Under the pieces are notes generated by a model. It did no database searches and was not told the DNA's origin. It saw only the letters and a list, made by a program, of their open reading frames with translations. The position numbers and the translations under genes are program-made. From positions 1 to 64,000 of the forward strand of contig JANLSU010000017.1 in assembly GCA_031362565.1 (NCBI GenBank): a stretch of DNA of 64,000 bases. Direction: 5' to 3'. Within the stretch, counting starts at the first letter, position 1. Each line of letters opens with the position of its first letter. This document shows positions 1-64,000 of this stretch, piece by piece. The stretch is from a bacterium (lineage in GTDB: Bacteria > Krumholzibacteriota > Krumholzibacteriia > G020349025).

Positions 1-1794
1 CCCATCTTATTCACGACAGGTGGCGTATAAAGGCTGACGCCCCTGCCCTGGACCTGGTAAACACGATGTGTCTTACGCATCGTCTACCTTACCCGGGAGG
101 GGCGTCATGGGTGAAGAACTTACACTGTTCCGGACGGAATTCAACTCCTCTATTCGCATCGAGTCTCGGCCGGAGCGGCTGACGTGTGAGTCGGGGGCGA
201 TCGTGTTACGGGATGTGATGGAGCGCTTGAGGCTGGGGGACTGGCTGGAGGAGCGACTCCAGGATCGGCGCAACCCGGACCGCATCACGCACCCGCAGAT
301 CGAGTTGCTGCGCACGTCGGTGCTTCTCTTGGCACAGGGGTGGCGCGACCAGGATGACGCGGATCCGCTGCGTGAAGATGCGGTGTTGCGGCTGGCCGTT
401 TCGACCCGACGCGGGGTGTCGCCTCTTAAGATTGGTCGGCGCGGCGACGGCGAGCCGGTGGCTCGGAATCCTTCCGAGCCCGAGGGTCTCCCGTCGCAGC
501 CCACTCTATCTCGCCTGGCGCGTGCGCTGGCCGAGGAGACGAATCGCGCCGTGCTTCGCGACGCACTGCTGGAGACGGCATCGCGGCGTCTCAGGGCAAT
601 GCGGGGTGGACATCGGCAGCGGCACGTGACCCTGGACATCGACTCGTTTCCCATCGAAGTGCACGGCCATCAGGTGGGATCCGAGCACAACGGCCACTAC
701 CATGCCCGCATCTTTCATCCGCTGGTCGCGACGGCTGCCGAACTGGGCGATCTTTTAGATGTACAGCTGCGACCAGGCAACGCCTACACCTCCGACGGCT
801 CGCTCGCATTCATTCTGCCGTTGCTTGATCGCGTAGAGGCGAAGCTCTGCCAGGTGGCTTCGGTGCGCATCGATGCGGGGTTTCCAGAAGAGGAACTCTT
901 GGCGGCGCTCGAGAAACGCCAGACGCCCTACGTGGCGCGAATCAAGAATAACGCGGTGCTTGACCGGTTGGCCCAGCCGTACCTCACACGACCCGTTGGC
1001 CGTCCGCCGACGGAGCCGCGCACCTGGACGGTGGAGACGATGTACAAGGCCAAGGACTGGTCGCGCGAGCGCCGAGTGGTGCTCGTGATCCAGGAGAAGC
1101 CCGACGAACTGTTGCTGCACTACTTTTGGCTGCTGACGAGCTGGACGCTCGAAGAGAAGGATGCGGACACCCTGCTTGCGACCTACCGCGAGCGCGGCAC
1201 GGCCGAGGGCCATTTGGGCGAGCTCATGAGCGTGTTGCACCCGGCCTTGTCCTCGGTCTCGAGGACGAAGACGCACTACCGAGGGAAGAAGCCGAAGAAG
1301 CGCCAGACGTCTGCGAACAGTTTTTACATCAACGAAGCGCTCTTGCTCTTGAACGCCTTGGCTTACAACGTGGCACACGCGGCGCGCGTCTTGATGGAAG
1401 TGGCAACCGGCGAGGGCTGGAGCTTGCAGCGGCTCCGCGAGCGCGTGCTGCGCATTGCCGGACGCCTGCTGATTCACGGCCGGCGTGCGACGCTCGTCGT
1501 GGCCCCCGCCTCCGCCAAGCTCTGGACAGCGCTGCTGTCACAGCTCGGTCGCCTGCATTACGCCGGGACGTAGACGTCGTCACCGACCTCCGACATCGGA
1601 CGCAAGTACGCCGTGAAAACGGCAGCGAGCCGAGCTATGGCGCGAAGCGCAGTTTTCATAGCCACCGCGCTACACTGCTTGCAGATATCCGAGAAAAACA
1701 TCGCGCGACGATGTCACCGCCGACGACGCCGGCGCGAACACCACCCTCGCCCTCAGGAGAACTCGACAGAGCCGGTGGTGGTGAATAAGATGGG
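1..1794 (+). mobile_element. IS1380-family insertion sequence
   Basis: Perfect 14-bp terminal inverted repeats (CCCATCTTATTCAC at 1-14, GTGAATAAGATGGG at 1781-1794) enclose a single DDE transposase. The right flank is AT-rich (TAATT). The left flank is outside the window, so no TSD is visible and the ends may be off by 1 bp. Confidence 0.9.
107..1573 (+). CDS. IS1380-family transposase (DDE_Tnp_1_4-like)
   Basis: Motifs DxDDAD-LR-D, SQPTLSR, TLDIDS, VRIDAGF and YRERGTAE. The ATG at 107 follows GGGAGG; the ORF track starts upstream at GTG 68. Confidence 0.9.
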   Translation: MGEELTLFRTEFNSSIRIESRPERLTCESGAIVLRDVMERLRLGDWLEERLQDRRNPDRITHPQIELLRTSVLLLAQGWRDQDDADPLREDAVLRLAVSTRRGVSPLKIGRRGDGEPVARNPSEPEGLPSQPTLSRLARALAEETNRAVLRDALLETASRRLRAMRGGHRQRHVTLDIDSFPIEVHGHQVGSEHNGHYHARIFHPLVATAAELGDLLDVQLRPGNAYTSDGSLAFILPLLDRVEAKLCQVASVRIDAGFPEEELLAALEKRQTPYVARIKNNAVLDRLAQPYLTRPVGRPPTEPRTWTVETMYKAKDWSRERRVVLVIQEKPDELLLHYFWLLTSWTLEEKDADTLLATYRERGTAEGHLGELMSVLHPALSSVSRTKTHYRGKKPKKRQTSANSFYINEALLLLNALAYNVAHAARVLMEVATGEGWSLQRLRERVLRIAGRLLIHGRRATLVVAPASAKLWTALLSQLGRLHYAGT

Positions 1795-3094
1795 GTAATT
1801 CTTGATTGAAGGCGAGGATGCTGACCGCGTCCGTGTCGTCGAGCTGCAACAAGAAATCCGCTGCGCCGGCCCGCGCATGCACGATCTTGTCTTGTTCTTT
1901 CATGCTTCCCGACACGTCCAGCACGAGCATTACATCGGCCTTTTTCTTGTGCTGAGCCCACAGCCGTGAGACGGCGTGCATGACCTCGGAACTCGGCACT
2001 TCAAGCGTGGTCTTGGGTTCGCCTGGATCGATACCGTGCGCCGCATCGAGCGGTGCCGCCAACGGAATCGCCGGATCCCCGGGCCTGAAGCCGAAGGACA
2101 TGGCGAGTTCCTGCTGCGGCCGAGCCAAGAGGAAGTCGAGGTACAAACGGGCCGCCTCGCGGTGCTCGGGCGTCACCCACTCCCGCTCGACGATTCCGGC
2201 TGGATGGTCGCTCCAGAAGGTGCCTTCCTTCGGGTACACGGCAACGACCGGCAGTTGTGGATGCACATCCGGCCCATAGGACTCGATGACGATGTTCTCA
2301 TACAGAACCGCGGCGCTCAGATACCCCGGTCCCTCGGAGAACATCTTGCGGCCGAAAAACCCCGTCGAACTGCCGTAGTGCACGACGGCCTTTTCGATGT
2401 CCGCCAGATACGCGCCTACCGGCGGCTTGGCGACATCCTGCAACGTCAGCCCCGACACTTTGCCGGTACCCGCATAGACTTCCGCGAGGATCGAAATCAG
2501 CCCGCTGTTGCTGTATTCCGGATGCGTGTGCCCAAACTTGAAGGCGCCCCACTCCGGATGCCCGCGCTCGGCCCACCCGCCGGGCCGGCGTGCCAGCGCC
2601 AGAATGTCGGACCAGCCCACCGGCTTGCGGCCCCAGCCGATCTCCTGCGCCATGGGTTTCCACATCGCAATCACCACCGGAGACAGCACCAGCGTTTCGG
2701 TGGAGCCGATCAAATCCTTCCCCGAACGGGCCCGCGATTCGGAGTTGCCGAGCTTGACGAAAGCGAGCGACGCGGGGCTGGTTAGATGTGCGTGCCGGCG
2801 CCCCTCGAGAAGTTCGTCGATGCATTCACCCGATCCGAGCGGGATGGCTTCCACATGCACGCGCGCGCCGCTGGCGAGATGGGGCTCGGTGGCCTCGAAG
2901 GCCTGGGTCGCAGCCTCGATCCACTTCTGCTTTTCCGACCCGTAGGTAAACGTGAGCTGAAGCCCGGCAGGCGCCGGCGTCGGCTGCCTGCCGCTGGTCT
3001 CCGACTCGCGACTCCGGCGTTGGCAGCCGAAGGGTGCGGTGAGCGCCGCCACGAGCAAGAACCGCACGGACGCGAGCGCGATGGTACGTAGCAT
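1795..3094 (-). pseudogene. Substrate-binding domain + vWA lipoprotein, interrupted by the IS
   Basis: Lipobox PFGC, YGSEK/SPVVIAMW/THPEYSNSG substrate-binding motifs and the vWA MIDAS motif DVSGSM. The frame runs into the right IR of the IS just after LAFNQEL, so the vWA domain is incomplete. Confidence 0.85.
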
Positions 3095-3720
3095 GGCGGC
3101 ATTCTAGCCGCGGGTCCGGGCCGGCGTCGATGCAAAACCCGTCGACGCTTGCCCGGGCTTCTTAACACATTCTTAAGAAATGGCCTTGGGGGGAAGGCGC
3201 GCCGGCGGCAGGCATTCCGAGATGCGCTCCATGTGCCGACGAAGTCAGTTTCGAAATGCTCTGATAGCAGGAACCCGTGTGCACGGCAGCGGCGAACGGA
3301 CGATGCAGCCGTCGCACTTGTGCGTCACCTGCGGTGCGCTCGCGACTCGACGCGCGTGTTGTGCCGCGCGACATGACTGCGCCGCACGTGTTGCTCGTTT
3401 GCAGTTGACGTAAGGTCCTGTTCGGCGTGCCGCATTTTCTTTTGTTTGCGTTGCGTTTGTTAGGAATCGGCACTCGCATGCCACATCCAGACGTTTTCCA
3501 ATCACCTGCGCGCGTCCATACAACTGGTATTGGCAACTTTCTAGCCGCTTGCACTCCGCAAACCCGCTCTGGGCGTGCGAAAGCGCGCGGTGCGCTTGAA
3601 ACTTACCGGCGCGACTTCTACGATCATCGCATTCCGCACTGCAGTCGCTACTCCGCGCTTCGAGCGCCCGAGAGCGTCGGAACACTCAGTCAGCGTGCGG
3701 CCACGTCAGGAGGTCCGTCG

Positions 3721-5532
3721 ATGTCCTTGAAGAAGATGGCACTGCTGGTCGCAGTGCTGATGGGATTCAGCGCACCGGCATTCGCGGTTGCGCCAATTTT
3801 GAAACTGCTGCAGGGGCCGACTACCGGCAGCTGTGGTGTGACTGTCCGCGTCATGGTGGATCCACAGAACAACATCATCGACGTGTCACAGTTCACGATC
3901 CGGTACAAGAGCACTTGCATGACGTTCAACTCAGCGGTGCTTGGGACGAACGCGCCGGCGTCGTCCTCGGTCGACACGAACGAGCCGGCGCCGACGGCCG
4001 ATTTCCCAATCTGCGGTGCTCCATTCTGTACCACGTGCTCGACGACGTTCGACAAGCACGTCGTGGTGCTGGTCGCGCCGCCCGCCGGTCAGACATACAC
4101 TGGTACAGGCGACAAGGAAATCGCTATCCTCAATTTCACGGCGACAACGCCGGGGACGAGCTGCACGATCGAATGGGACCAGTCGAATCCCCCGGGGCTC
4201 AAGCCGACGTACGTTCATGCTGCGGTCGATCTTTTCGGAACCAGCCTGGCCTTCATACCGAACGCCGTGAACGGCGCGGCGTGCGCAGGACTCCCGATCG
4301 TAGTGCCGAGCCCGAGCGTGACTGGTACCGTGAACTATTACGCGCCCTTGCCATTTCCCCAGCCGAACTTCGTTCCGAATGTCTCGGTGGCACTGGTTCC
4401 CCCCGCGGTGCCCGCGGTTGGCACCACCAACTCCTCCGGCCAGTACTCGGTGGTCGGCGCCGTTTCCGGCACCAATGTCACTGCCACTCCCACGAAATCT
4501 CCGGAGCCCGGCGACCCAAGCTCGATCGGTGGCGGCGACATCAACAAACTCATTCTGGCTCTGGCGGCCTTGGTGACGCTGACTCCGGACCAGCAGATCG
4601 CGGCCGATGTGGACCTGAGCGGCGTACCGCCCAACTCAACGGATTTGCAGAAGCTTCGTCGGTACGTGGTTTTCGACTTTGCCTCGTGCCCGAATTGCGC
4701 GACCTGGCGTTTCAATTGCCTACCCGGTGATACACAGTCCCCGTGCAACATCCCCGTTGTCGGTTGCACACCAACCGTCCTCAACCTCAAAGGCATCTTC
4801 CGCGGTGACGTCGACTCGAGTTGGCCGTCGCGCGCCAAACCGTCGGCCCCGACTCTCGGGACGGTCGTTTTCGGCACCCCCGTGTGGGAGGGCGATCTGC
4901 TCCGCCTGCCGGTCCTGACCAACCAGGATCCGACCGGCCTCTCGAGTTCCGTGTTTACGTTGAACTACGACCCGGCCCAGCTCGAGTTCGTCTCGGCCGA
5001 GCCCGGTGCCAACACGGCACGTTTCGAGTTGACCGTGAACGCCGCCCAGCCGGGTTTGGTGCACGGCCTCCTGACAGGCGGCCTCGAACCGGATGCCGCA
5101 TCGGGTGAAATCCTTGCCGTGCACTTCCGTGCCCGCAACAAGGGATCGGCGCATGTTTCGTTCTCGCGTCTGTTCTTGAATGACCATTCGGCCACGACGT
5201 TGCCCGAAATCGAGATTGCCCGCGGCTCCGGCACCGCGACGCTGCCCAAGACCTTCGCAATGAAGGCAGCGCCGAATCCGTTCAACCCCACGACCCGCGT
5301 CGATTACAGCATCCCAGGCAGCAACGGCAGCGTGCCGGTATCGCTGCAGGTGTGCGATTTGTCCGGCCGTGTGATCCGCGAACTCGTGCGGACAACACAA
5401 CCCTCCGGCAGCTATCACGCGGTGTGGGACGGTCGCGACGGAAGTGGCGAGACACTTGCTTCTGGCGTGTACATGATCCACCTACGCGCAGGGGACTGGC
5501 GCTCGTCGCAGAAGGTGATTCTGCTGAAGTAG
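3721..5532 (+). CDS. Secreted cohesin-like + dockerin-like + cohesin-like protein with C-terminal FlgD-Ig (PNPFNP) domain
   Basis: AGGAGG RBS, signal peptide ending AFA, two cohesin-like segments (FTIRYK..MTF, FTLNYDPAQLEF), dockerin-like AADVDLSG..NSTDLQKL, and tail PNPFNP..WDGRD..ASGVY. Confidence 0.75.
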   Translation: MSLKKMALLVAVLMGFSAPAFAVAPILKLLQGPTTGSCGVTVRVMVDPQNNIIDVSQFTIRYKSTCMTFNSAVLGTNAPASSSVDTNEPAPTADFPICGAPFCTTCSTTFDKHVVVLVAPPAGQTYTGTGDKEIAILNFTATTPGTSCTIEWDQSNPPGLKPTYVHAAVDLFGTSLAFIPNAVNGAACAGLPIVVPSPSVTGTVNYYAPLPFPQPNFVPNVSVALVPPAVPAVGTTNSSGQYSVVGAVSGTNVTATPTKSPEPGDPSSIGGGDINKLILALAALVTLTPDQQIAADVDLSGVPPNSTDLQKLRRYVVFDFASCPNCATWRFNCLPGDTQSPCNIPVVGCTPTVLNLKGIFRGDVDSSWPSRAKPSAPTLGTVVFGTPVWEGDLLRLPVLTNQDPTGLSSSVFTLNYDPAQLEFVSAEPGANTARFELTVNAAQPGLVHGLLTGGLEPDAASGEILAVHFRARNKGSAHVSFSRLFLNDHSATTLPEIEIARGSGTATLPKTFAMKAAPNPFNPTTRVDYSIPGSNGSVPVSLQVCDLSGRVIRELVRTTQPSGSYHAVWDGRDGSGETLASGVYMIHLRAGDWRSSQKVILLK

Positions 5533-5570
5533 AGCGCAGCGGTCAGCGCGTTCAACGCCGGGAGGATGTC

Positions 5571-6401
5571 ATGTTCCGGCGACTGACGATGTTCACCGCA
5601 GTTCTCGCTCTCGTAAGCGAGTCCGCCTGGGGCCAGACCGCGACGCTCCGGATCCATCCGAGCGTCGTGGTCGGCTCTCCAGGCGGAATCGTAAATGTGC
5701 CCGTCTGGATTTCGACCCCCGACCACGTCAGCATCGTTCGCTTCACGGTGGACTACAACACCAGTGCCGCGACGTTTCTGTCGGCGCAGGTGGGCACCGA
5801 CGCGGCAGCCGCGAACTTCACGATCGCGGGCCTCAATCCCAACCTGCCCTTCGCTCCCAAGACGCCTGGCACCAATGACAATGTTCTGGTGCTAGCGCTC
5901 TCCAGCAGCAGCGGGTGGATTTCGGGCAACAACAAGGAACTCGTCGTACTTCGCTTTACGTTGGCGACTGGTGGCTGCAAGACGTCGCCCATCAACTTCG
6001 ACACCGACTGCAATCACACCGATGGCTCGACGTTTGAAGGTCAATATCTCTGCGGAGCCAATCTGCACCTCTTCGGTGGTGCGATGGCCAACGGGTGCGC
6101 GACGGACGCCATGGCCGAACCGCTCGGCCTGCGATTGCATCAGAACACGCCGAATCCGTTCAACCCGACGACGCAGCTCGCGTTCGAGATCCCGTACGAC
6201 GGGCCGGTGACACTGGAAATCGTGGACGTCGCGGGACATCGCGTTCGGACGCTCGTGAGCGGCAACCTCACCGGCGGCACGCATCTCAGTGTATGGGACG
6301 GACGCAGCGACGCGGGCTCCCGCGCCAGCGCCGGCGTGTACTACGCGCGCCTGCGGACGCCGGATGCGACGACCAGTCGTTCATTGGTCCTGGTGCAGTA
6401 A
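5571..6401 (+). CDS. Secreted cohesin-like protein with FlgD-Ig C-terminal domain
   Basis: GGGAGG RBS, signal peptide, VNVPVWI..FTVDYN..ATFLSA cohesin pattern and HQNTPNPFNP..WDGRSD..AGVY tail. Confidence 0.75.
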   Translation: MFRRLTMFTAVLALVSESAWGQTATLRIHPSVVVGSPGGIVNVPVWISTPDHVSIVRFTVDYNTSAATFLSAQVGTDAAAANFTIAGLNPNLPFAPKTPGTNDNVLVLALSSSSGWISGNNKELVVLRFTLATGGCKTSPINFDTDCNHTDGSTFEGQYLCGANLHLFGGAMANGCATDAMAEPLGLRLHQNTPNPFNPTTQLAFEIPYDGPVTLEIVDVAGHRVRTLVSGNLTGGTHLSVWDGRSDAGSRASAGVYYARLRTPDATTSRSLVLVQ

Positions 6402-6405
6402 GGCA

Positions 6406-7335
6406 TCACTCCGCGCCGCTGTGTATTCTTGGATACAGGCGGCGTGTCGCGGCGTCAATCTGCTCCCACGCCGTTCGCTCACAGTCCGGCCCGAGGGGTG
6501 GTCCGACAAACGACCGCATGGTCGTCGCCGTGACGTCGACCAACCACACGACGGGAACGCGCAGTAGAGGGTAGTCGAGTTGTGCTTCTTCGGCGTCGAG
6601 GGGCGCGTTGCCGGCGAGCACGAAACGATGGTCGTCGACCCACGCCGCGAAGTTGATCGATTCGGTGGTCGTCACCCAGTGCAGGACGAGCCGGCCGGTG
6701 GATTTCTCGAGCAGCTGCCAACCGGTGTCGGCGTCAGCGCCCATGCCGCCCCGTTGGTCGAACTCGATACCGACCATTCGATCCAGCACCCACCGGCCAC
6801 TCGGCGATGGAATGAGTACTCCAAGCCGGGCGCGCCGCTGCTCTCTTTCCGACGCCAGGTCGATAACGATGCTGGTCTTCAACTGCGGCATCATGTAGTC
6901 GCGTGACGACAGCAGATCGTCCAGTGTGATTCCCGGCCGGCATTCGGAATGGGCGCGAATCCACGCTGCAAGCGGATCGCGGCGGAATACCGCCCGCACA
7001 TCCGCCGGCAAGACTGCGTCCGCCGTGCGCTGCGGGCGCTCGAGTGCCACCGCAAGCGATGACTTCCCGCCCCGCCTCCATGGACTCGTGCGCGCTGCCG
7101 CCCAAGCGACACGCAGCGCTGCAACCACCGAGTCGGTGCGAGCCCCCGACACGGCACTCACCGCCGGTACGATGGCCCGCACGCGGCCGATTGAATCAGC
7201 CGCGACCTGCACGATCACAACGCCGTGCGTGCGCGCATAGTCGAGTTCGACGGTGCGTGGTGATTCAGCGGCGGCGAACGCCGCACGCACTGCAAGCCCG
7301 CAGACAAGGACTGCCGCACCCCAGGAAGCCATCAT
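6406..7335 (-). CDS. Hypothetical secreted protein
   Basis: The ATG at 7335 overlaps the upstream stop (ATGA). Signal-peptide-like N-terminus ending AAFA. No family recognised. Confidence 0.55.
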   Translation of the reverse strand: MMASWGAAVLVCGLAVRAAFAAAESPRTVELDYARTHGVVIVQVAADSIGRVRAIVPAVSAVSGARTDSVVAALRVAWAAARTSPWRRGGKSSLAVALERPQRTADAVLPADVRAVFRRDPLAAWIRAHSECRPGITLDDLLSSRDYMMPQLKTSIVIDLASEREQRRARLGVLIPSPSGRWVLDRMVGIEFDQRGGMGADADTGWQLLEKSTGRLVLHWVTTTESINFAAWVDDHRFVLAGNAPLDAEEAQLDYPLLRVPVVWLVDVTATTMRSFVGPPLGPDCERTAWEQIDAATRRLYPRIHSGAE

Positions 7336-8060
7336 TTGTAGAGCTGTTTCACATCCGCCCAGGTCTTCATGGCGACTGCGACCGGCGCGCAGGGGCTCGG
7401 CACGGCGCTCGTAACGTGCAGCAAATGCCCGCAGCAGTTGCAGCAGTACTCCACGGTGCCGTACAGCAGGACCTCGGTGTCCGTTCCGATGTACTGGCTC
7501 AGTTCCGGAAAACCATAACCGGCGCGGAAATACCACGGACACCCTTCGGCGCAAGTCTCGATTGCGAACGCCGACGACGCGTCCTGCTGTAGCACCAATT
7601 TCCCGTGCGCGATCGGCGTTGGGTCAGGTCCGACGGTGGCGAACACGATAATCGGGAAACCCCAAGTGGTCGGATCGAACGCGCGACTGAAAGCCGTGGG
7701 ATCGCTGGCAAACAAGCCACAAATCGGCAACACCGCCTGCCCCACTGCCTCGTAGACGTAACTCGTATTGAGGTCGACGCCGCCGTCGAATACCTGCAGC
7801 GTCCGTGCCCCGCTCTGCCGTGGAATCGACTGGATGCAGGTCCACGGTCCGCAGGGATAGATGGCGCGGCGCCGGATGCCGATCCCCACGCAATCACTCG
7901 CACCGCCGGTGTCATCGATCTGAACGTCGAGAATGACCCCGGCATGCGGTGACCCCGGAGCCGACAAACTCGTCGCGGTCATGTGGATGGAACCGGCAAA
8001 GGCAGAGGTTGCGGCGAACGCAGCGGCGACAACAAGCAGCGGAAGGTAGCGTTGGTTCAT
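7332..8060 (-). CDS. Secreted Cys-rich protein with W-x2-VK-x-LY C-terminal tail
   Basis: GGGAGG RBS, signal peptide ending AFA, a CCNCC motif, and C-terminus VAVAMKTWADVKQLYK. Confidence 0.75.
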   Translation of the reverse strand: MNQRYLPLLVVAAAFAATSAFAGSIHMTATSLSAPGSPHAGVILDVQIDDTGGASDCVGIGIRRRAIYPCGPWTCIQSIPRQSGARTLQVFDGGVDLNTSYVYEAVGQAVLPICGLFASDPTAFSRAFDPTTWGFPIIVFATVGPDPTPIAHGKLVLQQDASSAFAIETCAEGCPWYFRAGYGFPELSQYIGTDTEVLLYGTVEYCCNCCGHLLHVTSAVPSPCAPVAVAMKTWADVKQLYK

Positions 8061-8261
8061 GATGGCCCTCCCGGGTCGAGGTAGAGCGCGAACCGCACCA
8101 ACTGCATGATTATAACGCTGCGAGGCCTCGAGAAACAGGCTCTTCTCCCGCGCCTGAACCCGACCTTGGCATGCACCCTTCGTTCCAGTACCCTGCAGTT
8201 GCCGCGACGCCTTCGAGATGCATCCAAGGGACGAGCGGCTTCTTCACCGAAGGAGATTGCC

Positions 8262-8978
8262 ATGACGAGTGGATTCCCTGGCACCCTGGTGGCGGCGGCA
8301 CCGATCGAGGCACGCCGCGCCTACCTGCGTAAGGCGCTTGGATACGCTTGCGGTGGCCTGGCGATTTGTGGAATGACGGGCGTCGCGTCGATGCTCTTCC
8401 TGGCCTCGCACCCGACCCTCCTGACCGGCTTCGGCCCTATGGCGATCATCTTGGGTTGCTGGGCGCTGACGAATTTCGTCGCGCGGCCCATGGTCTTCGG
8501 GACTGGAAACAAGATCGCGGGTTTCTTCCTCGGCACCGTTGCACAGGGTGCGGCGCTCGGATTCTTGCTCCTGGTCGCCGTCCTCGTCTCGAAGCAGGAC
8601 TTCGGCAATCCGTACTCCTACATCGGCATGGCAATCACGCTGACGCTCGTGGCCGGCATGGGGATCGCCGGCTACGTGCTGGCGGGGCCGCGCGAGTTTT
8701 CGCTCTTGGGCGCCGGACTCTCGGCCACGTTTTTGCCCATGCTGGTTCTGATGGCGGTGTCGTTCGCATTCCCGCAGTTCGTCGGTGGGACGTTCGGCAT
8801 CATTGTCGCCGCCGTATTCGTCCTCATCTCGGCGGCGGGGCTCCTGTACCAGTTGAACCTTGTCGTGCACAAGTTCACGACCGAGATGCATGTCGAGGGC
8901 GGCTACCTGATCGCCATCGGCGTCGTCGTGCTCTTCTGGAACATTCTCTCGCTGTTGCTTCGCATGCGCCGGCGGTGA
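8262..8978 (+). CDS. Bax inhibitor-1/YccA-family membrane protein
   Basis: AAGGAG RBS, R.AYLRK at the N-terminus, about 7 hydrophobic segments and a LFWNILSLL end. Confidence 0.75.
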   Translation: MTSGFPGTLVAAAPIEARRAYLRKALGYACGGLAICGMTGVASMLFLASHPTLLTGFGPMAIILGCWALTNFVARPMVFGTGNKIAGFFLGTVAQGAALGFLLLVAVLVSKQDFGNPYSYIGMAITLTLVAGMGIAGYVLAGPREFSLLGAGLSATFLPMLVLMAVSFAFPQFVGGTFGIIVAAVFVLISAAGLLYQLNLVVHKFTTEMHVEGGYLIAIGVVVLFWNILSLLLRMRRR

Positions 8979-8988
8979 AACAACTGCG

Positions 8989-10275
8989 ATGAATGCCGAT
9001 ATCTGCGCCGAACTGGCCTGGCGCGGCCTGATTCAACAGACCACGGACGACGCGTTTCTGCCGGGCTGGCTGCGCGACGGCAGCCGCACGCTCTATGCGG
9101 GGTTCGACCCTACGGCCGACAGCCTGCATGTCGGTAGCCTGATGCCACTCATGGCGCTGCGGCGTTTCCAGCGCGCCGGCCACCGGCCGATCGCGCTGGT
9201 GGGTGGCGCCACGGGCATGATCGGCGATCCGAGCGGCAAGAGCGAGGAGCGGAATCTGCTCTCGGTCGAGGTGCTGCGCGCCAACGTCGCGGCCCTCGAC
9301 ACCCAGATCCGCCGCTTTCTCGACTTCGATTCGCCGTCGTGCGGCGCGACGGTCATCGACAACTACGAGTGGATGCACAAGTTCAGCTTCTTGGAATTCC
9401 TGCGCGACGTCGGCAAGCATGTTCCGGTCGGCGTCATGCTGGCCAAGGATTCGGTCAAGAACCGCCTCGGTCGCGAAGACACGGGTCTCAGCTATACCGA
9501 GTTCAGTTACATGCTCCTGCAGGCGTACGACTTCGTGGTTCTGAGCCGCACGCACGGTTGCCAATTGCAAATCGGCGGCAGCGATCAATGGGGCAACATC
9601 ACGGCGGGCATCGATCTCGCACGGCGCTTGGGCGCCGGGCAACTCTATGGGTTCACGTTTCCGCTCCTGCTGACGTCCACCGGACAGAAGATGGGCAAGA
9701 CCGAACGCGGCACCATCTGGCTGTCCAAGGAGCGTACGAGTCCGTATGCGTTCTATCAGTACTGGCTAAACGCGAGCGATGCGGATGCCGGAACGTGTTT
9801 GCGGTTTCTGACCGAATTGCCGCGCGAAGAAATCGAGGCTCTCGATGCCTCGCGCGCCGCGGAACCGGAGAAGCGCGACAGCCAGCGCCGCCTGGCCGAG
9901 TGGATGACGCGCCTGGTGCACGGCAGCGAGGGTCTTGCCACCGCCGAGCGCGCCACCAGCATTCTCTTCGGTGCGGAGATCGAGCACCTCGACGACGGCC
10001 AGCTCCTGGAGATTTTCGCCGACGTCCCCAGCAAGACCGTGGCGAAGGATCGTCTGGCGGGAAGCGGCCTGCCTTTGGTCGATGCTCTCGTCGACTCGGG
10101 TCTGGCGGCCTCCAAGAGCGAAGCCCGGCGCACGATCGAGCAAGGTGGCGCCTACATCAACAACCGGCGCGCGGCTGATTTGGCGCGGACGATCACGGCG
10201 GCGGACTTGGCGAGCGAGACGGTCGTCGTGCTGCGCTCTGGCCGCAGAAAATACGGTCTCCTGCGGTTCTCCTGA
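8989..10275 (+). CDS. tyrS: Tyrosine--tRNA ligase
   Basis: YAGFDPTADSLHVG, IGDPSGK, QIGGSDQWGNI, KMGKT and a C-terminal S4 domain. Confidence 0.97.
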   Translation: MNADICAELAWRGLIQQTTDDAFLPGWLRDGSRTLYAGFDPTADSLHVGSLMPLMALRRFQRAGHRPIALVGGATGMIGDPSGKSEERNLLSVEVLRANVAALDTQIRRFLDFDSPSCGATVIDNYEWMHKFSFLEFLRDVGKHVPVGVMLAKDSVKNRLGREDTGLSYTEFSYMLLQAYDFVVLSRTHGCQLQIGGSDQWGNITAGIDLARRLGAGQLYGFTFPLLLTSTGQKMGKTERGTIWLSKERTSPYAFYQYWLNASDADAGTCLRFLTELPREEIEALDASRAAEPEKRDSQRRLAEWMTRLVHGSEGLATAERATSILFGAEIEHLDDGQLLEIFADVPSKTVAKDRLAGSGLPLVDALVDSGLAASKSEARRTIEQGGAYINNRRAADLARTITAADLASETVVVLRSGRRKYGLLRFS

Positions 10276-10439
10276 CCCTTCCCGACATCCCCCACCGCGG
10301 CATCCCAGCGCATCCGGCACCCGGCGCCCCAAGAGTCGATTGCGGACCGCGAGACCGAGGGTTATCCTCGTGGCATCCCGCCGACATCGACGATTGCCGG
10401 TTTGGTGCCCTGGCGGATCGGCAATCCGTGAGGAGACTG

Positions 10440-12320
10440 ATGTTCATGCGAATTCACCCGAGTCCTGCCTTCGCCCGCAACACCCGTTTTGGAATCGTGG
10501 TTTCAGTTGCCGCCCTGGCGCTTTTCGGCAGTTGTAACGAACCACAGGCGCCCAATCCCGCCGGCGACGGCGCGATTCACGGCAGCTACAGCCCGACGGG
10601 TTCCACACTCGAATTTCGCCTCGAGTCCCCGGCGGGCGGCGTGTCGCCGCTCCAGCTCTTGGCGTCGGATCTGACGTACGACGCGGCCACCCAGGAGTTG
10701 CACGCCCAGGTCGCGCTCCGCAACAGCGGCAGTGAGCCGCTTCCGGGTCCGGATGGCGTGCTCGTCGGCGGGTTCGACCCGGCGGCGGTGACGCCGCGAA
10801 ACGCTCAAGGGCTGGCTTGCCCGGCATGCCCGGACTGCCCTTGTCCGTGGCCCTGGAGATTCGAGCATCGAGGCACGTACGGCGACGGCATCCTGTCGCC
10901 CGGCGAAACCTCGACGCCTGTCGAGTGGATCATCTTCGATCCAGCCGGTGAGAGTTTCGCGTTCCGCGCCTTGCTCGTGGAAGCCGCCGCCGCACCGGGC
11001 GGCATCTCGGGCCACGTGTTCGCCGACGCGAATGCCAACGGCCACCGCGACTTGGGAGAAACCGGCATCGCGAATGCGTCGCTGACGCTCGTCCACGGCG
11101 ATGTCGCGACCGGAACTCAGACCGACGAAACCGGCGGTTACTCCTTCCAGGTGTCTGAACCGGGGCTCTACGAGGTCGTGCGCGCCGAGACGAACGCTTG
11201 CCAACCAACCTCGCCTCCGCGCCAGCAGATCATTATCCTGCGCCGTGCGGACGGCAGTCTGACCGGGTTCGACCACGCGGACTTCGGCTGCAGTAGCGAC
11301 TCACCGGGCGACAGCACGACTGTCACCGGCATCGTTTTCAACGACGAGAATCGCAACGGGGTGCACGAAGACAGCGAGACGGGAGTCGCCGGCGTGCTCA
11401 TCACCGCCAACATGCTGTTCTGTCCGTCCTTTGCGGCCATCGAAACGCACACCGATGAACACGGGCTCTACCGGATCCAGTTGGCATGCCGGCCGCCGTA
11501 CATGATTGCCCACGCGCCGGTTCCCGGCACTGTCGACACGAGTCCGAATCCGGTTTTCGTGCCGCTACGCCGCAACGGAACAGAGCCGACCCTGCCGCCG
11601 GAACCACCCGCGACCGTCTTGCACGTGAACTTTGGCGTCGCGCGCGCGGTTGTGGGCCAGGAGGTCTTCATCGACGGCTATGTGTTTCGTGATGTGAATC
11701 AGAATGGCGTGCGCGACGGTGGCGAACCCGGTGTCGCTGACGTGGGAATCAACGCCAGTGGCCTCCTCTGCTTGACCCCCATCGCGGTGATCACCCGCAC
11801 CGATGCAGACGGGCACTACCGTGTGAAGGGCGCCGACGTGCATTGCCCGCTACCCTGGCAGGTCGGGCACGAGCCCCGGCTGAGACTGTGCGACACGTCG
11901 CAAAACCCGATTGAACTCTACGCACCTGCACCGCCGGACGGCGTCTTCCACCAGGATTTTGGGGTTACGGCCTGCAACGACTCGGTGCCGCCCGCGGGGT
12001 TCACGATCGAGGGCTTCGTATTCTTCGACCTGAATCAGAACGGGGTGCACGACCGAGTCGAGGCGGGCGTGCCGAATGCGCTGCTCTACTTGGCTTCACC
12101 GTGCGACGTTCTGCTCCAAGCCCGCACCGATCCCAATGGCCATTACGTCTTTGGGCCCGAGATGACCGCCAACTGCCCATTCGATGGCGTGGTGCAGGGA
12201 GAACCCGTATTTCCGCACCACACGACACCCAATCCATTCCCGATCGATCCCCACACGGTGCCACCGGGCGGCGTCGTGGAGGCCGACTTCGGAGTGCTGC
12301 CGTTGCCGCCACCGCGGTAG
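10440..12320 (+). CDS. Lipoprotein with four SdrD B-like repeats
   Basis: Lipobox LFGSC and four G.VF.D.N.NG..D..E.G[VI] repeats, each ending in [DN]FG. Confidence 0.8.
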   Translation: MFMRIHPSPAFARNTRFGIVVSVAALALFGSCNEPQAPNPAGDGAIHGSYSPTGSTLEFRLESPAGGVSPLQLLASDLTYDAATQELHAQVALRNSGSEPLPGPDGVLVGGFDPAAVTPRNAQGLACPACPDCPCPWPWRFEHRGTYGDGILSPGETSTPVEWIIFDPAGESFAFRALLVEAAAAPGGISGHVFADANANGHRDLGETGIANASLTLVHGDVATGTQTDETGGYSFQVSEPGLYEVVRAETNACQPTSPPRQQIIILRRADGSLTGFDHADFGCSSDSPGDSTTVTGIVFNDENRNGVHEDSETGVAGVLITANMLFCPSFAAIETHTDEHGLYRIQLACRPPYMIAHAPVPGTVDTSPNPVFVPLRRNGTEPTLPPEPPATVLHVNFGVARAVVGQEVFIDGYVFRDVNQNGVRDGGEPGVADVGINASGLLCLTPIAVITRTDADGHYRVKGADVHCPLPWQVGHEPRLRLCDTSQNPIELYAPAPPDGVFHQDFGVTACNDSVPPAGFTIEGFVFFDLNQNGVHDRVEAGVPNALLYLASPCDVLLQARTDPNGHYVFGPEMTANCPFDGVVQGEPVFPHHTTPNPFPIDPHTVPPGGVVEADFGVLPLPPPR

Positions 12321-12335
12321 CTTGCGGCAGGGCGT

Positions 12336-13532
12336 CTATTCGAGTTGTGCCGCGACTTTGTCGACGATGAGCGAAGCGATACGGAGCGACGACGTCGCGG
12401 CCGGCGATGGTGCGTTGCAGACGTTCAGGACCCGTCGCGACTCGTGGATCAGAAAGTCGTGCACCAACTGGCCGTCGGGAGTGAGGGCTTGAGCGCGGAC
12501 ACCGGTGCGCGACGGTGCGAGATCCGCGGCGCCGACCGCGGGTACGAGGCGCTGCAAGCGGCGCACGAAGGCCGCCTTGTTGTGCGAGCGCCACACTTCG
12601 CCCAAACCCTTCCGCCAATGACGCGCCGCCAGGCGCTGGAATCCCGTGTAGGAGAGTGACTCACCGAGATCACGCCAATCGATGTCCCACTTCCGATAAC
12701 CTTCACGAGCCAGCGCTAGAACGGCGTTCGGACCGCACTCGACGCCGCCCTCGATGAGACGCGTGAAGTGCACGCCCAGGAACGGGAAGCTCGGGTCGGG
12801 CACGGGATAGATCAGGTTGTTGCAGAAGCGCCGCGCCGCGGGGGTGAGTTCGTAAAACTCACCGCGAAACGGCACGATGCGTGCCGCGAGCGGTTGGCCG
12901 CTCATTTTGGCGACGCGATCGGAATACAGCCCGGCGCAGTTCACGACCACGCCGGCGGTGTGTTCGCCGGACGATGACTGCACGACGACCCCGTCGGCGC
13001 GGGAAGCAAGGCCGGTGACCGTGCAACCAGTGACCACTTCCCCGCCGCCGGCATTCACGAGTTGGGCGAGGCGCTCGCAGACGGCGTGGAAATTGACGAT
13101 GCCGGCTTCCGGCACGTGAATCGCGCTCACCCCGGCGGCGTGCGGCTCGAGTTCGGCGAGACGTTCGGGGCCGATCCGCTCGCAACGCACGCCGTTCGCT
13201 TGGCCGCGCTCTAGGATACGCTCGAGCCGTGGAACCTCACCGGCATCCACCGCCACGATCACCTTGCCGCACACCTCGTGGGCAATCTCTTGGTCGCGAC
13301 AAAAACGCTCGAGCTCCAGCCTTCCTTCACGGCAAAAAGTGGCGCGCAGCGAGCCCGGTTCGTAGTAGATGCCCGAGTGCATCACGCCCGAGTTGCGGCC
13401 GGACTGGTGCTGTCCGACACCCGGTTCCTTCTCGAGCACGAGGACGCTCTTGGCCGGGAATCGTTGCCGGATTCGATACGCCGTCGCCAAGCCAACGATG
13501 CCGCCGCCAATGATGACAACATCGGCTCGCAC
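12336..13532 (-). CDS. lhgO: L-2-hydroxyglutarate oxidase (FAD-dependent)
   Basis: IIGGGIVG, QSGRNSGVMHSGIYY, PFRGE, IYPVPDP, GVRAQA and NAPSPAATSSL. Confidence 0.92.
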   Translation of the reverse strand: MRADVVIIGGGIVGLATAYRIRQRFPAKSVLVLEKEPGVGQHQSGRNSGVMHSGIYYEPGSLRATFCREGRLELERFCRDQEIAHEVCGKVIVAVDAGEVPRLERILERGQANGVRCERIGPERLAELEPHAAGVSAIHVPEAGIVNFHAVCERLAQLVNAGGGEVVTGCTVTGLASRADGVVVQSSSGEHTAGVVVNCAGLYSDRVAKMSGQPLAARIVPFRGEFYELTPAARRFCNNLIYPVPDPSFPFLGVHFTRLIEGGVECGPNAVLALAREGYRKWDIDWRDLGESLSYTGFQRLAARHWRKGLGEVWRSHNKAAFVRRLQRLVPAVGAADLAPSRTGVRAQALTPDGQLVHDFLIHESRRVLNVCNAPSPAATSSLRIASLIVDKVAAQLE

Positions 13533-13534
13533 GG

Positions 13535-13930
13535 TCAGTTGTCTTCGAGCGACAGGACCGCGACCTTGAGCGAGAGGCTCAATCTTCCCGAGGTTCCACG
13601 GTGAATTTCGATCACGTGCTGGCTGCCTTCGTCGAGCAGCGCCTGCCGCAAATCCGCCACCCGGGCATCCGTGGCGGGCTTGCCGTCCAACGCCTCGATG
13701 ACATCGCCCTTCAGAAGTCCTGCCACTTCCGCCGGCGAGCCTTTGCGCACGCCACTCACCGTGATGACGTGATAGTCACCCACCGCCTGTGCCCAGCGTT
13801 CAACGGCCGCCGAGAGAGCGGTGCGATCGGCGCCTGGCGCGGCGGCTGCCGGTGCAGGACTTTGAGCGCGAGCATTCAACGACCAGCACAACACAGCGGC
13901 AAGCACCACGGGCATCCACATTCGACGCAT
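13535..13930 (-). CDS. Small secreted PDZ-domain protein, possibly internally deleted
   Basis: GAAGGG RBS and signal peptide ending ARA. The PDZ motif V..GSPAE.AGL..GDVI..LDG follows a short helical stub directly. Confidence 0.6.
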   Translation of the reverse strand: MRRMWMPVVLAAVLCWSLNARAQSPAPAAAAPGADRTALSAAVERWAQAVGDYHVITVSGVRKGSPAEVAGLLKGDVIEALDGKPATDARVADLRQALLDEGSQHVIEIHRGTSGRLSLSLKVAVLSLEDN

Positions 13931-14121
13931 GGCACATTCCCTTCGATGAGTCCGCCCACAGCCTGCTCCCGCACCCGGGTCGTGATCAAGGGTGCTGTCA
14001 CGAAGTTGGGCGATGGAGAGCGCCGGATGAAGGGGCTTGCTGCGCCGGAAGGCCATCCTATGCGAGAATCGCGGCCGGATCGGTGCCGCGGGAACCAGCG
14101 TCGCATGCGAGGACCCAAAGC

Positions 14122-16005
14122 GTGAACGACGAGCGCCGTAGACCGCGCCTGGCGCCGCCGGTGGCCCAAGCGCCGGCATCTCCACGCCGGGCGCTGGTTT
14201 TGGCGATTCTTGCGGCCGCGATGGCGGCTCTCTTCGCATTGCTTCTTGCTTGGCGCCCGCTGACAAGTTTCGATCTTGGTTACCACGTGACCTATGGCGA
14301 CGTGTTTTGGAACACCGGTCACGTGGTTGGTGATGCGACTTTTCTCGCGCCGCCGCCGACGGCCGAGGAAGCCCACGCCGACCTGCCTCCCGAAGCGCGC
14401 TACAAAAACGGTCACTACACATTTCCGAATTCCAACTGGCTGAGCCAGGCGATCATGAGCGTTGCGTTTCGGGTCGCCGGACCAGGCGGACTTGGCCTCC
14501 TCACCCTGCTCGCGATCGCGGTGATTCTGGCGGCGCAGGCACAGGCGGTACGCACGGTGACCAATACATGGGTTTGGGCCGGCCCCGTGTGGCTCGCGAC
14601 CGCGATCACCGGCTACGAACGCTTCTATTTGCGCCCGGAACTGCTCGGGAACGCCTGCCTCGTGGGCCAGTTCGCTTTGCTCTTGCGGCCGCTGTCACGG
14701 CGTACCGCCATTGCGTTCCTCGCATTGCAACTCGTTGCGGTTAGCGCTCACAGCTATTGGCTCTTGGGCGCGGGATTGGCAGGCGCCACGGCAATGGAGG
14801 CCGGCATCGAAGCGCTCCGCCGCCGGCGCCCGGGCAACGCTGCGCCGGCCGGACGAAACACCGAGTTGCGGATGTTGCTCGCCTTGTGCCTCGCGGCGCT
14901 GGCGCTCGGGATCGCCCACCCTGCCGGGTTCCGGAATCTCGTACTGCCGCTCAAGACACTTTCCTACATGCACCTGCATCACATCGGCGGCTCGACCCCC
15001 GACGGAGTTCGCGCCCTGTGGCAGAAAGGCGAATTTCATCCGTGGCAGGATACCGGCGAACTTTTTCGCACCCTGTCGCCTGGCGCGATGGGAATGCGCT
15101 CGACGCGTGGTTTTATCGCGTTGCTCGCACTCGCGGCGCCGGCGGCTTTGATCTTGTTCCGGCGCGGCCGTTTCGGATTGGCCGTCATCGCGCTCGCACT
15201 GACGCTCGTGGCGCTGCCGGTACGGCGCAACGTCGCGACCGCGGCGTTCATCGTTTGGCCGCTCATTGCCATCGGGGCGCACTTGATCTGGCAACACGGG
15301 GCCGCGGCGCGTCGTAGCGCATTGCGCCTTGTGCCATCCATCGGTCTTGGGGCCGTGACACTGGCGGCGCTGTACTGGATCCCGGCCGTTGTCACGAGCC
15401 GCTTCTATCTCTCCGAAGGACGCGAGGCGCGCTTTGGTTCGGGCATCTCGCGCGCCGTGTTGCCGGTCGGTACGTGCGAGTGGCTGGACGCCAATCTCGA
15501 CCTTGCCCAGCCGGTCTTTACCAACTTCAATGCGTCCTCGGCCGTGCTCTTCCTGTCGCGCCAAGTGACCGCGGTGCCGATCTTGACGAATGCTTGGGCG
15601 TATCCGCCGTCGCGCAAAACGCGCCTCTTGAAGATGCAGAGCGGTGACGAGTGGATCGACCCATTCGCCCACGACGCTGGGTTGGACATTGCGGTGTTCT
15701 ATGCGTTGCCGTCGATCCGGCCGCTCTTGTCGCGCCTAGCGACCGCGCCCGATTGGGTGCCGGTGCATCTCGAGGGCGCCTACGTCGTCTTCGCGCGCCG
15801 CACGCCGGCCAACGCAAACTTGATCGCGGCCCATGCGCTGGTACCGGATCGCCTCGACCTCCCGGCTCTCATCACGAGGGCGCGGGCGCTCGATCCAAAG
15901 GGCGGCTGGGCACTTCGCAACATGGCCGGCGCACTGACGGCGCTCGGCTGGGACGCGCAGGCGCAGGCCGCCCTCGCGGCCTTAGCCGTCCCCGATTTCC
16001 GATAG
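14122..16005 (+). CDS. Multi-pass membrane protein, possible GT-C-like glycosyltransferase
   Basis: First TM followed by DLGYH..YG, a luminal loop, ERFYLRPEL, 10 or more TMs and a soluble C-terminal domain. The start (GTG 14122) is uncertain. Confidence 0.55.
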   Translation: MNDERRRPRLAPPVAQAPASPRRALVLAILAAAMAALFALLLAWRPLTSFDLGYHVTYGDVFWNTGHVVGDATFLAPPPTAEEAHADLPPEARYKNGHYTFPNSNWLSQAIMSVAFRVAGPGGLGLLTLLAIAVILAAQAQAVRTVTNTWVWAGPVWLATAITGYERFYLRPELLGNACLVGQFALLLRPLSRRTAIAFLALQLVAVSAHSYWLLGAGLAGATAMEAGIEALRRRRPGNAAPAGRNTELRMLLALCLAALALGIAHPAGFRNLVLPLKTLSYMHLHHIGGSTPDGVRALWQKGEFHPWQDTGELFRTLSPGAMGMRSTRGFIALLALAAPAALILFRRGRFGLAVIALALTLVALPVRRNVATAAFIVWPLIAIGAHLIWQHGAAARRSALRLVPSIGLGAVTLAALYWIPAVVTSRFYLSEGREARFGSGISRAVLPVGTCEWLDANLDLAQPVFTNFNASSAVLFLSRQVTAVPILTNAWAYPPSRKTRLLKMQSGDEWIDPFAHDAGLDIAVFYALPSIRPLLSRLATAPDWVPVHLEGAYVVFARRTPANANLIAAHALVPDRLDLPALITRARALDPKGGWALRNMAGALTALGWDAQAQAALAALAVPDFR

Positions 16006-16734
16006 GAAAGCCCGCGTCGCCGCGGTCTGGGGGCTCGCGAAGATTTGCGCCGGCGGACCCGATTCCACGATGCGCCCGGCTTCCATGACGTGCACCGTTG
16101 CCGCGACACGGCGCGCGAAGGGCATCGCGTGCGTCACCACGATCATGGTCTGACCTTGACGCGCCAGATCGGCGATCACTGCCAGCACTTCGGCGGCCAT
16201 ACGCGGGTCGAGGGCACTTGTCGGCTCATCGAAGAGAATGGCATCGGGCCGCACAGCGAGGGCACGGGCGATCGCGACGCGTTGTTGTTGCCCGCCCGAA
16301 AGTTGTTCCGGCCGCGCGGTGAGCTTGTCGCCGAGCCCGACGCGCTCCAGCAGTTCACGCGCCACCGCCTCGGACTCATCCCGGCCCTGGCCGAGCGCGC
16401 GCCGTGGGCCGAGCGCCACATTGTCGAGCACCGACAGGTGCGGAAAGAGATGAAACTGTTGGAACACCATGCCGACACGGCGGCGGAGCGCCAGCAGCGT
16501 CGGGCCATCCGCCCGCCGCACCGCATCCGGCTCGAGGACCATGTCGCCGACTTGCACACGGCCCGATTCAAACGCCTCGAGAGCGTTGATGCAACGCAGG
16601 AGAGTGCTCTTGCCGCCACCCGAAGGGCCGATTACGGCCGCCACTTCCCCGCGCGCCACCGCGAGCGACACGCCACGCAGCACGGTCTGGGTGCCATGGC
16701 TCTTGACGAGATCGTGGACGGCAATCATCGCCAC
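15982..16734 (-). CDS. Polar amino-acid ABC transporter ATP-binding subunit
   Basis: [28 protein letters not shown] and [10 protein letters not shown]. Confidence 0.93.
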
Positions 16735-16742
16735 CTCCCCGC

Positions 16743-18269
16743 TCAGGCGCGCACGAACGCCCGGCGGCGTTCGAGACGGCGCGCGACAATCGCCAACGGA
16801 TAGCTCATCATGAGGTACAGAAAAGACGTCACGAGTGCGAGTTCTGCAAAGGCGCGCGGCGCGTTGTTGACCAAGATGTTGTACTGCTTACTCAACTCCA
16901 CGACCGTGATGACCGAACAGATCGACGTGTCCTTGAAGAGATTGATGAAGTCGTTGGTGACCGGCGGCACGACTAAGCGCACCGCCTGCGGCACGACGAT
17001 GTATCGCAGTGACTGCCGCCGCGTGAGCCCGATCGCGAGCCCCGCCTCCATTTGCCCGCCGGGGATCGCGAGCAGGCCGGCGCGATAGATTTCCGCTTCA
17101 TAGGCCGAATAGTTGATGGCGAGCCCGGCGATCGCGGCAATGAAAGCGACTGTGCCGCGTAGCGCATCGGGCAGCCCGAGGAGCGGCAACACGCCGTAGT
17201 AGAGAAATAAGAGCTGCAGAAGCAGTGGCGTACCGCGCAGCAGTTCGACATAGGTCGCAAGTGCCGCACGGAGCGGCAACGGCCCATAGAGGCGTCCGAG
17301 TGCAATCAAGAGGCCGAGCAGAATCGCCATCGGCATGGCCGTCACGCTCAAGAGCACCGTCATCCCCGCGGCCCGAAGGAGCGTCGGTGCATTCCGCGCC
17401 ACAACGGCCCACGCGCCTTCGCGTGGCCCGCTGGACGCCAAGGTCTCACGTAAGTGCTGAACCTCGTCGGTGGCGAGCATTTCCTGCGCCGGACCCCACA
17501 GGCCATACCGCGCCAAGATGCGTTGCAACGCTCCGGAGTGCAAAGCGGTGCGAAGCGCTTCGTCCAGCGCGTCGCGCAGGCGTTCGTTGCCGGGCCGCAG
17601 ATACATCACGTAGAAGCCGCGTTCGCGCGGCGTGCCGACCTGCTGGACGCGGAACTGGGGTCCGTACACTTGGGCGGATGGCGTGTCGGTGAGCGTCGCA
17701 TCGAGCCTGCCGCTTTCGACGTCCCGGAACGGCTGCACGCTCCCATCGTAGCGCACGACCTCCACGTGATTCGGGAACGTCCGGGTCAAGTACGCATCGG
17801 CTTCCGTCGCCGTTAGAACTCCGATGCGCCACCGGCCGCCACCGGGCCGGGCCTGATCTAGATCCTCCCAGGCATGCAACCGCCCGCCTTGCGCGGCCGC
17901 AAGAAGATGCAGTTGGTAAACGAAATAAGGAATCGTCGCGATGGACGCCGTCAGGCGTTCGCGCGTCAGCTCGTAGCCGTTGACGACGAGATCCACGCCG
18001 CCGCTCGTCAACAGCTTGAGCAGGTCATCCCACTGGCACTGTTGGAACTCGGCCCGCCGGCCGATTTGCGCCGCCAGCGTGTCGACGAGTTCGACCTCGA
18101 AGCCGACAAGCCGGCTCGAGCCGTCGGCGGCACGGAAGATGTACGGCGCGCCACCCTCTTCGTCGCCGCCCCAGCGGAGTTGGGTGGCGTCGGCGCCGGC
18201 CGCGCGCGGCACGGCGAGCGCCAGACCCAGGAGCGCCGCCCACAGGACACCTCGTTGTCGCAAGCGCAC
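16743..18269 (-). CDS. Fused amino-acid ABC substrate-binding + permease protein
   Basis: N-terminal SBP_bac_3-like region (GAPY..GFEVEL) and C-terminal HisM-type permease (RGTPLLLQL, AYEAEIYRAG, KDTS). Confidence 0.88.
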   Translation of the reverse strand: MRLRQRGVLWAALLGLALAVPRAAGADATQLRWGGDEEGGAPYIFRAADGSSRLVGFEVELVDTLAAQIGRRAEFQQCQWDDLLKLLTSGGVDLVVNGYELTRERLTASIATIPYFVYQLHLLAAAQGGRLHAWEDLDQARPGGGRWRIGVLTATEADAYLTRTFPNHVEVVRYDGSVQPFRDVESGRLDATLTDTPSAQVYGPQFRVQQVGTPRERGFYVMYLRPGNERLRDALDEALRTALHSGALQRILARYGLWGPAQEMLATDEVQHLRETLASSGPREGAWAVVARNAPTLLRAAGMTVLLSVTAMPMAILLGLLIALGRLYGPLPLRAALATYVELLRGTPLLLQLLFLYYGVLPLLGLPDALRGTVAFIAAIAGLAINYSAYEAEIYRAGLLAIPGGQMEAGLAIGLTRRQSLRYIVVPQAVRLVVPPVTNDFINLFKDTSICSVITVVELSKQYNILVNNAPRAFAELALVTSFLYLMMSYPLAIVARRLERRRAFVRA

Positions 18270-18348
18270 TTCCCCGCCTCCTCCCGTAGTTTCGAACGCG
18301 CGGCGATTCTAGCCCATTGACCCCGGCGGGCCGTATCGTGCGGAGCCC

Positions 18349-18390
18349 TTGACTGGCCTAGCCCGTCGAATGTATATTCATTGTGTATCC
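18349..18390 (+). promoter_or_regulatory. Putative sigma70 promoter and operator of mazEF
   Basis: TTGACT (18349-18354), 18-bp spacer, TATATT (18373-18378), overlapping the imperfect palindrome GAATGTATATTC. Confidence 0.5.
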
Positions 18391-18407
18391 GGCCCCGGAG
18401 GTAGTCC

Positions 18408-18650
18408 ATGATCACAAAGCTTCAGAAGTGGGGCAACAGCCTCGGTCTCCGCATCCCGAAATCGTTCGCAGCCGAGACGCAGGTTGAAGCGGGATCGACC
18501 GTCGACATCTCTGTCCAAGACGGCGGCCTCGTGGTGCGGCCCATACGGCGCAAGAAATACACCTTGAGCGAGTTGCTCCGGCGGGTCAGCTCAAAAAATC
18601 TACACGACGAGATCGCTACGGGTGAGCCGGTTGGGCGGGAGGTCTGGTAG
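18408..18650 (+). CDS. mazE: AbrB/MazE antitoxin
   Basis: KWGNSLGLRIPK, YTLSELL and G.PVGREVW. The stop overlaps the toxin start. Confidence 0.92.
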   Translation: MITKLQKWGNSLGLRIPKSFAAETQVEAGSTVDISVQDGGLVVRPIRRKKYTLSELLRRVSSKNLHDEIATGEPVGREVW

Positions 18651-19006
18651 TGGCCCGAGGTTACGTGCCGGAGCGGGGTGAGATCGTCTGGCTCTTGTTC
18701 AATCCACAGGCGGGGCACGAGCAGTCCGGCCGTCGGCCGGCTCTGGTGATTTCGCCGCGGGCGTACAATCGCAAGGTCGGACTCGCCTTGTTTTGCCCTG
18801 TCACCTCTCATGTGAAGGGCTATCCATTTGAAGTCCTTCTCCCCCCGGGACTCGAAGCCCGGGGAGCGATTCTCTCGGACCAACTGAAGAGTCTCGATTG
18901 GCGGGCGCGAAAGGCCACACTCCTCTGCGTCGTACCGCCGGAAGTCCTCGAGGAGACGCTCGCTCGCATCCTCGCCCTGGTCGATCCAGAGCCACCCCAC
19001 AGCTGA
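18650..19006 (+). CDS. mazF: MazF endoribonuclease toxin
   Basis: YVPERGEIVW, PQAGHEQSGRRPALV, KGYPFEV and DQLKSLDWRAR. Confidence 0.93.
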   Translation: MARGYVPERGEIVWLLFNPQAGHEQSGRRPALVISPRAYNRKVGLALFCPVTSHVKGYPFEVLLPPGLEARGAILSDQLKSLDWRARKATLLCVVPPEVLEETLARILALVDPEPPHS

Positions 19007-19029
19007 GACACGGCGCGGCGCCGCAAGCC

Positions 19030-20775
19030 TTAGAACAATTGCCCCGTTTCGCCGAGCATCGCTTTGCGAATGAGCGGCAGCGGCAGCGGGCCAAGTGCGA
19101 TGAATGCGTCGTGGAATTTCTGCAAGGTGTACTCGGCGCCGAGCTTCGCCTTGTAGTCCTCGCGCAGCTTCAGAATCATCAGTTTGCCCATCGTGTAGTA
19201 GCCGTACGTCGGATCGCCCGTGCCGCGTTTGGCTTCGGACAGTGCCACCGGGCCTGGCTGATAGCCATCGGTCTCGAACAGGTGCTTGGCTTGTTCGACC
19301 GTCATACCCTGGGTGTGCATCTTGATGCCAACGATGAACCGCACGTCGCGCAGCAGTGCATCCTGGAGTTGCGCCAACCGGTACTTGGGATCCTCGGCAT
19401 GGAAGCCCTCGTCGAGCACCATCTGCTCGTCGTAGTGCGCCCAGCCCTCGATGTTCGTCGCCGCTCCGTAGACCTTGCGCACATCCGATGGAAAAGTCTT
19501 GGCGTACAGAAACTGCAGATAGTGGCCCGGGTACACCTCGTGCACCGAGACATTCGAAATGGCCGCGAAATACCACTGCTTCATGAACTCGGCTTTTTCG
19601 GCCGCATGCCACTTCGGGTCCGGCAGGGTCATGTTGTAGAAGGCTTCCGGCGCCGCGGCCTCGAACGGGCCCGGCGTATCCATGGACGCCGAGGTCGTGG
19701 CGCGCAAGAACGGCGGCGTCTCCTCGACGCGCGCCGGTGCCGACGCGGGAATCGTCACGATGTGCTTGTCGACCATGAATTGGCGCAGCGCATCCAGCAT
19801 GCCTTGGGTCGTTTCGAGCAACTTGTCGGCCGGCGGATGATCTACCTGCAAAGCGGCGAGCACCTCGGTCGCGGATTTCTTGGGATCGATTTGCCGGGCC
19901 GTGGCCACGAACGCGTCCTGATTCTTCTTCAGATCCGCTTCGGCAATGACCAGCAACTGGTCGAGCGGCACTTGCAACATCTCATCCGCCGCCAACTTCT
20001 TCAGGTAGGCGTCGGCGCCGATTGCAAAATCGCCATTGGAGCGCGGCAGAAGATCGGCGGAGAGCCACTTCTTGTAGTCACCGAGCGCCCCGATCACCGC
20101 CTGATTCGATTTCTTGAACGCCGCCAAGAGCGCCGTGTCCTGGACCGCCGTGAAGCCACCGGGCACCGCGGTCTTGAAAAAATCGATGTTGCCGCCGATT
20201 TGATCGATGGCGATTTGGGTGTAGATCGGCGGCGGGTTGTCGAGGTTCTTGCGGGCTTCGGCGAGCACGCCGGGCATCTTGGCCTCGCGGGCGATCAACG
20301 CTCGGAGGCGCTCCTCGGGCGGCGCAAAGCTGCGCTTGATCATGATGAAGGCGGTGCGCGTCAGGCTGCTGCTGTAGCGGTCCGGATCCCGCGCCCAGCT
20401 CCGAATCACTTCGTTCGCCAGCAACTGCGAATCGATGGCGAGCAGGAGTTGTTGGCGATCGAGCTGACGGTCGAAGGTCAACGTCGTCGAATCGACCGCC
20501 GCGACTTGGGCCCGGAAGCCGTGGAGGGCTTGCGCTTCGGCGGCGATGGCCGCTTGCGACGCGTCCTCCAGCTGGTCGTCGTACTTGTGAACCCCAAGAT
20601 AGGTCGCCGAGGTCGGGTTCCGCCGGTAACCGTCCTCGAGGATGTCGGCCGCGAGCTTTACGAAAGCGGCGTCGCCCCGGCCGGCCGCGGGCACAGGCGG
20701 CTTCGATTTGCCGCAAGCAGGAAGGACAAGGAGCAAGGCCAACGCGGCGACGAGGCAAGGAACCGAGCGCAACAT
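19030..20775 (-). CDS. DUF885-family lipoprotein (putative metallopeptidase)
   Basis: Lipobox LPAC, HEVYPGHYLQ, EGWAHYDE, YTMGK and FHDAF. Confidence 0.88.
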   Translation of the reverse strand: MLRSVPCLVAALALLLVLPACGKSKPPVPAAGRGDAAFVKLAADILEDGYRRNPTSATYLGVHKYDDQLEDASQAAIAAEAQALHGFRAQVAAVDSTTLTFDRQLDRQQLLLAIDSQLLANEVIRSWARDPDRYSSSLTRTAFIMIKRSFAPPEERLRALIAREAKMPGVLAEARKNLDNPPPIYTQIAIDQIGGNIDFFKTAVPGGFTAVQDTALLAAFKKSNQAVIGALGDYKKWLSADLLPRSNGDFAIGADAYLKKLAADEMLQVPLDQLLVIAEADLKKNQDAFVATARQIDPKKSATEVLAALQVDHPPADKLLETTQGMLDALRQFMVDKHIVTIPASAPARVEETPPFLRATTSASMDTPGPFEAAAPEAFYNMTLPDPKWHAAEKAEFMKQWYFAAISNVSVHEVYPGHYLQFLYAKTFPSDVRKVYGAATNIEGWAHYDEQMVLDEGFHAEDPKYRLAQLQDALLRDVRFIVGIKMHTQGMTVEQAKHLFETDGYQPGPVALSEAKRGTGDPTYGYYTMGKLMILKLREDYKAKLGAEYTLQKFHDAFIALGPLPLPLIRKAMLGETGQLF

Positions 20776-20964
20776 GACAAACGCCTTTCGTTCGCGCGCC
20801 CGCCTTGACGAGGGGGGTCGAGTCGCGTCGTCAAGCCGCAAGAATAGTCCAAGTCGCACCGGAAGCGCCAAACTTCTCGCGGACCAAGATTCCGTAGGGG
20901 CATGGAAGATGCTCGCCGCAACTCGAGTCGCCGAAGAGTTCACTCGAGACGGGGAGGATGGGTC

Positions 20965-22716
20965 ATGACGGGGTGGTTGACTGAACGCAAGCGGCGCATC
21001 TTCGCAGGAGTCCTGTTACTCGTCACTTGGTACACGTGTTCGCAGGCCCACGCGCAGAGCCCAGCGCCCGCGACAACATCCGCGGCGCCCGCCTTCGTGC
21101 CGGGCGAGATCCTGGTCAAGTTCAAGTCCGGCGCTGCCGCCGAGAAGATCTCGAGCCTGTTCGCGACCGCGGGCATTCGATCGATGCAGCATTTTGCATC
21201 CCTCGACGTGCATCGCTGCAGCGTCCCGCCGGGGACCGATGTCGCGGCCGCGGTACGCGCCTGCAAACTTGATCCTGCCATCGAGTTCGCGGAGCCGAAC
21301 TACATCTACACGGCGTCACGCACGCCGAACGATCCGCGCTTCGGAGAACTCTGGGGCATGCAGAACGCCACCGACGCCGACGTCGATGCCCCGGAAGCGT
21401 GGGACCGGCAGACCGGCGCGCGGCGCGTCCTCGTTGCAATCATCGACACCGGCATCGACTACAAGCACCAAGACCTGGGTGAGAATGTCTGGAGGAATCC
21501 CGGCGAGAGCGGCGGCGGCCGCGAGACGAACGGCAAGGACGATGACGGCAATGGTTTCGTCGACGACGTCTTCGGCTGGGACTTCGCCAACCGGGACAAT
21601 GACCCCATGGACGACAATGGGCACGGATCGCACGTTGCGGGCACCATTGCGGCCGTCGGCGACAACAACCTGGGTGTGGTGGGCGTCAATTGGCGGGCTT
21701 CTGTCATGGCACTCAAGTTCTTGAGTGCGAGCGGCAGTGGCAGCGCCTCCGACGCCATCGAAGCCATCCTGTACGCCGCCAACAATGGCGCCCGCGTCCT
21801 CAACAACAGTTGGGGCGGTGGCGGCTTTTCACAGGCGTTGCGCGATGCCATCGAGTTCGCGCGGGAACGCAATGCGGTCTTTGTCGCCGCCGCCGGAAAT
21901 GACGGCCGGGACAACGATGCAGCGCCCGAATACCCGGCGAGCTATGACCTCGCGAACATCCTCTCGATCGCTGCCAGCGACCGGCAGGATGCACGCGCCA
22001 GTTTCTCGAACTTCGGCAAGACCTCGGTGGACTTGGCTGCACCGGGCGTCGACATCCTAAGTACGACACCTGGAAACACCTACTCGATCTTCAGCGGCAC
22101 ATCGATGGCGACACCGCATGCGAGCGGTGTCGCAGCACTCGTGCTGGCGCAGTATCCGCTCGCGACATCGCGTGAGGTCTTGATCCGCATGGCGGGCAGC
22201 GTCGATCCATTGCCGGCATTCGAAAATACGACGTCGAGCGGCGGTCGCCTGAATGCCGCAGCGGCGCTCGCGCCGGCCCCCAAGGTGGCCTTTGTGACGC
22301 GCATCGATCCGGCGGCCGTTCCCGTCGGCCCGTACCCAATCGAAGCCGAGGCGGTCGGCGACACCGACATCACGGCGGTGCGACTGCAGGTCGCAGTGCA
22401 AGGTGCGCAGCCGGCGACGATTCCAATGCAGAAGGCGGCGGACGCGTCCTACCGGGCGGAGATCCCGGCCCAGGCGAACGGCGCTCGGGTCGAGTACTAC
22501 GTCGAGGCGGCCGATGCTTCGGGTGGTCTCGCTCGGAGCCGTTCCTTTGTCTTCACGACGGGCCAGAATGCCGGCGGCCCCGCCTGCGGCGGTTTCTCGC
22601 TCCGGTCCAAGGACCGGGCCCAGACCCGGGTTCTCGTCGCACTCGGCAATGCGCTGCTGCTCTTGCTGGGCCTCCAGGGGGCGCAAAAGCTGCGACATCG
22701 CCGCCGTTCGTTCTGA
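20965..22716 (+). CDS. S8 subtilisin-like serine peptidase with C-terminal membrane anchor
   Basis: Triad motifs IIDTG, HGSHVAG and SGTSMATP, a propeptide, and tail GGPACGG-hydrophobic-RHRRR. Confidence 0.92.
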   Translation: MTGWLTERKRRIFAGVLLLVTWYTCSQAHAQSPAPATTSAAPAFVPGEILVKFKSGAAAEKISSLFATAGIRSMQHFASLDVHRCSVPPGTDVAAAVRACKLDPAIEFAEPNYIYTASRTPNDPRFGELWGMQNATDADVDAPEAWDRQTGARRVLVAIIDTGIDYKHQDLGENVWRNPGESGGGRETNGKDDDGNGFVDDVFGWDFANRDNDPMDDNGHGSHVAGTIAAVGDNNLGVVGVNWRASVMALKFLSASGSGSASDAIEAILYAANNGARVLNNSWGGGGFSQALRDAIEFARERNAVFVAAAGNDGRDNDAAPEYPASYDLANILSIAASDRQDARASFSNFGKTSVDLAAPGVDILSTTPGNTYSIFSGTSMATPHASGVAALVLAQYPLATSREVLIRMAGSVDPLPAFENTTSSGGRLNAAAALAPAPKVAFVTRIDPAAVPVGPYPIEAEAVGDTDITAVRLQVAVQGAQPATIPMQKAADASYRAEIPAQANGARVEYYVEAADASGGLARSRSFVFTTGQNAGGPACGGFSLRSKDRAQTRVLVALGNALLLLLGLQGAQKLRHRRRSF

Positions 22717-22822
22717 AACAGGCTCGATCCGGGAACCTCCGAGGCCTACACTGGCTTTGGGAGATGTCCGCCCCGCGCCATGATTCGGCCACGGCGGGAA
22801 TTCCCTGAAGGAGCCGTGCGAC

Positions 22823-24877
22823 ATGGCTGGTGAGCGTAATCGCGCCGAGTGGCTCGAAGCGGATGGGTTGGGCGGCTTTGCATCGGGAACCGTCGACGGC
22901 ATTCGTACCCGGCGCTATCACGCGCTCCTGCTCCCGGCCACGACGCCGCCCACGGGCCGTTTCGTGCTCGTGAACGGGTTCGAAGCCTGGGTCGAGTTTC
23001 CAGACGGCCGCCGGGTGCCCTTGAGTTCGCAGAACTTCAGCGGCCCATCGGCCGATGTCGTGCACCCGGATGGTTTCGAGCGCATCGTGTCATTCGAGCC
23101 CGAACCGTGGCCGCGTTGGCGGCTGCAGGTCGCGGACGGCGTGTGTCTCGAACAGGAAATCTTGGCGCGGCACGGCGTGCCGGTCACACTCGTGGCGTGG
23201 CGCTTGTGCGAACCGGCGACGGGAGCCAAGGTTCTGCCTGCGGGTCTCATGCTCTGCGTGCGGCCACTCCTGTCGGGGCGGGATTACCATGCCCTGCACC
23301 ACGAAAACCCGCGCTTCCGTTTCGAGACGCAGCAAGCGGACCAACACTTGACGTGGCAGCCGTACGATGGACTGCCGCCGGTCGTGGCAGTGACCAATGC
23401 CACGTATACGCAAGAGCCCACCTGGTATCGCAATTTCGTCTACGAGGAGGAGCGCGCCCGCGGTCTCGACTACAGCGAGGATCTGGCGTCGCCGGGTACG
23501 CTGCGCTTCGATTTGTCGCAGGGTGAGGCCGTGCTCGTGCTTGCCGCGGGCACACCTGAAACCGAAGCCTTGCTGCGCGAAGAACCCGTCGCACTGGCCG
23601 GCTACCTGCGGGCGTGCGAACGCGAACGCCGGGCAGCGTTCCCATCGCCCCTGCATCGGAGCGCCGATGCGTATCTCGTCAAACGTGGCACGGGCAAGAC
23701 CATCGTCGCCGGTTATCCGTGGTTCACCGACTGGGGCCGCGACACATTCATTGCGTTGCGTGGCCTCTGCCTCGCGACCGGCCGGCTCGACGAAGCGCAC
23801 GACATCCTGGTGGAATGGGCCGGCGCAGTTTCGGAAGGCATGCTGCCGAACCGTTTCGCCGATCACGGTGAGGCGCCGGAGTTCAACTCGGTGGATGCTT
23901 CGCTGTGGTATGTGGTCGCGGTCGCCGAATATTGCCGCACCCTCAAGCTGTACGGCCGCAAGCTCTCGGCCGCCGATCAAAAAACACTGCAAAACGCTTG
24001 CAAGGATATCCTGGCCGAATACGCCGATGGGACGCGCTACAACATCCGCATGGATGCCGACGGCTTGCTGGCCTGTGGCGAGCCCGGCTTGCAGCTCACG
24101 TGGATGGACGCCAAGGTCGGCGACTGGGTCGTGACACCGCGCATCGGCAAGCCGGTCGAAGTGCAGGCGCTCTGGTTGAATGCCCTGTGGTTCGGTAACA
24201 CGTTCGGCGAACGCTGGCGCCGGCTGTATGTGCTGGGCTGCGATTCCTTCCAAAAACGCTTTTGGAACGAGACCACCGGCTACCTGTACGACGTCGTCGA
24301 TGTGGATCATCAGGCGGGGAAAGTGGATGCGACGTTCCGGCCGAATCAGATCTTCGCGCTCGGCGGATTGCCCATCTCGTTGATCGAGGGACAGCGCGCC
24401 CAGCGCATCTTGGATGCCGTCGAGCAGCGTCTTTGGACACCACTCGGCTTGCGATCGCTCGCGCCACGTGAGCCCGGTTATCGCCCACGCTACGAAGGCG
24501 ACACGCTGTCGCGCGATGGCGCCTATCACCAGGGCACGGTGTGGCCATGGCTCGCCGGGCCGTTCGTGGAAGCGTGGGTCCGCGTGCATGACAAAACGCC
24601 GGAAGCCAAAGCGGCGGCGCGCCTGCGTTTCTTGGCGCCCTTGCTCGCCCATCTCGATGAAGCCGGCCTCGGACACGTTTCCGAGATCGCCGATGCCGAA
24701 GCGCCGTATACGCCGCGTGGCTGTCCCTTCCAAGCCTGGTCGCTCGGCGAAGTGCTGCGGTTGCAGGAATCGGTGCTCGCCGACGCGGAAGTGCGCCACG
24801 GCCGATTTCGCAACGAAGCGTCCCAAGCCGCCCAACGCGTCTTGAAGTCGAGTGTCGCGATGCTGCTCGCCGGCTAA
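22823..24877 (+). CDS. Amylo-alpha-1,6-glucosidase (glycogen debranching enzyme)
   Basis: EWLEADGLGGFASGT, TRRYH, AGYPWFTDWGRD, TWMDA, YHQGTVWPW and GCPFQAWS. Confidence 0.93.
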   Translation: MAGERNRAEWLEADGLGGFASGTVDGIRTRRYHALLLPATTPPTGRFVLVNGFEAWVEFPDGRRVPLSSQNFSGPSADVVHPDGFERIVSFEPEPWPRWRLQVADGVCLEQEILARHGVPVTLVAWRLCEPATGAKVLPAGLMLCVRPLLSGRDYHALHHENPRFRFETQQADQHLTWQPYDGLPPVVAVTNATYTQEPTWYRNFVYEEERARGLDYSEDLASPGTLRFDLSQGEAVLVLAAGTPETEALLREEPVALAGYLRACERERRAAFPSPLHRSADAYLVKRGTGKTIVAGYPWFTDWGRDTFIALRGLCLATGRLDEAHDILVEWAGAVSEGMLPNRFADHGEAPEFNSVDASLWYVVAVAEYCRTLKLYGRKLSAADQKTLQNACKDILAEYADGTRYNIRMDADGLLACGEPGLQLTWMDAKVGDWVVTPRIGKPVEVQALWLNALWFGNTFGERWRRLYVLGCDSFQKRFWNETTGYLYDVVDVDHQAGKVDATFRPNQIFALGGLPISLIEGQRAQRILDAVEQRLWTPLGLRSLAPREPGYRPRYEGDTLSRDGAYHQGTVWPWLAGPFVEAWVRVHDKTPEAKAAARLRFLAPLLAHLDEAGLGHVSEIADAEAPYTPRGCPFQAWSLGEVLRLQESVLADAEVRHGRFRNEASQAAQRVLKSSVAMLLAG

Positions 24878-24892
24878 TCTTCAACGAGGTTT

Positions 24893-25717
24893 GTGGTGAA
24901 TTACGGGTTCCACGGCGCCGCGCGCGGCGGTGCCGAGGCTTTGCGCCGCCATCGCACCGAGTACGCGATCGAGGCGGCACTTCTCGGCACGTTCATGATC
25001 TCGGCGTGCGCCTTCGGGACGCTGCTCGAGTTGCCGGCGTCGCCGGTGCATCAGGCGTTGCCGGACAGCAACTTGCGCCGGGCCTTGATGGGTTGCGCCA
25101 TGGGACTGACGGCGATCGGGCTCATCTATTCGCCGTGGGGAAAGCGCTCGGGTGCCCACATGAATCCCTCCACGACGCTGACTTTTTTCCGGCTCGGGCA
25201 GGTGCCGCGCTGGGACGCGCTCTTCTATGCCCTGGCTCAGCTTGCGGGCGCCGCGCTGGGAGTGCTGCTGATGTCGGCATTGCTCGGCGGGAAGCTCGCG
25301 GATTCACACGTGCGCTACGTCGTGACGGCGCCCGGGATGTGGGGCGTGTTGCCGGCCTTTGTCGCCGAAACCGGCATGACGTTCGTCCTGATGTCGGTCA
25401 TCCTGCGCGTCTCAGCGTCACGTTACGCGCGGTGGACCGGGCTTTGCGCCGGGTTGCTCGTTGCCGCCTACATCACCTTCGAAGCGCCGGTCTCGGGCAT
25501 GAGCATGAATCCGGCGCGCACCTTCGGGTCGAGCGTCGTGGCAGGTTCATGGCAAGCAACGTGGATCTATTGGACCGCGCCGCCGCTCGGCATGCTCTCG
25601 GCGGCCGAGCTGTACTTGCGGCTCCGGGGGCGCGAGCGCGTCGCCTGCGCCAAACTGCATCACCAGAACAGCAAGCGTTGCATTTTCTGTGAGGCGCGGG
25701 CCGCGCGCGCCAGGTGA
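24893..25717 (+). CDS. MIP/aquaporin-family channel
   Basis: SGAHMNPS and SMNPAR motifs, 6 TMs and a Cys/His tail. Confidence 0.9.
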   Translation: MVNYGFHGAARGGAEALRRHRTEYAIEAALLGTFMISACAFGTLLELPASPVHQALPDSNLRRALMGCAMGLTAIGLIYSPWGKRSGAHMNPSTTLTFFRLGQVPRWDALFYALAQLAGAALGVLLMSALLGGKLADSHVRYVVTAPGMWGVLPAFVAETGMTFVLMSVILRVSASRYARWTGLCAGLLVAAYITFEAPVSGMSMNPARTFGSSVVAGSWQATWIYWTAPPLGMLSAAELYLRLRGRERVACAKLHHQNSKRCIFCEARAARAR

Positions 25718-25736
25718 CGACTCCGGACAACGCCGT

Positions 25737-26309
25737 CTAACGAAACATCGACTTGACCGTGCTCCAGGTTTGTTGTTCAACCGCGACCGTGCAAACGCGA
25801 GCTGGATCGTTCAAGAATGCCTCCCCGCCTCCGATACACAGTTTCGTGAAAACAGGGGCATCGCACAGTGTGACCAACGGGCACGGGAAGTGGTGAGAAT
25901 TGAAGTGCCTCTGGATCGAGAACGTGTGAGGCCCGATTGCCACCAGAGACGTAAATTGGATCGTGTACAGCGGCACGAATGGCCCCGGCTCGCACCCCGG
26001 AAACGCGATGTTGCAACCGCCGGAGACGGGATTGCCGAGTGCCAAGTTGGCGGCAGGGCTGGGAGTGACGGTTGTCAGCCACGCAGGATCCGCCCCTGTC
26101 AGCTTAAACTCCGCACCGGTCATGCCCGCTGCGCCGGCGTCGCCACCAAGAACTGCCCCCACATAGACCGTGAACTGGACGAGTGGAGTCGCCACGCCGT
26201 CGCAATCGCTGCCATCGGGAGCGAAGAAGACGCCGATCGAGGACGCCTGCGCAACGCCCGCCATCAAGAACAACACCGTTGCAATGGAACCGACGGCTAG
26301 CGATTTCAT
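25737..26309 (-). CDS. Secreted 7-Cys paralogue A with W-x2-VK tail
   Basis: GGAGG RBS, signal peptide ending AQA, close paralogue of the two neighbours, ends VAVEQQTWSTVKSMFR. Confidence 0.85.
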   Translation of the reverse strand: MKSLAVGSIATVLFLMAGVAQASSIGVFFAPDGSDCDGVATPLVQFTVYVGAVLGGDAGAAGMTGAEFKLTGADPAWLTTVTPSPAANLALGNPVSGGCNIAFPGCEPGPFVPLYTIQFTSLVAIGPHTFSIQRHFNSHHFPCPLVTLCDAPVFTKLCIGGGEAFLNDPARVCTVAVEQQTWSTVKSMFR

Positions 26310-26372
26310 GCTGTGTCCTCCCTTCGAGGCCCCCACCGCCCGACGCTCGACGAGCACCCCAGACAAGGGCGT

Positions 26373-26951
26373 CTAGCGAAACATCGATTTGACCTTAGTC
26401 CACGTTTGCTGTTCCACTCCAACCGCGCAAAAACGGGCGGGGTCGTTCAGGAAGGCCTGGCCGCCTGCGACACACAACTTCGTGAAATGTACATCGCACA
26501 GTAACAGCAACGGGCAAAGGAACTCTGGGCCGTGGGGCGGATTGAGGTGGTACCGGATCGCGAAGGTGTGCGGTGGGATTGCGACCGGCGACGTCATTTG
26601 GATCGTGTACAACGGCACGAAGGGCCCCGGCAGGCACCCCGGAAATGCGATGTTGCAACCGAAGACAACCGGGTTGCCCAACGTCAAGTTGGCGGCTGGG
26701 TTCGGAGTGACGGTTGTAATCCAGGCCGGATCCGCCCCGGCGAGCGAGAACTCCGCACCGACAATGCCTGCCGTAGCCGCATCGCCGCCAAGAACCGCTC
26801 CCACGTAGATCGTGAACGGGACGAGCGGTGTCGCTACGCCATCGCAATCACTGCCATCCGGCGCAAAGAAGACGCCGATCGACGACGCCCGCGCGACGCC
26901 CGTCACAAAGAACAACAACGCTGCGACGAAACCGATTGCTCGAGACTTCAT
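26373..26951 (-). CDS. Secreted 7-Cys paralogue B with W-x2-VK tail
   Basis: AGGAGG RBS, signal peptide ending ARA, ends VGVEQQTWTKVKSMFR. Confidence 0.85.
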   Translation of the reverse strand: MKSRAIGFVAALLFFVTGVARASSIGVFFAPDGSDCDGVATPLVPFTIYVGAVLGGDAATAGIVGAEFSLAGADPAWITTVTPNPAANLTLGNPVVFGCNIAFPGCLPGPFVPLYTIQMTSPVAIPPHTFAIRYHLNPPHGPEFLCPLLLLCDVHFTKLCVAGGQAFLNDPARFCAVGVEQQTWTKVKSMFR

Positions 26952-26996
26952 GCGGTGTCCTCCTCTCGAGACCTCGCCGCCCGCGCGAGGTGAGTA

Positions 26997-27575
26997 CTAG
27001 CGAAACATCGATTTGACCGTGCTCCACGTTTGCTGTTCAACGCCGACCGTGCAAGCGCGGGTGGGATCGTTCAGGAAGGCCTGCCCGCCCGCGACACACA
27101 GCTTCGTAAAATTGCCACCGCACAACCTGAGCAGCACGCAGGCATATATCGGATCGGCAACGACGAGGTGCCGACGGATCGCGAAGGTACGGGGCGCGAT
27201 TGCGACCGGCGACGTGAATTGGATCGTGTACAGCGGCACGTACGGCCCCGGCTGGCACCCCGGAAAGGCGATGTCGCAACCACCGTTCCCAACGAGAACC
27301 GGATTGCCGATGGCAATGTCGGCTGCTGGGTTCGGCGTGACGGTTGTAATCCACGCCGGATCCGCTCCGGCGAGCGAGAACTCCGCACCGACAATGCCCG
27401 CCGCAGCGGCGTCGCCGCCAAGAACCGCGCCCACGTAAATGGTGAACGGGACGAGCGGAGTCGCCACACCATCACAATCACTGCCATCCGGCGCGAAGAA
27501 CACGCCGATCGAGGACGCCTGGGCGACGCCCGTCATCAACACCGCTGCAACGGAACCACTGGCTCGAAGCTTCAT
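26997..27575 (-). CDS. Secreted 7-Cys paralogue C with W-x2-VK tail
   Basis: GGGAGG RBS, signal peptide ending AQA, ends VGVEQQTWSTVKSMFR. Confidence 0.85.
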   Translation of the reverse strand: MKLRASGSVAAVLMTGVAQASSIGVFFAPDGSDCDGVATPLVPFTIYVGAVLGGDAAAAGIVGAEFSLAGADPAWITTVTPNPAADIAIGNPVLVGNGGCDIAFPGCQPGPYVPLYTIQFTSPVAIAPRTFAIRRHLVVADPIYACVLLRLCGGNFTKLCVAGGQAFLNDPTRACTVGVEQQTWSTVKSMFR

Positions 27576-27738
27576 GCGATGCCCTCCCCTGCCGACGGCA
27601 ACAAAGCGGTCCGCGGGGCGCGGCTCGCCTGAAGGTTGCCTCGGAAGTGACTGCACAATTATAGGTCCCCGCCGATGGGATTTCCAGGCGCATGTTGTGG
27701 GGCAGTGTCGGGCTCGCAGAGGCCTGACGCGGCGTCCT

Positions 27739-28866
27739 CTACAACGTCCGCTTGAAGAACGTCGACGCCAGGATCAGCATCAACAGCGCGAAGCCCGCCA
27801 TCATCAGGAAATCCGGCATCACGGCCTGGAATCCGACGCCCTTGAGCAACAGATTCCGCAGCGAGTGCACTGCGTAGCGCATCGGAAACGCCACCGACAG
27901 CGCGTTCAGCCACGTCGGATAGCTCTCGGTCGGATAGAGGGCGCCGCTCGGGAAGAAGGTCAACACGTTCAGGATGCCGAACAGGGCGCGCGGCGTCAGC
28001 GGGTTCGAGACCCGGGCCATCAACGTGAACATGAACAGGATGAGCCCGACCGCGAGCAGCACGATCGCGGTTTCCATTAGCAACAACGTGCGGAGGCCAC
28101 CCAGGATCGGCAGGCGGGCGATAAGAACCGACGATGCCAAGACGACCGTGCCGATGAGGGTCGCGAGCGTCGTGGCGGACAGAGTGAGCCCACCGACCAG
28201 GTCGAGGGCGGTGAGCGGCGTCGCAAAATAGCCTTCATGAATGCCGCGGGCGCGATCGTCCACGAGAATGATGCCACCCGCCAACATGGCTACGAAGAAG
28301 ATCGCGAGTGCGATCACGCCGGGCACCAAGTACTGCATGAATTCCTTGTGGCCGTAGACATTCACGCGTTCGACTTGGATGCCTGGCTGCGCCCGGTCGC
28401 CGGTGTTGGCACCGCCACCGCTCGCGAACGCGCGCCGCAATTCGCCCTCGATCACGCCGGCCGCCGTGTTGTCGGTGTTGTCCACGACGACTCCCAGCGA
28501 TGCCGGCTCGCCGCGCGCCAAGTCTTCGCTGAAGTCCGGTGGCACAATGATGACCGCTTTGTATCGACCCTCCCGCAGCTCATGCACCGCGGTCTCCGGA
28601 TCGGGTTCGCTGTGAATCACGAAGAGGTCGCGGCTCTGCGCCAGGGTCAAGATGTGGTCGCGCACTTGCACCGTGCCCTGGCCGTGGTCCTGAACGACGA
28701 GGGCAATCGGCAGGTCGTGCAAGTCGCCGCCCATCGACTTGCCGAGAATCACCAAATAGATGATCGGCATGAGCGTCATCGGGACAAAGAGTTTGGTGTT
28801 ACGCCGGAAGCGGCGCAAGTCGCGCTCCGCGACTGCCAGCAAGCGGCTCACATTGAAATCGAGCAT
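27739..28866 (-). CDS. ABC-2 type exporter permease
   Basis: An extracytoplasmic domain between TM1 and TM2, YLVPGVIA and SGALYP. Confidence 0.88.
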   Translation of the reverse strand: MLDFNVSRLLAVAERDLRRFRRNTKLFVPMTLMPIIYLVILGKSMGGDLHDLPIALVVQDHGQGTVQVRDHILTLAQSRDLFVIHSEPDPETAVHELREGRYKAVIIVPPDFSEDLARGEPASLGVVVDNTDNTAAGVIEGELRRAFASGGGANTGDRAQPGIQVERVNVYGHKEFMQYLVPGVIALAIFFVAMLAGGIILVDDRARGIHEGYFATPLTALDLVGGLTLSATTLATLIGTVVLASSVLIARLPILGGLRTLLLMETAIVLLAVGLILFMFTLMARVSNPLTPRALFGILNVLTFFPSGALYPTESYPTWLNALSVAFPMRYAVHSLRNLLLKGVGFQAVMPDFLMMAGFALLMLILASTFFKRTL

Positions 28867-28893
28867 CGTGGCTCCCCGTGGCGGACTCGGCCT

Positions 28894-29913
28894 TCAGCGC
28901 ATTATCGTTGGCATGGCATAGTTATACTCGCCGGCGGCGGCGTCGCGCATCGCGCGCCCCGTGTAATGAATGAAGACGTCCTCGAGTGTCGGTTCCAAGA
29001 GCGACATGCTCTTGATCTTGTTCGATTGCGCGCGCGCGACTTCCGTGATGCCGTCGAGTGGTACCACGTCGCTGGACAAGATGAGGCGCGCCGTGTGCGC
29101 TTCCTCGCGCGCGGCTTCGGAAACCTCCGGCAGTTTCTTCAACGCGGCTAGCGTTTCGTCGCTCACTTCTTGAAAGAACTGCACCGTCAGGATGTCCTGC
29201 CCCGGAACCGTCGCCTTGAGATCGCGCGGTGTCCCGAGCGCGACAATCTTCCCGTGGTCGACGATCGCCAGGCGATTGCAGAGCCGGTCCGCCTCATCCA
29301 TATAGTGCGTGCACAGGAGAATCGTGAGATCGCCCTCGGCGCGCAGCTTCTCCAGCAACTCCCAGATCGTCCGGCGGCTCTGCGGATCGAGCCCAGTCGT
29401 CGGCTCGTCGAGGAAGAAGACGCGCGGCCGGTGGATCAGGCCGCGGGCGATTTCGAGCCGCCGCCGCATGCCGCCGGAGTACGTGCCGGCAGCCTTGTCA
29501 CGCCATTCCCACAACCCCACGGCTTCCAAGAGTTCCTTGGCGCGCGTCTGCCGCTCGCCGCGCCCCATGCCGTAGAACTTGCCGTAAAGGTCGAGGCTTT
29601 CCCACGCGGTCAGGTCGCCGTCCACGGTGTTGGCTTGCGGGATCACGCCGATCTCGTGACGCACGCGCGTTGTTTGCTGCACGACGTCGTAGCCCATAAC
29701 GAGGCCCTTGCCCGAGGTCGGCAGAATGAGCGTCGTCAGCATCCGAATGAGCGTGCTCTTGCCGGCGCCGTTCGGCCCCAGGATCCCGAAGATCTCGTCC
29801 CGGTCGACCGTGAAGTTGATATCGTCGTCGGCGGTGAAATCCCCGAATTTCTTCGTCAGGTGCTCGACGACGATGGCTTTCGGCGCACCGTCCGCCGATT
29901 CTGCAACGGTCAT
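28894..29913 (-). CDS. ABC exporter ATP-binding subunit (DrrA-like)
   Basis: GPNGAGKST, YSGGMRRRLE, LDEPTTGLDP and PTLEDVF. Confidence 0.92.
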   Translation of the reverse strand: MTVAESADGAPKAIVVEHLTKKFGDFTADDDINFTVDRDEIFGILGPNGAGKSTLIRMLTTLILPTSGKGLVMGYDVVQQTTRVRHEIGVIPQANTVDGDLTAWESLDLYGKFYGMGRGERQTRAKELLEAVGLWEWRDKAAGTYSGGMRRRLEIARGLIHRPRVFFLDEPTTGLDPQSRRTIWELLEKLRAEGDLTILLCTHYMDEADRLCNRLAIVDHGKIVALGTPRDLKATVPGQDILTVQFFQEVSDETLAALKKLPEVSEAAREEAHTARLILSSDVVPLDGITEVARAQSNKIKSMSLLEPTLEDVFIHYTGRAMRDAAAGEYNYAMPTIMR

Positions 29914-30845
29914 CGCCGTGCTCCAGCCATTCGCTGCACCGCCGGGTCGACTTGGATGGTCACTTCCGCCGTCATCCCGTCTTTGAGCAGATGCTCGAGA
30001 TTCGGCACCCGCGCCGTGACCGTGAAAGTTCGAATGTCGCGCCGCTGCGCTCCCCAGTCCTTGCGAGTCGCGAAGTCCCCGGCCGATCGAATTTCCGTCA
30101 CGAAACCCTCGAATAGTTGGCGGTCGAATGTGTAGACGCGCACTTTGACTTTGTCGCCGGGTCGCACCGCACCAATTCGCGTTTCGTCGACTGCGGCGTG
30201 CACCTTCACGGTGTCGAGTTGGGCCAAAGTCACGATCGGCGTCCCCACCATCACCATCTCACCCGGACGGTGGATTTTTTCCGACACTTCGCCGGCCTCT
30301 GGAGCGCGCAGCTCGGCATAGGAAAGCTGCAGTTCCGCCTGTGCAAGGGCGGTCTCCGCTTGCTGCACTGCCGCCCGGGCCGCCAAGACTTGGGCGCTCG
30401 TCACATCGGCCGTTGCATGCGCCGCGTCCATTTGCTGCGGTGTCGTCGCGTCGCTCTCCATGAGCGTCGTCATGCGCGCCAAGTCGCGAGCCGCCTTTTC
30501 GCGGTTTGCCACCGCTTGCGCCAATCCGGCCTGCGCGGTCGCAAGGGAGGCTTTCGCCGCCTGGACCTGCACTTCGAAATCCTGCGATTCGATGCGGCCG
30601 AGGAGTTGTCCGGCTTTGACCTCGTTGCCTTCGGAGATCGGGACCTCGGCCAGCCTGCCGTTGACCTTGAAGCCGAGCCGTACATGCACCGCCTCGATCG
30701 TTCCGGTGGTCACGACATCCCCACCGGCGTAGCCTTCGCTCCGGTGTTGGTAGCGCCACAGCGCGTAGCCGCCGCCGCTCAAGATCACGAGCAAGAGGAG
30801 CGGCCGGAGGAACCGGAGCCGCGAACCATTCGGCTTGTCTGCCAT
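29910..30845 (-). CDS. HlyD-family periplasmic adaptor
   Basis: N-terminal TM, lipoyl halves, a coiled coil and LKDGMTAEV. Confidence 0.9.
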   Translation of the reverse strand: MADKPNGSRLRFLRPLLLLVILSGGGYALWRYQHRSEGYAGGDVVTTGTIEAVHVRLGFKVNGRLAEVPISEGNEVKAGQLLGRIESQDFEVQVQAAKASLATAQAGLAQAVANREKAARDLARMTTLMESDATTPQQMDAAHATADVTSAQVLAARAAVQQAETALAQAELQLSYAELRAPEAGEVSEKIHRPGEMVMVGTPIVTLAQLDTVKVHAAVDETRIGAVRPGDKVKVRVYTFDRQLFEGFVTEIRSAGDFATRKDWGAQRRDIRTFTVTARVPNLEHLLKDGMTAEVTIQVDPAVQRMAGARR

Positions 30846-30846
30846 A

Positions 30847-32226
30847 TCAGTCTTCCTTCCGCGTCACGTTCGCGCCAGTCGCGTGATCCAGTTCGGTACG
30901 CGCGAACCAGTAGTCGCGCAGAGATTCGGCTTCCTCGCCACGCGCGTCGGCAAGAGCGGTGGCGGCGTCGCGCACGTCGGTGCCGGTGGCGGTGCCCTCT
31001 TTGTACGCGGCGTTCGCGAGCCGCAATGCTTCCCGGGCGGAAGAGATCCGCGCCTCATTCGACGACCATACGGCGGTTGCGACCCGCAAGTCCGACAATG
31101 CGTGTTGCACCTCGCGCCGAACCTCGAGAACGAGACCCCGCCGGCGTGCTTCGAGTGCGGCGCGTTGGGCCCGTAACTCACCGGCGCGTGCATCCACGGC
31201 GCCGCCGTCGAGGAGCGGCATCGTCATCGCGACACCAGCGGACAAATTGTACGTCTTCAAACCTTCATCGCTAAAGTTCGCGTAGTTCTCGAAACGGTTC
31301 GGCGCGCGGTACTCCGCGGTACCCATGAGATCGACACGCGGGCGGCGCTCGGCACGCGTCGCATCGACGCGCTCGAACGTCGCTGCGATTTGGCGCTGCA
31401 CGGCGGCGATTTCCGGTCGCGCCTCCAGCGCCGACGCCATGGCGCGGCTCGAATCCGCTTCGATGGCCGCTGGTTGAGCCAGTTCGTCGAGCGAATCTCC
31501 CGGTGCCAACGCGACACCGATCGCGGTTTCCAGTTCGACCCGTGCCATGCGCTGCGCTTCGAGCGCGCGCACGACGGCGATCTGGCGCTTGGACGCGTCC
31601 ACTTCGCTGCGCAGCACCTCGAGCTTCGGCACGACGCCGGCATTGACGCGAGCGCGCGCGATGGCGAGATGGCTCTGTGCCGTGGCGAGCGCCTCGTCCG
31701 CCGCGGCCAGCAAACGGCCGGCGGTCAACTCGCGGTAGTACGCTTGCGACACGCGCTGCACCAAGTCGGCGGCCGCTTGCTCGCGAGCGCTGGATTCCTG
31801 TTGGGCATCGGCGGACGCGGCTCGCACCAGTGCCGCGGTACGGCCGCCGGAATAGATGTTGTACTGCGCCTCGGTCTTGACGCTGAGCGTCGTCGCACTG
31901 CCGAGCCTGAGAACCTGCCGCCCAGCCCCACCGGGTATGTCGAAGACCGCCTTGGGCGCTTCGTTGGCCTGCGAGAGTGAGGCGCCGAGACGCAGCGACG
32001 GATGCAGCGCCGCGCGTGCGGCTCGTACGGCCTCTTCGGCGCGCGACACGTCCGCAGCCGCGGCTTGCAGTCCCGGTGCGTTCCGTCGGGCAAGCTCGAG
32101 ACAGCGGTCGAGCGTGATCGCGGACGAAACGGCCGGCACCAGAGCGAGGGCCAAAACGACCCGGCATGCGAGTGCCACAACGACCGGCGGTTCGAGGCCG
32201 CGCCGTGGGCCCTGCTTACTTGTCAA
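30847..32226 (-). CDS. TolC-family outer membrane efflux protein
   Basis: Two OEP repeats (P.L.L, PLLDGG, YKEG). TTG start at 32226 after GAGGAGG, overlapping the end of tetR. Confidence 0.85.
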   Translation of the reverse strand: MTSKQGPRRGLEPPVVVALACRVVLALALVPAVSSAITLDRCLELARRNAPGLQAAAADVSRAEEAVRAARAALHPSLRLGASLSQANEAPKAVFDIPGGAGRQVLRLGSATTLSVKTEAQYNIYSGGRTAALVRAASADAQQESSAREQAAADLVQRVSQAYYRELTAGRLLAAADEALATAQSHLAIARARVNAGVVPKLEVLRSEVDASKRQIAVVRALEAQRMARVELETAIGVALAPGDSLDELAQPAAIEADSSRAMASALEARPEIAAVQRQIAATFERVDATRAERRPRVDLMGTAEYRAPNRFENYANFSDEGLKTYNLSAGVAMTMPLLDGGAVDARAGELRAQRAALEARRRGLVLEVRREVQHALSDLRVATAVWSSNEARISSAREALRLANAAYKEGTATGTDVRDAATALADARGEEAESLRDYWFARTELDHATGANVTRKED

Positions 32227-32893
32227 CGCGTTGCCTCCTCGATACGGGTCTTGCCTTGGCGGTGCGCCGCGCCGGCGGCACCGCCGCAACCGACGGCGCT
32301 GCACCGTCCCACAACACATCCACGAGGCCGCGGAGATAGACGTCCGCCGGCATCGGCGTACGATCGTGGGCTTTCAGGAGCAGCTCGAAGAACGCGTAGT
32401 TCTGAACGCTTCCCAGGAGCATCCGCGCCAGGACTTCCGGGTCGACGGGGCGCAGGCGTCCGAGTTGCATTTCGGCCGCCAGATACGCCGTGATCCGCCG
32501 CAACGTGCGGATGGGCGGCGGGTCCGGTGCCGCCAAGTGCGGCGGCAGGCCGCAATCACGGTTCGACCACGACATCATCAGGAGCGGCATCATGCGCCGG
32601 AAGAACTCCAACATTCCCGCGCTGAATTCCAACAGCTGCTCACGGATGTCGCCGCTGCCGACGCGCTGCGGCAATTCGCGCAAGAAATCGGCGTCTTGGA
32701 GTGCCGGCTCCATGGCGCGCAGGAAGAGTTCGTGCTTGGTCCGGAAGTGCTTGAAGATCGAACCCTCGGCGATTCCGGCCCGGCGTGCGACCTCCGCAGT
32801 GGTCGCTTGGATCCCCTTCTCGAGGAATACCACGCGCGCCGCGTTCAGGATTTGCTCGGTGGTGATCGTCGCCGGTCGGGACATGGCCGCCAT
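32216..32893 (-). CDS. TetR/AcrR-family regulator
   Basis: HTH ILNAARVVFLEKG..TTAEVARRAGIAEGSIFKHF. Confidence 0.92.
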   Translation of the reverse strand: MAAMSRPATITTEQILNAARVVFLEKGIQATTAEVARRAGIAEGSIFKHFRTKHELFLRAMEPALQDADFLRELPQRVGSGDIREQLLEFSAGMLEFFRRMMPLLMMSWSNRDCGLPPHLAAPDPPPIRTLRRITAYLAAEMQLGRLRPVDPEVLARMLLGSVQNYAFFELLLKAHDRTPMPADVYLRGLVDVLWDGAAPSVAAVPPARRTAKARPVSRRQRVDK

Positions 32894-32922
32894 TCCACGC
32901 TAGGGCCTCGGGGAGGCCTATT

Positions 32923-32959
32923 TGAGTGAATACTTACTCATTAATCGAGGCCTTGTCAA
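32923..32959 (-). promoter_or_regulatory. Putative TetR operator overlapping the efflux operon promoter
   Basis: Imperfect palindrome TGAGTGAATACTTACTCA (32923-32940) lies just downstream of a minus-strand TTGACA (32954-32959). Confidence 0.65.
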
Positions 32960-33151
32960 GGGACGGCAACACTCCCTGATCATCGCACCCTGGCCGGCGG
33001 GTTCCCCTGTGTATCCTTCTAGGGCGATCGTCCGTTCCACCTCGATCGACGCAAATGGAGCGCGGTCCGTGCCCGTCAAGAGTCTCACTCCGGAGAGCCA
33101 AGCCCTCCGCGGCGCTTCGGCAAGCCATCGAAGCGAAAACGCGCCGGTGCG

Positions 33152-33301
33152 TTACCGCAGCACGGTGATTCGAGTCGAAGCCACGCCGGTCGCGGTGTGC
33201 ATGCGAACCAGATACACACCGGCTGCAACCGTCTGCGCAGCATCGTCGCGTCCATCCAAGGTGCGGCGGCGGAACTGAGCCCGCGCCTTCGCGGGCCGTC
33301 C
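33152..33301 (-). pseudogene. Orphan FlgD-Ig C-terminal domain remnant
   Basis: A frame absent from the ORF track reads LDGRDDAAQTVAAGVYLVRMHTATGVASTRITVLR*. It is bounded upstream by TAG, with no start codon ahead of the motif. Confidence 0.65.
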
Positions 33302-33388
33302 CTATGCGGATGTGATCGCGATTCGGTAAGTTGACGGCTTGCCGGCCATGGGACCGGTGTCTGGAGATCGCGCCGCCTCGGAGGACTG

Positions 33389-34009
<621 letters not shown>

Positions 34010-34700
34010 AAGCCGCCGTTCCCTTCTTCAACGGAAGAGTACCTTCACGTCCGAGAACGATTGGCCTTTGATGCCGACCGTACGCGGATCGGGGACGATT
34101 GATCGCGTAGTCGAGAGATCCAATCCATACGTACGCGATCTTGGTGCCGTCCGGCGACCAATCAGGACTGATTTCGTTCTCCGGATCGTTCGTGAGCTGC
34201 CACCATTCGTCGGTTGCATCACGGTGGATCCAGAGATCGGGCTGCCCACCGCGCGTCGAGGAGACAATGAAGTCGCGGCCGTTCGGCGACCATGCGGACG
34301 GCGAGCGGGCGCCCTCTGGAAGCGCGAGTACGGCTTCCGCGATCGCCTGGTCACATTGCGCGCGCCACCGCACGTTGTTGGCCAGGACGAACACGCTCGC
34401 TCCATCGTCGGTCCAACTCGGTGCGTTGACGATCGAGCTGGAGGTCAAATTCGGGATCATCGTGAGCCCGAGTGGAGCGGTCACGGCGCCGGTCGCGAGG
34501 TCGTACACGGACACACTGCCGCGAACGCGACCCGAGTAATAGGACACCTTCTCCCAGGCGAACGCCAGGCGGGCGCCGTCGGGGGACCACACCGGCGAGG
34601 CGAACCGGTCGAAGTCCTTGCTGATACGGATGGGCCGGAAGTCGGCAGCCGTGGCGGGCATCAGATCCCGCTCACTCGGTCGAAGAGAGGACGGCGCGTC

Positions 34701-36093
34701 GTGAAGGACCTCACCAGCGGCTCGGTCTCGCGCCACTTGTTGCAGACCACCAGTTTCATGCTGGTCACGATGCTGTTCCAAACACTCTATTTTCTCGTCG
34801 ACCTCTTTTGGGTCGGGCGCCTGGGTAAGGAAGCCGTCGCGGGGGTCGGGGTCGCGGGCAATCTCATGTTCGTGGTGCTCGCGATCACCCAAATGCTGGG
34901 CGTCGGCACAACGACCTTGATCTCACATGCTGCCGGCCGTAAAGAACACCAGCGGGCGCTCTTGCTCTTCAACCAGTCGCAACTGCTGTCGATGCTCGTC
35001 GGGGTCTTGTTCTTCATTGTCGCGATGGCAGCGCGAACGCTGTACGTCAACAAGCTGAGTGCCAATGCCGAAACGGCGCGCCTCGCCGGCCAGTACCTGC
35101 TGTGGTTTCTTCCCGCAACGGCCTTGCAGTTCGCCATGGTGGCGATGGCGGCGGCGCTACGCGGCACCGGCAATTTCAAACCCGGGATGATCGTCCAGTC
35201 CGCAACCGTGCTCTTGAACATGATCTTGGCGCCGTTTCTCATTTTCGGATGGCTCACGCACCGGCCGATGGGCGTCGCCGGTGCGGCGCTCGCAACCTTC
35301 ATCACGACCATCGTCGGAACGCTCTGGCTGCTGACCTACTTCCGCCCCAAGGACTCATACCTGCGATTCATTGCTCGGACTGGAAGCCACGCGTCGATTT
35401 ATGGGAGCGATGCTCAAGATCGGCCTGCCCGCAGGCGCCGAATTCGCGCTCATGGCGGTCTACCTGTTCGTGATCTACGCCATCAGCCGGCCCTTTGGCG
35501 CCGCCGCCCAAGCCGGCTTCGGGATCGGCATGCGCGTCATGCAAGCCGGCTTCATGCCGGTCGTCGCCCCCGGCTTCTCGGTCGCGCCGGTCGCGGGACA
35601 GAACTTCGGCGCCCGGCACCACCACCGGGTACGCGAGGTCTTCCGGTCGGCGGTCCTGATGGCGATCGCCTTGATGGCGCTGTTTGCGCTCCTGTGTCAC
35701 ATCGCGCCCGCCGCGATGATCGGTTTGTTTTCGCACGACCCGCAGGTCATCGCGGTGGGGACGGAATATCTGCGCATCGTGTCGTGGAATTTCGTCGCTT
35801 CGGGTGTGGTGTTCGTGGCCTCGAGCATGTTCCAAGCCCTCGGCAACACGATTCCATCGCTGCTGAGTTCGTTCGTCCGCATCCTGATCCTGGTCGTGCC
35901 GACACTCGTTCTGTCGCGCCAGCCGGGATTCCAACTGCGGTGGGTCTGGTTCCTGTCGATCGCGGCCGTGACCGTGCAGGTGGCGCTCAGCTTGTTGCTC
36001 CTGCGTCGCGAGTTCAGCCGCAAGTTGCACCACGCACCGCGTCTCGTGGATCCGTTGGCGGCGGAAAGCGTCCCCGGCGGCATTCTCGAGTAG
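34701..36093 (+). pseudogene. MATE efflux transporter split by frameshifts (real or sequencing error)
   Basis: The N-half (KDLTSGS..LRGTGN) and C-half (MLKIGLP..GQNFGA) lie in different frames, with the junction at about 35370-35410. Confidence 0.8.
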
Positions 36094-36190
36094 GCTTGTT
36101 GCGGTGCACTGCAGGCGCCAGTATCGCTGCATCCCGGCCGGAAACCTCGACAAGGTGCCGATCGATCCGGCGGCTCCAGCGGAGGTTGAA

Positions 36191-36453
36191 ATGGGCATCC
36201 TGGACAATCTGGGTGACCTGCTCAAGGTCGCCACGAACAACAACGCGGCACCTGCCGATGTACATGCCGCCTTCGATCAAGTCGCAACCGCGGTTCCCCA
36301 AGCAAGTCTCGCGGACGGACTCATTCATGCCTTCAATTCCGACCAGACGCCGCCCTTTCAGCTTCGTTCTATGCCCAACATCCGGCGCTCGTGAAAGCGG
36401 TCGGTGCCGGAGCGCTGGCGTTGCTCATGAGCCGTATCTCATCGAGACGTTGA
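36191..36453 (+). pseudogene. Hypothetical protein with apparent internal deletion and frameshift
   Basis: GGAGG RBS. MGILD..SDQTPPF is in one frame and FYAQHPALVKAVGAGALALLMSRISSRR* in another, stopping 1 bp before the next ATG. Confidence 0.55.
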
Positions 36454-36454
36454 A

Positions 36455-36706
36455 ATGGGATTTCTTGCCTGGATCGTCTGCGGGCTTTTGGCAGGCTGGA
36501 TCACCGGAAAATTGATGGGTGGACCCGGCAAAGGCGCGCTGATGGATATCATCATCGGCCTGCTGGGTGCCCTCGCCGGCGGCTTTGTGATGCAGCTGGT
36601 CGGCTTTAGAGCCGAGGGCAGTTTCGTCTACACGCTGCTCGTCGCGGTCTTCGGCGCCGTGCTGCTCACCTGGATCTACCGCAAGGCGACGGCGCGGAAA
36701 AACTGA
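36455..36706 (+). CDS. GlsB/YeaQ/YmgE (transglycosylase-associated) membrane protein
   Basis: WIVCGLLAGW..IIIGLLGALAGG..AVFGAVLL. Confidence 0.88.
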   Translation: MGFLAWIVCGLLAGWITGKLMGGPGKGALMDIIIGLLGALAGGFVMQLVGFRAEGSFVYTLLVAVFGAVLLTWIYRKATARKN

Positions 36707-36773
36707 CGGCGGAGCCGCCGAGACGAGAATCGCCTCAGCGTGGCGACACCACCGTCTGGACCGACGCCCCTTT

Positions 36774-36829
36774 CTATCGCTCATAATTCTTGTTATTATG
36801 GGCTATAGAGAGGCGGTCTATCGCTCATG
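36774..36829. promoter_or_regulatory. Repeated operator-like motif upstream of fic
   Basis: CTATCGCTCATAA (36774-36786), an inverted copy TTATGGGCTATAG (36796-36808) and a direct copy CTATCGCTCATG over the start codon (36818-36829). Confidence 0.6.
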
Positions 36830-37993
36830 GGCTGGAATTGGCAGCAACCGGGTTGGCCGGACTTCGCGTGGCACCCCGCCCGGCTGGCTAGGGCCGAGGA
36901 GCAGTTTCTGCTCGGTGCCGGGGTTTTCCTCGGCACCGCCAAACACCTTGGAGCCGAAGTTCACGATCGTCTGATCGTCGAGGTGCTGAGCAACGAGGCC
37001 CTGACCACCTCCGAGATCGAAGGCGAGATCCTCAATCGAGACAGCGTCCAAGCCTCGATCCGTCGCCAGTTGGGATTTCCCGCCGACGACCGGCGAGTGA
37101 GCCCTGCCGAGCGCGGCATCGCCGAGATGATGGTCGACCTCTATCGGAATTTCTCCGCACCGCTCGATGACCTGACTTTGTTCGCTTGGCAACGCATGCT
37201 GTTCAGCGGGCGGAGCGACCGGCGTGACATCGGCCGCTATCGCACCCATTCCGAGCCGATGCAAATCGTTTCCGGAAGGGTCGACGACCCCAAGGTGCAT
37301 TTCGAGGCGCCGCCTTCGACCCAGGTCGTTGCCGAGATGGCCAGGTTCATCGATTGGTTCAATCGCACCGCTCCAACCGGTACCGCCGCGCTACCGGCGT
37401 TGACCCGTGCCGGAACGGCGCATCTGTATTTCGAGTCCATTCACCCGTTCGAGGATGGAAACGGGCGGGTAGGCAGAGCGATCGCCGAGAAGGCCTTGGC
37501 GCAGAGTCTCGGTGGGCCCTTCTTGACCGCATTGGCTGCGACGCTGCTCACCAAGCGCCGGTCCTACTACGAGGCGCTGGAAGCCGCGAACAAACACATC
37601 GAGATCACGGATTGGCTCGCTTGGTTTGCGGGTACGAGCATCGAAGCACAGCGGCGAACCATTGCCGAGGTCGAGTTTCTGATCGACAAGACGCAACTGC
37701 TCGACCGTCTGCGCGGACATTTGAATGCTCGCCAAGAAGCGGTCGTCCTGCGCATGCTGCGGGAAGGGCCAAGGGGATTCGAAGGTGGGTTGAGTGCGAG
37801 CAACTACATACGAATCGCGAAGACTTCGGCGTCGACTGCGACGCGCGATCTCACCGAACTCGTCGCGCAAGGCGCCTTGCGCCGCACCGGCAACCTCCGG
37901 CATACGCGTTATCACCTCACGATTCCGCTCCGTCGCGTCCCGCTCGTGAGGATCGGTCCCGCGGGGGATCTCATCTCCGACGACAAGTCTTAG
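36827..37993 (+). CDS. Fic-family protein (DUF4172-Fic-wHTH)
   Basis: WNWQQPGWP, TSEIEGE, the Fic motif HPFEDGNGRVGR and a C-terminal SASTATRDL HTH. Confidence 0.92.
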   Translation: MGWNWQQPGWPDFAWHPARLARAEEQFLLGAGVFLGTAKHLGAEVHDRLIVEVLSNEALTTSEIEGEILNRDSVQASIRRQLGFPADDRRVSPAERGIAEMMVDLYRNFSAPLDDLTLFAWQRMLFSGRSDRRDIGRYRTHSEPMQIVSGRVDDPKVHFEAPPSTQVVAEMARFIDWFNRTAPTGTAALPALTRAGTAHLYFESIHPFEDGNGRVGRAIAEKALAQSLGGPFLTALAATLLTKRRSYYEALEAANKHIEITDWLAWFAGTSIEAQRRTIAEVEFLIDKTQLLDRLRGHLNARQEAVVLRMLREGPRGFEGGLSASNYIRIAKTSASTATRDLTELVAQGALRRTGNLRHTRYHLTIPLRRVPLVRIGPAGDLISDDKS

Positions 37994-38567
37994 GTTTGCG
38001 TTGCCACATCGGCGGTGACCCAGGATGCCACGCCGGGGCAGAACGCCCCAGTGGCGCGGATGCCGCTGTGAAGCCGCGACTTGCAGCGCACGCACGGTTG
38101 GCGCGGCGAAACGGGACAAAACGCGCCGTTGCCGCCACCGTACATTCACGAAGTCAATTTGCATTTCGACAGCGTGTTGCATCGACTCGCCCACCTGGCG
38201 CCGTTCTCGCTCATCCCGTGTCGTTCGCGGCGATCGGCCGCGAGCGGTGGAGGACGAAGCGGGGTGGAGCCTGATCGTCCGAAGCCGAACCGGAGCCAAC
38301 GGTTCAATGAGCGTTGGACGAACGGCGGCTTGGCGCGTCGAGACGAGCCGTCGGTCGCCGCTCACTCGCAGTCGAGAAAAATTGAGCAGACCAGCCCCCT
38401 TCCGAACCCCGATCCGCGGAGGGGCCTGGACTGCCCTTCGGACCGGCAGGGTGTCCCGGTTCACCCCACCCCACCCTGCCGGTCTGGTTCACAGACCCTG
38501 AGATGTCGAGGTTCGGCAGCCATCGGGGCGCCCGAGCCGACGGAGCAGATCCGAGGAGGATCTGAAT

Positions 38568-38969
38568 ATGAGAACCAGGACAACGTTCGCACTGACGATT
38601 TGCGCCGTACTCACCACCGCCAGTCTCGCCTTCGCCACCGATCCGGCAACCGATGCCAAGGCCGCAGCGAAGCCCGCAACGGCCGCCGCAATGCATCACA
38701 AGGGCGCAATGCATCACGCACGCTTGTCCAAGGACGACACGATGGCGGTCCAGAACGCGCTCAGCAAAGCCGGTGTGTTCAAGGGCACGGCCGATGGCGT
38801 GGTCGGTGCGTCCACGGTCGAGGCACTGAAGGCGTATCAGAAGGCCAACTCTCTCAAGGTCACCGGCTGGGCCGATGACGCAACGCTCGCCAAGCTGAGC
38901 GTGACGCACACCCCGCCGGCAACGACGGCTGCGTCGACGGCGCCTGCGAGGTCGAAGACCCCGCGCTGA
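38568..38969 (+). CDS. Secreted peptidoglycan-binding domain protein
   Basis: GAGGAG RBS, signal peptide and VQNAL..G..DGVVG..T.EALKAYQ..L.VTG. Confidence 0.85.
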   Translation: MRTRTTFALTICAVLTTASLAFATDPATDAKAAAKPATAAAMHHKGAMHHARLSKDDTMAVQNALSKAGVFKGTADGVVGASTVEALKAYQKANSLKVTGWADDATLAKLSVTHTPPATTAASTAPARSKTPR

Positions 38970-39213
38970 CGCTTTCGATGCAAGGAAGACGGAGTCGTCG
39001 GATTCGTCCGGCGGCATCACGGCGAAACGGCTCGCAAGCCACCGGCGGCTCCAATTGACGGGTCCAGGAATACCTCCTGGGCCCGTCGATGCTTTCCATC
39101 CATCGACAGCGCCGTGTCCCTGGTGTTAGCGTGCGAAGTGGTCCTTCGTGGTGCGCGTTCGAGAGCGCGCTGCGAGAGGTGTGTGAATGACTTCGTGCTC
39201 TGGGGAGGACCGC

Positions 39214-40053
39214 ATGCGATTCTCGCTTCGAACCGCTGTTCTTGGATCTCTGGCTCTGGGTCTCTTGCTGGTGGATGTGGCCGGCGCCACGGCACCCGGG
39301 GCCTGCCGCCGCAAGCGCAACCCACCGAACCAAAATCTCTTCTGGGACTGTGTCGCCGAGGGCTCGACATGCGGTGCCGGCAATGCGTGCCAGACGATTT
39401 CGTACGGCGGCATCGTGCCGTACAGCACCTGCGAATGCTTGCCCGTCGTGCACGATCCGGATGACTTCTCTTATGGCACCGGTGGGCTCTGGACGGCTGT
39501 CGTGACCAGTGGTGCAGCCGTGCCGGGCGGCAATGTGACCATCGCGCTTGCACCCGGGATCAACGCCCTCGTCATCTATCCCAACGTCGACATCGATGCC
39601 GGCGCGATTACCAACGCGCAGGAGTTCACCGACAGCGGCGATTTCACCGGTTCGATGACGCTGGCGATTGGCGCCGCGACGGGCGTCGACTCGTTTGCCG
39701 TCAATGTCACGGCACTGACCCTGGCGATGACCTCGTTCGACTTCGAGGGCAACCCCACCGGGGCGACGGCGATGACGCTCGCGCCGGACGGCGGCACGGC
39801 CACTGGCCTTTTCGACGTCACGAACAGCACGATTCAATTCGACGAGCCGGTGCACTGCCAGGCGACAAATGACCTGTTCGGGAACTTCGACTACTATTTC
39901 CGGCCGATTCTGATCGAAGGCGCTGCAGGCAAAGCGGGTGTCGCCGGCGGCCCGAATCCGTTCTCCGTCTTCGCAACGGGGACCCTCGTGCCGCCGCAGG
40001 TCGTGTCCGTTCAGCAGCGGCGATGGGGCGACGTGAAGCAACTCTATCGCTGA
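39214..40053 (+). CDS. Secreted protein with Cys-rich N-module and W-x2-VK tail
   Basis: GGGAGG RBS, signal peptide, a six-Cys N-terminal module, ends VSVQQRRWGDVKQLYR. Confidence 0.75.
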   Translation: MRFSLRTAVLGSLALGLLLVDVAGATAPGACRRKRNPPNQNLFWDCVAEGSTCGAGNACQTISYGGIVPYSTCECLPVVHDPDDFSYGTGGLWTAVVTSGAAVPGGNVTIALAPGINALVIYPNVDIDAGAITNAQEFTDSGDFTGSMTLAIGAATGVDSFAVNVTALTLAMTSFDFEGNPTGATAMTLAPDGGTATGLFDVTNSTIQFDEPVHCQATNDLFGNFDYYFRPILIEGAAGKAGVAGGPNPFSVFATGTLVPPQVVSVQQRRWGDVKQLYR

Positions 40054-40256
40054 AAGACAGGGCTTTTCGCCTCCGCCATGGCCCCTCCGGTCGCGGCTGG
40101 GCGACCGCCCCTACGACCCAAACGGCTGGCCCGGCAATGCCGGCCAGCCGTTTTTCTTTGCCATGCACACCAAACAGGGAACCTCCACCCACCCCGGGAC
40201 ATTGCAGATCCCGAAGCCCAAATGCGGCTCTCGACCCCAGAAGGAGGTTCTTCCAA

Positions 40257-40763
40257 ATGCAACGCAAGATTCTGATGATCGCCGGTCTCGTTGTCCTGGT
40301 GGGCGGATGGGCCGCGTTTCGGCCCGAGCGCTTGTTCGTGAACCAAACGGTGAACGAAGGCCTGGAAGGCGCCAAGCCGTCCACTGCCGACGTGACCATG
40401 GCATCGGTGACGTCGCCGATGGCGCTCGCCGCCGGCCGCTTCCACAAGGGCGCGCATGAGACATCCGGCGCCGCGACCGTGTTTCGCCTTGCCGATGGCA
40501 AGCGCGTGCTGCGCCTCACCGGTTTCGCAACCTCGAACGGCCCCGACGTGCACGTGTATCTCGTGAACGCCGCTGACGCGACCGACAACGACGCCGTGAA
40601 GAAGGCCGGCTTCGTCGATCTCGGCTCGCTCAAGGGCAATGTCGGCGATCAGAACTACGACGTACCCGCCGACCTCGACCTGGTTTCACACCGTGCCGTG
40701 ACGATTTGGTGTGCACGCTTCGGCGTCAACTTTGGTACGGCCCCGCTCATTCCGCAGTCGTAG
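40257..40763 (+). CDS. DM13 domain protein
   Basis: G.F..AHETSG, NGPDVHVYL, LKGNVGDQNY and IWCARFGVNFG. Confidence 0.88.
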   Translation: MQRKILMIAGLVVLVGGWAAFRPERLFVNQTVNEGLEGAKPSTADVTMASVTSPMALAAGRFHKGAHETSGAATVFRLADGKRVLRLTGFATSNGPDVHVYLVNAADATDNDAVKKAGFVDLGSLKGNVGDQNYDVPADLDLVSHRAVTIWCARFGVNFGTAPLIPQS

Positions 40764-40859
40764 TCGCGCGCGGCAGTGCCGCGCACCTCGCATCGCGTTG
40801 CATTGGCAATACAATCACTCGCCGCCGGCGTGCGGCATCTTCACGGGAGGATCGGGCTC

Positions 40860-41600
40860 ATGTTTCGAGTTTCGGTGATCGGCCTCAGCATGGCGGCGCT
40901 GCTCGCAACCGTCGCCCCCAGCTTCGGCACCAAGGCCACGACTTTCGTCGTCCGCGTCGAGAATGTGTCGACGCCCATGACGCTCAAGCTCTCGAACGGC
41001 ACCACGGCACCGAACCCCAATTCGCCTGGCCTGTGGGCGGTGCATACCGGCGCCAACCCGTTCTTCGCTGCCGGCAAGCCGGCGCCGGCCGGACTCGAGT
41101 GGCAAGCGGAAGACGGCAACCCGGGCGAACTCGCCAAGAACGTGCCCGGCTTGGCCGGCGTGCTCTCGACGGGTCTCTTCAATGTGCCGGTCGGCGAGAC
41201 GATGCCCGGCCCGGCGCGCCCCGGCAAAGCGTTCGAATTCGCCTTCACGGCGGCTCCGGGCTGCAAGCTGTCGTTGACGACGATGTTCGGCCAGTCGAAC
41301 GATCTCTTCTATTCGATGAGCGACAAGGGCGTCGAGCTCTTCGACGCCAAGGGCGCTCCGGTCACCGGTGACATCACGTCGCAGCTCCTGCTGTGGGACG
41401 CGGGCACCGAAGTGAACCAGGAACCAGGCCTGGGCTCGGACCAAGGTCCGCGCCAGAAGGCGACCAACACGGGTGCAGCCGAAAATGGTGTCGTGCAGCA
41501 GATCGCCGGCGTCAAGGATGGCTTCGCGTACCCGGCGACGAAGGATGTTCTGCACGTGACGATCAGCGTTGGGAACGACAAGAGCATGGCGGCGCGCTGA
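40860..41600 (+). CDS. Secreted Spondin_N domain protein
   Basis: SPGLWAVH, AEDGNP, MFGQSNDLF and WDAGTEVNQ. Confidence 0.85.
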   Translation: MFRVSVIGLSMAALLATVAPSFGTKATTFVVRVENVSTPMTLKLSNGTTAPNPNSPGLWAVHTGANPFFAAGKPAPAGLEWQAEDGNPGELAKNVPGLAGVLSTGLFNVPVGETMPGPARPGKAFEFAFTAAPGCKLSLTTMFGQSNDLFYSMSDKGVELFDAKGAPVTGDITSQLLLWDAGTEVNQEPGLGSDQGPRQKATNTGAAENGVVQQIAGVKDGFAYPATKDVLHVTISVGNDKSMAAR

Positions 41601-41699
41601 GGCGCGGCCCCTTGGTGTTTGCAGCGGCGCGTGCGCCAGTGCCCTGAGAGGCCTGGCGCACTGCGCCGCACCCCCTTTGAACGACCCGGAGATGCGAAG

Positions 41700-43256
41700 A
41701 TGAGCGACACGAACAATTCGTACGACGTAATCAACATCGGTTCGGGCGCTGGGGGCGGCACGCTCGCCTGGGCGCTCGCGCCCACCGGCAAGCGGATCCT
41801 AATTCTGGAACGCGGCGGCTACGTGCCGCGCGAGAAGGACAACTGGAGCACCCGCGCCGTCAACGTCGATGCCAAGTACAACACCAAGGACGAGTGGAAG
41901 GACAAGGACGGCAAGCCGCTGCACCCACACACCAACTACTATGTCGGCGGCAACACCAAGTTTTATGGCGCGGCACTCTTCCGGATGCGCCAGAAAGACT
42001 TCGGCACGCTGCGGCACCACGGCGGCGTCTCGCCGGCCTGGCCGGTGACCTACGATGAACTCGAGCCCTATTACACGCGCGCCGAGCACCTCTACAACGT
42101 GCACGGCGAGCGCGGTGCGGATCCTACCGAGCCCTGGTCGAGCGGCCCTTATCCGTTCCCCAAGGTCACCCACGAGCCGCGCATCCAGCAGTTGCACGAC
42201 GATCTGGTCAAACTCGGACACCAGCCGTTTCATGTGCCGCTCGGCATCATGCTCGACGAGAAGAATCCGCGGCGGAGCGCCTGCATCCGTTGCGACACCT
42301 GCGACGGGCATCCGTGCGTCGTCGGCGCCAAGTCGGATGCGCAGGTCTGCGCCGTCGACCCGGCGCTGGCGCATCCCAACGTCACGCTGATCACGAATGC
42401 CTACGTTTCGAAGCTCGCGACCAACGCCAGCGGCCGCGAGGTCACCGAGGTGCATGTGACTCGCGACGGCATGAACGAGGTCTACAAGGGCGCCATCGTC
42501 GTGTCGTCGTGCGGCGCCATCAACTCGGCGGCGTTGCTGCTGCGGTCGGCGAACGACAAGCATCCGAACGGGCTCGCGAACGGCTCCGACATGGTGGGCC
42601 GGCACTATATGGGCCATGTGAACTCGGTCGTGATGGCTATTTCGAAGACCCCGAACCCGACCGTCTTTCAAAAGACGCTGGCACTCAACGATTTCTATTT
42701 TGGCAGTGACGACTGGGACTTCCCCATGGGCCATATCTCGTTCGTGGGCAAGTTGGATGCCGTGACCCTGTCGGCCGGCGCGCCGCCACTCGTGCCCGGC
42801 ATGACGCTCGACATCATGGCGCGCCATTCGCTCGACTTCTGGCTGACGTCCGAGGACCTGCCGGACCCGAACAACCGCGTCTCGCTCGACCGCGAGGGGC
42901 GGATCGTGCTCGCCTACTCCCCGAACAACGAGGAGGGCCACAAGCGGTTGACTGCTAAATTGAAGCAGCTCGTGAGCGAGTGCGGCTGCCATTCGCTCGT
43001 GCCGCGCAATCTCTTCATCGGCCAGCGGATCCCACTTGGCGGCGTGGCGCATCAGAACGGCACGATCCGGTTCGGTGAGGATCCCAAGGCGTCGGCGCTC
43101 GATCGCAACTGCCGGGCACATGAAGTCGACAACCTGTATGTCGTCGACGCGAGCTTTTTCCCGTCGAGCGCCGCCGTGAACCCGGCGCTCACCATCATGG
43201 CGAATGCGCTCCGCGTCGCTGACCACTTGAAGGAACGCCTGGGGATGCGGACGTGA
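41700..43256 (+). CDS. GMC-family oxidoreductase
   Basis: IGSGAGGG, GGNTKFYG, CIRCDTCDG, HQNGT and NPALTIMANALR. Confidence 0.92.
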   Translation: MSDTNNSYDVINIGSGAGGGTLAWALAPTGKRILILERGGYVPREKDNWSTRAVNVDAKYNTKDEWKDKDGKPLHPHTNYYVGGNTKFYGAALFRMRQKDFGTLRHHGGVSPAWPVTYDELEPYYTRAEHLYNVHGERGADPTEPWSSGPYPFPKVTHEPRIQQLHDDLVKLGHQPFHVPLGIMLDEKNPRRSACIRCDTCDGHPCVVGAKSDAQVCAVDPALAHPNVTLITNAYVSKLATNASGREVTEVHVTRDGMNEVYKGAIVVSSCGAINSAALLLRSANDKHPNGLANGSDMVGRHYMGHVNSVVMAISKTPNPTVFQKTLALNDFYFGSDDWDFPMGHISFVGKLDAVTLSAGAPPLVPGMTLDIMARHSLDFWLTSEDLPDPNNRVSLDREGRIVLAYSPNNEEGHKRLTAKLKQLVSECGCHSLVPRNLFIGQRIPLGGVAHQNGTIRFGEDPKASALDRNCRAHEVDNLYVVDASFFPSSAAVNPALTIMANALRVADHLKERLGMRT

Positions 43257-44380
43257 GAACGACACACCTCGCCTTTTGGTTGGCGGCCGTGCTTTCGAGC
43301 CCCGCCTTGGCGCAACCGGCACCGGCGACGGCCGGGGAGTCACCGGTCCAATGCGTCGCCGCCGTCGGAATGACCGTGAGTGACATGGACCGGTCGCTCG
43401 CCTTCTATACCGAAGTGCTGGGTTGCACGAAGCAGTCCGATGTCGAGGTCTGGGGCGAAGACGTGGAGCACCTCGATGGACTTTTTGGATTGCGAAAGCG
43501 CGTCGTGCAATTGAACCTCGGAGCGGAGACTTTGGTCCTCACGGACTATCTAACCGCCGGCGGCCGGCCGATCCCGCCCGATGCACGCAGCAACGACCGC
43601 TCGTTCCAGCACGTGGCGATCGTCGTCCGCGACATGCAGCCGGCGTACGAGTGGTTGCGAGTCCACAAGGTCGTACACGCGTCCACCGGGCCGCAACGCT
43701 TGCCGGACTGGAACCCGAATGCCGGCGGCATCGAGGCCTTCTACTTCCGCGACCCCGACGATCACAATTTGGAGGTCATCTTTTTCCCGCCCGGCAAGGG
43801 CGACGCCAAGTGGCAGACATTGGCGGCGCAAAGCCATGCCGTGGGGCCGCAAGACAGGACCGTTCCCAGCCGGCTTTTCCTCGGCATCGATCACACGGCG
43901 ATTGTCGTCCGCGACACCGAGGCGAGCACGGCCTTCTACGCCCAGCTCCTCGGGATGCGTGTCGCCGGCCACAGCGAAAACTACGGCACCGAGCAGGAAC
44001 ATCTGAACAACGTCTTCGGGGCGCGCCTTTGGATCACCGGCCTGCGGGCCGCATCCGGGCCGGGGATCGAGTTCCTCGAGTACCTGGCGCCGCGCGACGG
44101 GCGCCCGGCCTTGGAAGATGGGCGCGACGACGACATTTCACACTGGGAAACAACGCTGGTCGCCGGCGACGTCGAAGCGCTCGCCGCCCGCCTCAAAACC
44201 GCCGGGGCGTCATTTGTTTCGCCGGGAACCGTTTCCGTGCGCGATGAATTCCTAGGTTTCAACAAGGGGTTTCAAGTCCGGGACCCCGATGGACATATTC
44301 TGGAGGTCACGGATTCATGGCAGACGCCACGCAACTCGGCACCCGGCCCGCAAACCGCCCGGCGCGGGAGCACGAAATGA
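43253..44380 (+). CDS. Secreted two-domain VOC/glyoxalase-family protein
   Basis: Signal peptide and two VOC repeats ([31 protein letters not shown]). Confidence 0.85.
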
Positions 44381-45495
44381 CGCGCACGATGATGCAGGCC
44401 GTCGCGGTTCACCCGGGCCAGCCCGGAAGTGTGCACTTGGCGGCACTGGCCAAGCCGGCGCTCGACGACGTGCCGAATGGCCGGGGTGTGCTGGTCAAGG
44501 TGTTGCGCGTCGGCGTCGATGGCACCGACAAGGAAATCAACGCCGCCGAGTACGGCGCCGCCCCCGCGGGATACGATTTTTTGGTCATCGGGCATGAGAG
44601 CTTCGGGCGCGTCGAAGCCGTGGGCCCCAATGTCACCGAGTTCGCACCCGGCGACTATGTCGTTGCGACCGTGCGCCGGCCGGGCTCGAGCTTGTATGAC
44701 ACGATCGGCACGTATGACATGACGACCGACGATTCGTATTTCGAGCGCGGCATCAATCTGCGCCATGGCTATCTCACCGAATACTATGTCGACGATCCGG
44801 AGTACATCGTCAAAGTGCCGCAGGGCCTCAAGAACATCGCCGTGCTGCTCGAGCCGGCCTCGGTCGTCGAGAAGGGCATCGCGCAGGCGTACGAGATCCA
44901 GCGACGCCTCAAGGTTTGGCGGCCGCGCCGGGTGGCGGTCGTGGGTGCCGGCACCATCGGCCTCATGGCATCGATGTCGCTGCGCCTTCGCGGTCTCGAG
45001 GTGACAACGTTTGGGCGGACGCCGAAGCCGTACCTCAATTCGAATCTGCTGGAAGAGATCGGCGCCCGTTACATCACGACCACCGACACGACGCTATTGG
45101 AGGCGTCAAAGAAGTACGGGCCGTTCGACCTCATCTTCGAGTGCACGGGTTTCTCACCGATCGTGTTCGAGGCGATGCAGGCGCTCGGCAAGAATGGCGT
45201 GCTCGTGCTGACGAGCGTCACCGGCGGCGACCGGATGGTCGAAATCCCGGCCGACAGGATCAATTTGGAGTTCGTCCTCGGCAACAAGGTCGTCGTGGGC
45301 TCGGTGAATGCCAACCGCGAATACTTCGAGGCTGGCGTCCGCGATTTCTCGCAGTGCGAGGCGCAGTTCCCCGGCTGGCTCGACCAGTTCCTGACCCATC
45401 CGGTCGAGGGCCTCGAGAACTACGCCGAGTTGCTCGACAAGCTGACCCACGCCAAGGGTGCGATCAAGGTCTACTGCAACGTCGCGGCGCTCTGA
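44377..45495 (+). CDS. Glucose 1-dehydrogenase-like zinc MDR dehydrogenase
   Basis: GVDGTD, GHE, ATVRRP, ERGI, GAGTIG and GSVNAN. Confidence 0.85.
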
Positions 45496-45593
45496 GGCAC
45501 ACCGAATTCGCGGCGGTCGTGCTAGGCTGCCTCCCCAAAGCGCCGGCCGGGGTCCAAGTTCGCCCGGCCAACGCTCGATGCCCTGGGAGGGCC

Positions 45594-46121
45594 GTGAAGC
45601 CGCTGCTCGTGCTCGATCACTGGATCGAAAAAGTTGCGGTCGGGGCCATCGTGCTCCTGCTCAGCGTTATGATCCTGCTCGCCTTCGGGCAGGTCTTGAT
45701 GCGGAATATTTTTCATTCCGCATTTCCGGGCGTCGACGTCCTCTTGCGGCATCTCGTCCTGTGGGTCGGGTACTTCGGGGCCATCATTGCGACCGGGCAC
45801 CGGCGGCATCTGCGCATCGAGGTCGTTGAACTCGTCTTGTCGGAGCGCGCCCGGGTCGTGTGCGCCGTCATCGCCAATCTCTTTGCGGCGGCCATCTGCA
45901 TCGTGCTCCTGCGGGCGGCGATTTCCTTCGTGCACCTCGAGCGGGCCGAAACGACCACCACCATGATCGGCCTGCCGGCGTGGGTGTTTGCCATCGTCGT
46001 ACCGGTGGGTTACGCCGCGATCGGGTTCCGCTTCATCGTCCGGGCGGTCGAGATCGTCGCCGGCAGTCCGGAGGTCCGCCGCAACGCCATGGCGGGCCCC
46101 GGCGAAACGCGAGTCCTATGA
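45594..46121 (+). CDS. dctQ: TRAP transporter small permease
   Basis: QVLMR, LVLWVGYFGA..HLRIE and 4 TMs. GTG start after GGGAGG. Confidence 0.82.
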   Translation: MKPLLVLDHWIEKVAVGAIVLLLSVMILLAFGQVLMRNIFHSAFPGVDVLLRHLVLWVGYFGAIIATGHRRHLRIEVVELVLSERARVVCAVIANLFAAAICIVLLRAAISFVHLERAETTTTMIGLPAWVFAIVVPVGYAAIGFRFIVRAVEIVAGSPEVRRNAMAGPGETRVL

Positions 46122-47377
46122 TTCTCGTTCTCGTCTGTCTCGGGCTCGTGGCGCTTTTCCTCGCCGGCTCGCCGGTGTTCGCAATTTTGGGCGCCATCGC
46201 GCTCTACGGGTTCGCGTCGCACGGGATCGATCCGTCGACCGTGATCATCGAACTGTATCGTCTGACGCGCGAGCCCGTCTTTCTCGCCATCCCGCTCTTC
46301 ACGTTTGCCGGTTACATGCTGGCGGAGAGCAAGGCGCCACAGCGGCTCGTCGCACTCGCACAAGCCCTCATCGGCTGGCTGCCGGGCGGCGTGGCGATCG
46401 TCGTGCTGGCGAGCTGCGCCGTTTTCACCGCTTTCACGGGTGGCTCCGGCATCACGATCGTCGCACTCGGCGGCCTCGTGTTTCCGATCCTGCGCGCCGA
46501 AGGGTATTCCGAAAAGTTCTCGCTTGGGCTGGTGACGTCGTCGGGGAGCATGGGGCTCCTGTTCCCGCCCAGCCTGCCGATCATTTTGTACGGCACGCTT
46601 TCGGGAACGTCGATCGACGCGCTCTTCCGGGCCGGGATTGTTCCCGGCACGTTGCTCATCGTGGCGGTTGCGTTGCTCGGCGTCCGGCAGGGGGCGCGCA
46701 TGCCGCGCCACAAATTCGACGCCGGAGTTGCGATGCGGGCGATTCGCGCCGCGGGCTGGGAAATTCCTCTGCCCTTCGTCGTCATCGGCGGCATCTATGC
46801 GGGCTGGTTCACCGCCAATGAAGCCGCTGCCGTCACCGCTTTCTACACCTTCTTGGTCGAAACCGTCATTCGCCGCGAGGTGAGCCTGCGGAAAGGCATT
46901 CCGCATGTGATGACCGAGAGCATGATGTTGGTGGGCGCCGTCCTGATGATTCTGGCGGTCGCCATGGGACTGTCGGGGCTGCTCATCGATCAGGAAGTGC
47001 CGCAGCGGCTCTTCGCGTTGCTGCAGAGCGCCGGCGCCACGCGCTGGGTGTTCTTGATCGCCCTCAATGTGTTCTTGCTCTTGGTCGGCATGGTGATGGA
47101 GATTTTCTCGGCGCTCGTCGTGGTGCCGCTCATTGTGCCGGTCGCGAAGCAATATGGCATCGACCCCGTGCACCTGGGGATCATCTTCCTGGCGAATCTC
47201 GAACTGGCGTACGTGCTGCCGCCCACCGGCCTCAACGTTTTCCTCGCCAGCTCGCGGTTCCGCAAACCGATCCTCGAAGTGGGGCGTGCGGCGCTGCCGT
47301 TCATCCTGATCCTGGCGCTCGGCACCCTCGTCATCACGTATGTGCCCGCTCTGAGCCTGCTGTTCGTCGAGCACTGA
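46118..47377 (+). CDS. dctM: TRAP transporter large permease
   Basis: AIPLFTFAG, LFPPSLP, FTANEAAAV, IDPVHLG and PPTGLNVF. Confidence 0.9.
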   Translation: MILVLVCLGLVALFLAGSPVFAILGAIALYGFASHGIDPSTVIIELYRLTREPVFLAIPLFTFAGYMLAESKAPQRLVALAQALIGWLPGGVAIVVLASCAVFTAFTGGSGITIVALGGLVFPILRAEGYSEKFSLGLVTSSGSMGLLFPPSLPIILYGTLSGTSIDALFRAGIVPGTLLIVAVALLGVRQGARMPRHKFDAGVAMRAIRAAGWEIPLPFVVIGGIYAGWFTANEAAAVTAFYTFLVETVIRREVSLRKGIPHVMTESMMLVGAVLMILAVAMGLSGLLIDQEVPQRLFALLQSAGATRWVFLIALNVFLLLVGMVMEIFSALVVVPLIVPVAKQYGIDPVHLGIIFLANLELAYVLPPTGLNVFLASSRFRKPILEVGRAALPFILILALGTLVITYVPALSLLFVEH

Positions 47378-47465
47378 CGGGCTCTTGGCCTTGCGCTAGT
47401 GGGCTACAGGCCTTTGCTTTAGATTAGACGGTGACTCGGCGGCGGCTTCTCGGGCGAGGCTTCGA

Positions 47466-48125
47466 ATGTGCGTTCCCTTTGCGACCCGGCAGTGGCATTG
47501 GCCGCGCGGTGCGGCGCTCCAGGCGGCACTGCTTGGCGTAACGGTCGTGTGCCTGGCGCACGCCGAGAACGGCCGCCCTGCCGCCCAGGACAGCACGCTG
47601 CAGCCGGCGCCTTTCACGCCCTTGGCACCGGCATCGGCGCTCAACATCCGGGATCTCGGGCCGGGCTCGATTCCGCTCTCCATCGCACCGCCGCCGCCGG
47701 CGTTCCACGTGATCCCGACCTATCCCCCTCCGCCTGCCGTCGACGAATCGGCATTTGCGGATGCGCCGGCCCCAACGGTTGCCGGAACGGCCGACCTGGG
47801 TCCGAATCTCCAGGTTTCTCCCGACGCGCTGCGCGACGACTCGGCGGATTCTTGGCTCCGCCCACGCCGGCTCGTGCACCCCAAGATCCCCGAGAAGATC
47901 ATCCGGCAGCGCAAGATCGATCAAACCGTCGTTCTGTCGGCAAACGTCGGCGCCGATGGCCGCGTGCGCGAAGTGCGGGTCCGGCACGCCGCGCGCGATT
48001 GCGACGAATGCACCCAGAGTGCGGTCGCGGCGGCGCGCGGTTACATCTACGAGTCGCCCGGATCCAAGGCCGGCCGGGATGGCGTTTGGGCGACGATCAA
48101 AATGCGATTTAGCGTCCGTCCCTGA
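47466..48125 (+). CDS. TonB C-terminal domain protein
   Basis: Hydrophobic N-terminus, Pro-rich linker and V.L...VGADGRVREVRV..AVAAAR. Confidence 0.6.
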   Translation: MCVPFATRQWHWPRGAALQAALLGVTVVCLAHAENGRPAAQDSTLQPAPFTPLAPASALNIRDLGPGSIPLSIAPPPPAFHVIPTYPPPPAVDESAFADAPAPTVAGTADLGPNLQVSPDALRDDSADSWLRPRRLVHPKIPEKIIRQRKIDQTVVLSANVGADGRVREVRVRHAARDCDECTQSAVAAARGYIYESPGSKAGRDGVWATIKMRFSVRP

Positions 48126-48352
48126 ACGAAGTGGCGCTGGGCGGCGACACCGTCCACGACACGGCCTTTTGCAGTTGCATCACAACTGGCATTCTGCACG
48201 CACGGCGTGCCCCCTCACCCCCTCCGCCACAACCTCGCAACCCCGCGTTCTACATAGGGCCTCCGGCTCCAGACGATTTCGGTCGGATCTATGCAGTACT
48301 GCCTCTCGACTCCGGGCTCATCCACTGGGAAGCCCCGAGGGGAGGTCCGAAG

Positions 48353-50704
48353 ATGTTCGCGATGCAATCCACCGTGCCTCCGCGCCGCTACGGCCGGAAC
48401 GCGTTCCTGGCGACCGTCGGTCTGATGTGCGCGCACGCCGCCGCGGCGCAAACGCGAACGTTTACGGATGATGCGGATTTTGACACGGGCGTTCTCGAAA
48501 CCGTGAACCACACGGCCGTGCACGATCAGTTGCAGTTGGATGTCGCGACGCCTTCCTTCTCGATCCTGTGGATCGCCAATTCGGCGCGCGGCACGCTGGT
48601 GCGCATCGACGCTACGACCGGTGCAGTTCTGGGTGAGTACCGGACGGCGCCGCTCGGGCGGCTCCGGAATCCGTCGCGCACCGCCATCGATGCCCTCGGC
48701 AACGTGTGGACCGCGAATCGCAGCGAAAATGCGATGGGGCGTGGATCGGTCGTCAAAGTGGGCGTCTGTATCGGCGGCACGCGGGTCGCGAAATTGCCCG
48801 ACGGCACGATCGCACCAGACCCGCTCGGTGACTATGTCGCGCCGCCGTTTCAGATCTGCACTGCGGTCGACCGCGACCACGACGGGCTCATTCGCACTTC
48901 GCGCGGCTTGGGCGACGTGCTGGCCTGGCCCGATGTCACCGACGGCGCAGGCGGCGCGGACGGCGTCGTGGCCGATGCCGACGATGAATGCATCTTGGTC
49001 TACCAACGCACGAGCGCACCCAACGCCTGTCAGGTGAGCCTGGATGCCGGTGGCCACCTGTGGGTTGGTGCCTACCCGCTCGCCATGTTCGACGTTCTCG
49101 ATGGCACGACGGGTGCGATCGAACGGTCATTGCCGCTCGGCACGGGCGGCTACGGCGGGTTCATCGACGCCCAGGGCGTGCTCTGGTCGACCCACCTGAC
49201 CAACGGGCTGTTGTTGCGCTACGACACGACAACCGACGTCGCGGCGTCCATTCCGGTCCGTCTGTCGTCCGGCCTCACACGCGGCCCCGATGGATCGCTG
49301 TGGGTTTCCATGTGGACGAACAACACGGTCACCAAACTCGATGCGCAAGGGGTGCAGATCGCCGGCTTCCCGGTGCCCAGCTTCGGCGGCGGCGCGCTCG
49401 GCATCGTCATCGGCCCGGATGGCGACGTCTGGGTCGCGAACACCAACACCAACGCCGTATCCCGGCTCGGGCCGCTCGGCGGGCTGCGCAAGCGCATCAC
49501 GGTAACCGGATCACCGAGTGGTTTGAGCCTGGATGACGCTGGCAAAGTGTGGGTCACGTCACAGACCCAGAACACCGCCTTGCGGATCGATCCGAATGCC
49601 GGCAGCGATGGACTGGGAGCGGTCGACCTGACCGTCGCTCTCGGCGCCGGCGCGGGGCCGCAGACGTTCGGCGACATGGCGGCCCGAATCACCGCGTCGG
49701 TCGTCGCACCGGAAGGCACCTGGAGCGTCGTGCATGACGGGGGCCGCGCCGCGGTCGAGTGGAGTGCGATCGCTTGGCATGGCGACGAGCCCGCCGGCAC
49801 GCAGCTCACGGTCGAAGCACGCGCTGCCGAATCGCCGGCTGATTTGGATGCCCTGCCTTGGATTCCGGCCGGCAACGGTGTGGGCCTCGGCGCTGGGGTG
49901 CTGCGCGGACGATTCGCGGCGTTGCGCGTTCATTTCACGCCTGCCCCGGCGGTGAACGCGTCACCCGTTCTCGGCGATCTTTCGCTGACTGGAACGGCCA
50001 ACCGCGCGCCGGATTGCACCACTGCCCAGGCGAAGATCGAGCGGATTTGGCCGCCGAATGGGCGCATGGTCGCGGTGCCGATCTTCGGAGTGACAGATCC
50101 CGATGGCGATCCCGTTGCGATCACGATCACTGGGATCACGCAAGACGAGCCGGTCGCGCGGCGCGGCCACGGCGGGCGGCGCGAGCCCGATGGCATTGGC
50201 GTCGGCACTTCGCTGGCGCAAGTGCGTGCCGAGCACGCCGCCTACCGCTGGGGACACGGCAACGGCCGGGTCTACGCGATTCACTTCCGCGCCGATGACA
50301 ATCACGGTGGCACCTGCGACGGCCAGGTTTGGGTGTGTGTGCCGATGGAACTGGGGCACCGCGGTGCATGCAAGGACGACGGCCAGGTGTACGACTCCAC
50401 CGTCTCGGATCCGGTTTGCCCGGGGCGCCACCGCCTCGAGACGTGGCCGCATCCGAATCCGTTCAATCCGTCGACGACGCTGCACTATGAATTGCCGCAA
50501 CAGGTGCGCGTGCGGGTTGCGGTGTACGACGTCCGCGGCCAGCAAGTCCGATTGCTCGCGGACGAAGATCAACCGGCAGGTCCACAAGCGCTCTACTGGG
50601 ACGGACGTGACGCGCGTGGCAACGCACTCCCGACCGGTGTGTACCTGTACCGCGTTGACGCCGGCGTATTCGAAGCGCACGGCAGGCTCGTGATGGTGAA
50701 ATAG
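48353..50704 (+). CDS. Secreted Vgb-like beta-propeller protein with FlgD-Ig tail
   Basis: GGAGG RBS, repeated D..G.VW blades, a WPPN module and PNPFNP..WDGRD..GVY. Confidence 0.78.
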   Translation: MFAMQSTVPPRRYGRNAFLATVGLMCAHAAAAQTRTFTDDADFDTGVLETVNHTAVHDQLQLDVATPSFSILWIANSARGTLVRIDATTGAVLGEYRTAPLGRLRNPSRTAIDALGNVWTANRSENAMGRGSVVKVGVCIGGTRVAKLPDGTIAPDPLGDYVAPPFQICTAVDRDHDGLIRTSRGLGDVLAWPDVTDGAGGADGVVADADDECILVYQRTSAPNACQVSLDAGGHLWVGAYPLAMFDVLDGTTGAIERSLPLGTGGYGGFIDAQGVLWSTHLTNGLLLRYDTTTDVAASIPVRLSSGLTRGPDGSLWVSMWTNNTVTKLDAQGVQIAGFPVPSFGGGALGIVIGPDGDVWVANTNTNAVSRLGPLGGLRKRITVTGSPSGLSLDDAGKVWVTSQTQNTALRIDPNAGSDGLGAVDLTVALGAGAGPQTFGDMAARITASVVAPEGTWSVVHDGGRAAVEWSAIAWHGDEPAGTQLTVEARAAESPADLDALPWIPAGNGVGLGAGVLRGRFAALRVHFTPAPAVNASPVLGDLSLTGTANRAPDCTTAQAKIERIWPPNGRMVAVPIFGVTDPDGDPVAITITGITQDEPVARRGHGGRREPDGIGVGTSLAQVRAEHAAYRWGHGNGRVYAIHFRADDNHGGTCDGQVWVCVPMELGHRGACKDDGQVYDSTVSDPVCPGRHRLETWPHPNPFNPSTTLHYELPQQVRVRVAVYDVRGQQVRLLADEDQPAGPQALYWDGRDARGNALPTGVYLYRVDAGVFEAHGRLVMVK

Positions 50705-50823
50705 GCGGCGGCACCGCCGCTCGGACCGCCCACGGTTTGGTGCTGTCGGCGTCCTCCTCGAGTCGGGTACAATGCGACCATCCATCCCCCGTCGGGGTCG
50801 CACCGGCTCGAAGGAGGCGTTCC

Positions 50824-51153
50824 ATGCATCCACTGCGATTGATCGCACCGATGCTTCTCGCCCTAGTCGTGAATTCAGCGCACGCGGAATCGATCGAGGT
50901 GCTGGCGCTGGGGCCGGTCACTCCCAGATTCTTGCAAGTACTGGCACCGGTGATACCCAGCAACCCTGCGTTCCCGTGTCCGACACTCGTGCTTTGCGAT
51001 GCACCGACGTTGACGCGCATTTGCGCCCCGCAGACGCTGACGTTCGCCGTGAATCAGCCGAACGGCTGTTCGTTCGATGGACCGGTGCGCGGCGAATGCT
51101 CGGTTGCGGTCACGGCCGACAGCTGGTCGCGCGTCAAACATCTGTATCGGTAG
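50824..51153 (+). CDS. Short secreted relative of the 25.7-27.6 kb paralogues with W-x2-VK tail
   Basis: AAGGAGG RBS and signal peptide ending AHA. FPCPTLVLCDAPTLTRIC matches FPCPLVTLCDAPVFTKLC of paralogue A. Ends VAVTADSWSRVKHLYR. Confidence 0.7.
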   Translation: MHPLRLIAPMLLALVVNSAHAESIEVLALGPVTPRFLQVLAPVIPSNPAFPCPTLVLCDAPTLTRICAPQTLTFAVNQPNGCSFDGPVRGECSVAVTADSWSRVKHLYR

Positions 51154-51185
51154 GCCTCTGCACGTCATTCCGGAAGCGGGGCCGC

Positions 51186-51914
51186 ATGATCGACATCTCG
51201 CACCTGACGAAGCGGTACGGTGATCTGGAGGCCGTCCGCGATTTGTCGCTGCACGTCGCTGCGGGTGAGATCGTCGGGCTCTTGGGGCCGAATGGCGCCG
51301 GCAAGACCTCGACCTTGCGCTGCATCGTCGGCATCCAGGCGCCGAGCGCCGGCACGATCACGATCGGTGGACACGACATCGTCAAGGCGCCCACCGAAGC
51401 CAAACGCCGCATCGCTTTCATGGCCGACGAGCCGCAACTGTTCGAGTATCTCACGGTCCTGGAGCACCTGCGCCTGACCGGGCGCATCTACGGCGTACGA
51501 GAGGTCGAAGCTCGCGCCGCGACGCTGCTGCGCGAGCTGGAGTTGACCGGCAAGGAGCACGCATTGCCGAGCGAACTGTCGCGCGGCATGAAGCAAAAGG
51601 TGGCCATCGCCTGCGGCCTTCTGCACGAGCCCGCGGCGCTCCTCTTCGACGAGCCACTCACCGGACTCGACCCGCTCGGCATCCGGCATATGAAGGAGAC
51701 GATCGTCGCCCGCGGGCGGAATGGCGCGGCGGTGGTCGTTTCTTCGCACTTGCTCCACCTGGTCGAAGAGATCTGCACCCGGATCGTCATCATCGATCGC
51801 GGTGTCAAGGTGGCGGATGGCACCATGGCCGAGCTTTCGGCGCAGGCGGAGGTCGCCGGCGCCGGTTCGAACCTCGAGCAGATCTTCCTGAAGGTCACGG
51901 CGCGCGATTCATGA
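51186..51914 (+). CDS. ABC transporter ATP-binding subunit
   Basis: GPNGAGKTS, LSRGMKQK and FDEPLTGLDP. Confidence 0.92.
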   Translation: MIDISHLTKRYGDLEAVRDLSLHVAAGEIVGLLGPNGAGKTSTLRCIVGIQAPSAGTITIGGHDIVKAPTEAKRRIAFMADEPQLFEYLTVLEHLRLTGRIYGVREVEARAATLLRELELTGKEHALPSELSRGMKQKVAIACGLLHEPAALLFDEPLTGLDPLGIRHMKETIVARGRNGAAVVVSSHLLHLVEEICTRIVIIDRGVKVADGTMAELSAQAEVAGAGSNLEQIFLKVTARDS

Positions 51915-53632
51915 TTGCCGGGACGTTCGCATACGTGCTTAGCTGTACGGTTCGCAATCGCGTCCGGGTGCGCTTGAAACGCCTCCGCCAGCCGCGCTAT
52001 TTGCTCGGCACACTCGTTGCCCTGGTGTATTTCTATTCGGTCTTCTTCCGGCGCCGGGCGTACACCGCCGGTGCCCCGAGTTCGCTCCTGGAACTCGCGG
52101 GCGAGTGGGCACCGGGGCTCGGAGGCTTGGTCCTATTCGTCGTGGTCGCCTTGGTCTGGCTCATTCCAGGATCCGAACGCGCCATCGCTTTTTCGCGTGC
52201 CGAGGTACAGTTCTTCTTCACGGCGCCCATCTCACGCCGCAATCTCGTGCACTACAAACTGCTCCGCAGCACGTTCGGCGGCCTCGTCAGCAGCGTCATC
52301 ATGACCGTGATGATCCGGCCGGGAAGCCTGGGGAGCGGTTTGCGGTTCGCGGCGAGCATCGGCCTGCTGATCAGCGTGCTGACCCTGCATTTCATGGGTG
52401 CGTCGTTGACTCGCGCGTCGTCGCGACGCTTGGGTGCGGCCGGACTCGTGCGGCGTTGGCTGCCGGCGGCGCTCATCGCCGGCGGCGCGTTGACCTTGAT
52501 CGCCGTTTTTCTGATGGCGTCGGGCACCTTGTCTTCGAGCCAGACGGCCCCCGACTTCTTTCGTGAACTGCGGCGCCTGACGACTACGGGTCTCGGCGGC
52601 GTAGTGCTGTGGCCATTCCGGACCCTCGTCGCACTGCCGTTTGCGGCAACGGGCGCGGCGTTCCTGCGTTGTTTGCCGGCAGTGCTCTTGCTGGTCGTTC
52701 TCAACTATGTCTGGGTCATGGCGACCGACACCGCGTTCGAGGAAGCTGTCGCCGCCCGTGCCGAGAAGAACGTCGGCCGCCGCGGTGCACCGCGCATGGT
52801 GAACGCCAAAGCGGCACCGGCGCCGTTTTCCCTGGCCGCGGAAGGCCGCGTCGAGACGGCGATCGTGTGGAAGAATTTGATCTTGCTCGGCCGCTATGCG
52901 TCGCTTCGCATGTTGGGGCGGCTGCTGGCGATCGCCTTCGCTCTGGCTCTCGTACTGGGCCGATCTGGGCACGGCGGCATCGCGGCTTCGGCGGCGCTGA
53001 TGTGCATGATGTTCTTTTTCATGACGGTCTTCGCGGGGCCACAAATGATGCGCAATGATTTGCGGCGCGATCTTGCCAACCTGGCGGTGCTGAAGACCTG
53101 GCCCATCCGCGGCGCGACACTTTTTCGCGGCGAGGTTCTCGCGCCTGCGGTCGTGCTCTCGGCGGTGGCGATCGTTCTCGCCCTCGGCGCTGTCGCACTG
53201 GGCGCTCAGCTCTCCTCTAGTGCCGCCGGACCGTTCAAAGCAGCGCTCGGCAATCCTTCATACCCGGCCGCGGCGCTGCTGCTCGCACCCGCCCTCATCC
53301 TGTGTCAACTGGTGGCTGTGAACGGCATGGCGGTGCTGTTTCCGGCGTGGGCGAATGTCGGTGCGTCACGGGCCCGCGGCTTCGATGTCATGGGACAGCG
53401 CATGCTCATGATGGCCGGCATCTGGTTGACGCTGCTCGTGGCGATTTTGCCGGCGGCCGTGGTCGCGGCGCTCGTCGTCTTGGCCGGGTACTGGATCACT
53501 CACCAGGTCGCGGTTCTGTTGCCGGCCATTGCTGCCGCCGCGACGATGGCGGTCGAGTGCTGGCTCGCCGCCGAGGCGCTCGGGCGCGTCTTGGACCGCA
53601 CCGACGTCGCCGCCATCGAGGCCGTGGAGTGA
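51911..53632 (+). CDS. Putative ABC exporter membrane subunit
   Basis: About 12 TMs, FSRAEVQFFFTAP and LKTWP. Coupled to the ATPase by an ATGA overlap. Confidence 0.8.
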   Translation: MIAGTFAYVLSCTVRNRVRVRLKRLRQPRYLLGTLVALVYFYSVFFRRRAYTAGAPSSLLELAGEWAPGLGGLVLFVVVALVWLIPGSERAIAFSRAEVQFFFTAPISRRNLVHYKLLRSTFGGLVSSVIMTVMIRPGSLGSGLRFAASIGLLISVLTLHFMGASLTRASSRRLGAAGLVRRWLPAALIAGGALTLIAVFLMASGTLSSSQTAPDFFRELRRLTTTGLGGVVLWPFRTLVALPFAATGAAFLRCLPAVLLLVVLNYVWVMATDTAFEEAVAARAEKNVGRRGAPRMVNAKAAPAPFSLAAEGRVETAIVWKNLILLGRYASLRMLGRLLAIAFALALVLGRSGHGGIAASAALMCMMFFFMTVFAGPQMMRNDLRRDLANLAVLKTWPIRGATLFRGEVLAPAVVLSAVAIVLALGAVALGAQLSSSAAGPFKAALGNPSYPAAALLLAPALILCQLVAVNGMAVLFPAWANVGASRARGFDVMGQRMLMMAGIWLTLLVAILPAAVVAALVVLAGYWITHQVAVLLPAIAAAATMAVECWLAAEALGRVLDRTDVAAIEAVE

Positions 53633-53654
53633 CCACCCGGGCGGCGATTCCCGC

Positions 53655-56555
53655 TCACCCGCCGGACGGCTTCGTCGATACCGTTTCCGGCAGCATCTCG
53701 ATGTGCACGTAGTTGTTCTGCCGCAGGTACTTGCGCGCCGCATCGCGAATCTGGCCGGCGGAAAGGCTCTTGATCAGTTTTTCACCGTTGACGATGGCGT
53801 GCAAGTCGAGCCCATTGGCGTCCCGGGACTCGATGCCCTGAGCCCAGTAGCCGTTTTGACGCAAGTTCACCTCGTAGCCACGCCGTTGAATCTCACGCAC
53901 CTGCGTCACCTCGTCCGTGTCGATTCCGTGGGTGCGAATCGAATCACAGACCGCAAGAACCTGTTTCGTGAGTTCGTCGATCCGCGCCGGGTCGCAGTCG
54001 AACTGGATCTGGAGCCGGTAGCGCGGCTTGGGATCGCGGGCGCTCGTGCCGCTCACCTGCACGCCATACGTGCCGCCCAGCTCTTCCCGCACCACCTTGC
54101 GCAGGCGAGTGCGGAGCGCTTCAGCCAGCGACTCCAGGGTATAGCGCTCCGATTCCTTCCACGCGAACGGCCCGGTGAACACGATCGCGGTGCGCGCCCG
54201 GTCATCGACGCCCTTGCGGAAGGTACGCTCGACGACACCCGTGGCCGGCGCGCGGCCGGTGTCGCGCCAGGTCTCTTTACGCGGCAATGCCTGCAGGCCG
54301 CCGATGTAGCGCAAGATCAACGGTCGGATCGTGTCCAGATCGATGCGGCCGACGAACGCGAACGTGAAGTCGCCGGCGTCCGCAAACCGGTCGCGAAAAA
54401 ACGCCAAGGCCGTGTCCAGCTTGATCGCGTCGAGACCGGCGGCGGTGAGCGGTGCGGTCCGCGGGTGATGCTGAAACAACACCGCCGTCAGCGTGTCGAA
54501 GAACGCAGTGGAGGGGTCGGCGGCGCGATTGGCAAGGATGCCGCGAAAGCGCGTCCGGGTGGCTTCGAACGCCGTCGGATCGGAACGCGTCGCGGTAAAG
54601 TAGCCGTACAGCATCTGGAACATCGTCTCCAGATCCTGGGGCCGCGCCTGGCCGTTGAAACCCTCGCTCAGCTCGTTGATTTGCGGATTCACTCCGGCCT
54701 GCTTGCCGGCCATGTACTTTTGCAAATCCGTCAGGTTGTACGGGCCCAGACCACAACCCGACACGGCCCAGTTGGCGTTGCTTGCCGAGAGCCATGTCGA
54801 GTCGGGAGCAAGCGAGTTTCCGCCCGGGCTCCAGGCCCGCATCAGAACCTCGTCATCCTTGAAATCGGTGGGCTTGAGATACACCCGCGCGCCGTTCGAC
54901 AGCGTCCAGAGCGTCAACCCCAAGTCCCGGAATTCCTTCGTGGACGCAATGCGGCCGGGCTCCGGCAACACGGCGATGAGTGGCGCATCGGTTGCGGTAT
55001 CCTGGTAAGGATCCAACTTCGCGGCGCCGACACGCGCCAGCGCCGCACGCAGGTCTGCCTCGGTGGGCATCGTAACGCCTGGCTTCGCGGGTCCCGAGAC
55101 GAGCAAGGTGCGGTTGCGATCGTTGTTCCACGAACGGGCCACGCCGTCGATTTCCGCCAGTTGGACGTCGGGCAGCAAATTCTTCACGGCGGCGTAGTAG
55201 TACGACATGCTGGGGTACGGTTCGTTCGCGAGAAAGTTTGCCAGGCGCTGTTGCGCGAAAGCCGCGGAGTTGGTTTTGTCGCGCTCGCGGTACTGTCTCT
55301 CGATACGTGATTGGACGCGTTTACGGGCCCGTTCCAGTTCCGTGGCGTTGAATCCAAACCGCGCTGCCCGTTCGGCCTCGGTCAGCACGGCTTCCATGCC
55401 GCTCGTGATGGCTTCGTCGCGCACGGTCGCGCTCAGGTTGAATGCTTCGAGCGGCCGGACGATGCTGCCGCGGCCTGAGAAGGCGTTCACATAGGGCGGG
55501 TCCGGGCGGCGCGTCAGCTCGTCGAGCCGGGCGTTCAGCATGCCGGAGTAGAGCGATTCCACCAAGGATCGGCGCAGAGCCGCCACGAGCGACGGGTCGC
55601 GCCGGGCAAATTTGCTGACGAGGGTGACGTTGCTCTCCGTTTCCTCACGGTCGTCGACAATAGATACCAACGTCCCTTCGTGTTCGGGCACGTCATAGCG
55701 CGGGCGCGGGCGCGGGCGCGGGCGTTCCTTGGCTGCGCCCGGGATAGCACCGAACAGGCTGCGGATCAATTTTTCGACATGCGCGGCATCGAAGTCCCCG
55801 ACCGCAATGACCGCCATGAGATCCGGCCGGTACCACTCCCGATAGAAACGCTTCAGCGCTTCATGATCGCAGGTTTCCAGGACGTTCTTCTTGCCGATCG
55901 GCAGGCGCGCCGCATAGCGCGAGCCGTTCAGCAGCACCGGAAATTCCTTGTCGTTGATCCGTTGCTCGGCGCCGCGCCCCGAGCGCCACTCCTCGACGAC
56001 GACGCCGCGCTCGCGATCGATCTCTTTGTCATCGAAGGTCACCGCGTGGGCCCAGTTCTCCAGGACTCGAAACGCCTTGTCGAATGTCGAGTCCTCATCG
56101 GTCGGCACGGTCAGCCGGTACACGGTCTCGTCGAAACTCGTCGAGGCGTTGATGTCGGCCCCGAACCGCATGCCGATGCGCTGCATGTAATCGACAAGTT
56201 CTTGCGCCTTGAAGTCACGCGTGCCGTTGAACGCCATGTGTTCGACAAAGTGGGCCAGGCCCTGTTGGTCGTCGTCTTCGAGCACCGAACCAGCTTGAAT
56301 CGCCAAGCGCAACTCAGCGCGTTTCTGCGGTTCGTGATTGACGCGAATGTAGTACCGCAAGCCGTTGGGCAACGTCCCCACCGTGGTGGCCGAATCACTG
56401 GGCACGGGTTGATCCAGTGCGAATTGGGCGCTGGCCGCTACCGGCACGGCGACAACGGCGAGCCCGGCGAGCACGAGACGGCGCAACACCTGTGGCAACA
56501 CGGCGGACCTCCAGACAGAGCACACGGCATCAGCAGACCACGCGGCAGTCGACAT
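53655..56555 (-). CDS. M16-family zinc peptidase (PqqL-like)
   Basis: LPNGLRYY, the inverted zinc motif HFVEHMAF, NASTSFDET, LSNGARVY and LREE-type VREELGGTY. The true start may be further downstream. Confidence 0.92.
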   Translation of the reverse strand: MSTAAWSADAVCSVWRSAVLPQVLRRLVLAGLAVVAVPVAASAQFALDQPVPSDSATTVGTLPNGLRYYIRVNHEPQKRAELRLAIQAGSVLEDDDQQGLAHFVEHMAFNGTRDFKAQELVDYMQRIGMRFGADINASTSFDETVYRLTVPTDEDSTFDKAFRVLENWAHAVTFDDKEIDRERGVVVEEWRSGRGAEQRINDKEFPVLLNGSRYAARLPIGKKNVLETCDHEALKRFYREWYRPDLMAVIAVGDFDAAHVEKLIRSLFGAIPGAAKERPRPRPRPRYDVPEHEGTLVSIVDDREETESNVTLVSKFARRDPSLVAALRRSLVESLYSGMLNARLDELTRRPDPPYVNAFSGRGSIVRPLEAFNLSATVRDEAITSGMEAVLTEAERAARFGFNATELERARKRVQSRIERQYRERDKTNSAAFAQQRLANFLANEPYPSMSYYYAAVKNLLPDVQLAEIDGVARSWNNDRNRTLLVSGPAKPGVTMPTEADLRAALARVGAAKLDPYQDTATDAPLIAVLPEPGRIASTKEFRDLGLTLWTLSNGARVYLKPTDFKDDEVLMRAWSPGGNSLAPDSTWLSASNANWAVSGCGLGPYNLTDLQKYMAGKQAGVNPQINELSEGFNGQARPQDLETMFQMLYGYFTATRSDPTAFEATRTRFRGILANRAADPSTAFFDTLTAVLFQHHPRTAPLTAAGLDAIKLDTALAFFRDRFADAGDFTFAFVGRIDLDTIRPLILRYIGGLQALPRKETWRDTGRAPATGVVERTFRKGVDDRARTAIVFTGPFAWKESERYTLESLAEALRTRLRKVVREELGGTYGVQVSGTSARDPKPRYRLQIQFDCDPARIDELTKQVLAVCDSIRTHGIDTDEVTQVREIQRRGYEVNLRQNGYWAQGIESRDANGLDLHAIVNGEKLIKSLSAGQIRDAARKYLRQNNYVHIEMLPETVSTKPSGG
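55698..55724. repeat. Hexanucleotide tandem repeat (GCGCGG)x4.5 encoding an RP run
   Basis: Read directly; it encodes RPRPRPRPR in the M16 peptidase. Confidence 0.85.
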
Positions 56556-56591
56556 GTTACGCTAACGACGACCAGTGCGCACGGAGGGACC

Positions 56592-57167
56592 ATGACCAAG
56601 GGCCGAATGGAAGCTTTCAGCGACGGCGTGATTGCCATCATCATTACGATCATGGTGCTCGAACTGAAGGTACCTCACGAACCGACCGCAGCCGCACTCG
56701 TCCCGCTCATCCCGGTGTTCTCGAGTTACTTGCTGAGTTTCGTGTTCCTCGGCATCTATTGGAGCAACCACCACCATTTGTTGCAAGCGACCCAGCATGC
56801 CGATGGCAAGGTCCTGTGGGCCAACTTGCATCTTTTGTTCTGGTTGTCGCTGATCCCCTTTGTCACCGCCTGGATGGGCGAGAATCATTTTGCCCCGGTA
56901 CCGGTGGCATTCTACGGCGTCGTGCTGTTGCTCGCAGCGATCGCCTATACCATTCTCACTCGTGCCCTCATCGTGCTGCACGGCACGGATTCGGTTCTGG
57001 CGACCGCCATGGGCCGGGACGTCAAGGGCAAGGTGTCGATGGCCATTTATCTCGCAGCCATTCCACTGGCCTTCGTGCAAACCTGGCTCGCCGCCGCGCT
57101 GTACATCTCGGTCGCTGTCATGTGGCTCGTCCCCGACCGGCGCATCGAGAAACACCTGCTCCGCTGA
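56592..57167 (+). CDS. TMEM175-family potassium channel
   Basis: RMEAFSDGVIAIIITIMVLE and YW.NHHH. Confidence 0.9.
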   Translation: MTKGRMEAFSDGVIAIIITIMVLELKVPHEPTAAALVPLIPVFSSYLLSFVFLGIYWSNHHHLLQATQHADGKVLWANLHLLFWLSLIPFVTAWMGENHFAPVPVAFYGVVLLLAAIAYTILTRALIVLHGTDSVLATAMGRDVKGKVSMAIYLAAIPLAFVQTWLAAALYISVAVMWLVPDRRIEKHLLR

Positions 57168-57182
57168 ATCTGCCGGGATGCC

Positions 57183-57734
57183 TCACGGAGCTGCTGGTGT
57201 GTCGTTGCGGAAAAGCAGCGACACGCCGACGAGAACCTGATGCTCGGAGAATGCCGCGACGGGATCGTGCAGCAGACGCCGATAGCGGTACTCGGTGCGG
57301 ATGCCGCCGCGGCGGCTGAACAGGGCGCGGCAGCCGAAATTCAGTCCCACCGGGAAGCGCGCTTGGCGAAAGCTACCGAGCCACTCCTCGCGCCAGCCGC
57401 CGGCGAGCGCCACAAAGAACGCGTCGGCGCTCGACCCCGTGGCGAGCTGCCAAGAGACTGCGCCACCCCATTCCAGGCCATCCAACTCGCCGACGTGAGA
57501 CCACGCGGGTTCGATCTCGAAGCCCAGGCGTCCCGGACCCGCAGCGATAAAGGTCCCGGCGCGGGCAGCGAGCGACGCGCGCGTCGAACCCTCGACTGCA
57601 ACGAGGGCGCCACCGGCACCGATCTCGATGGCACCGGGGGCGATTGTCTGCGCGCCAAGCGTCGCGGCCGGGCACGACCCGCCGGCAGCAAGAATCGCGG
57701 CTGCAATGACGGCGATTACGCCAATGGTTTTCAT
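57183..57734 (-). CDS. Putative small outer-membrane beta-barrel protein
   Basis: Signal peptide, alternating amphipathic strands and a late VGVSLLF strand. ATGA-coupled to the GH113 gene. Confidence 0.55.
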   Translation of the reverse strand: MKTIGVIAVIAAAILAAGGSCPAATLGAQTIAPGAIEIGAGGALVAVEGSTRASLAARAGTFIAAGPGRLGFEIEPAWSHVGELDGLEWGGAVSWQLATGSSADAFFVALAGGWREEWLGSFRQARFPVGLNFGCRALFSRRGGIRTEYRYRRLLHDPVAAFSEHQVLVGVSLLFRNDTPAAP

Positions 57735-58765
57735 GGACGCCATGCGCTTCGCAACTCCCGTTCGGCGGGTTTCCCGCGCGGCGTGTAGCCCGCGTCCAGT
57801 GGACCACCGCCACCATCCGCACTCCAATCCCACCAACAAAGACCTTCAATCCAGTCGCGGCTCGCAACAGCCTCGAGTGCGGCGCCATACGCGTCGGCCT
57901 GTTCCTGCAAATCGATACGCGCCACGCGCGTGAAATCCCACGGCCGCAGTACGGCACCATCGACACTTCGATAGCCGATCTCGGTCAACAAGATGCGGCG
58001 GCCCGTCTGTTGGTTCAAGAGCGCCAAACGCTCGAGCCACGGTTGCCAGCCGGCACGAAGTTCGAAGCGGGATGGATCGGCGCGCCCAGCGACCGGGTAG
58101 TAAAAATCCACGCCCACGAGATCGAGCGCGTCCCAGAACGGCACCCGCCCGGCCTCGTCCCAGGAAGCCGCGTAGAGAAGCATGCCATGGAATGCGGCGC
58201 GAACCCGCCGGATCGTGTCGCGCCACTCGCCCTCGTGGCCAATCGTACTCGCGAGTTCGGTGCCGACGATGAACCCTTCGCAGCCGGCCGAATCGGCGAG
58301 TGCCGCCCATGACCCGACAAAGTCCTGATACGATGTGAACCAGGCAGCGGGGTCGGCCGGTGTGAAGAGACCGCGCCACGTGGCATCGTCGGCGTCGACG
58401 TGTGGTTTCAAGACGACTCGCAGTCCAAGCGTGCGGGCGGTTTGAATGGCGGCCCGCACACTGCCCTTTTGTGGGGTATGCGCCGGATCTTCGTGCACCG
58501 CACTCGACGCACCCGCGCCCTGGTAGGCCGTCACGACGAGGATCACCGTGTTCGCACCGGTCGCGGCAATTCCAGCGAGCGCATTCGCAGCGGCCGTGGT
58601 TTCATAGCCCGCAGGCGTGAAACTCGTGAGCGTGATGCCGCGCACGGCGTATGATGCAGGCACCGTCGGCTGCAGGGGCAAGCGGTCGCACGCCACCGCG
58701 ACGAGGCCGGCGGCAGCGAGCGCGGCGCGCGCGGTGTGCGACTCGCGTCGGTGGGCTCGAAACAT
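57731..58765 (-). CDS. Glycoside hydrolase family 113-like lipoprotein
   Basis: Lipobox VAC, LKPHV, WF.SY, VGTEL, YAASWD, GVDFYYP, TEIGYRS and GKPAE. Confidence 0.8.
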   Translation of the reverse strand: MFRAHRRESHTARAALAAAGLVAVACDRLPLQPTVPASYAVRGITLTSFTPAGYETTAAANALAGIAATGANTVILVVTAYQGAGASSAVHEDPAHTPQKGSVRAAIQTARTLGLRVVLKPHVDADDATWRGLFTPADPAAWFTSYQDFVGSWAALADSAGCEGFIVGTELASTIGHEGEWRDTIRRVRAAFHGMLLYAASWDEAGRVPFWDALDLVGVDFYYPVAGRADPSRFELRAGWQPWLERLALLNQQTGRRILLTEIGYRSVDGAVLRPWDFTRVARIDLQEQADAYGAALEAVASRDWIEGLCWWDWSADGGGGPLDAGYTPRGKPAERELRSAWRP

Positions 58766-58821
58766 GGGTTGGTTCTAGCAGTCCGACTAGAACGGTGCAA
58801 GTTGGATCGGAGCGTGGCTGC

Positions 58822-59469
58822 TTGGCAATCGTCTCGGTCAACGTCGGCATCCCACGCGAGATCGTGGTGGGTGACACCGTCGTCACGACCGGCATTTTCA
58901 AGACCCCGGTCGCCGGGCGCGTGCCGTTGCGGACCCTGAACCTGGACGGCGACCGGCAGGCGGACCTGACCGTGCACGGCGGGCCCGACAAGGCGGTCTA
59001 TGTGTACTCCGCCGACCACTACCCTGCCTGGTGTGACGAACTCGGGGGCGAACTCCCGTGGGGCGCCTTCGGCGAGAACCTCGATGTCGACGGATGTCTC
59101 GAAAACGAGATCTGCCTCGGTGACACGATTCGCGCCGGCACAGCGCTCGTGCAAGTGACCGAACCTCGCCTGCCGTGCTACAAGCTCGGGATCAAATTCG
59201 ATGATCCCGGCATGATCAAGACCTTCCTCGAGCGCGGCCGCACGGGTTTTTACGTCCGGGTTCTCGAGGCTGGTGAAGTCGGCGCCGGTGACACGTTTGC
59301 CGTCACGGACCCCGATCCGGCGCGCGTCCCCGTCTCCGAGATCCTCCGCCTTTACACTCGCGACCGCGGCGATCTGGCCGCGATCCGCCGCGTGCTTGGA
59401 GTCACGGCGCTCGGTGCAGGCTGGCGGCAGCACTTCGAAAAACGCCTTGCAGGCGCCGCCGGCGCCTGA
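58822..59469 (+). CDS. MOSC domain protein (YiiM-like)
   Basis: TGIFK, GDRQAD..HGGPDKAV, FGEN, PRLPCYKL and GFYVRV. The start (TTG 58822) is uncertain. Confidence 0.88.
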   Translation: MAIVSVNVGIPREIVVGDTVVTTGIFKTPVAGRVPLRTLNLDGDRQADLTVHGGPDKAVYVYSADHYPAWCDELGGELPWGAFGENLDVDGCLENEICLGDTIRAGTALVQVTEPRLPCYKLGIKFDDPGMIKTFLERGRTGFYVRVLEAGEVGAGDTFAVTDPDPARVPVSEILRLYTRDRGDLAAIRRVLGVTALGAGWRQHFEKRLAGAAGA

Positions 59470-59577
59470 CGCCTTGGGTGCGCATCATGGAGATGCTCGC
59501 GGTGGTGCGCTACTGTCGCCGGTGAACTGCTGGAGCAATGGGATGCACAAGACTCCGCGGCGGCATGGGATACCGGT

Positions 59578-60471
59578 ATGAACGAGCACCCGCTGGTTTC
59601 CGCGATCATCCCGACCCATAACCGCAAGCAGAAAGTCGTTGGCGCGATCGACAGTGCGCTGGCACAGACCTACGACCGGCTCGAAATCCTTGTTGTCGAC
59701 GATGCTTCGACCGACGGCACGTCGCAGTCTCTACAAGCACAATATGGTGACACCATCCGCCTCGTCACGCTGCCGGACAACGTCGGAGGGGCCGAGGCGA
59801 GGAATGTCGGCGTGGCTCATGCGCACGGCGAGTTCATTGCCTTCCTGGACAGCGACGACCGGTGGAATCGCAACAAGATCGCCGCCCAGGTCGCGGTGCT
59901 ACGCCAGCAAGAATACGGCGTGGTCTACACCGGCATGTATCGACTGCGCGGGGAGAAACTTGTCGACGTGAATACACCCATGTTCGCCGGCAGACTCTCC
60001 GACGCGCTACTGATACAAAACGTCGTGTCTTCAACATCTTCCGTTCTTCTTCGGAAGGACCTGTTTACCAGTGTCGGCGGGTTCAACAGTTCGCTTAAAT
60101 CCTGCCAGGACTGGGATCTCTGGATCAGACTCTCTCGGGTGACTCAGTTTGGCTTCGTGAAGGAAATGATGGTCAACTACTACGTTGACGGCAACGACAG
60201 AATCTCCCGCAACCCTCGTTCGCGCGTCCAGGGCTTGATGTACATCTACAGAACGTATTTGAGCAAATCGGGGAATACTGCCGGAGTTTCCAATATATTC
60301 TTCAACCTCGGAAAAGCATTTTACATGTGGAATCGATTTCGGTACGCGCGATTTTTCTTCATGAGGAGTGTTAGGTTCAATCGGAAGAAATACAAGGCGG
60401 TCGCCTACATTCTCCTTTGCATGCTCCGGTCTAGAACGAGGCGAGGCTTCTCTTCTCAAAAGGCTTCATGA
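59578..60471 (+). CDS. Glycosyltransferase family 2
   Basis: SAIIPTHN, VDDASTD, ARN.G, FLDSDD and QDWDLW. Confidence 0.9.
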   Translation: MNEHPLVSAIIPTHNRKQKVVGAIDSALAQTYDRLEILVVDDASTDGTSQSLQAQYGDTIRLVTLPDNVGGAEARNVGVAHAHGEFIAFLDSDDRWNRNKIAAQVAVLRQQEYGVVYTGMYRLRGEKLVDVNTPMFAGRLSDALLIQNVVSSTSSVLLRKDLFTSVGGFNSSLKSCQDWDLWIRLSRVTQFGFVKEMMVNYYVDGNDRISRNPRSRVQGLMYIYRTYLSKSGNTAGVSNIFFNLGKAFYMWNRFRYARFFFMRSVRFNRKKYKAVAYILLCMLRSRTRRGFSSQKAS

Positions 60472-60947
60472 CAACCTTTCTCGCCGGCAGTCCTTCTGGT
60501 GCGCTTGCACTGCTTTTCCGAACTGCAACCACCAAGCCGATTTCCGCACAGTCGCGGTAACAAGCCGCTGGAATGCCCGTTGCTGATGTCAATTGACACT
60601 CAGCCGACGCCTCGAGCGGCGCGAGGCGGCTTGGTCGTGCCGGGAAGTGTATCAGGCGAGGCCGGTGAGTCACGTCCGAATCGTCCCCACCGTGCAGGCC
60701 GCGGCCGACCATCGATGGACCCGCCGCGTTCTAACCTGGAAAACTGAACTTGCTGAAATGTGTGGGGGGCAGCCTCCGCCGGACGCTAGGATTCGGTGGC
60801 TCCGGTGGGCGCATTGACTTCCGGGGGCGGCTGCGGTCGAATGCCAGGCGGCGCGTGCCAAAGCCAAGAACCAGCGCCGTTCCCACCCCTCTGGCGGGAG
60901 CGCGCCTCGTGTGGGCCGGCGGAACCGGCCTTGCGGCAACGATCTGA

Positions 60948-62312
<1,365 letters not shown>

Positions 62313-62351
62313 CCGGTCGCGTTCCGGCAACGCAGCACCGTGGAGGCGTGG

Positions 62352-64000
62352 ATGGCGAGCGTGCGCGAAGTCCCAAGCCGCTATGGCGTCCGCTCCGAAC
62401 GCTTCTCGACGCTGATGGCGCACCGCGTCCACACGATCCTGCTGGTCGCGTCACGCTATGACTCGTTCCTGCTCGAAGAGGAAGGCCAACTCGCCGAGCT
62501 TTTGGCGCGCGAGTACCGGGCGCTCAACCTCAACCTGCGCGATGTGCCGCGTCTCGTGGCCGCGGAAAGCGGCCGCGAGGCGCTGGAGCTGGTCGGCACG
62601 ACCTCGTTCGATCTCGTCGTCGCCACGACACGTCTCGTAGACATGTCCCTGGTCGAGTTCGCGGAGAAGCTGGACGCGGTGGCGCCCAAGCTGCGGCTGG
62701 GCGTGCTGGTACCGCATGCCTGGGATCTGCCGCGCCTTGCCGGCCTACGCGACTCGGGCACCGTCGACCACGTCTTCTTGTGGCAGGGCGACGTCAAGAC
62801 GCTATTCGCGATGATCGTCCTCGAAGAGGACCGCCGCAATGTCGAGCACGATGTGCGCAAGGGTGGCGTGCAGGTGATCATCGTCGTCGAGGACGACTTC
62901 CGTTTCCTGTCGTACTACTTGCCGCGTGTGTACGCGGAGGTCACCCGCCAAACAGCCGAAGTCGTCGCCGATGCCTTCAACCTGTCGGACCAGCTCCTGC
63001 GCCTGCAAGCGCGGCCCAAGATCTTGCTGGCGCGGACGTTCGAACGGGCCTGGGAACTGTGGCAGCGCTATTCGGACCACGTGCTGGCGTTGATCGCCGA
63101 CGTCGGCTTCCCGCACGAGGGCACGCTCACCCCACACGCCGGGCTCGAACTGGCGCGGCGCGTGCGCCAGGAAGTTGTCGACTTACCCGTGCTCCTGCAG
63201 TCGTCCGACGCGAGTGTCGCGGAGGCGGCGCACGCCGCCGGCCTGAACTTCACGCCCAAGGAAGGCGGGGCGCCGGTCGATGCCCTGCGCACCTTCTTGA
63301 AGGACAAGTGCGGCTTCGGCGAGTTCGCCTTCCGCTTGGCGGACGGCTCGCAAGTCGGCCGGGCAGCGAACCTGCGCCAGCTCGTGACTGAACTACAGCG
63401 AGTGCCGGAAGCCTGCCTGGAGCATCACGCCAGCCACAACGAATTCTCGCGTTGGCTGGCAGCGCGCACCGAGTTCGAGCTGGCGGCCATGGTCAGGCCA
63501 CGCAAGGTGTCGGAGTTCGGGTCGGTGGCCGGGCTGCGGACATTCCTGGTCGACGAAGTGTCGCGTTACTTGCGCGACATCCAACGCAGTGTGGTGGTTG
63601 ATTTCGAGGAGAACCGTTTCGACGACTTGGTCTCGTTCGCGCGCATCGGCGATGGGCCGCTGGGCGGCAAGGGCCGCGGCTTGGCGTTCGTGCAGCGCTT
63701 GCTAGCCGAAGAGCATCCGATTCTGGAAGGTGTCGAGGTGGCGGTGCCGCAAACCGTCGCCATTGCCGCCGACGTCTTCGAGGCCTACTTGGAAACGAAC
63801 GGCCTGCGGTCGGTGCTGCAGCGTTTGTCCAGCCTGGAAGACGAAGAGATTCTGGATGCGTTCCGCCCCGGCCGGTTCGACCGCTCGATCCGCTCCAAGC
63901 TCGCCGCTTATCTCAAAGTCCTGCGCGTGCCAATTGCGGTGCGCTCGTCGAGCGTGCTCGAGGATTCGCCCTATCAGCCGTTCGCGGGCGTCTATTCGAC
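62352..64000 (+). CDS. Receiver-like + PEP/pyruvate-binding (PPDK_N) domain protein, 3' end outside window
   Basis: Not in the ORF track because it runs off the edge. ATG follows GGAGG. Reads ILLVASRYDSFLLEEEG, IIVVEDD, LGGKGRGLAF and AVRSSSVLEDS..QPFAGVY. Confidence 0.85.
   Translation, partial: MASVREVPSRYGVRSERFSTLMAHRVHTILLVASRYDSFLLEEEGQLAELLAREYRALNLNLRDVPRLVAAESGREALELVGTTSFDLVVATTRLVDMSLVEFAEKLDAVAPKLRLGVLVPHAWDLPRLAGLRDSGTVDHVFLWQGDVKTLFAMIVLEEDRRNVEHDVRKGGVQVIIVVEDDFRFLSYYLPRVYAEVTRQTAEVVADAFNLSDQLLRLQARPKILLARTFERAWELWQRYSDHVLALIADVGFPHEGTLTPHAGLELARRVRQEVVDLPVLLQSSDASVAEAAHAAGLNFTPKEGGAPVDALRTFLKDKCGFGEFAFRLADGSQVGRAANLRQLVTELQRVPEACLEHHASHNEFSRWLAARTEFELAAMVRPRKVSEFGSVAGLRTFLVDEVSRYLRDIQRSVVVDFEENRFDDLVSFARIGDGPLGGKGRGLAFVQRLLAEEHPILEGVEVAVPQTVAIAADVFEAYLETNGLRSVLQRLSSLEDEEILDAFRPGRFDRSIRSKLAAYLKVLRVPIAVRSSSVLEDSPYQPFAGVYS

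Follow-up and report, generated by a model that had tools for sequence, protein, structure and literature searches.

Which address, if any, is written into the ends of the exported proteins encoded at this locus? C-terminal sorting signals determine what a bacterium displays on its surface, and to our knowledge every new class of such signals so far (LPXTG, PEP-CTERM, type IX CTD) has led to new machinery. In the window, that is, the whole stretch of 64,000 nucleotides analysed here, a sequence-only reading had picked out six ORFs for secreted proteins that share a gapless 16-residue tail fixed to the stop codon, and had suggested that this tail is a sorting signal placed on passengers from at least three unrelated families. 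Translation of the six ORFs reproduced all six of the quoted tails exactly, with the stop codon directly following in each case (6/6).

On the reverse strand, the gene at 7332-8060 encodes an exported, Cys-rich protein of 242 aa that belongs to an unknown family and has no match in Pfam or NCBIfam: its tail, VAVAMKTWADVKQLYK (7335-7382), scores 27.8 bits at the C-terminus with the tail HMM described below and is kept in 7/7 database homologues, and an AF2 model of the protein (alignment of 7 sequences) has a mean pLDDT of 43. Three tandem paralogues are encoded on the same strand: a cohesin-like beta-sandwich protein at 25737-26366 (likely start ~26309; tail VAVEQQTWSTVKSMFR at 25740-25787, 34.5 bits), a 192-aa protein at 26373-26951 (tail VGVEQQTWTKVKSMFR at 26376-26423, read from the translation and kept in 24 homologues) and a further protein at 26997-27656, 192 aa long from its likely start at 27575 (tail VGVEQQTWSTVKSMFR at 27000-27047, 33.9 bits). 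On the forward strand, an exported protein of 279 aa and unknown family, with no Pfam or NCBIfam family above cut-off, is encoded at 39187/39214-40053 (tail VSVQQRRWGDVKQLYR at 40003-40050, 30.8 bits), and at 50737/50824-51153 a short exported protein (109 aa) that is related to the tandem paralogues over their C-terminal half (tail VAVTADSWSRVKHLYR at 51103-51150, 32.7 bits). BLAST clustering of the passengers placed the three tandem paralogues and this short protein in one cluster (cluster 0, 25 proteins) and left the 7332-8060 and 39214-40053 proteins each alone, so that the window does hold three families. A Cys near the tail is present in five of the six proteins as had been noted; that reading had placed it 2-3 residues ahead of the tail, but counted to the first Val the distance is 1-2 residues. 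Two forward-strand genes provide context: at 3427-5532 lies the gene of an exported protein of 701 aa that combines a Cohesin domain (Pfam PF00963, E 1.4e-8) with a FlgD-Ig C-terminal domain (CTD; PF13860, E 7.9e-9, and a match to our CTD profile), which stands for an alternative class of tag, and at 48131-50704 that of an 857-aa NHL-repeat protein (Pfam NHL and Vgb_lyase) with the same C-terminal domain (PF13860, E 2.7e-9), 120 bases downstream of which the gene 50824-51153 begins.

The tail motif can be written as [VT]-[AGS]-V-[EQ]-x-x-[TS]-W-[SGT]-x-[VI]-K-x-[LM]-[YF]-(R). In an alignment of 118 tails from the genome, which is anchored on W and therefore shows this residue in 118/118 by construction, position +4 is Lys in 114 and Arg in four; R is the final residue in 81/118, with an aromatic residue as the penultimate one, and 77/118 tails end one residue past Y/F. 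A search of 50,604 six-frame open segments of the genome with the regular expression W..[VIL]K.[LMIV][YF][RK] returned 66 matches, 45 of them at the last residue, 21 with 1-8 residues after the match and 0 deeper inside. With a 21-column tail HMM (threshold at least 11 bits) we obtained 118 matches, every one of which ends at most 13 residues from the stop, against ~23% expected near the stop by position alone; among low-scoring matches (3-5 bits) the near-stop share drops to 54/257. Searched as a DNA pattern, the tail together with its stop codon gave 50 matches in the genome, compared with 0 for the reversed pattern, and in a protein library (1.84 billion representatives) the last core copy lies at most nine residues from the C-terminus in 148 of the best 150 matches. 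Chance is excluded by these counts from regular expression, HMM, reversed DNA pattern and protein library: the tail is shared beyond chance. By a rough gene call (GC3-based caller, tail genes forced in), ~118 of about 4,300 genes carry it, roughly 1 in 40. No Pfam or NCBIfam model covers the tail in a search of the 118 carriers, and no paper describing it was found in the literature. The C-terminal position anticipated for an HMM built from the tails has thus held over the whole genome, and the observations that had been named as counter-evidence (internal matches, cytoplasmic carriers, an existing HMM, an element integral to a fold) were all unseen.

The tail is modular, being swapped among unrelated passengers: the 118 carriers fall into 68 unrelated passenger clusters (BLAST), which extends to the genome what had been claimed from the window. 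It also goes together with signal peptides as predicted, since by a strict heuristic (not SignalP) signal-peptide-like N-termini are found in 75/117 tail proteins compared to 120/222 for FlgD-Ig cargo and 654/2961 for other genes. The passenger domains are extracellular in kind (NHL, beta-helix, fn3, ice-binding, thioester/TQXA, cohesin-like), and some passengers fall into NCBIfam families whose names refer to other kinds of C-terminal anchor, with choice-of-anchor N (118 bits) and DNRLRE above cut-off and weaker matches to the ScyF PEP-CTERM, XDD4 exosortase-dependent and MYXO-CTERM-anchored families. Purifying selection is seen in families A1 (the alignment of the 26373-26951 protein) and A4.

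Is the tail then an element of the fold that it follows? For the 26373-26951 protein, AF2 predicts passenger residues 24-170 with pLDDT above 90, while residues 171-192 form a tail of pLDDT 50-67 that consists of a flexible linker and a detached short helix at 184-191; the model thus supports a tail that stands apart from the fold of the passenger, in line with the expectation that it would not prove integral to one shared fold. The last nine tail residues show helical amphipathic periodicity, and the core W..VK.LY(R) has a hydrophobic moment of 1.56 as a helix compared to 0.84 as a strand, which agrees with the short amphipathic helix proposed in the sequence-only reading.

What the tail may do is indicated by its relation to the FlgD-Ig domain. 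An iterated CTD profile detected this domain in 228 other proteins of the genome and in 0/118 tail proteins, from all of which PF13860 and PF18962 are likewise absent: the predicted mutual exclusion of the two kinds of ending is complete. Nevertheless, 38/118 passengers have FlgD-Ig paralogues (E < 1e-5), and in the four passenger/FlgD-Ig pairs that we inspected the similarity stops only a few residues short of the tail; in the clearest pair (C97:91400 and C18:23872, 49% identity) the tail starts where the linker and CTD of the paralogue start. The two classes are also neighbours, with 63/228 members of the BLAST-linked FlgD-Ig family at most four genes from a tail gene against 16% expected (p 5e-6). 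A comparison of tail and CTD profiles by hhalign gave a probability of 0.2%, equal to that of column-shuffled controls, and the idea of the tail as a truncated CTD was ruled out on this result. Because the tail sits at the very site where sister proteins have a type IX domain, it is likely to be an address label for the cell surface, and one that is likely undescribed.

The tail pattern is present in 202/208 genomes of the phylum. Five of the six genomes with zero matches were rechecked with a relaxed pattern (G052 was left out), and three clearly carry tails with other endings (including LYE, LYGE, and LY followed by the stop): the relaxed pattern gave 18 matches vs 0 for the control in G024, 28 vs 1 in G200 and 5 vs 0 in G044, with ambiguous counts in G013 (6 vs 3) and G047 (3 vs 1). 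The last residue of the tail differs by lineage: most families have R, family f8 has E or GE, and in G044 the extra residue is absent. The tail is also found in G208, G209, G211 and G214, which represent at least three further uncultured lineages, and SprA is present in all four together with 81-149 FlgD-Ig matches each. In the Bacteroidota sampled, which do have type IX secretion, the tail was not seen. A database scan listed at least 122 loci with the tail, and all those listed belong to MAGs or to records of uncultured organisms. In G000 we found SprA, eight PorV-family genes and three PorU genes; a conserved 1175-aa SprA-like barrel, encoded at C85:45205-48732, sits in a PorU-PorU-PorV operon. 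Co-occurrence of tail and type IX system spans only about four lineages, and many other genes are distributed likewise. Since the tail is nearly universal in the phylum, phylogenetic profiling within it is uninformative. A neighbourhood test for machinery genes beside tail genes revealed enrichment of FlgD-Ig cargo only, and of seven PorV-family genes only two have a tail gene nearby (p 0.32). PorV copy number was discarded as a correlate, as the 3-9 copies show no relation to tail counts across 41 relatives. According to PMC12618676, type IX systems use several signal classes with separate shuttles.

From these findings, the tail is most likely tied to a type IX-like machinery as a surface-sorting or anchoring signal. 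That it is a self-contained C-terminal tag on Sec-exported proteins, a short signal for sorting or anchoring at the surface that replaces the ~90-residue FlgD-Ig domain, we hold to be an even call. The carrier protein would first be exported via Sec. For the tail, a short strand (V-x-V-E) and, after it, an amphipathic helix of two turns (W..VK.LY) are predicted; a conserved putative envelope receptor would recognise this tail and then hand the protein to the cell surface or keep it there. First candidates for the receptor are SprA, the SprA-like barrel of the PorU-PorU-PorV operon and one of the eight PorV-family shuttles. Against this reading, a linear motif of 16 residues cannot form an Ig fold, which is what PorV is reported to recognise.

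A further observation counts against the surface-sorting reading. At least two copies of the core are present in nine of the best 150 database representatives; with P0166 set aside, which resembles an unrelated phage-type protein, several of the remaining eight have one copy in mid-protein, and such internal copies lie between duplicated domains. Repeated and mid-protein copies fit a binding unit better than a translocation signal, and they favour an explanation that we regard as possible, if on the doubtful side: the tail would be a docking peptide instead of an export signal, binding non-covalently to a receptor domain or lipoprotein of the envelope or surface in the manner of dockerin and cohesin, and thereby fastening small accessory proteins to large anchored ones. 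The sizes are consistent with this, as carriers have a median length of 245 aa (285 aa as open frame) and FlgD-Ig proteins one of 768 aa as open frame, and so is the adjacency of tail genes to FlgD-Ig genes, which is illustrated by 50824-51153 just behind the gene of the 857-aa cargo protein. Candidate docking receptors would be the cohesin-like modules of large FlgD-Ig proteins and of 25 tail proteins: the largest tail family has a cohesin-like fold (closest structure 2vo8, E 1.4e-5), and the FlgD-Ig protein at 3427-5532 bears the Pfam Cohesin domain noted above. A DUF5683-like lipoprotein encoded at C85:50422-51282, the neighbour of the SprA-like barrel with which it is conserved together in G209 and G211, would be another. 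Docking, however, leaves the crossing of the outer membrane by small proteins unexplained; moreover, the low-pLDDT tail of the AF2 monomer shows no confident packing against the cohesin-like domain of the same chain, and it lacks the calcium-binding repeats that mark a dockerin.

The amphipathic character of the helix raises another explanation, in which the tail would be a periplasmic retention anchor, either an in-plane amphipathic helix or a motif binding peptidoglycan or lipid, that holds exported proteins at the membrane face or the wall, as the C-terminal helix of PBP5 holds its protein at the membrane in the periplasm. The helical moment of the core, the abundance of interfacial residues in the tail (W, Y/F, K, R), the repeated core copies and the lipobox-like N-termini of 9/118 carriers are all compatible with such an anchor. 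We nevertheless consider it unlikely: at least four lineages and the 68 families share the spacing and identity of W, K and the V-x-V-E strand ahead of them, a conservation tighter than usual for lipid-binding helices, the passenger domains are extracellular in kind with relatives elsewhere that have surface anchors, and the tail interchanges with a secretion domain.

It is less probable still that the tail is no address at all but a site for an enzyme, namely a tag for processing or degradation, or a Lys that would accept FlgD-Ig cargo from a PorU transpeptidase to give covalent pairs of cargo and partner. The nearly invariant Lys at +4, the presence of three PorU paralogues, the adjacency to FlgD-Ig genes and the internal copies, which could serve as cleavage points between duplicated domains, would suit such a role; on the other side, Arg takes the place of this Lys in four tails, neither chemistry nor enzyme can be assigned, and the purifying selection in families A1 and A4 would hardly be expected if the tag marked over 100 conserved exported proteins for degradation. 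Finally, derivation of the tail from a single shared domain, as its remnant or last element, for which it might be said that one family holds four of the six window proteins, or a chance likeness, has a negligible probability and was refuted by the cluster counts and the reversed-pattern control, together with the detached tail in the AF2 model and the lack of relation to the FlgD-Ig domain in hhalign.

To return to the surface-sorting reading, a broader proposal can be made, tentatively and as one that we think has a real but minority chance of being correct: tail and putative receptor would together constitute a new sorting or fastening system of the envelope in several uncultured phyla of the FCB group, in which a linear signal with neither membrane helix nor folded domain is served by its own outer-membrane module, parallel to the classical type IX system and with at least 100 substrates per cell. 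The conserved SprA-like barrel and its lipoprotein neighbour may be this module. Nearly all genomes of the phylum have the tag, as do related uncultured phyla, and it has been missed by gene annotation, localisation predictors, Pfam and NCBIfam; with a tail profile, "hypothetical proteins" of soil and sediment bacteria would be recast by the thousand as proteins of the envelope or surface, and the search for the receptor would gain a handle. Should the tail be sufficient for surface delivery, a signal of 16 residues would make a very compact display tag.

How does the tail compare to known systems? For an outer-membrane beta-signal (BAM substrate), the ending is inappropriate, R being last in most tails with the aromatic residue penultimate, and the passengers are of soluble type or beta-sandwiches. 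Like the signals of PEP-CTERM/exosortase, LPXTG/sortase, GlyGly-CTERM/rhombosortase and MYXO-CTERM, the tail is a short and conserved motif with which unrelated exported passengers end, and the choice-of-anchor N, DNRLRE and ScyF-like NHL families bear signals of the PEP-CTERM/LPXTG type in other organisms. In those signals, however, the motif is followed by a hydrophobic transmembrane helix and a basic cluster, whereas the tail usually ends one residue after Y/F and even its longest extension (13 residues) has no hydrophobic stretch, just as the sequence-only reading had stated; no NCBIfam sorting-signal model matches it. Other C-terminal anchors have their signal cut off and the protein attached covalently. 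The likeness to cohesin-dockerin systems is that many unrelated proteins bear a small module at the C-terminus, that cohesin-like modules are abundant in the genome and that repeated copies occur. A dockerin comprises ~70 residues with two calcium-binding repeats, unlike the 16 residues of the tail, which lack duplicated calcium-binding loop-helix repeats, and no Pfam dockerin match was found among the 118 carriers. The PBP5/6 helix and the MinD membrane-targeting sequence, both C-terminal amphipathic membrane anchors, are also short helices with aromatic and basic residues; the tail is far more strictly conserved than these, includes V-x-V-E as an additional strand and is interchanged with a secretion domain. 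Compared to the type A CTD of the type IX system (TIGR04183/PF18962, here in the PF13860 form), the tail is, as had been pointed out, far shorter (16 residues vs 70-100), so that no seven-strand Ig sandwich is possible, and it shows no likeness in sequence or profile. In spite of this, both are C-terminal on Sec-exported proteins of mostly extracellular type, modular across unrelated passengers, and borne by hundreds of carriers per genome; the tail is found only in genomes with SprA and FlgD-Ig cargo (in G000 also with PorV and PorU), and both are joined to paralogous passengers at the same junction.

Translation of the window confirmed the reading frames of the six proposed tail ORFs (7332–8060 (-), 25737–26366 (-), 26373–26951 (-), 26997–27656 (-), 39214–40053 (+) and 50824–51153 (+)) and their 16-residue endings, each followed directly by a stop codon. 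The sequence-only reading had also placed a cysteine two to three residues before the tail in five of the six ORFs: five do carry it, at one to two residues from the first tail valine, so that the count stands and the distance does not. The claim that cytoplasmic enzymes lack the tail was upheld, as it is missing from all the ordinary housekeeping genes of the window. For none of the six ORFs did Pfam or NCBIfam give a match above the cut-off. The window is one contig (C29) of 133 in a 5.41 Mb assembly with 65% GC, and Pfam also identifies in it two cargo proteins bearing the FlgD-Ig domain (PF13860), the type IX secretion C-terminal domain: one with a Cohesin domain (3427–5532, +) and one of 857 aa (48131–50704, +). 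Just upstream of the latter, a 219-aa ORF (47466–48125, +) ends in ...VWATIKMRFSVRP, a degenerate, tail-like ending that the tail HMM search did not report. A MazE/MazF-type toxin-antitoxin pair (18408–19006, +; PF04014, PF02452) and, at the contig edge, a DDE transposase (68–1573, +; PF13701) are also present.

Four counts exclude chance as the origin of the tail pattern. The regular expression W..[VIL]K.[LMIV][YF][RK] matched 66 times in the 50,604 six-frame open segments (60 aa or longer) of this genome: 45 matches lay at the very end, 21 had 1–8 trailing residues and none lay deeper inside. A 21-column HMM built from these 66 tails and searched against 59,238 segments (50 aa or longer, 8.79 million residues in all) gave 118 matches of at least 11 bits, all with a stop at most 13 residues away, where position alone predicts about 23%; weak matches behaved as this positional background (19/77 at 5–7 bits, 54/257 at 3–5 bits). 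Random internal placement was not seen with a model of the tails, as the proposed C-terminal position demands. The DNA pattern for W-x-x-[VILMF]-K-x-[VILMF]-[YF]-R plus stop had 50 occurrences in the genome, and its reversed form had none. Finally, when 56 gapless tails were aligned (A3) and searched against 1.84 billion representative proteins, 431 proteins matched with E ≤ 0.001, and in 148 of the 150 best of these the last core copy lay at most nine residues from the C-terminus.

Aligned on the tryptophan (position 0), the 118 tails show V (68) or T (22) at -7, A (46), G (42) or S (14) at -6, V (88) at -5, E (49) or Q (20) at -4 and T (53) or S (36) at -1, followed by S, G or T (111) at +1, V (73) or I (23) at +3, K (114) or R (4) at +4, L (92) at +6, Y (95) or F (22) at +7 and R (81) at +8. 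The protein ends one residue past the Y/F in 77 tails, and a cysteine lies 6–13 residues ahead of the tryptophan in 55. In keeping with the amphipathic helix suspected at the tail, its last nine residues have helical amphipathic periodicity (moment 1.56 at 100 degrees vs 0.84 at 170 degrees); the eight residues preceding these have strand periodicity (0.63 vs 1.10). The residue after Y/F is lineage-specific: most families have R, one family of the phylum (f8) has E, GE or DE, and genome G044 has none; with a relaxed pattern, inspection of G024, G200 and G044 gave the endings LYE or LYGE for f8 genomes and LY for G044. Given this variable last residue, the conserved core is W-[SG]-x-[VI]-K-x-[LM]-[YF]; the lineage-specific residue could serve as a covariation handle in a receptor search.

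The tail is a 16-residue tag of exported proteins, modular in its use and strictly confined to the C-terminus. Its 118 carriers are short (median 245 aa). With tails stripped beforehand, BLAST groups them into 68 clusters; the largest (25 members) includes the three tandem paralogues of the window and the 50824–51153 protein. Signal peptides were called with home-made heuristics rather than SignalP: the strict version passed 75/117 called tail genes, 120/222 FlgD-Ig cargo and 654/2961 other genes of 100–600 aa (tail genes: odds ratio 6.3, p 2e-21), and the lenient version 104/117, 189/222 and 1489/2961, in line with the expected co-occurrence of tail and signal peptide. A lipobox-like N-terminus was present in 9/118. 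Pfam domains were found in 32 carriers (86 had no match): NHL, beta-helix, PD40, fn3, CHRD, trypsin-like, phosphoesterase, ice-binding, thioester domain, Kelch, BNR and lamin-tail, every one of them typical of extracytoplasmic proteins. Over the NCBIfam cut-offs were choice-of-anchor N (118 bits, cut-off 40) and DNRLRE (47.7 bits, cut-off 34); below them were ScyF-type PEP-CTERM NHL proteins (6 carriers), an exosortase-dependent family (XDD4) and one anchored by MYXO-CTERM. From these families, and taking the 'choice-of-anchor' names at face value, relatives of several passengers in other organisms presumably bear known surface anchors.

That the tail might be an integral part of a shared fold is not what modelling suggests. 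In the AF2 model of the 26373–26951 protein, built from its homologue alignment (mean pLDDT 85), the passenger (residues 24–170) is a predicted beta-sandwich with pLDDT >90, and the end (171–192) lies outside it at low confidence (block means 67, 63 and 50) with a short helix at 184–191. The tail is kept in 24/24 database homologues of this protein, and in 7/7 homologues of the 7332–8060 protein, the model of which (pLDDT 43) is too poor for use. Foldseek matched the 26373–26951 passenger to cohesin modules (2vo8, E 1.4e-5, TM 0.72 on target); cohesin-like modules accompany both C-terminal tags, in the 3427–5532 FlgD-Ig cargo and in the largest tail family.

The tag excludes the FlgD-Ig domain and stands in for it in paralogues. 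An iterated profile, seeded with eight PF13860 matches in this genome, found the domain near the C-terminus of 228 proteins, with no overlap with the 118 tail proteins, the mutual exclusion for which the sequence-only reading had suggested a test; the open-frame medians are 768 aa for FlgD-Ig proteins vs 285 aa for tail proteins. A paralogue among FlgD-Ig passengers (E < 1e-5) exists for 38/118 tail passengers, and in the pairs inspected the similarity extends to a few residues short of the tail: between C97:91400 and C18:23872 (contig positions; 49% identity), the tail starts where the linker and FlgD-Ig domain of the paralogue start. A remnant of the FlgD-Ig domain was rejected: the two profiles show no likeness, the hhalign probability (0.2%) being equal to that of three column-shuffled controls, so that the tail is a replacement for the domain. 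Members of a BLAST-linked family (228 non-tail proteins, 179 with a FlgD-Ig domain) lie at most four genes from a tail gene in 63/228 cases (16% expected; hypergeometric p 5e-6); no other gene family stands out as enriched near tail genes (PorV-family 2/7, p 0.32). One apparent same-strand operon (C86:20087–27382) encodes a 1238-aa FlgD-Ig protein, a PorV-family protein, a 526-aa FlgD-Ig protein and a 265-aa tail protein.

The tag is conserved across several uncultured phyla, all with type IX outer-membrane parts. The strict DNA pattern occurs in 39/41 relatives and in 202/208 genomes of the phylum (in GTDB one class with nine families), with 0–1 reversed-pattern matches per strand per genome in the 208-genome scan; of five of the six zero genomes searched with a relaxed pattern, three are clearly tailed with other endings and two ambiguous. 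A stricter 51-base pattern, run on one genome per species (185,579 species), found at least 122 loci, in which translation gave a tail for 125/125 matches, preceded by varied sequence. By hand count of NCBI labels, the 122 loci listed comprise 26 Eisenbacteria/Eiseniibacteriota, 24 Krumholzibacteriota/-iia, 14 Gemmatimonadota/-etes, 8 Latescibacterota/-ia, 3 Fibrobacteraceae, 1 Acidobacteriota and 46 'bacterium' only; all are MAGs or uncultured records, and no Bacteroidota is among the matches listed. These labels can disagree with GTDB placement: 'Latescibacterota bin260' (G003 = G210) belongs to the window's own family, and 'Gemmatimonadota DHS20C21' (G208) sits in a different, small phylum, whose 12 genomes all have 12–51 strict matches. 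SprA and 81–149 FlgD-Ig matches are present in G208, G209, G211 and G214; G212, the MAG labelled Acidobacteriota, has neither, and its single convincing tail-like ending (L067, …VAVAPAPWSSVKRLYR) may reflect contamination of the bin by a stray contig, or else an isolated case or transfer.

Candidate machinery for the tag in the window's genome includes a single SprA (2234-aa frame), eight genes of the PorV family and three for PorU; PorV copy number bears no relation to tail counts. An operon at C85:43380–64443 (L123, L124) begins with two tandem PorU genes and a PorV and continues with an M6-like protease with FlgD-Ig, the DUF5683-like lipoprotein P0031 and a paralogue of it, an NHL protein, a barrel of 1175 aa weakly similar to SprA, and an Omp85. 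The barrel is present in G209, G211 and G214, adjoined by the lipoprotein in G209 and G211; with the queries used, searches of the fragmented G208 turned up neither.

The core is present more than once in 9 of the 150 best database representatives. P0161 has two good copies at its end, 20 residues apart, P0158 has four of decreasing quality, and P0170, P0178, P0197 and P0285 each have one copy mid-protein and one terminal, the layout in P0170 being domain-tail, twice; P0158, P0161 and P0170 are lipoproteins on inspection. P0166 (925 aa, without signal peptide), with five tandem repeats containing GWSALKALYRWSPLG and a sixth, weaker core copy upstream, looks like an unrelated phage tape-measure-type protein and is likely a false positive for any tail profile. 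By these multi-copy representatives, a free C-terminus is usual without being strictly required, and multiple copies suit a binding unit.

We infer that the tag would be recognised by a conserved receptor and so address or fasten its carriers to the cell envelope, most likely at the surface. A route via type IX-family machinery is the likeliest single reading, with roughly an even chance of being correct. That the tail is instead a docking peptide is possible at perhaps half that weight, and a periplasmic anchor is unlikely; an enzyme-substrate site is very unlikely, the least probable of these alternatives.

Neither Pfam nor NCBIfam (release 20) holds a model covering the tail. Full-text searches of the literature outside subscription journals and bioRxiv supplements found no paper with the motif and none combining 'C-terminal sorting' with Eisenbacteria, and titles and abstract openings of the top entries from broader searches mention no such tag. 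Among known type IX systems, several signal classes with dedicated shuttles are already described (PMC12618676).
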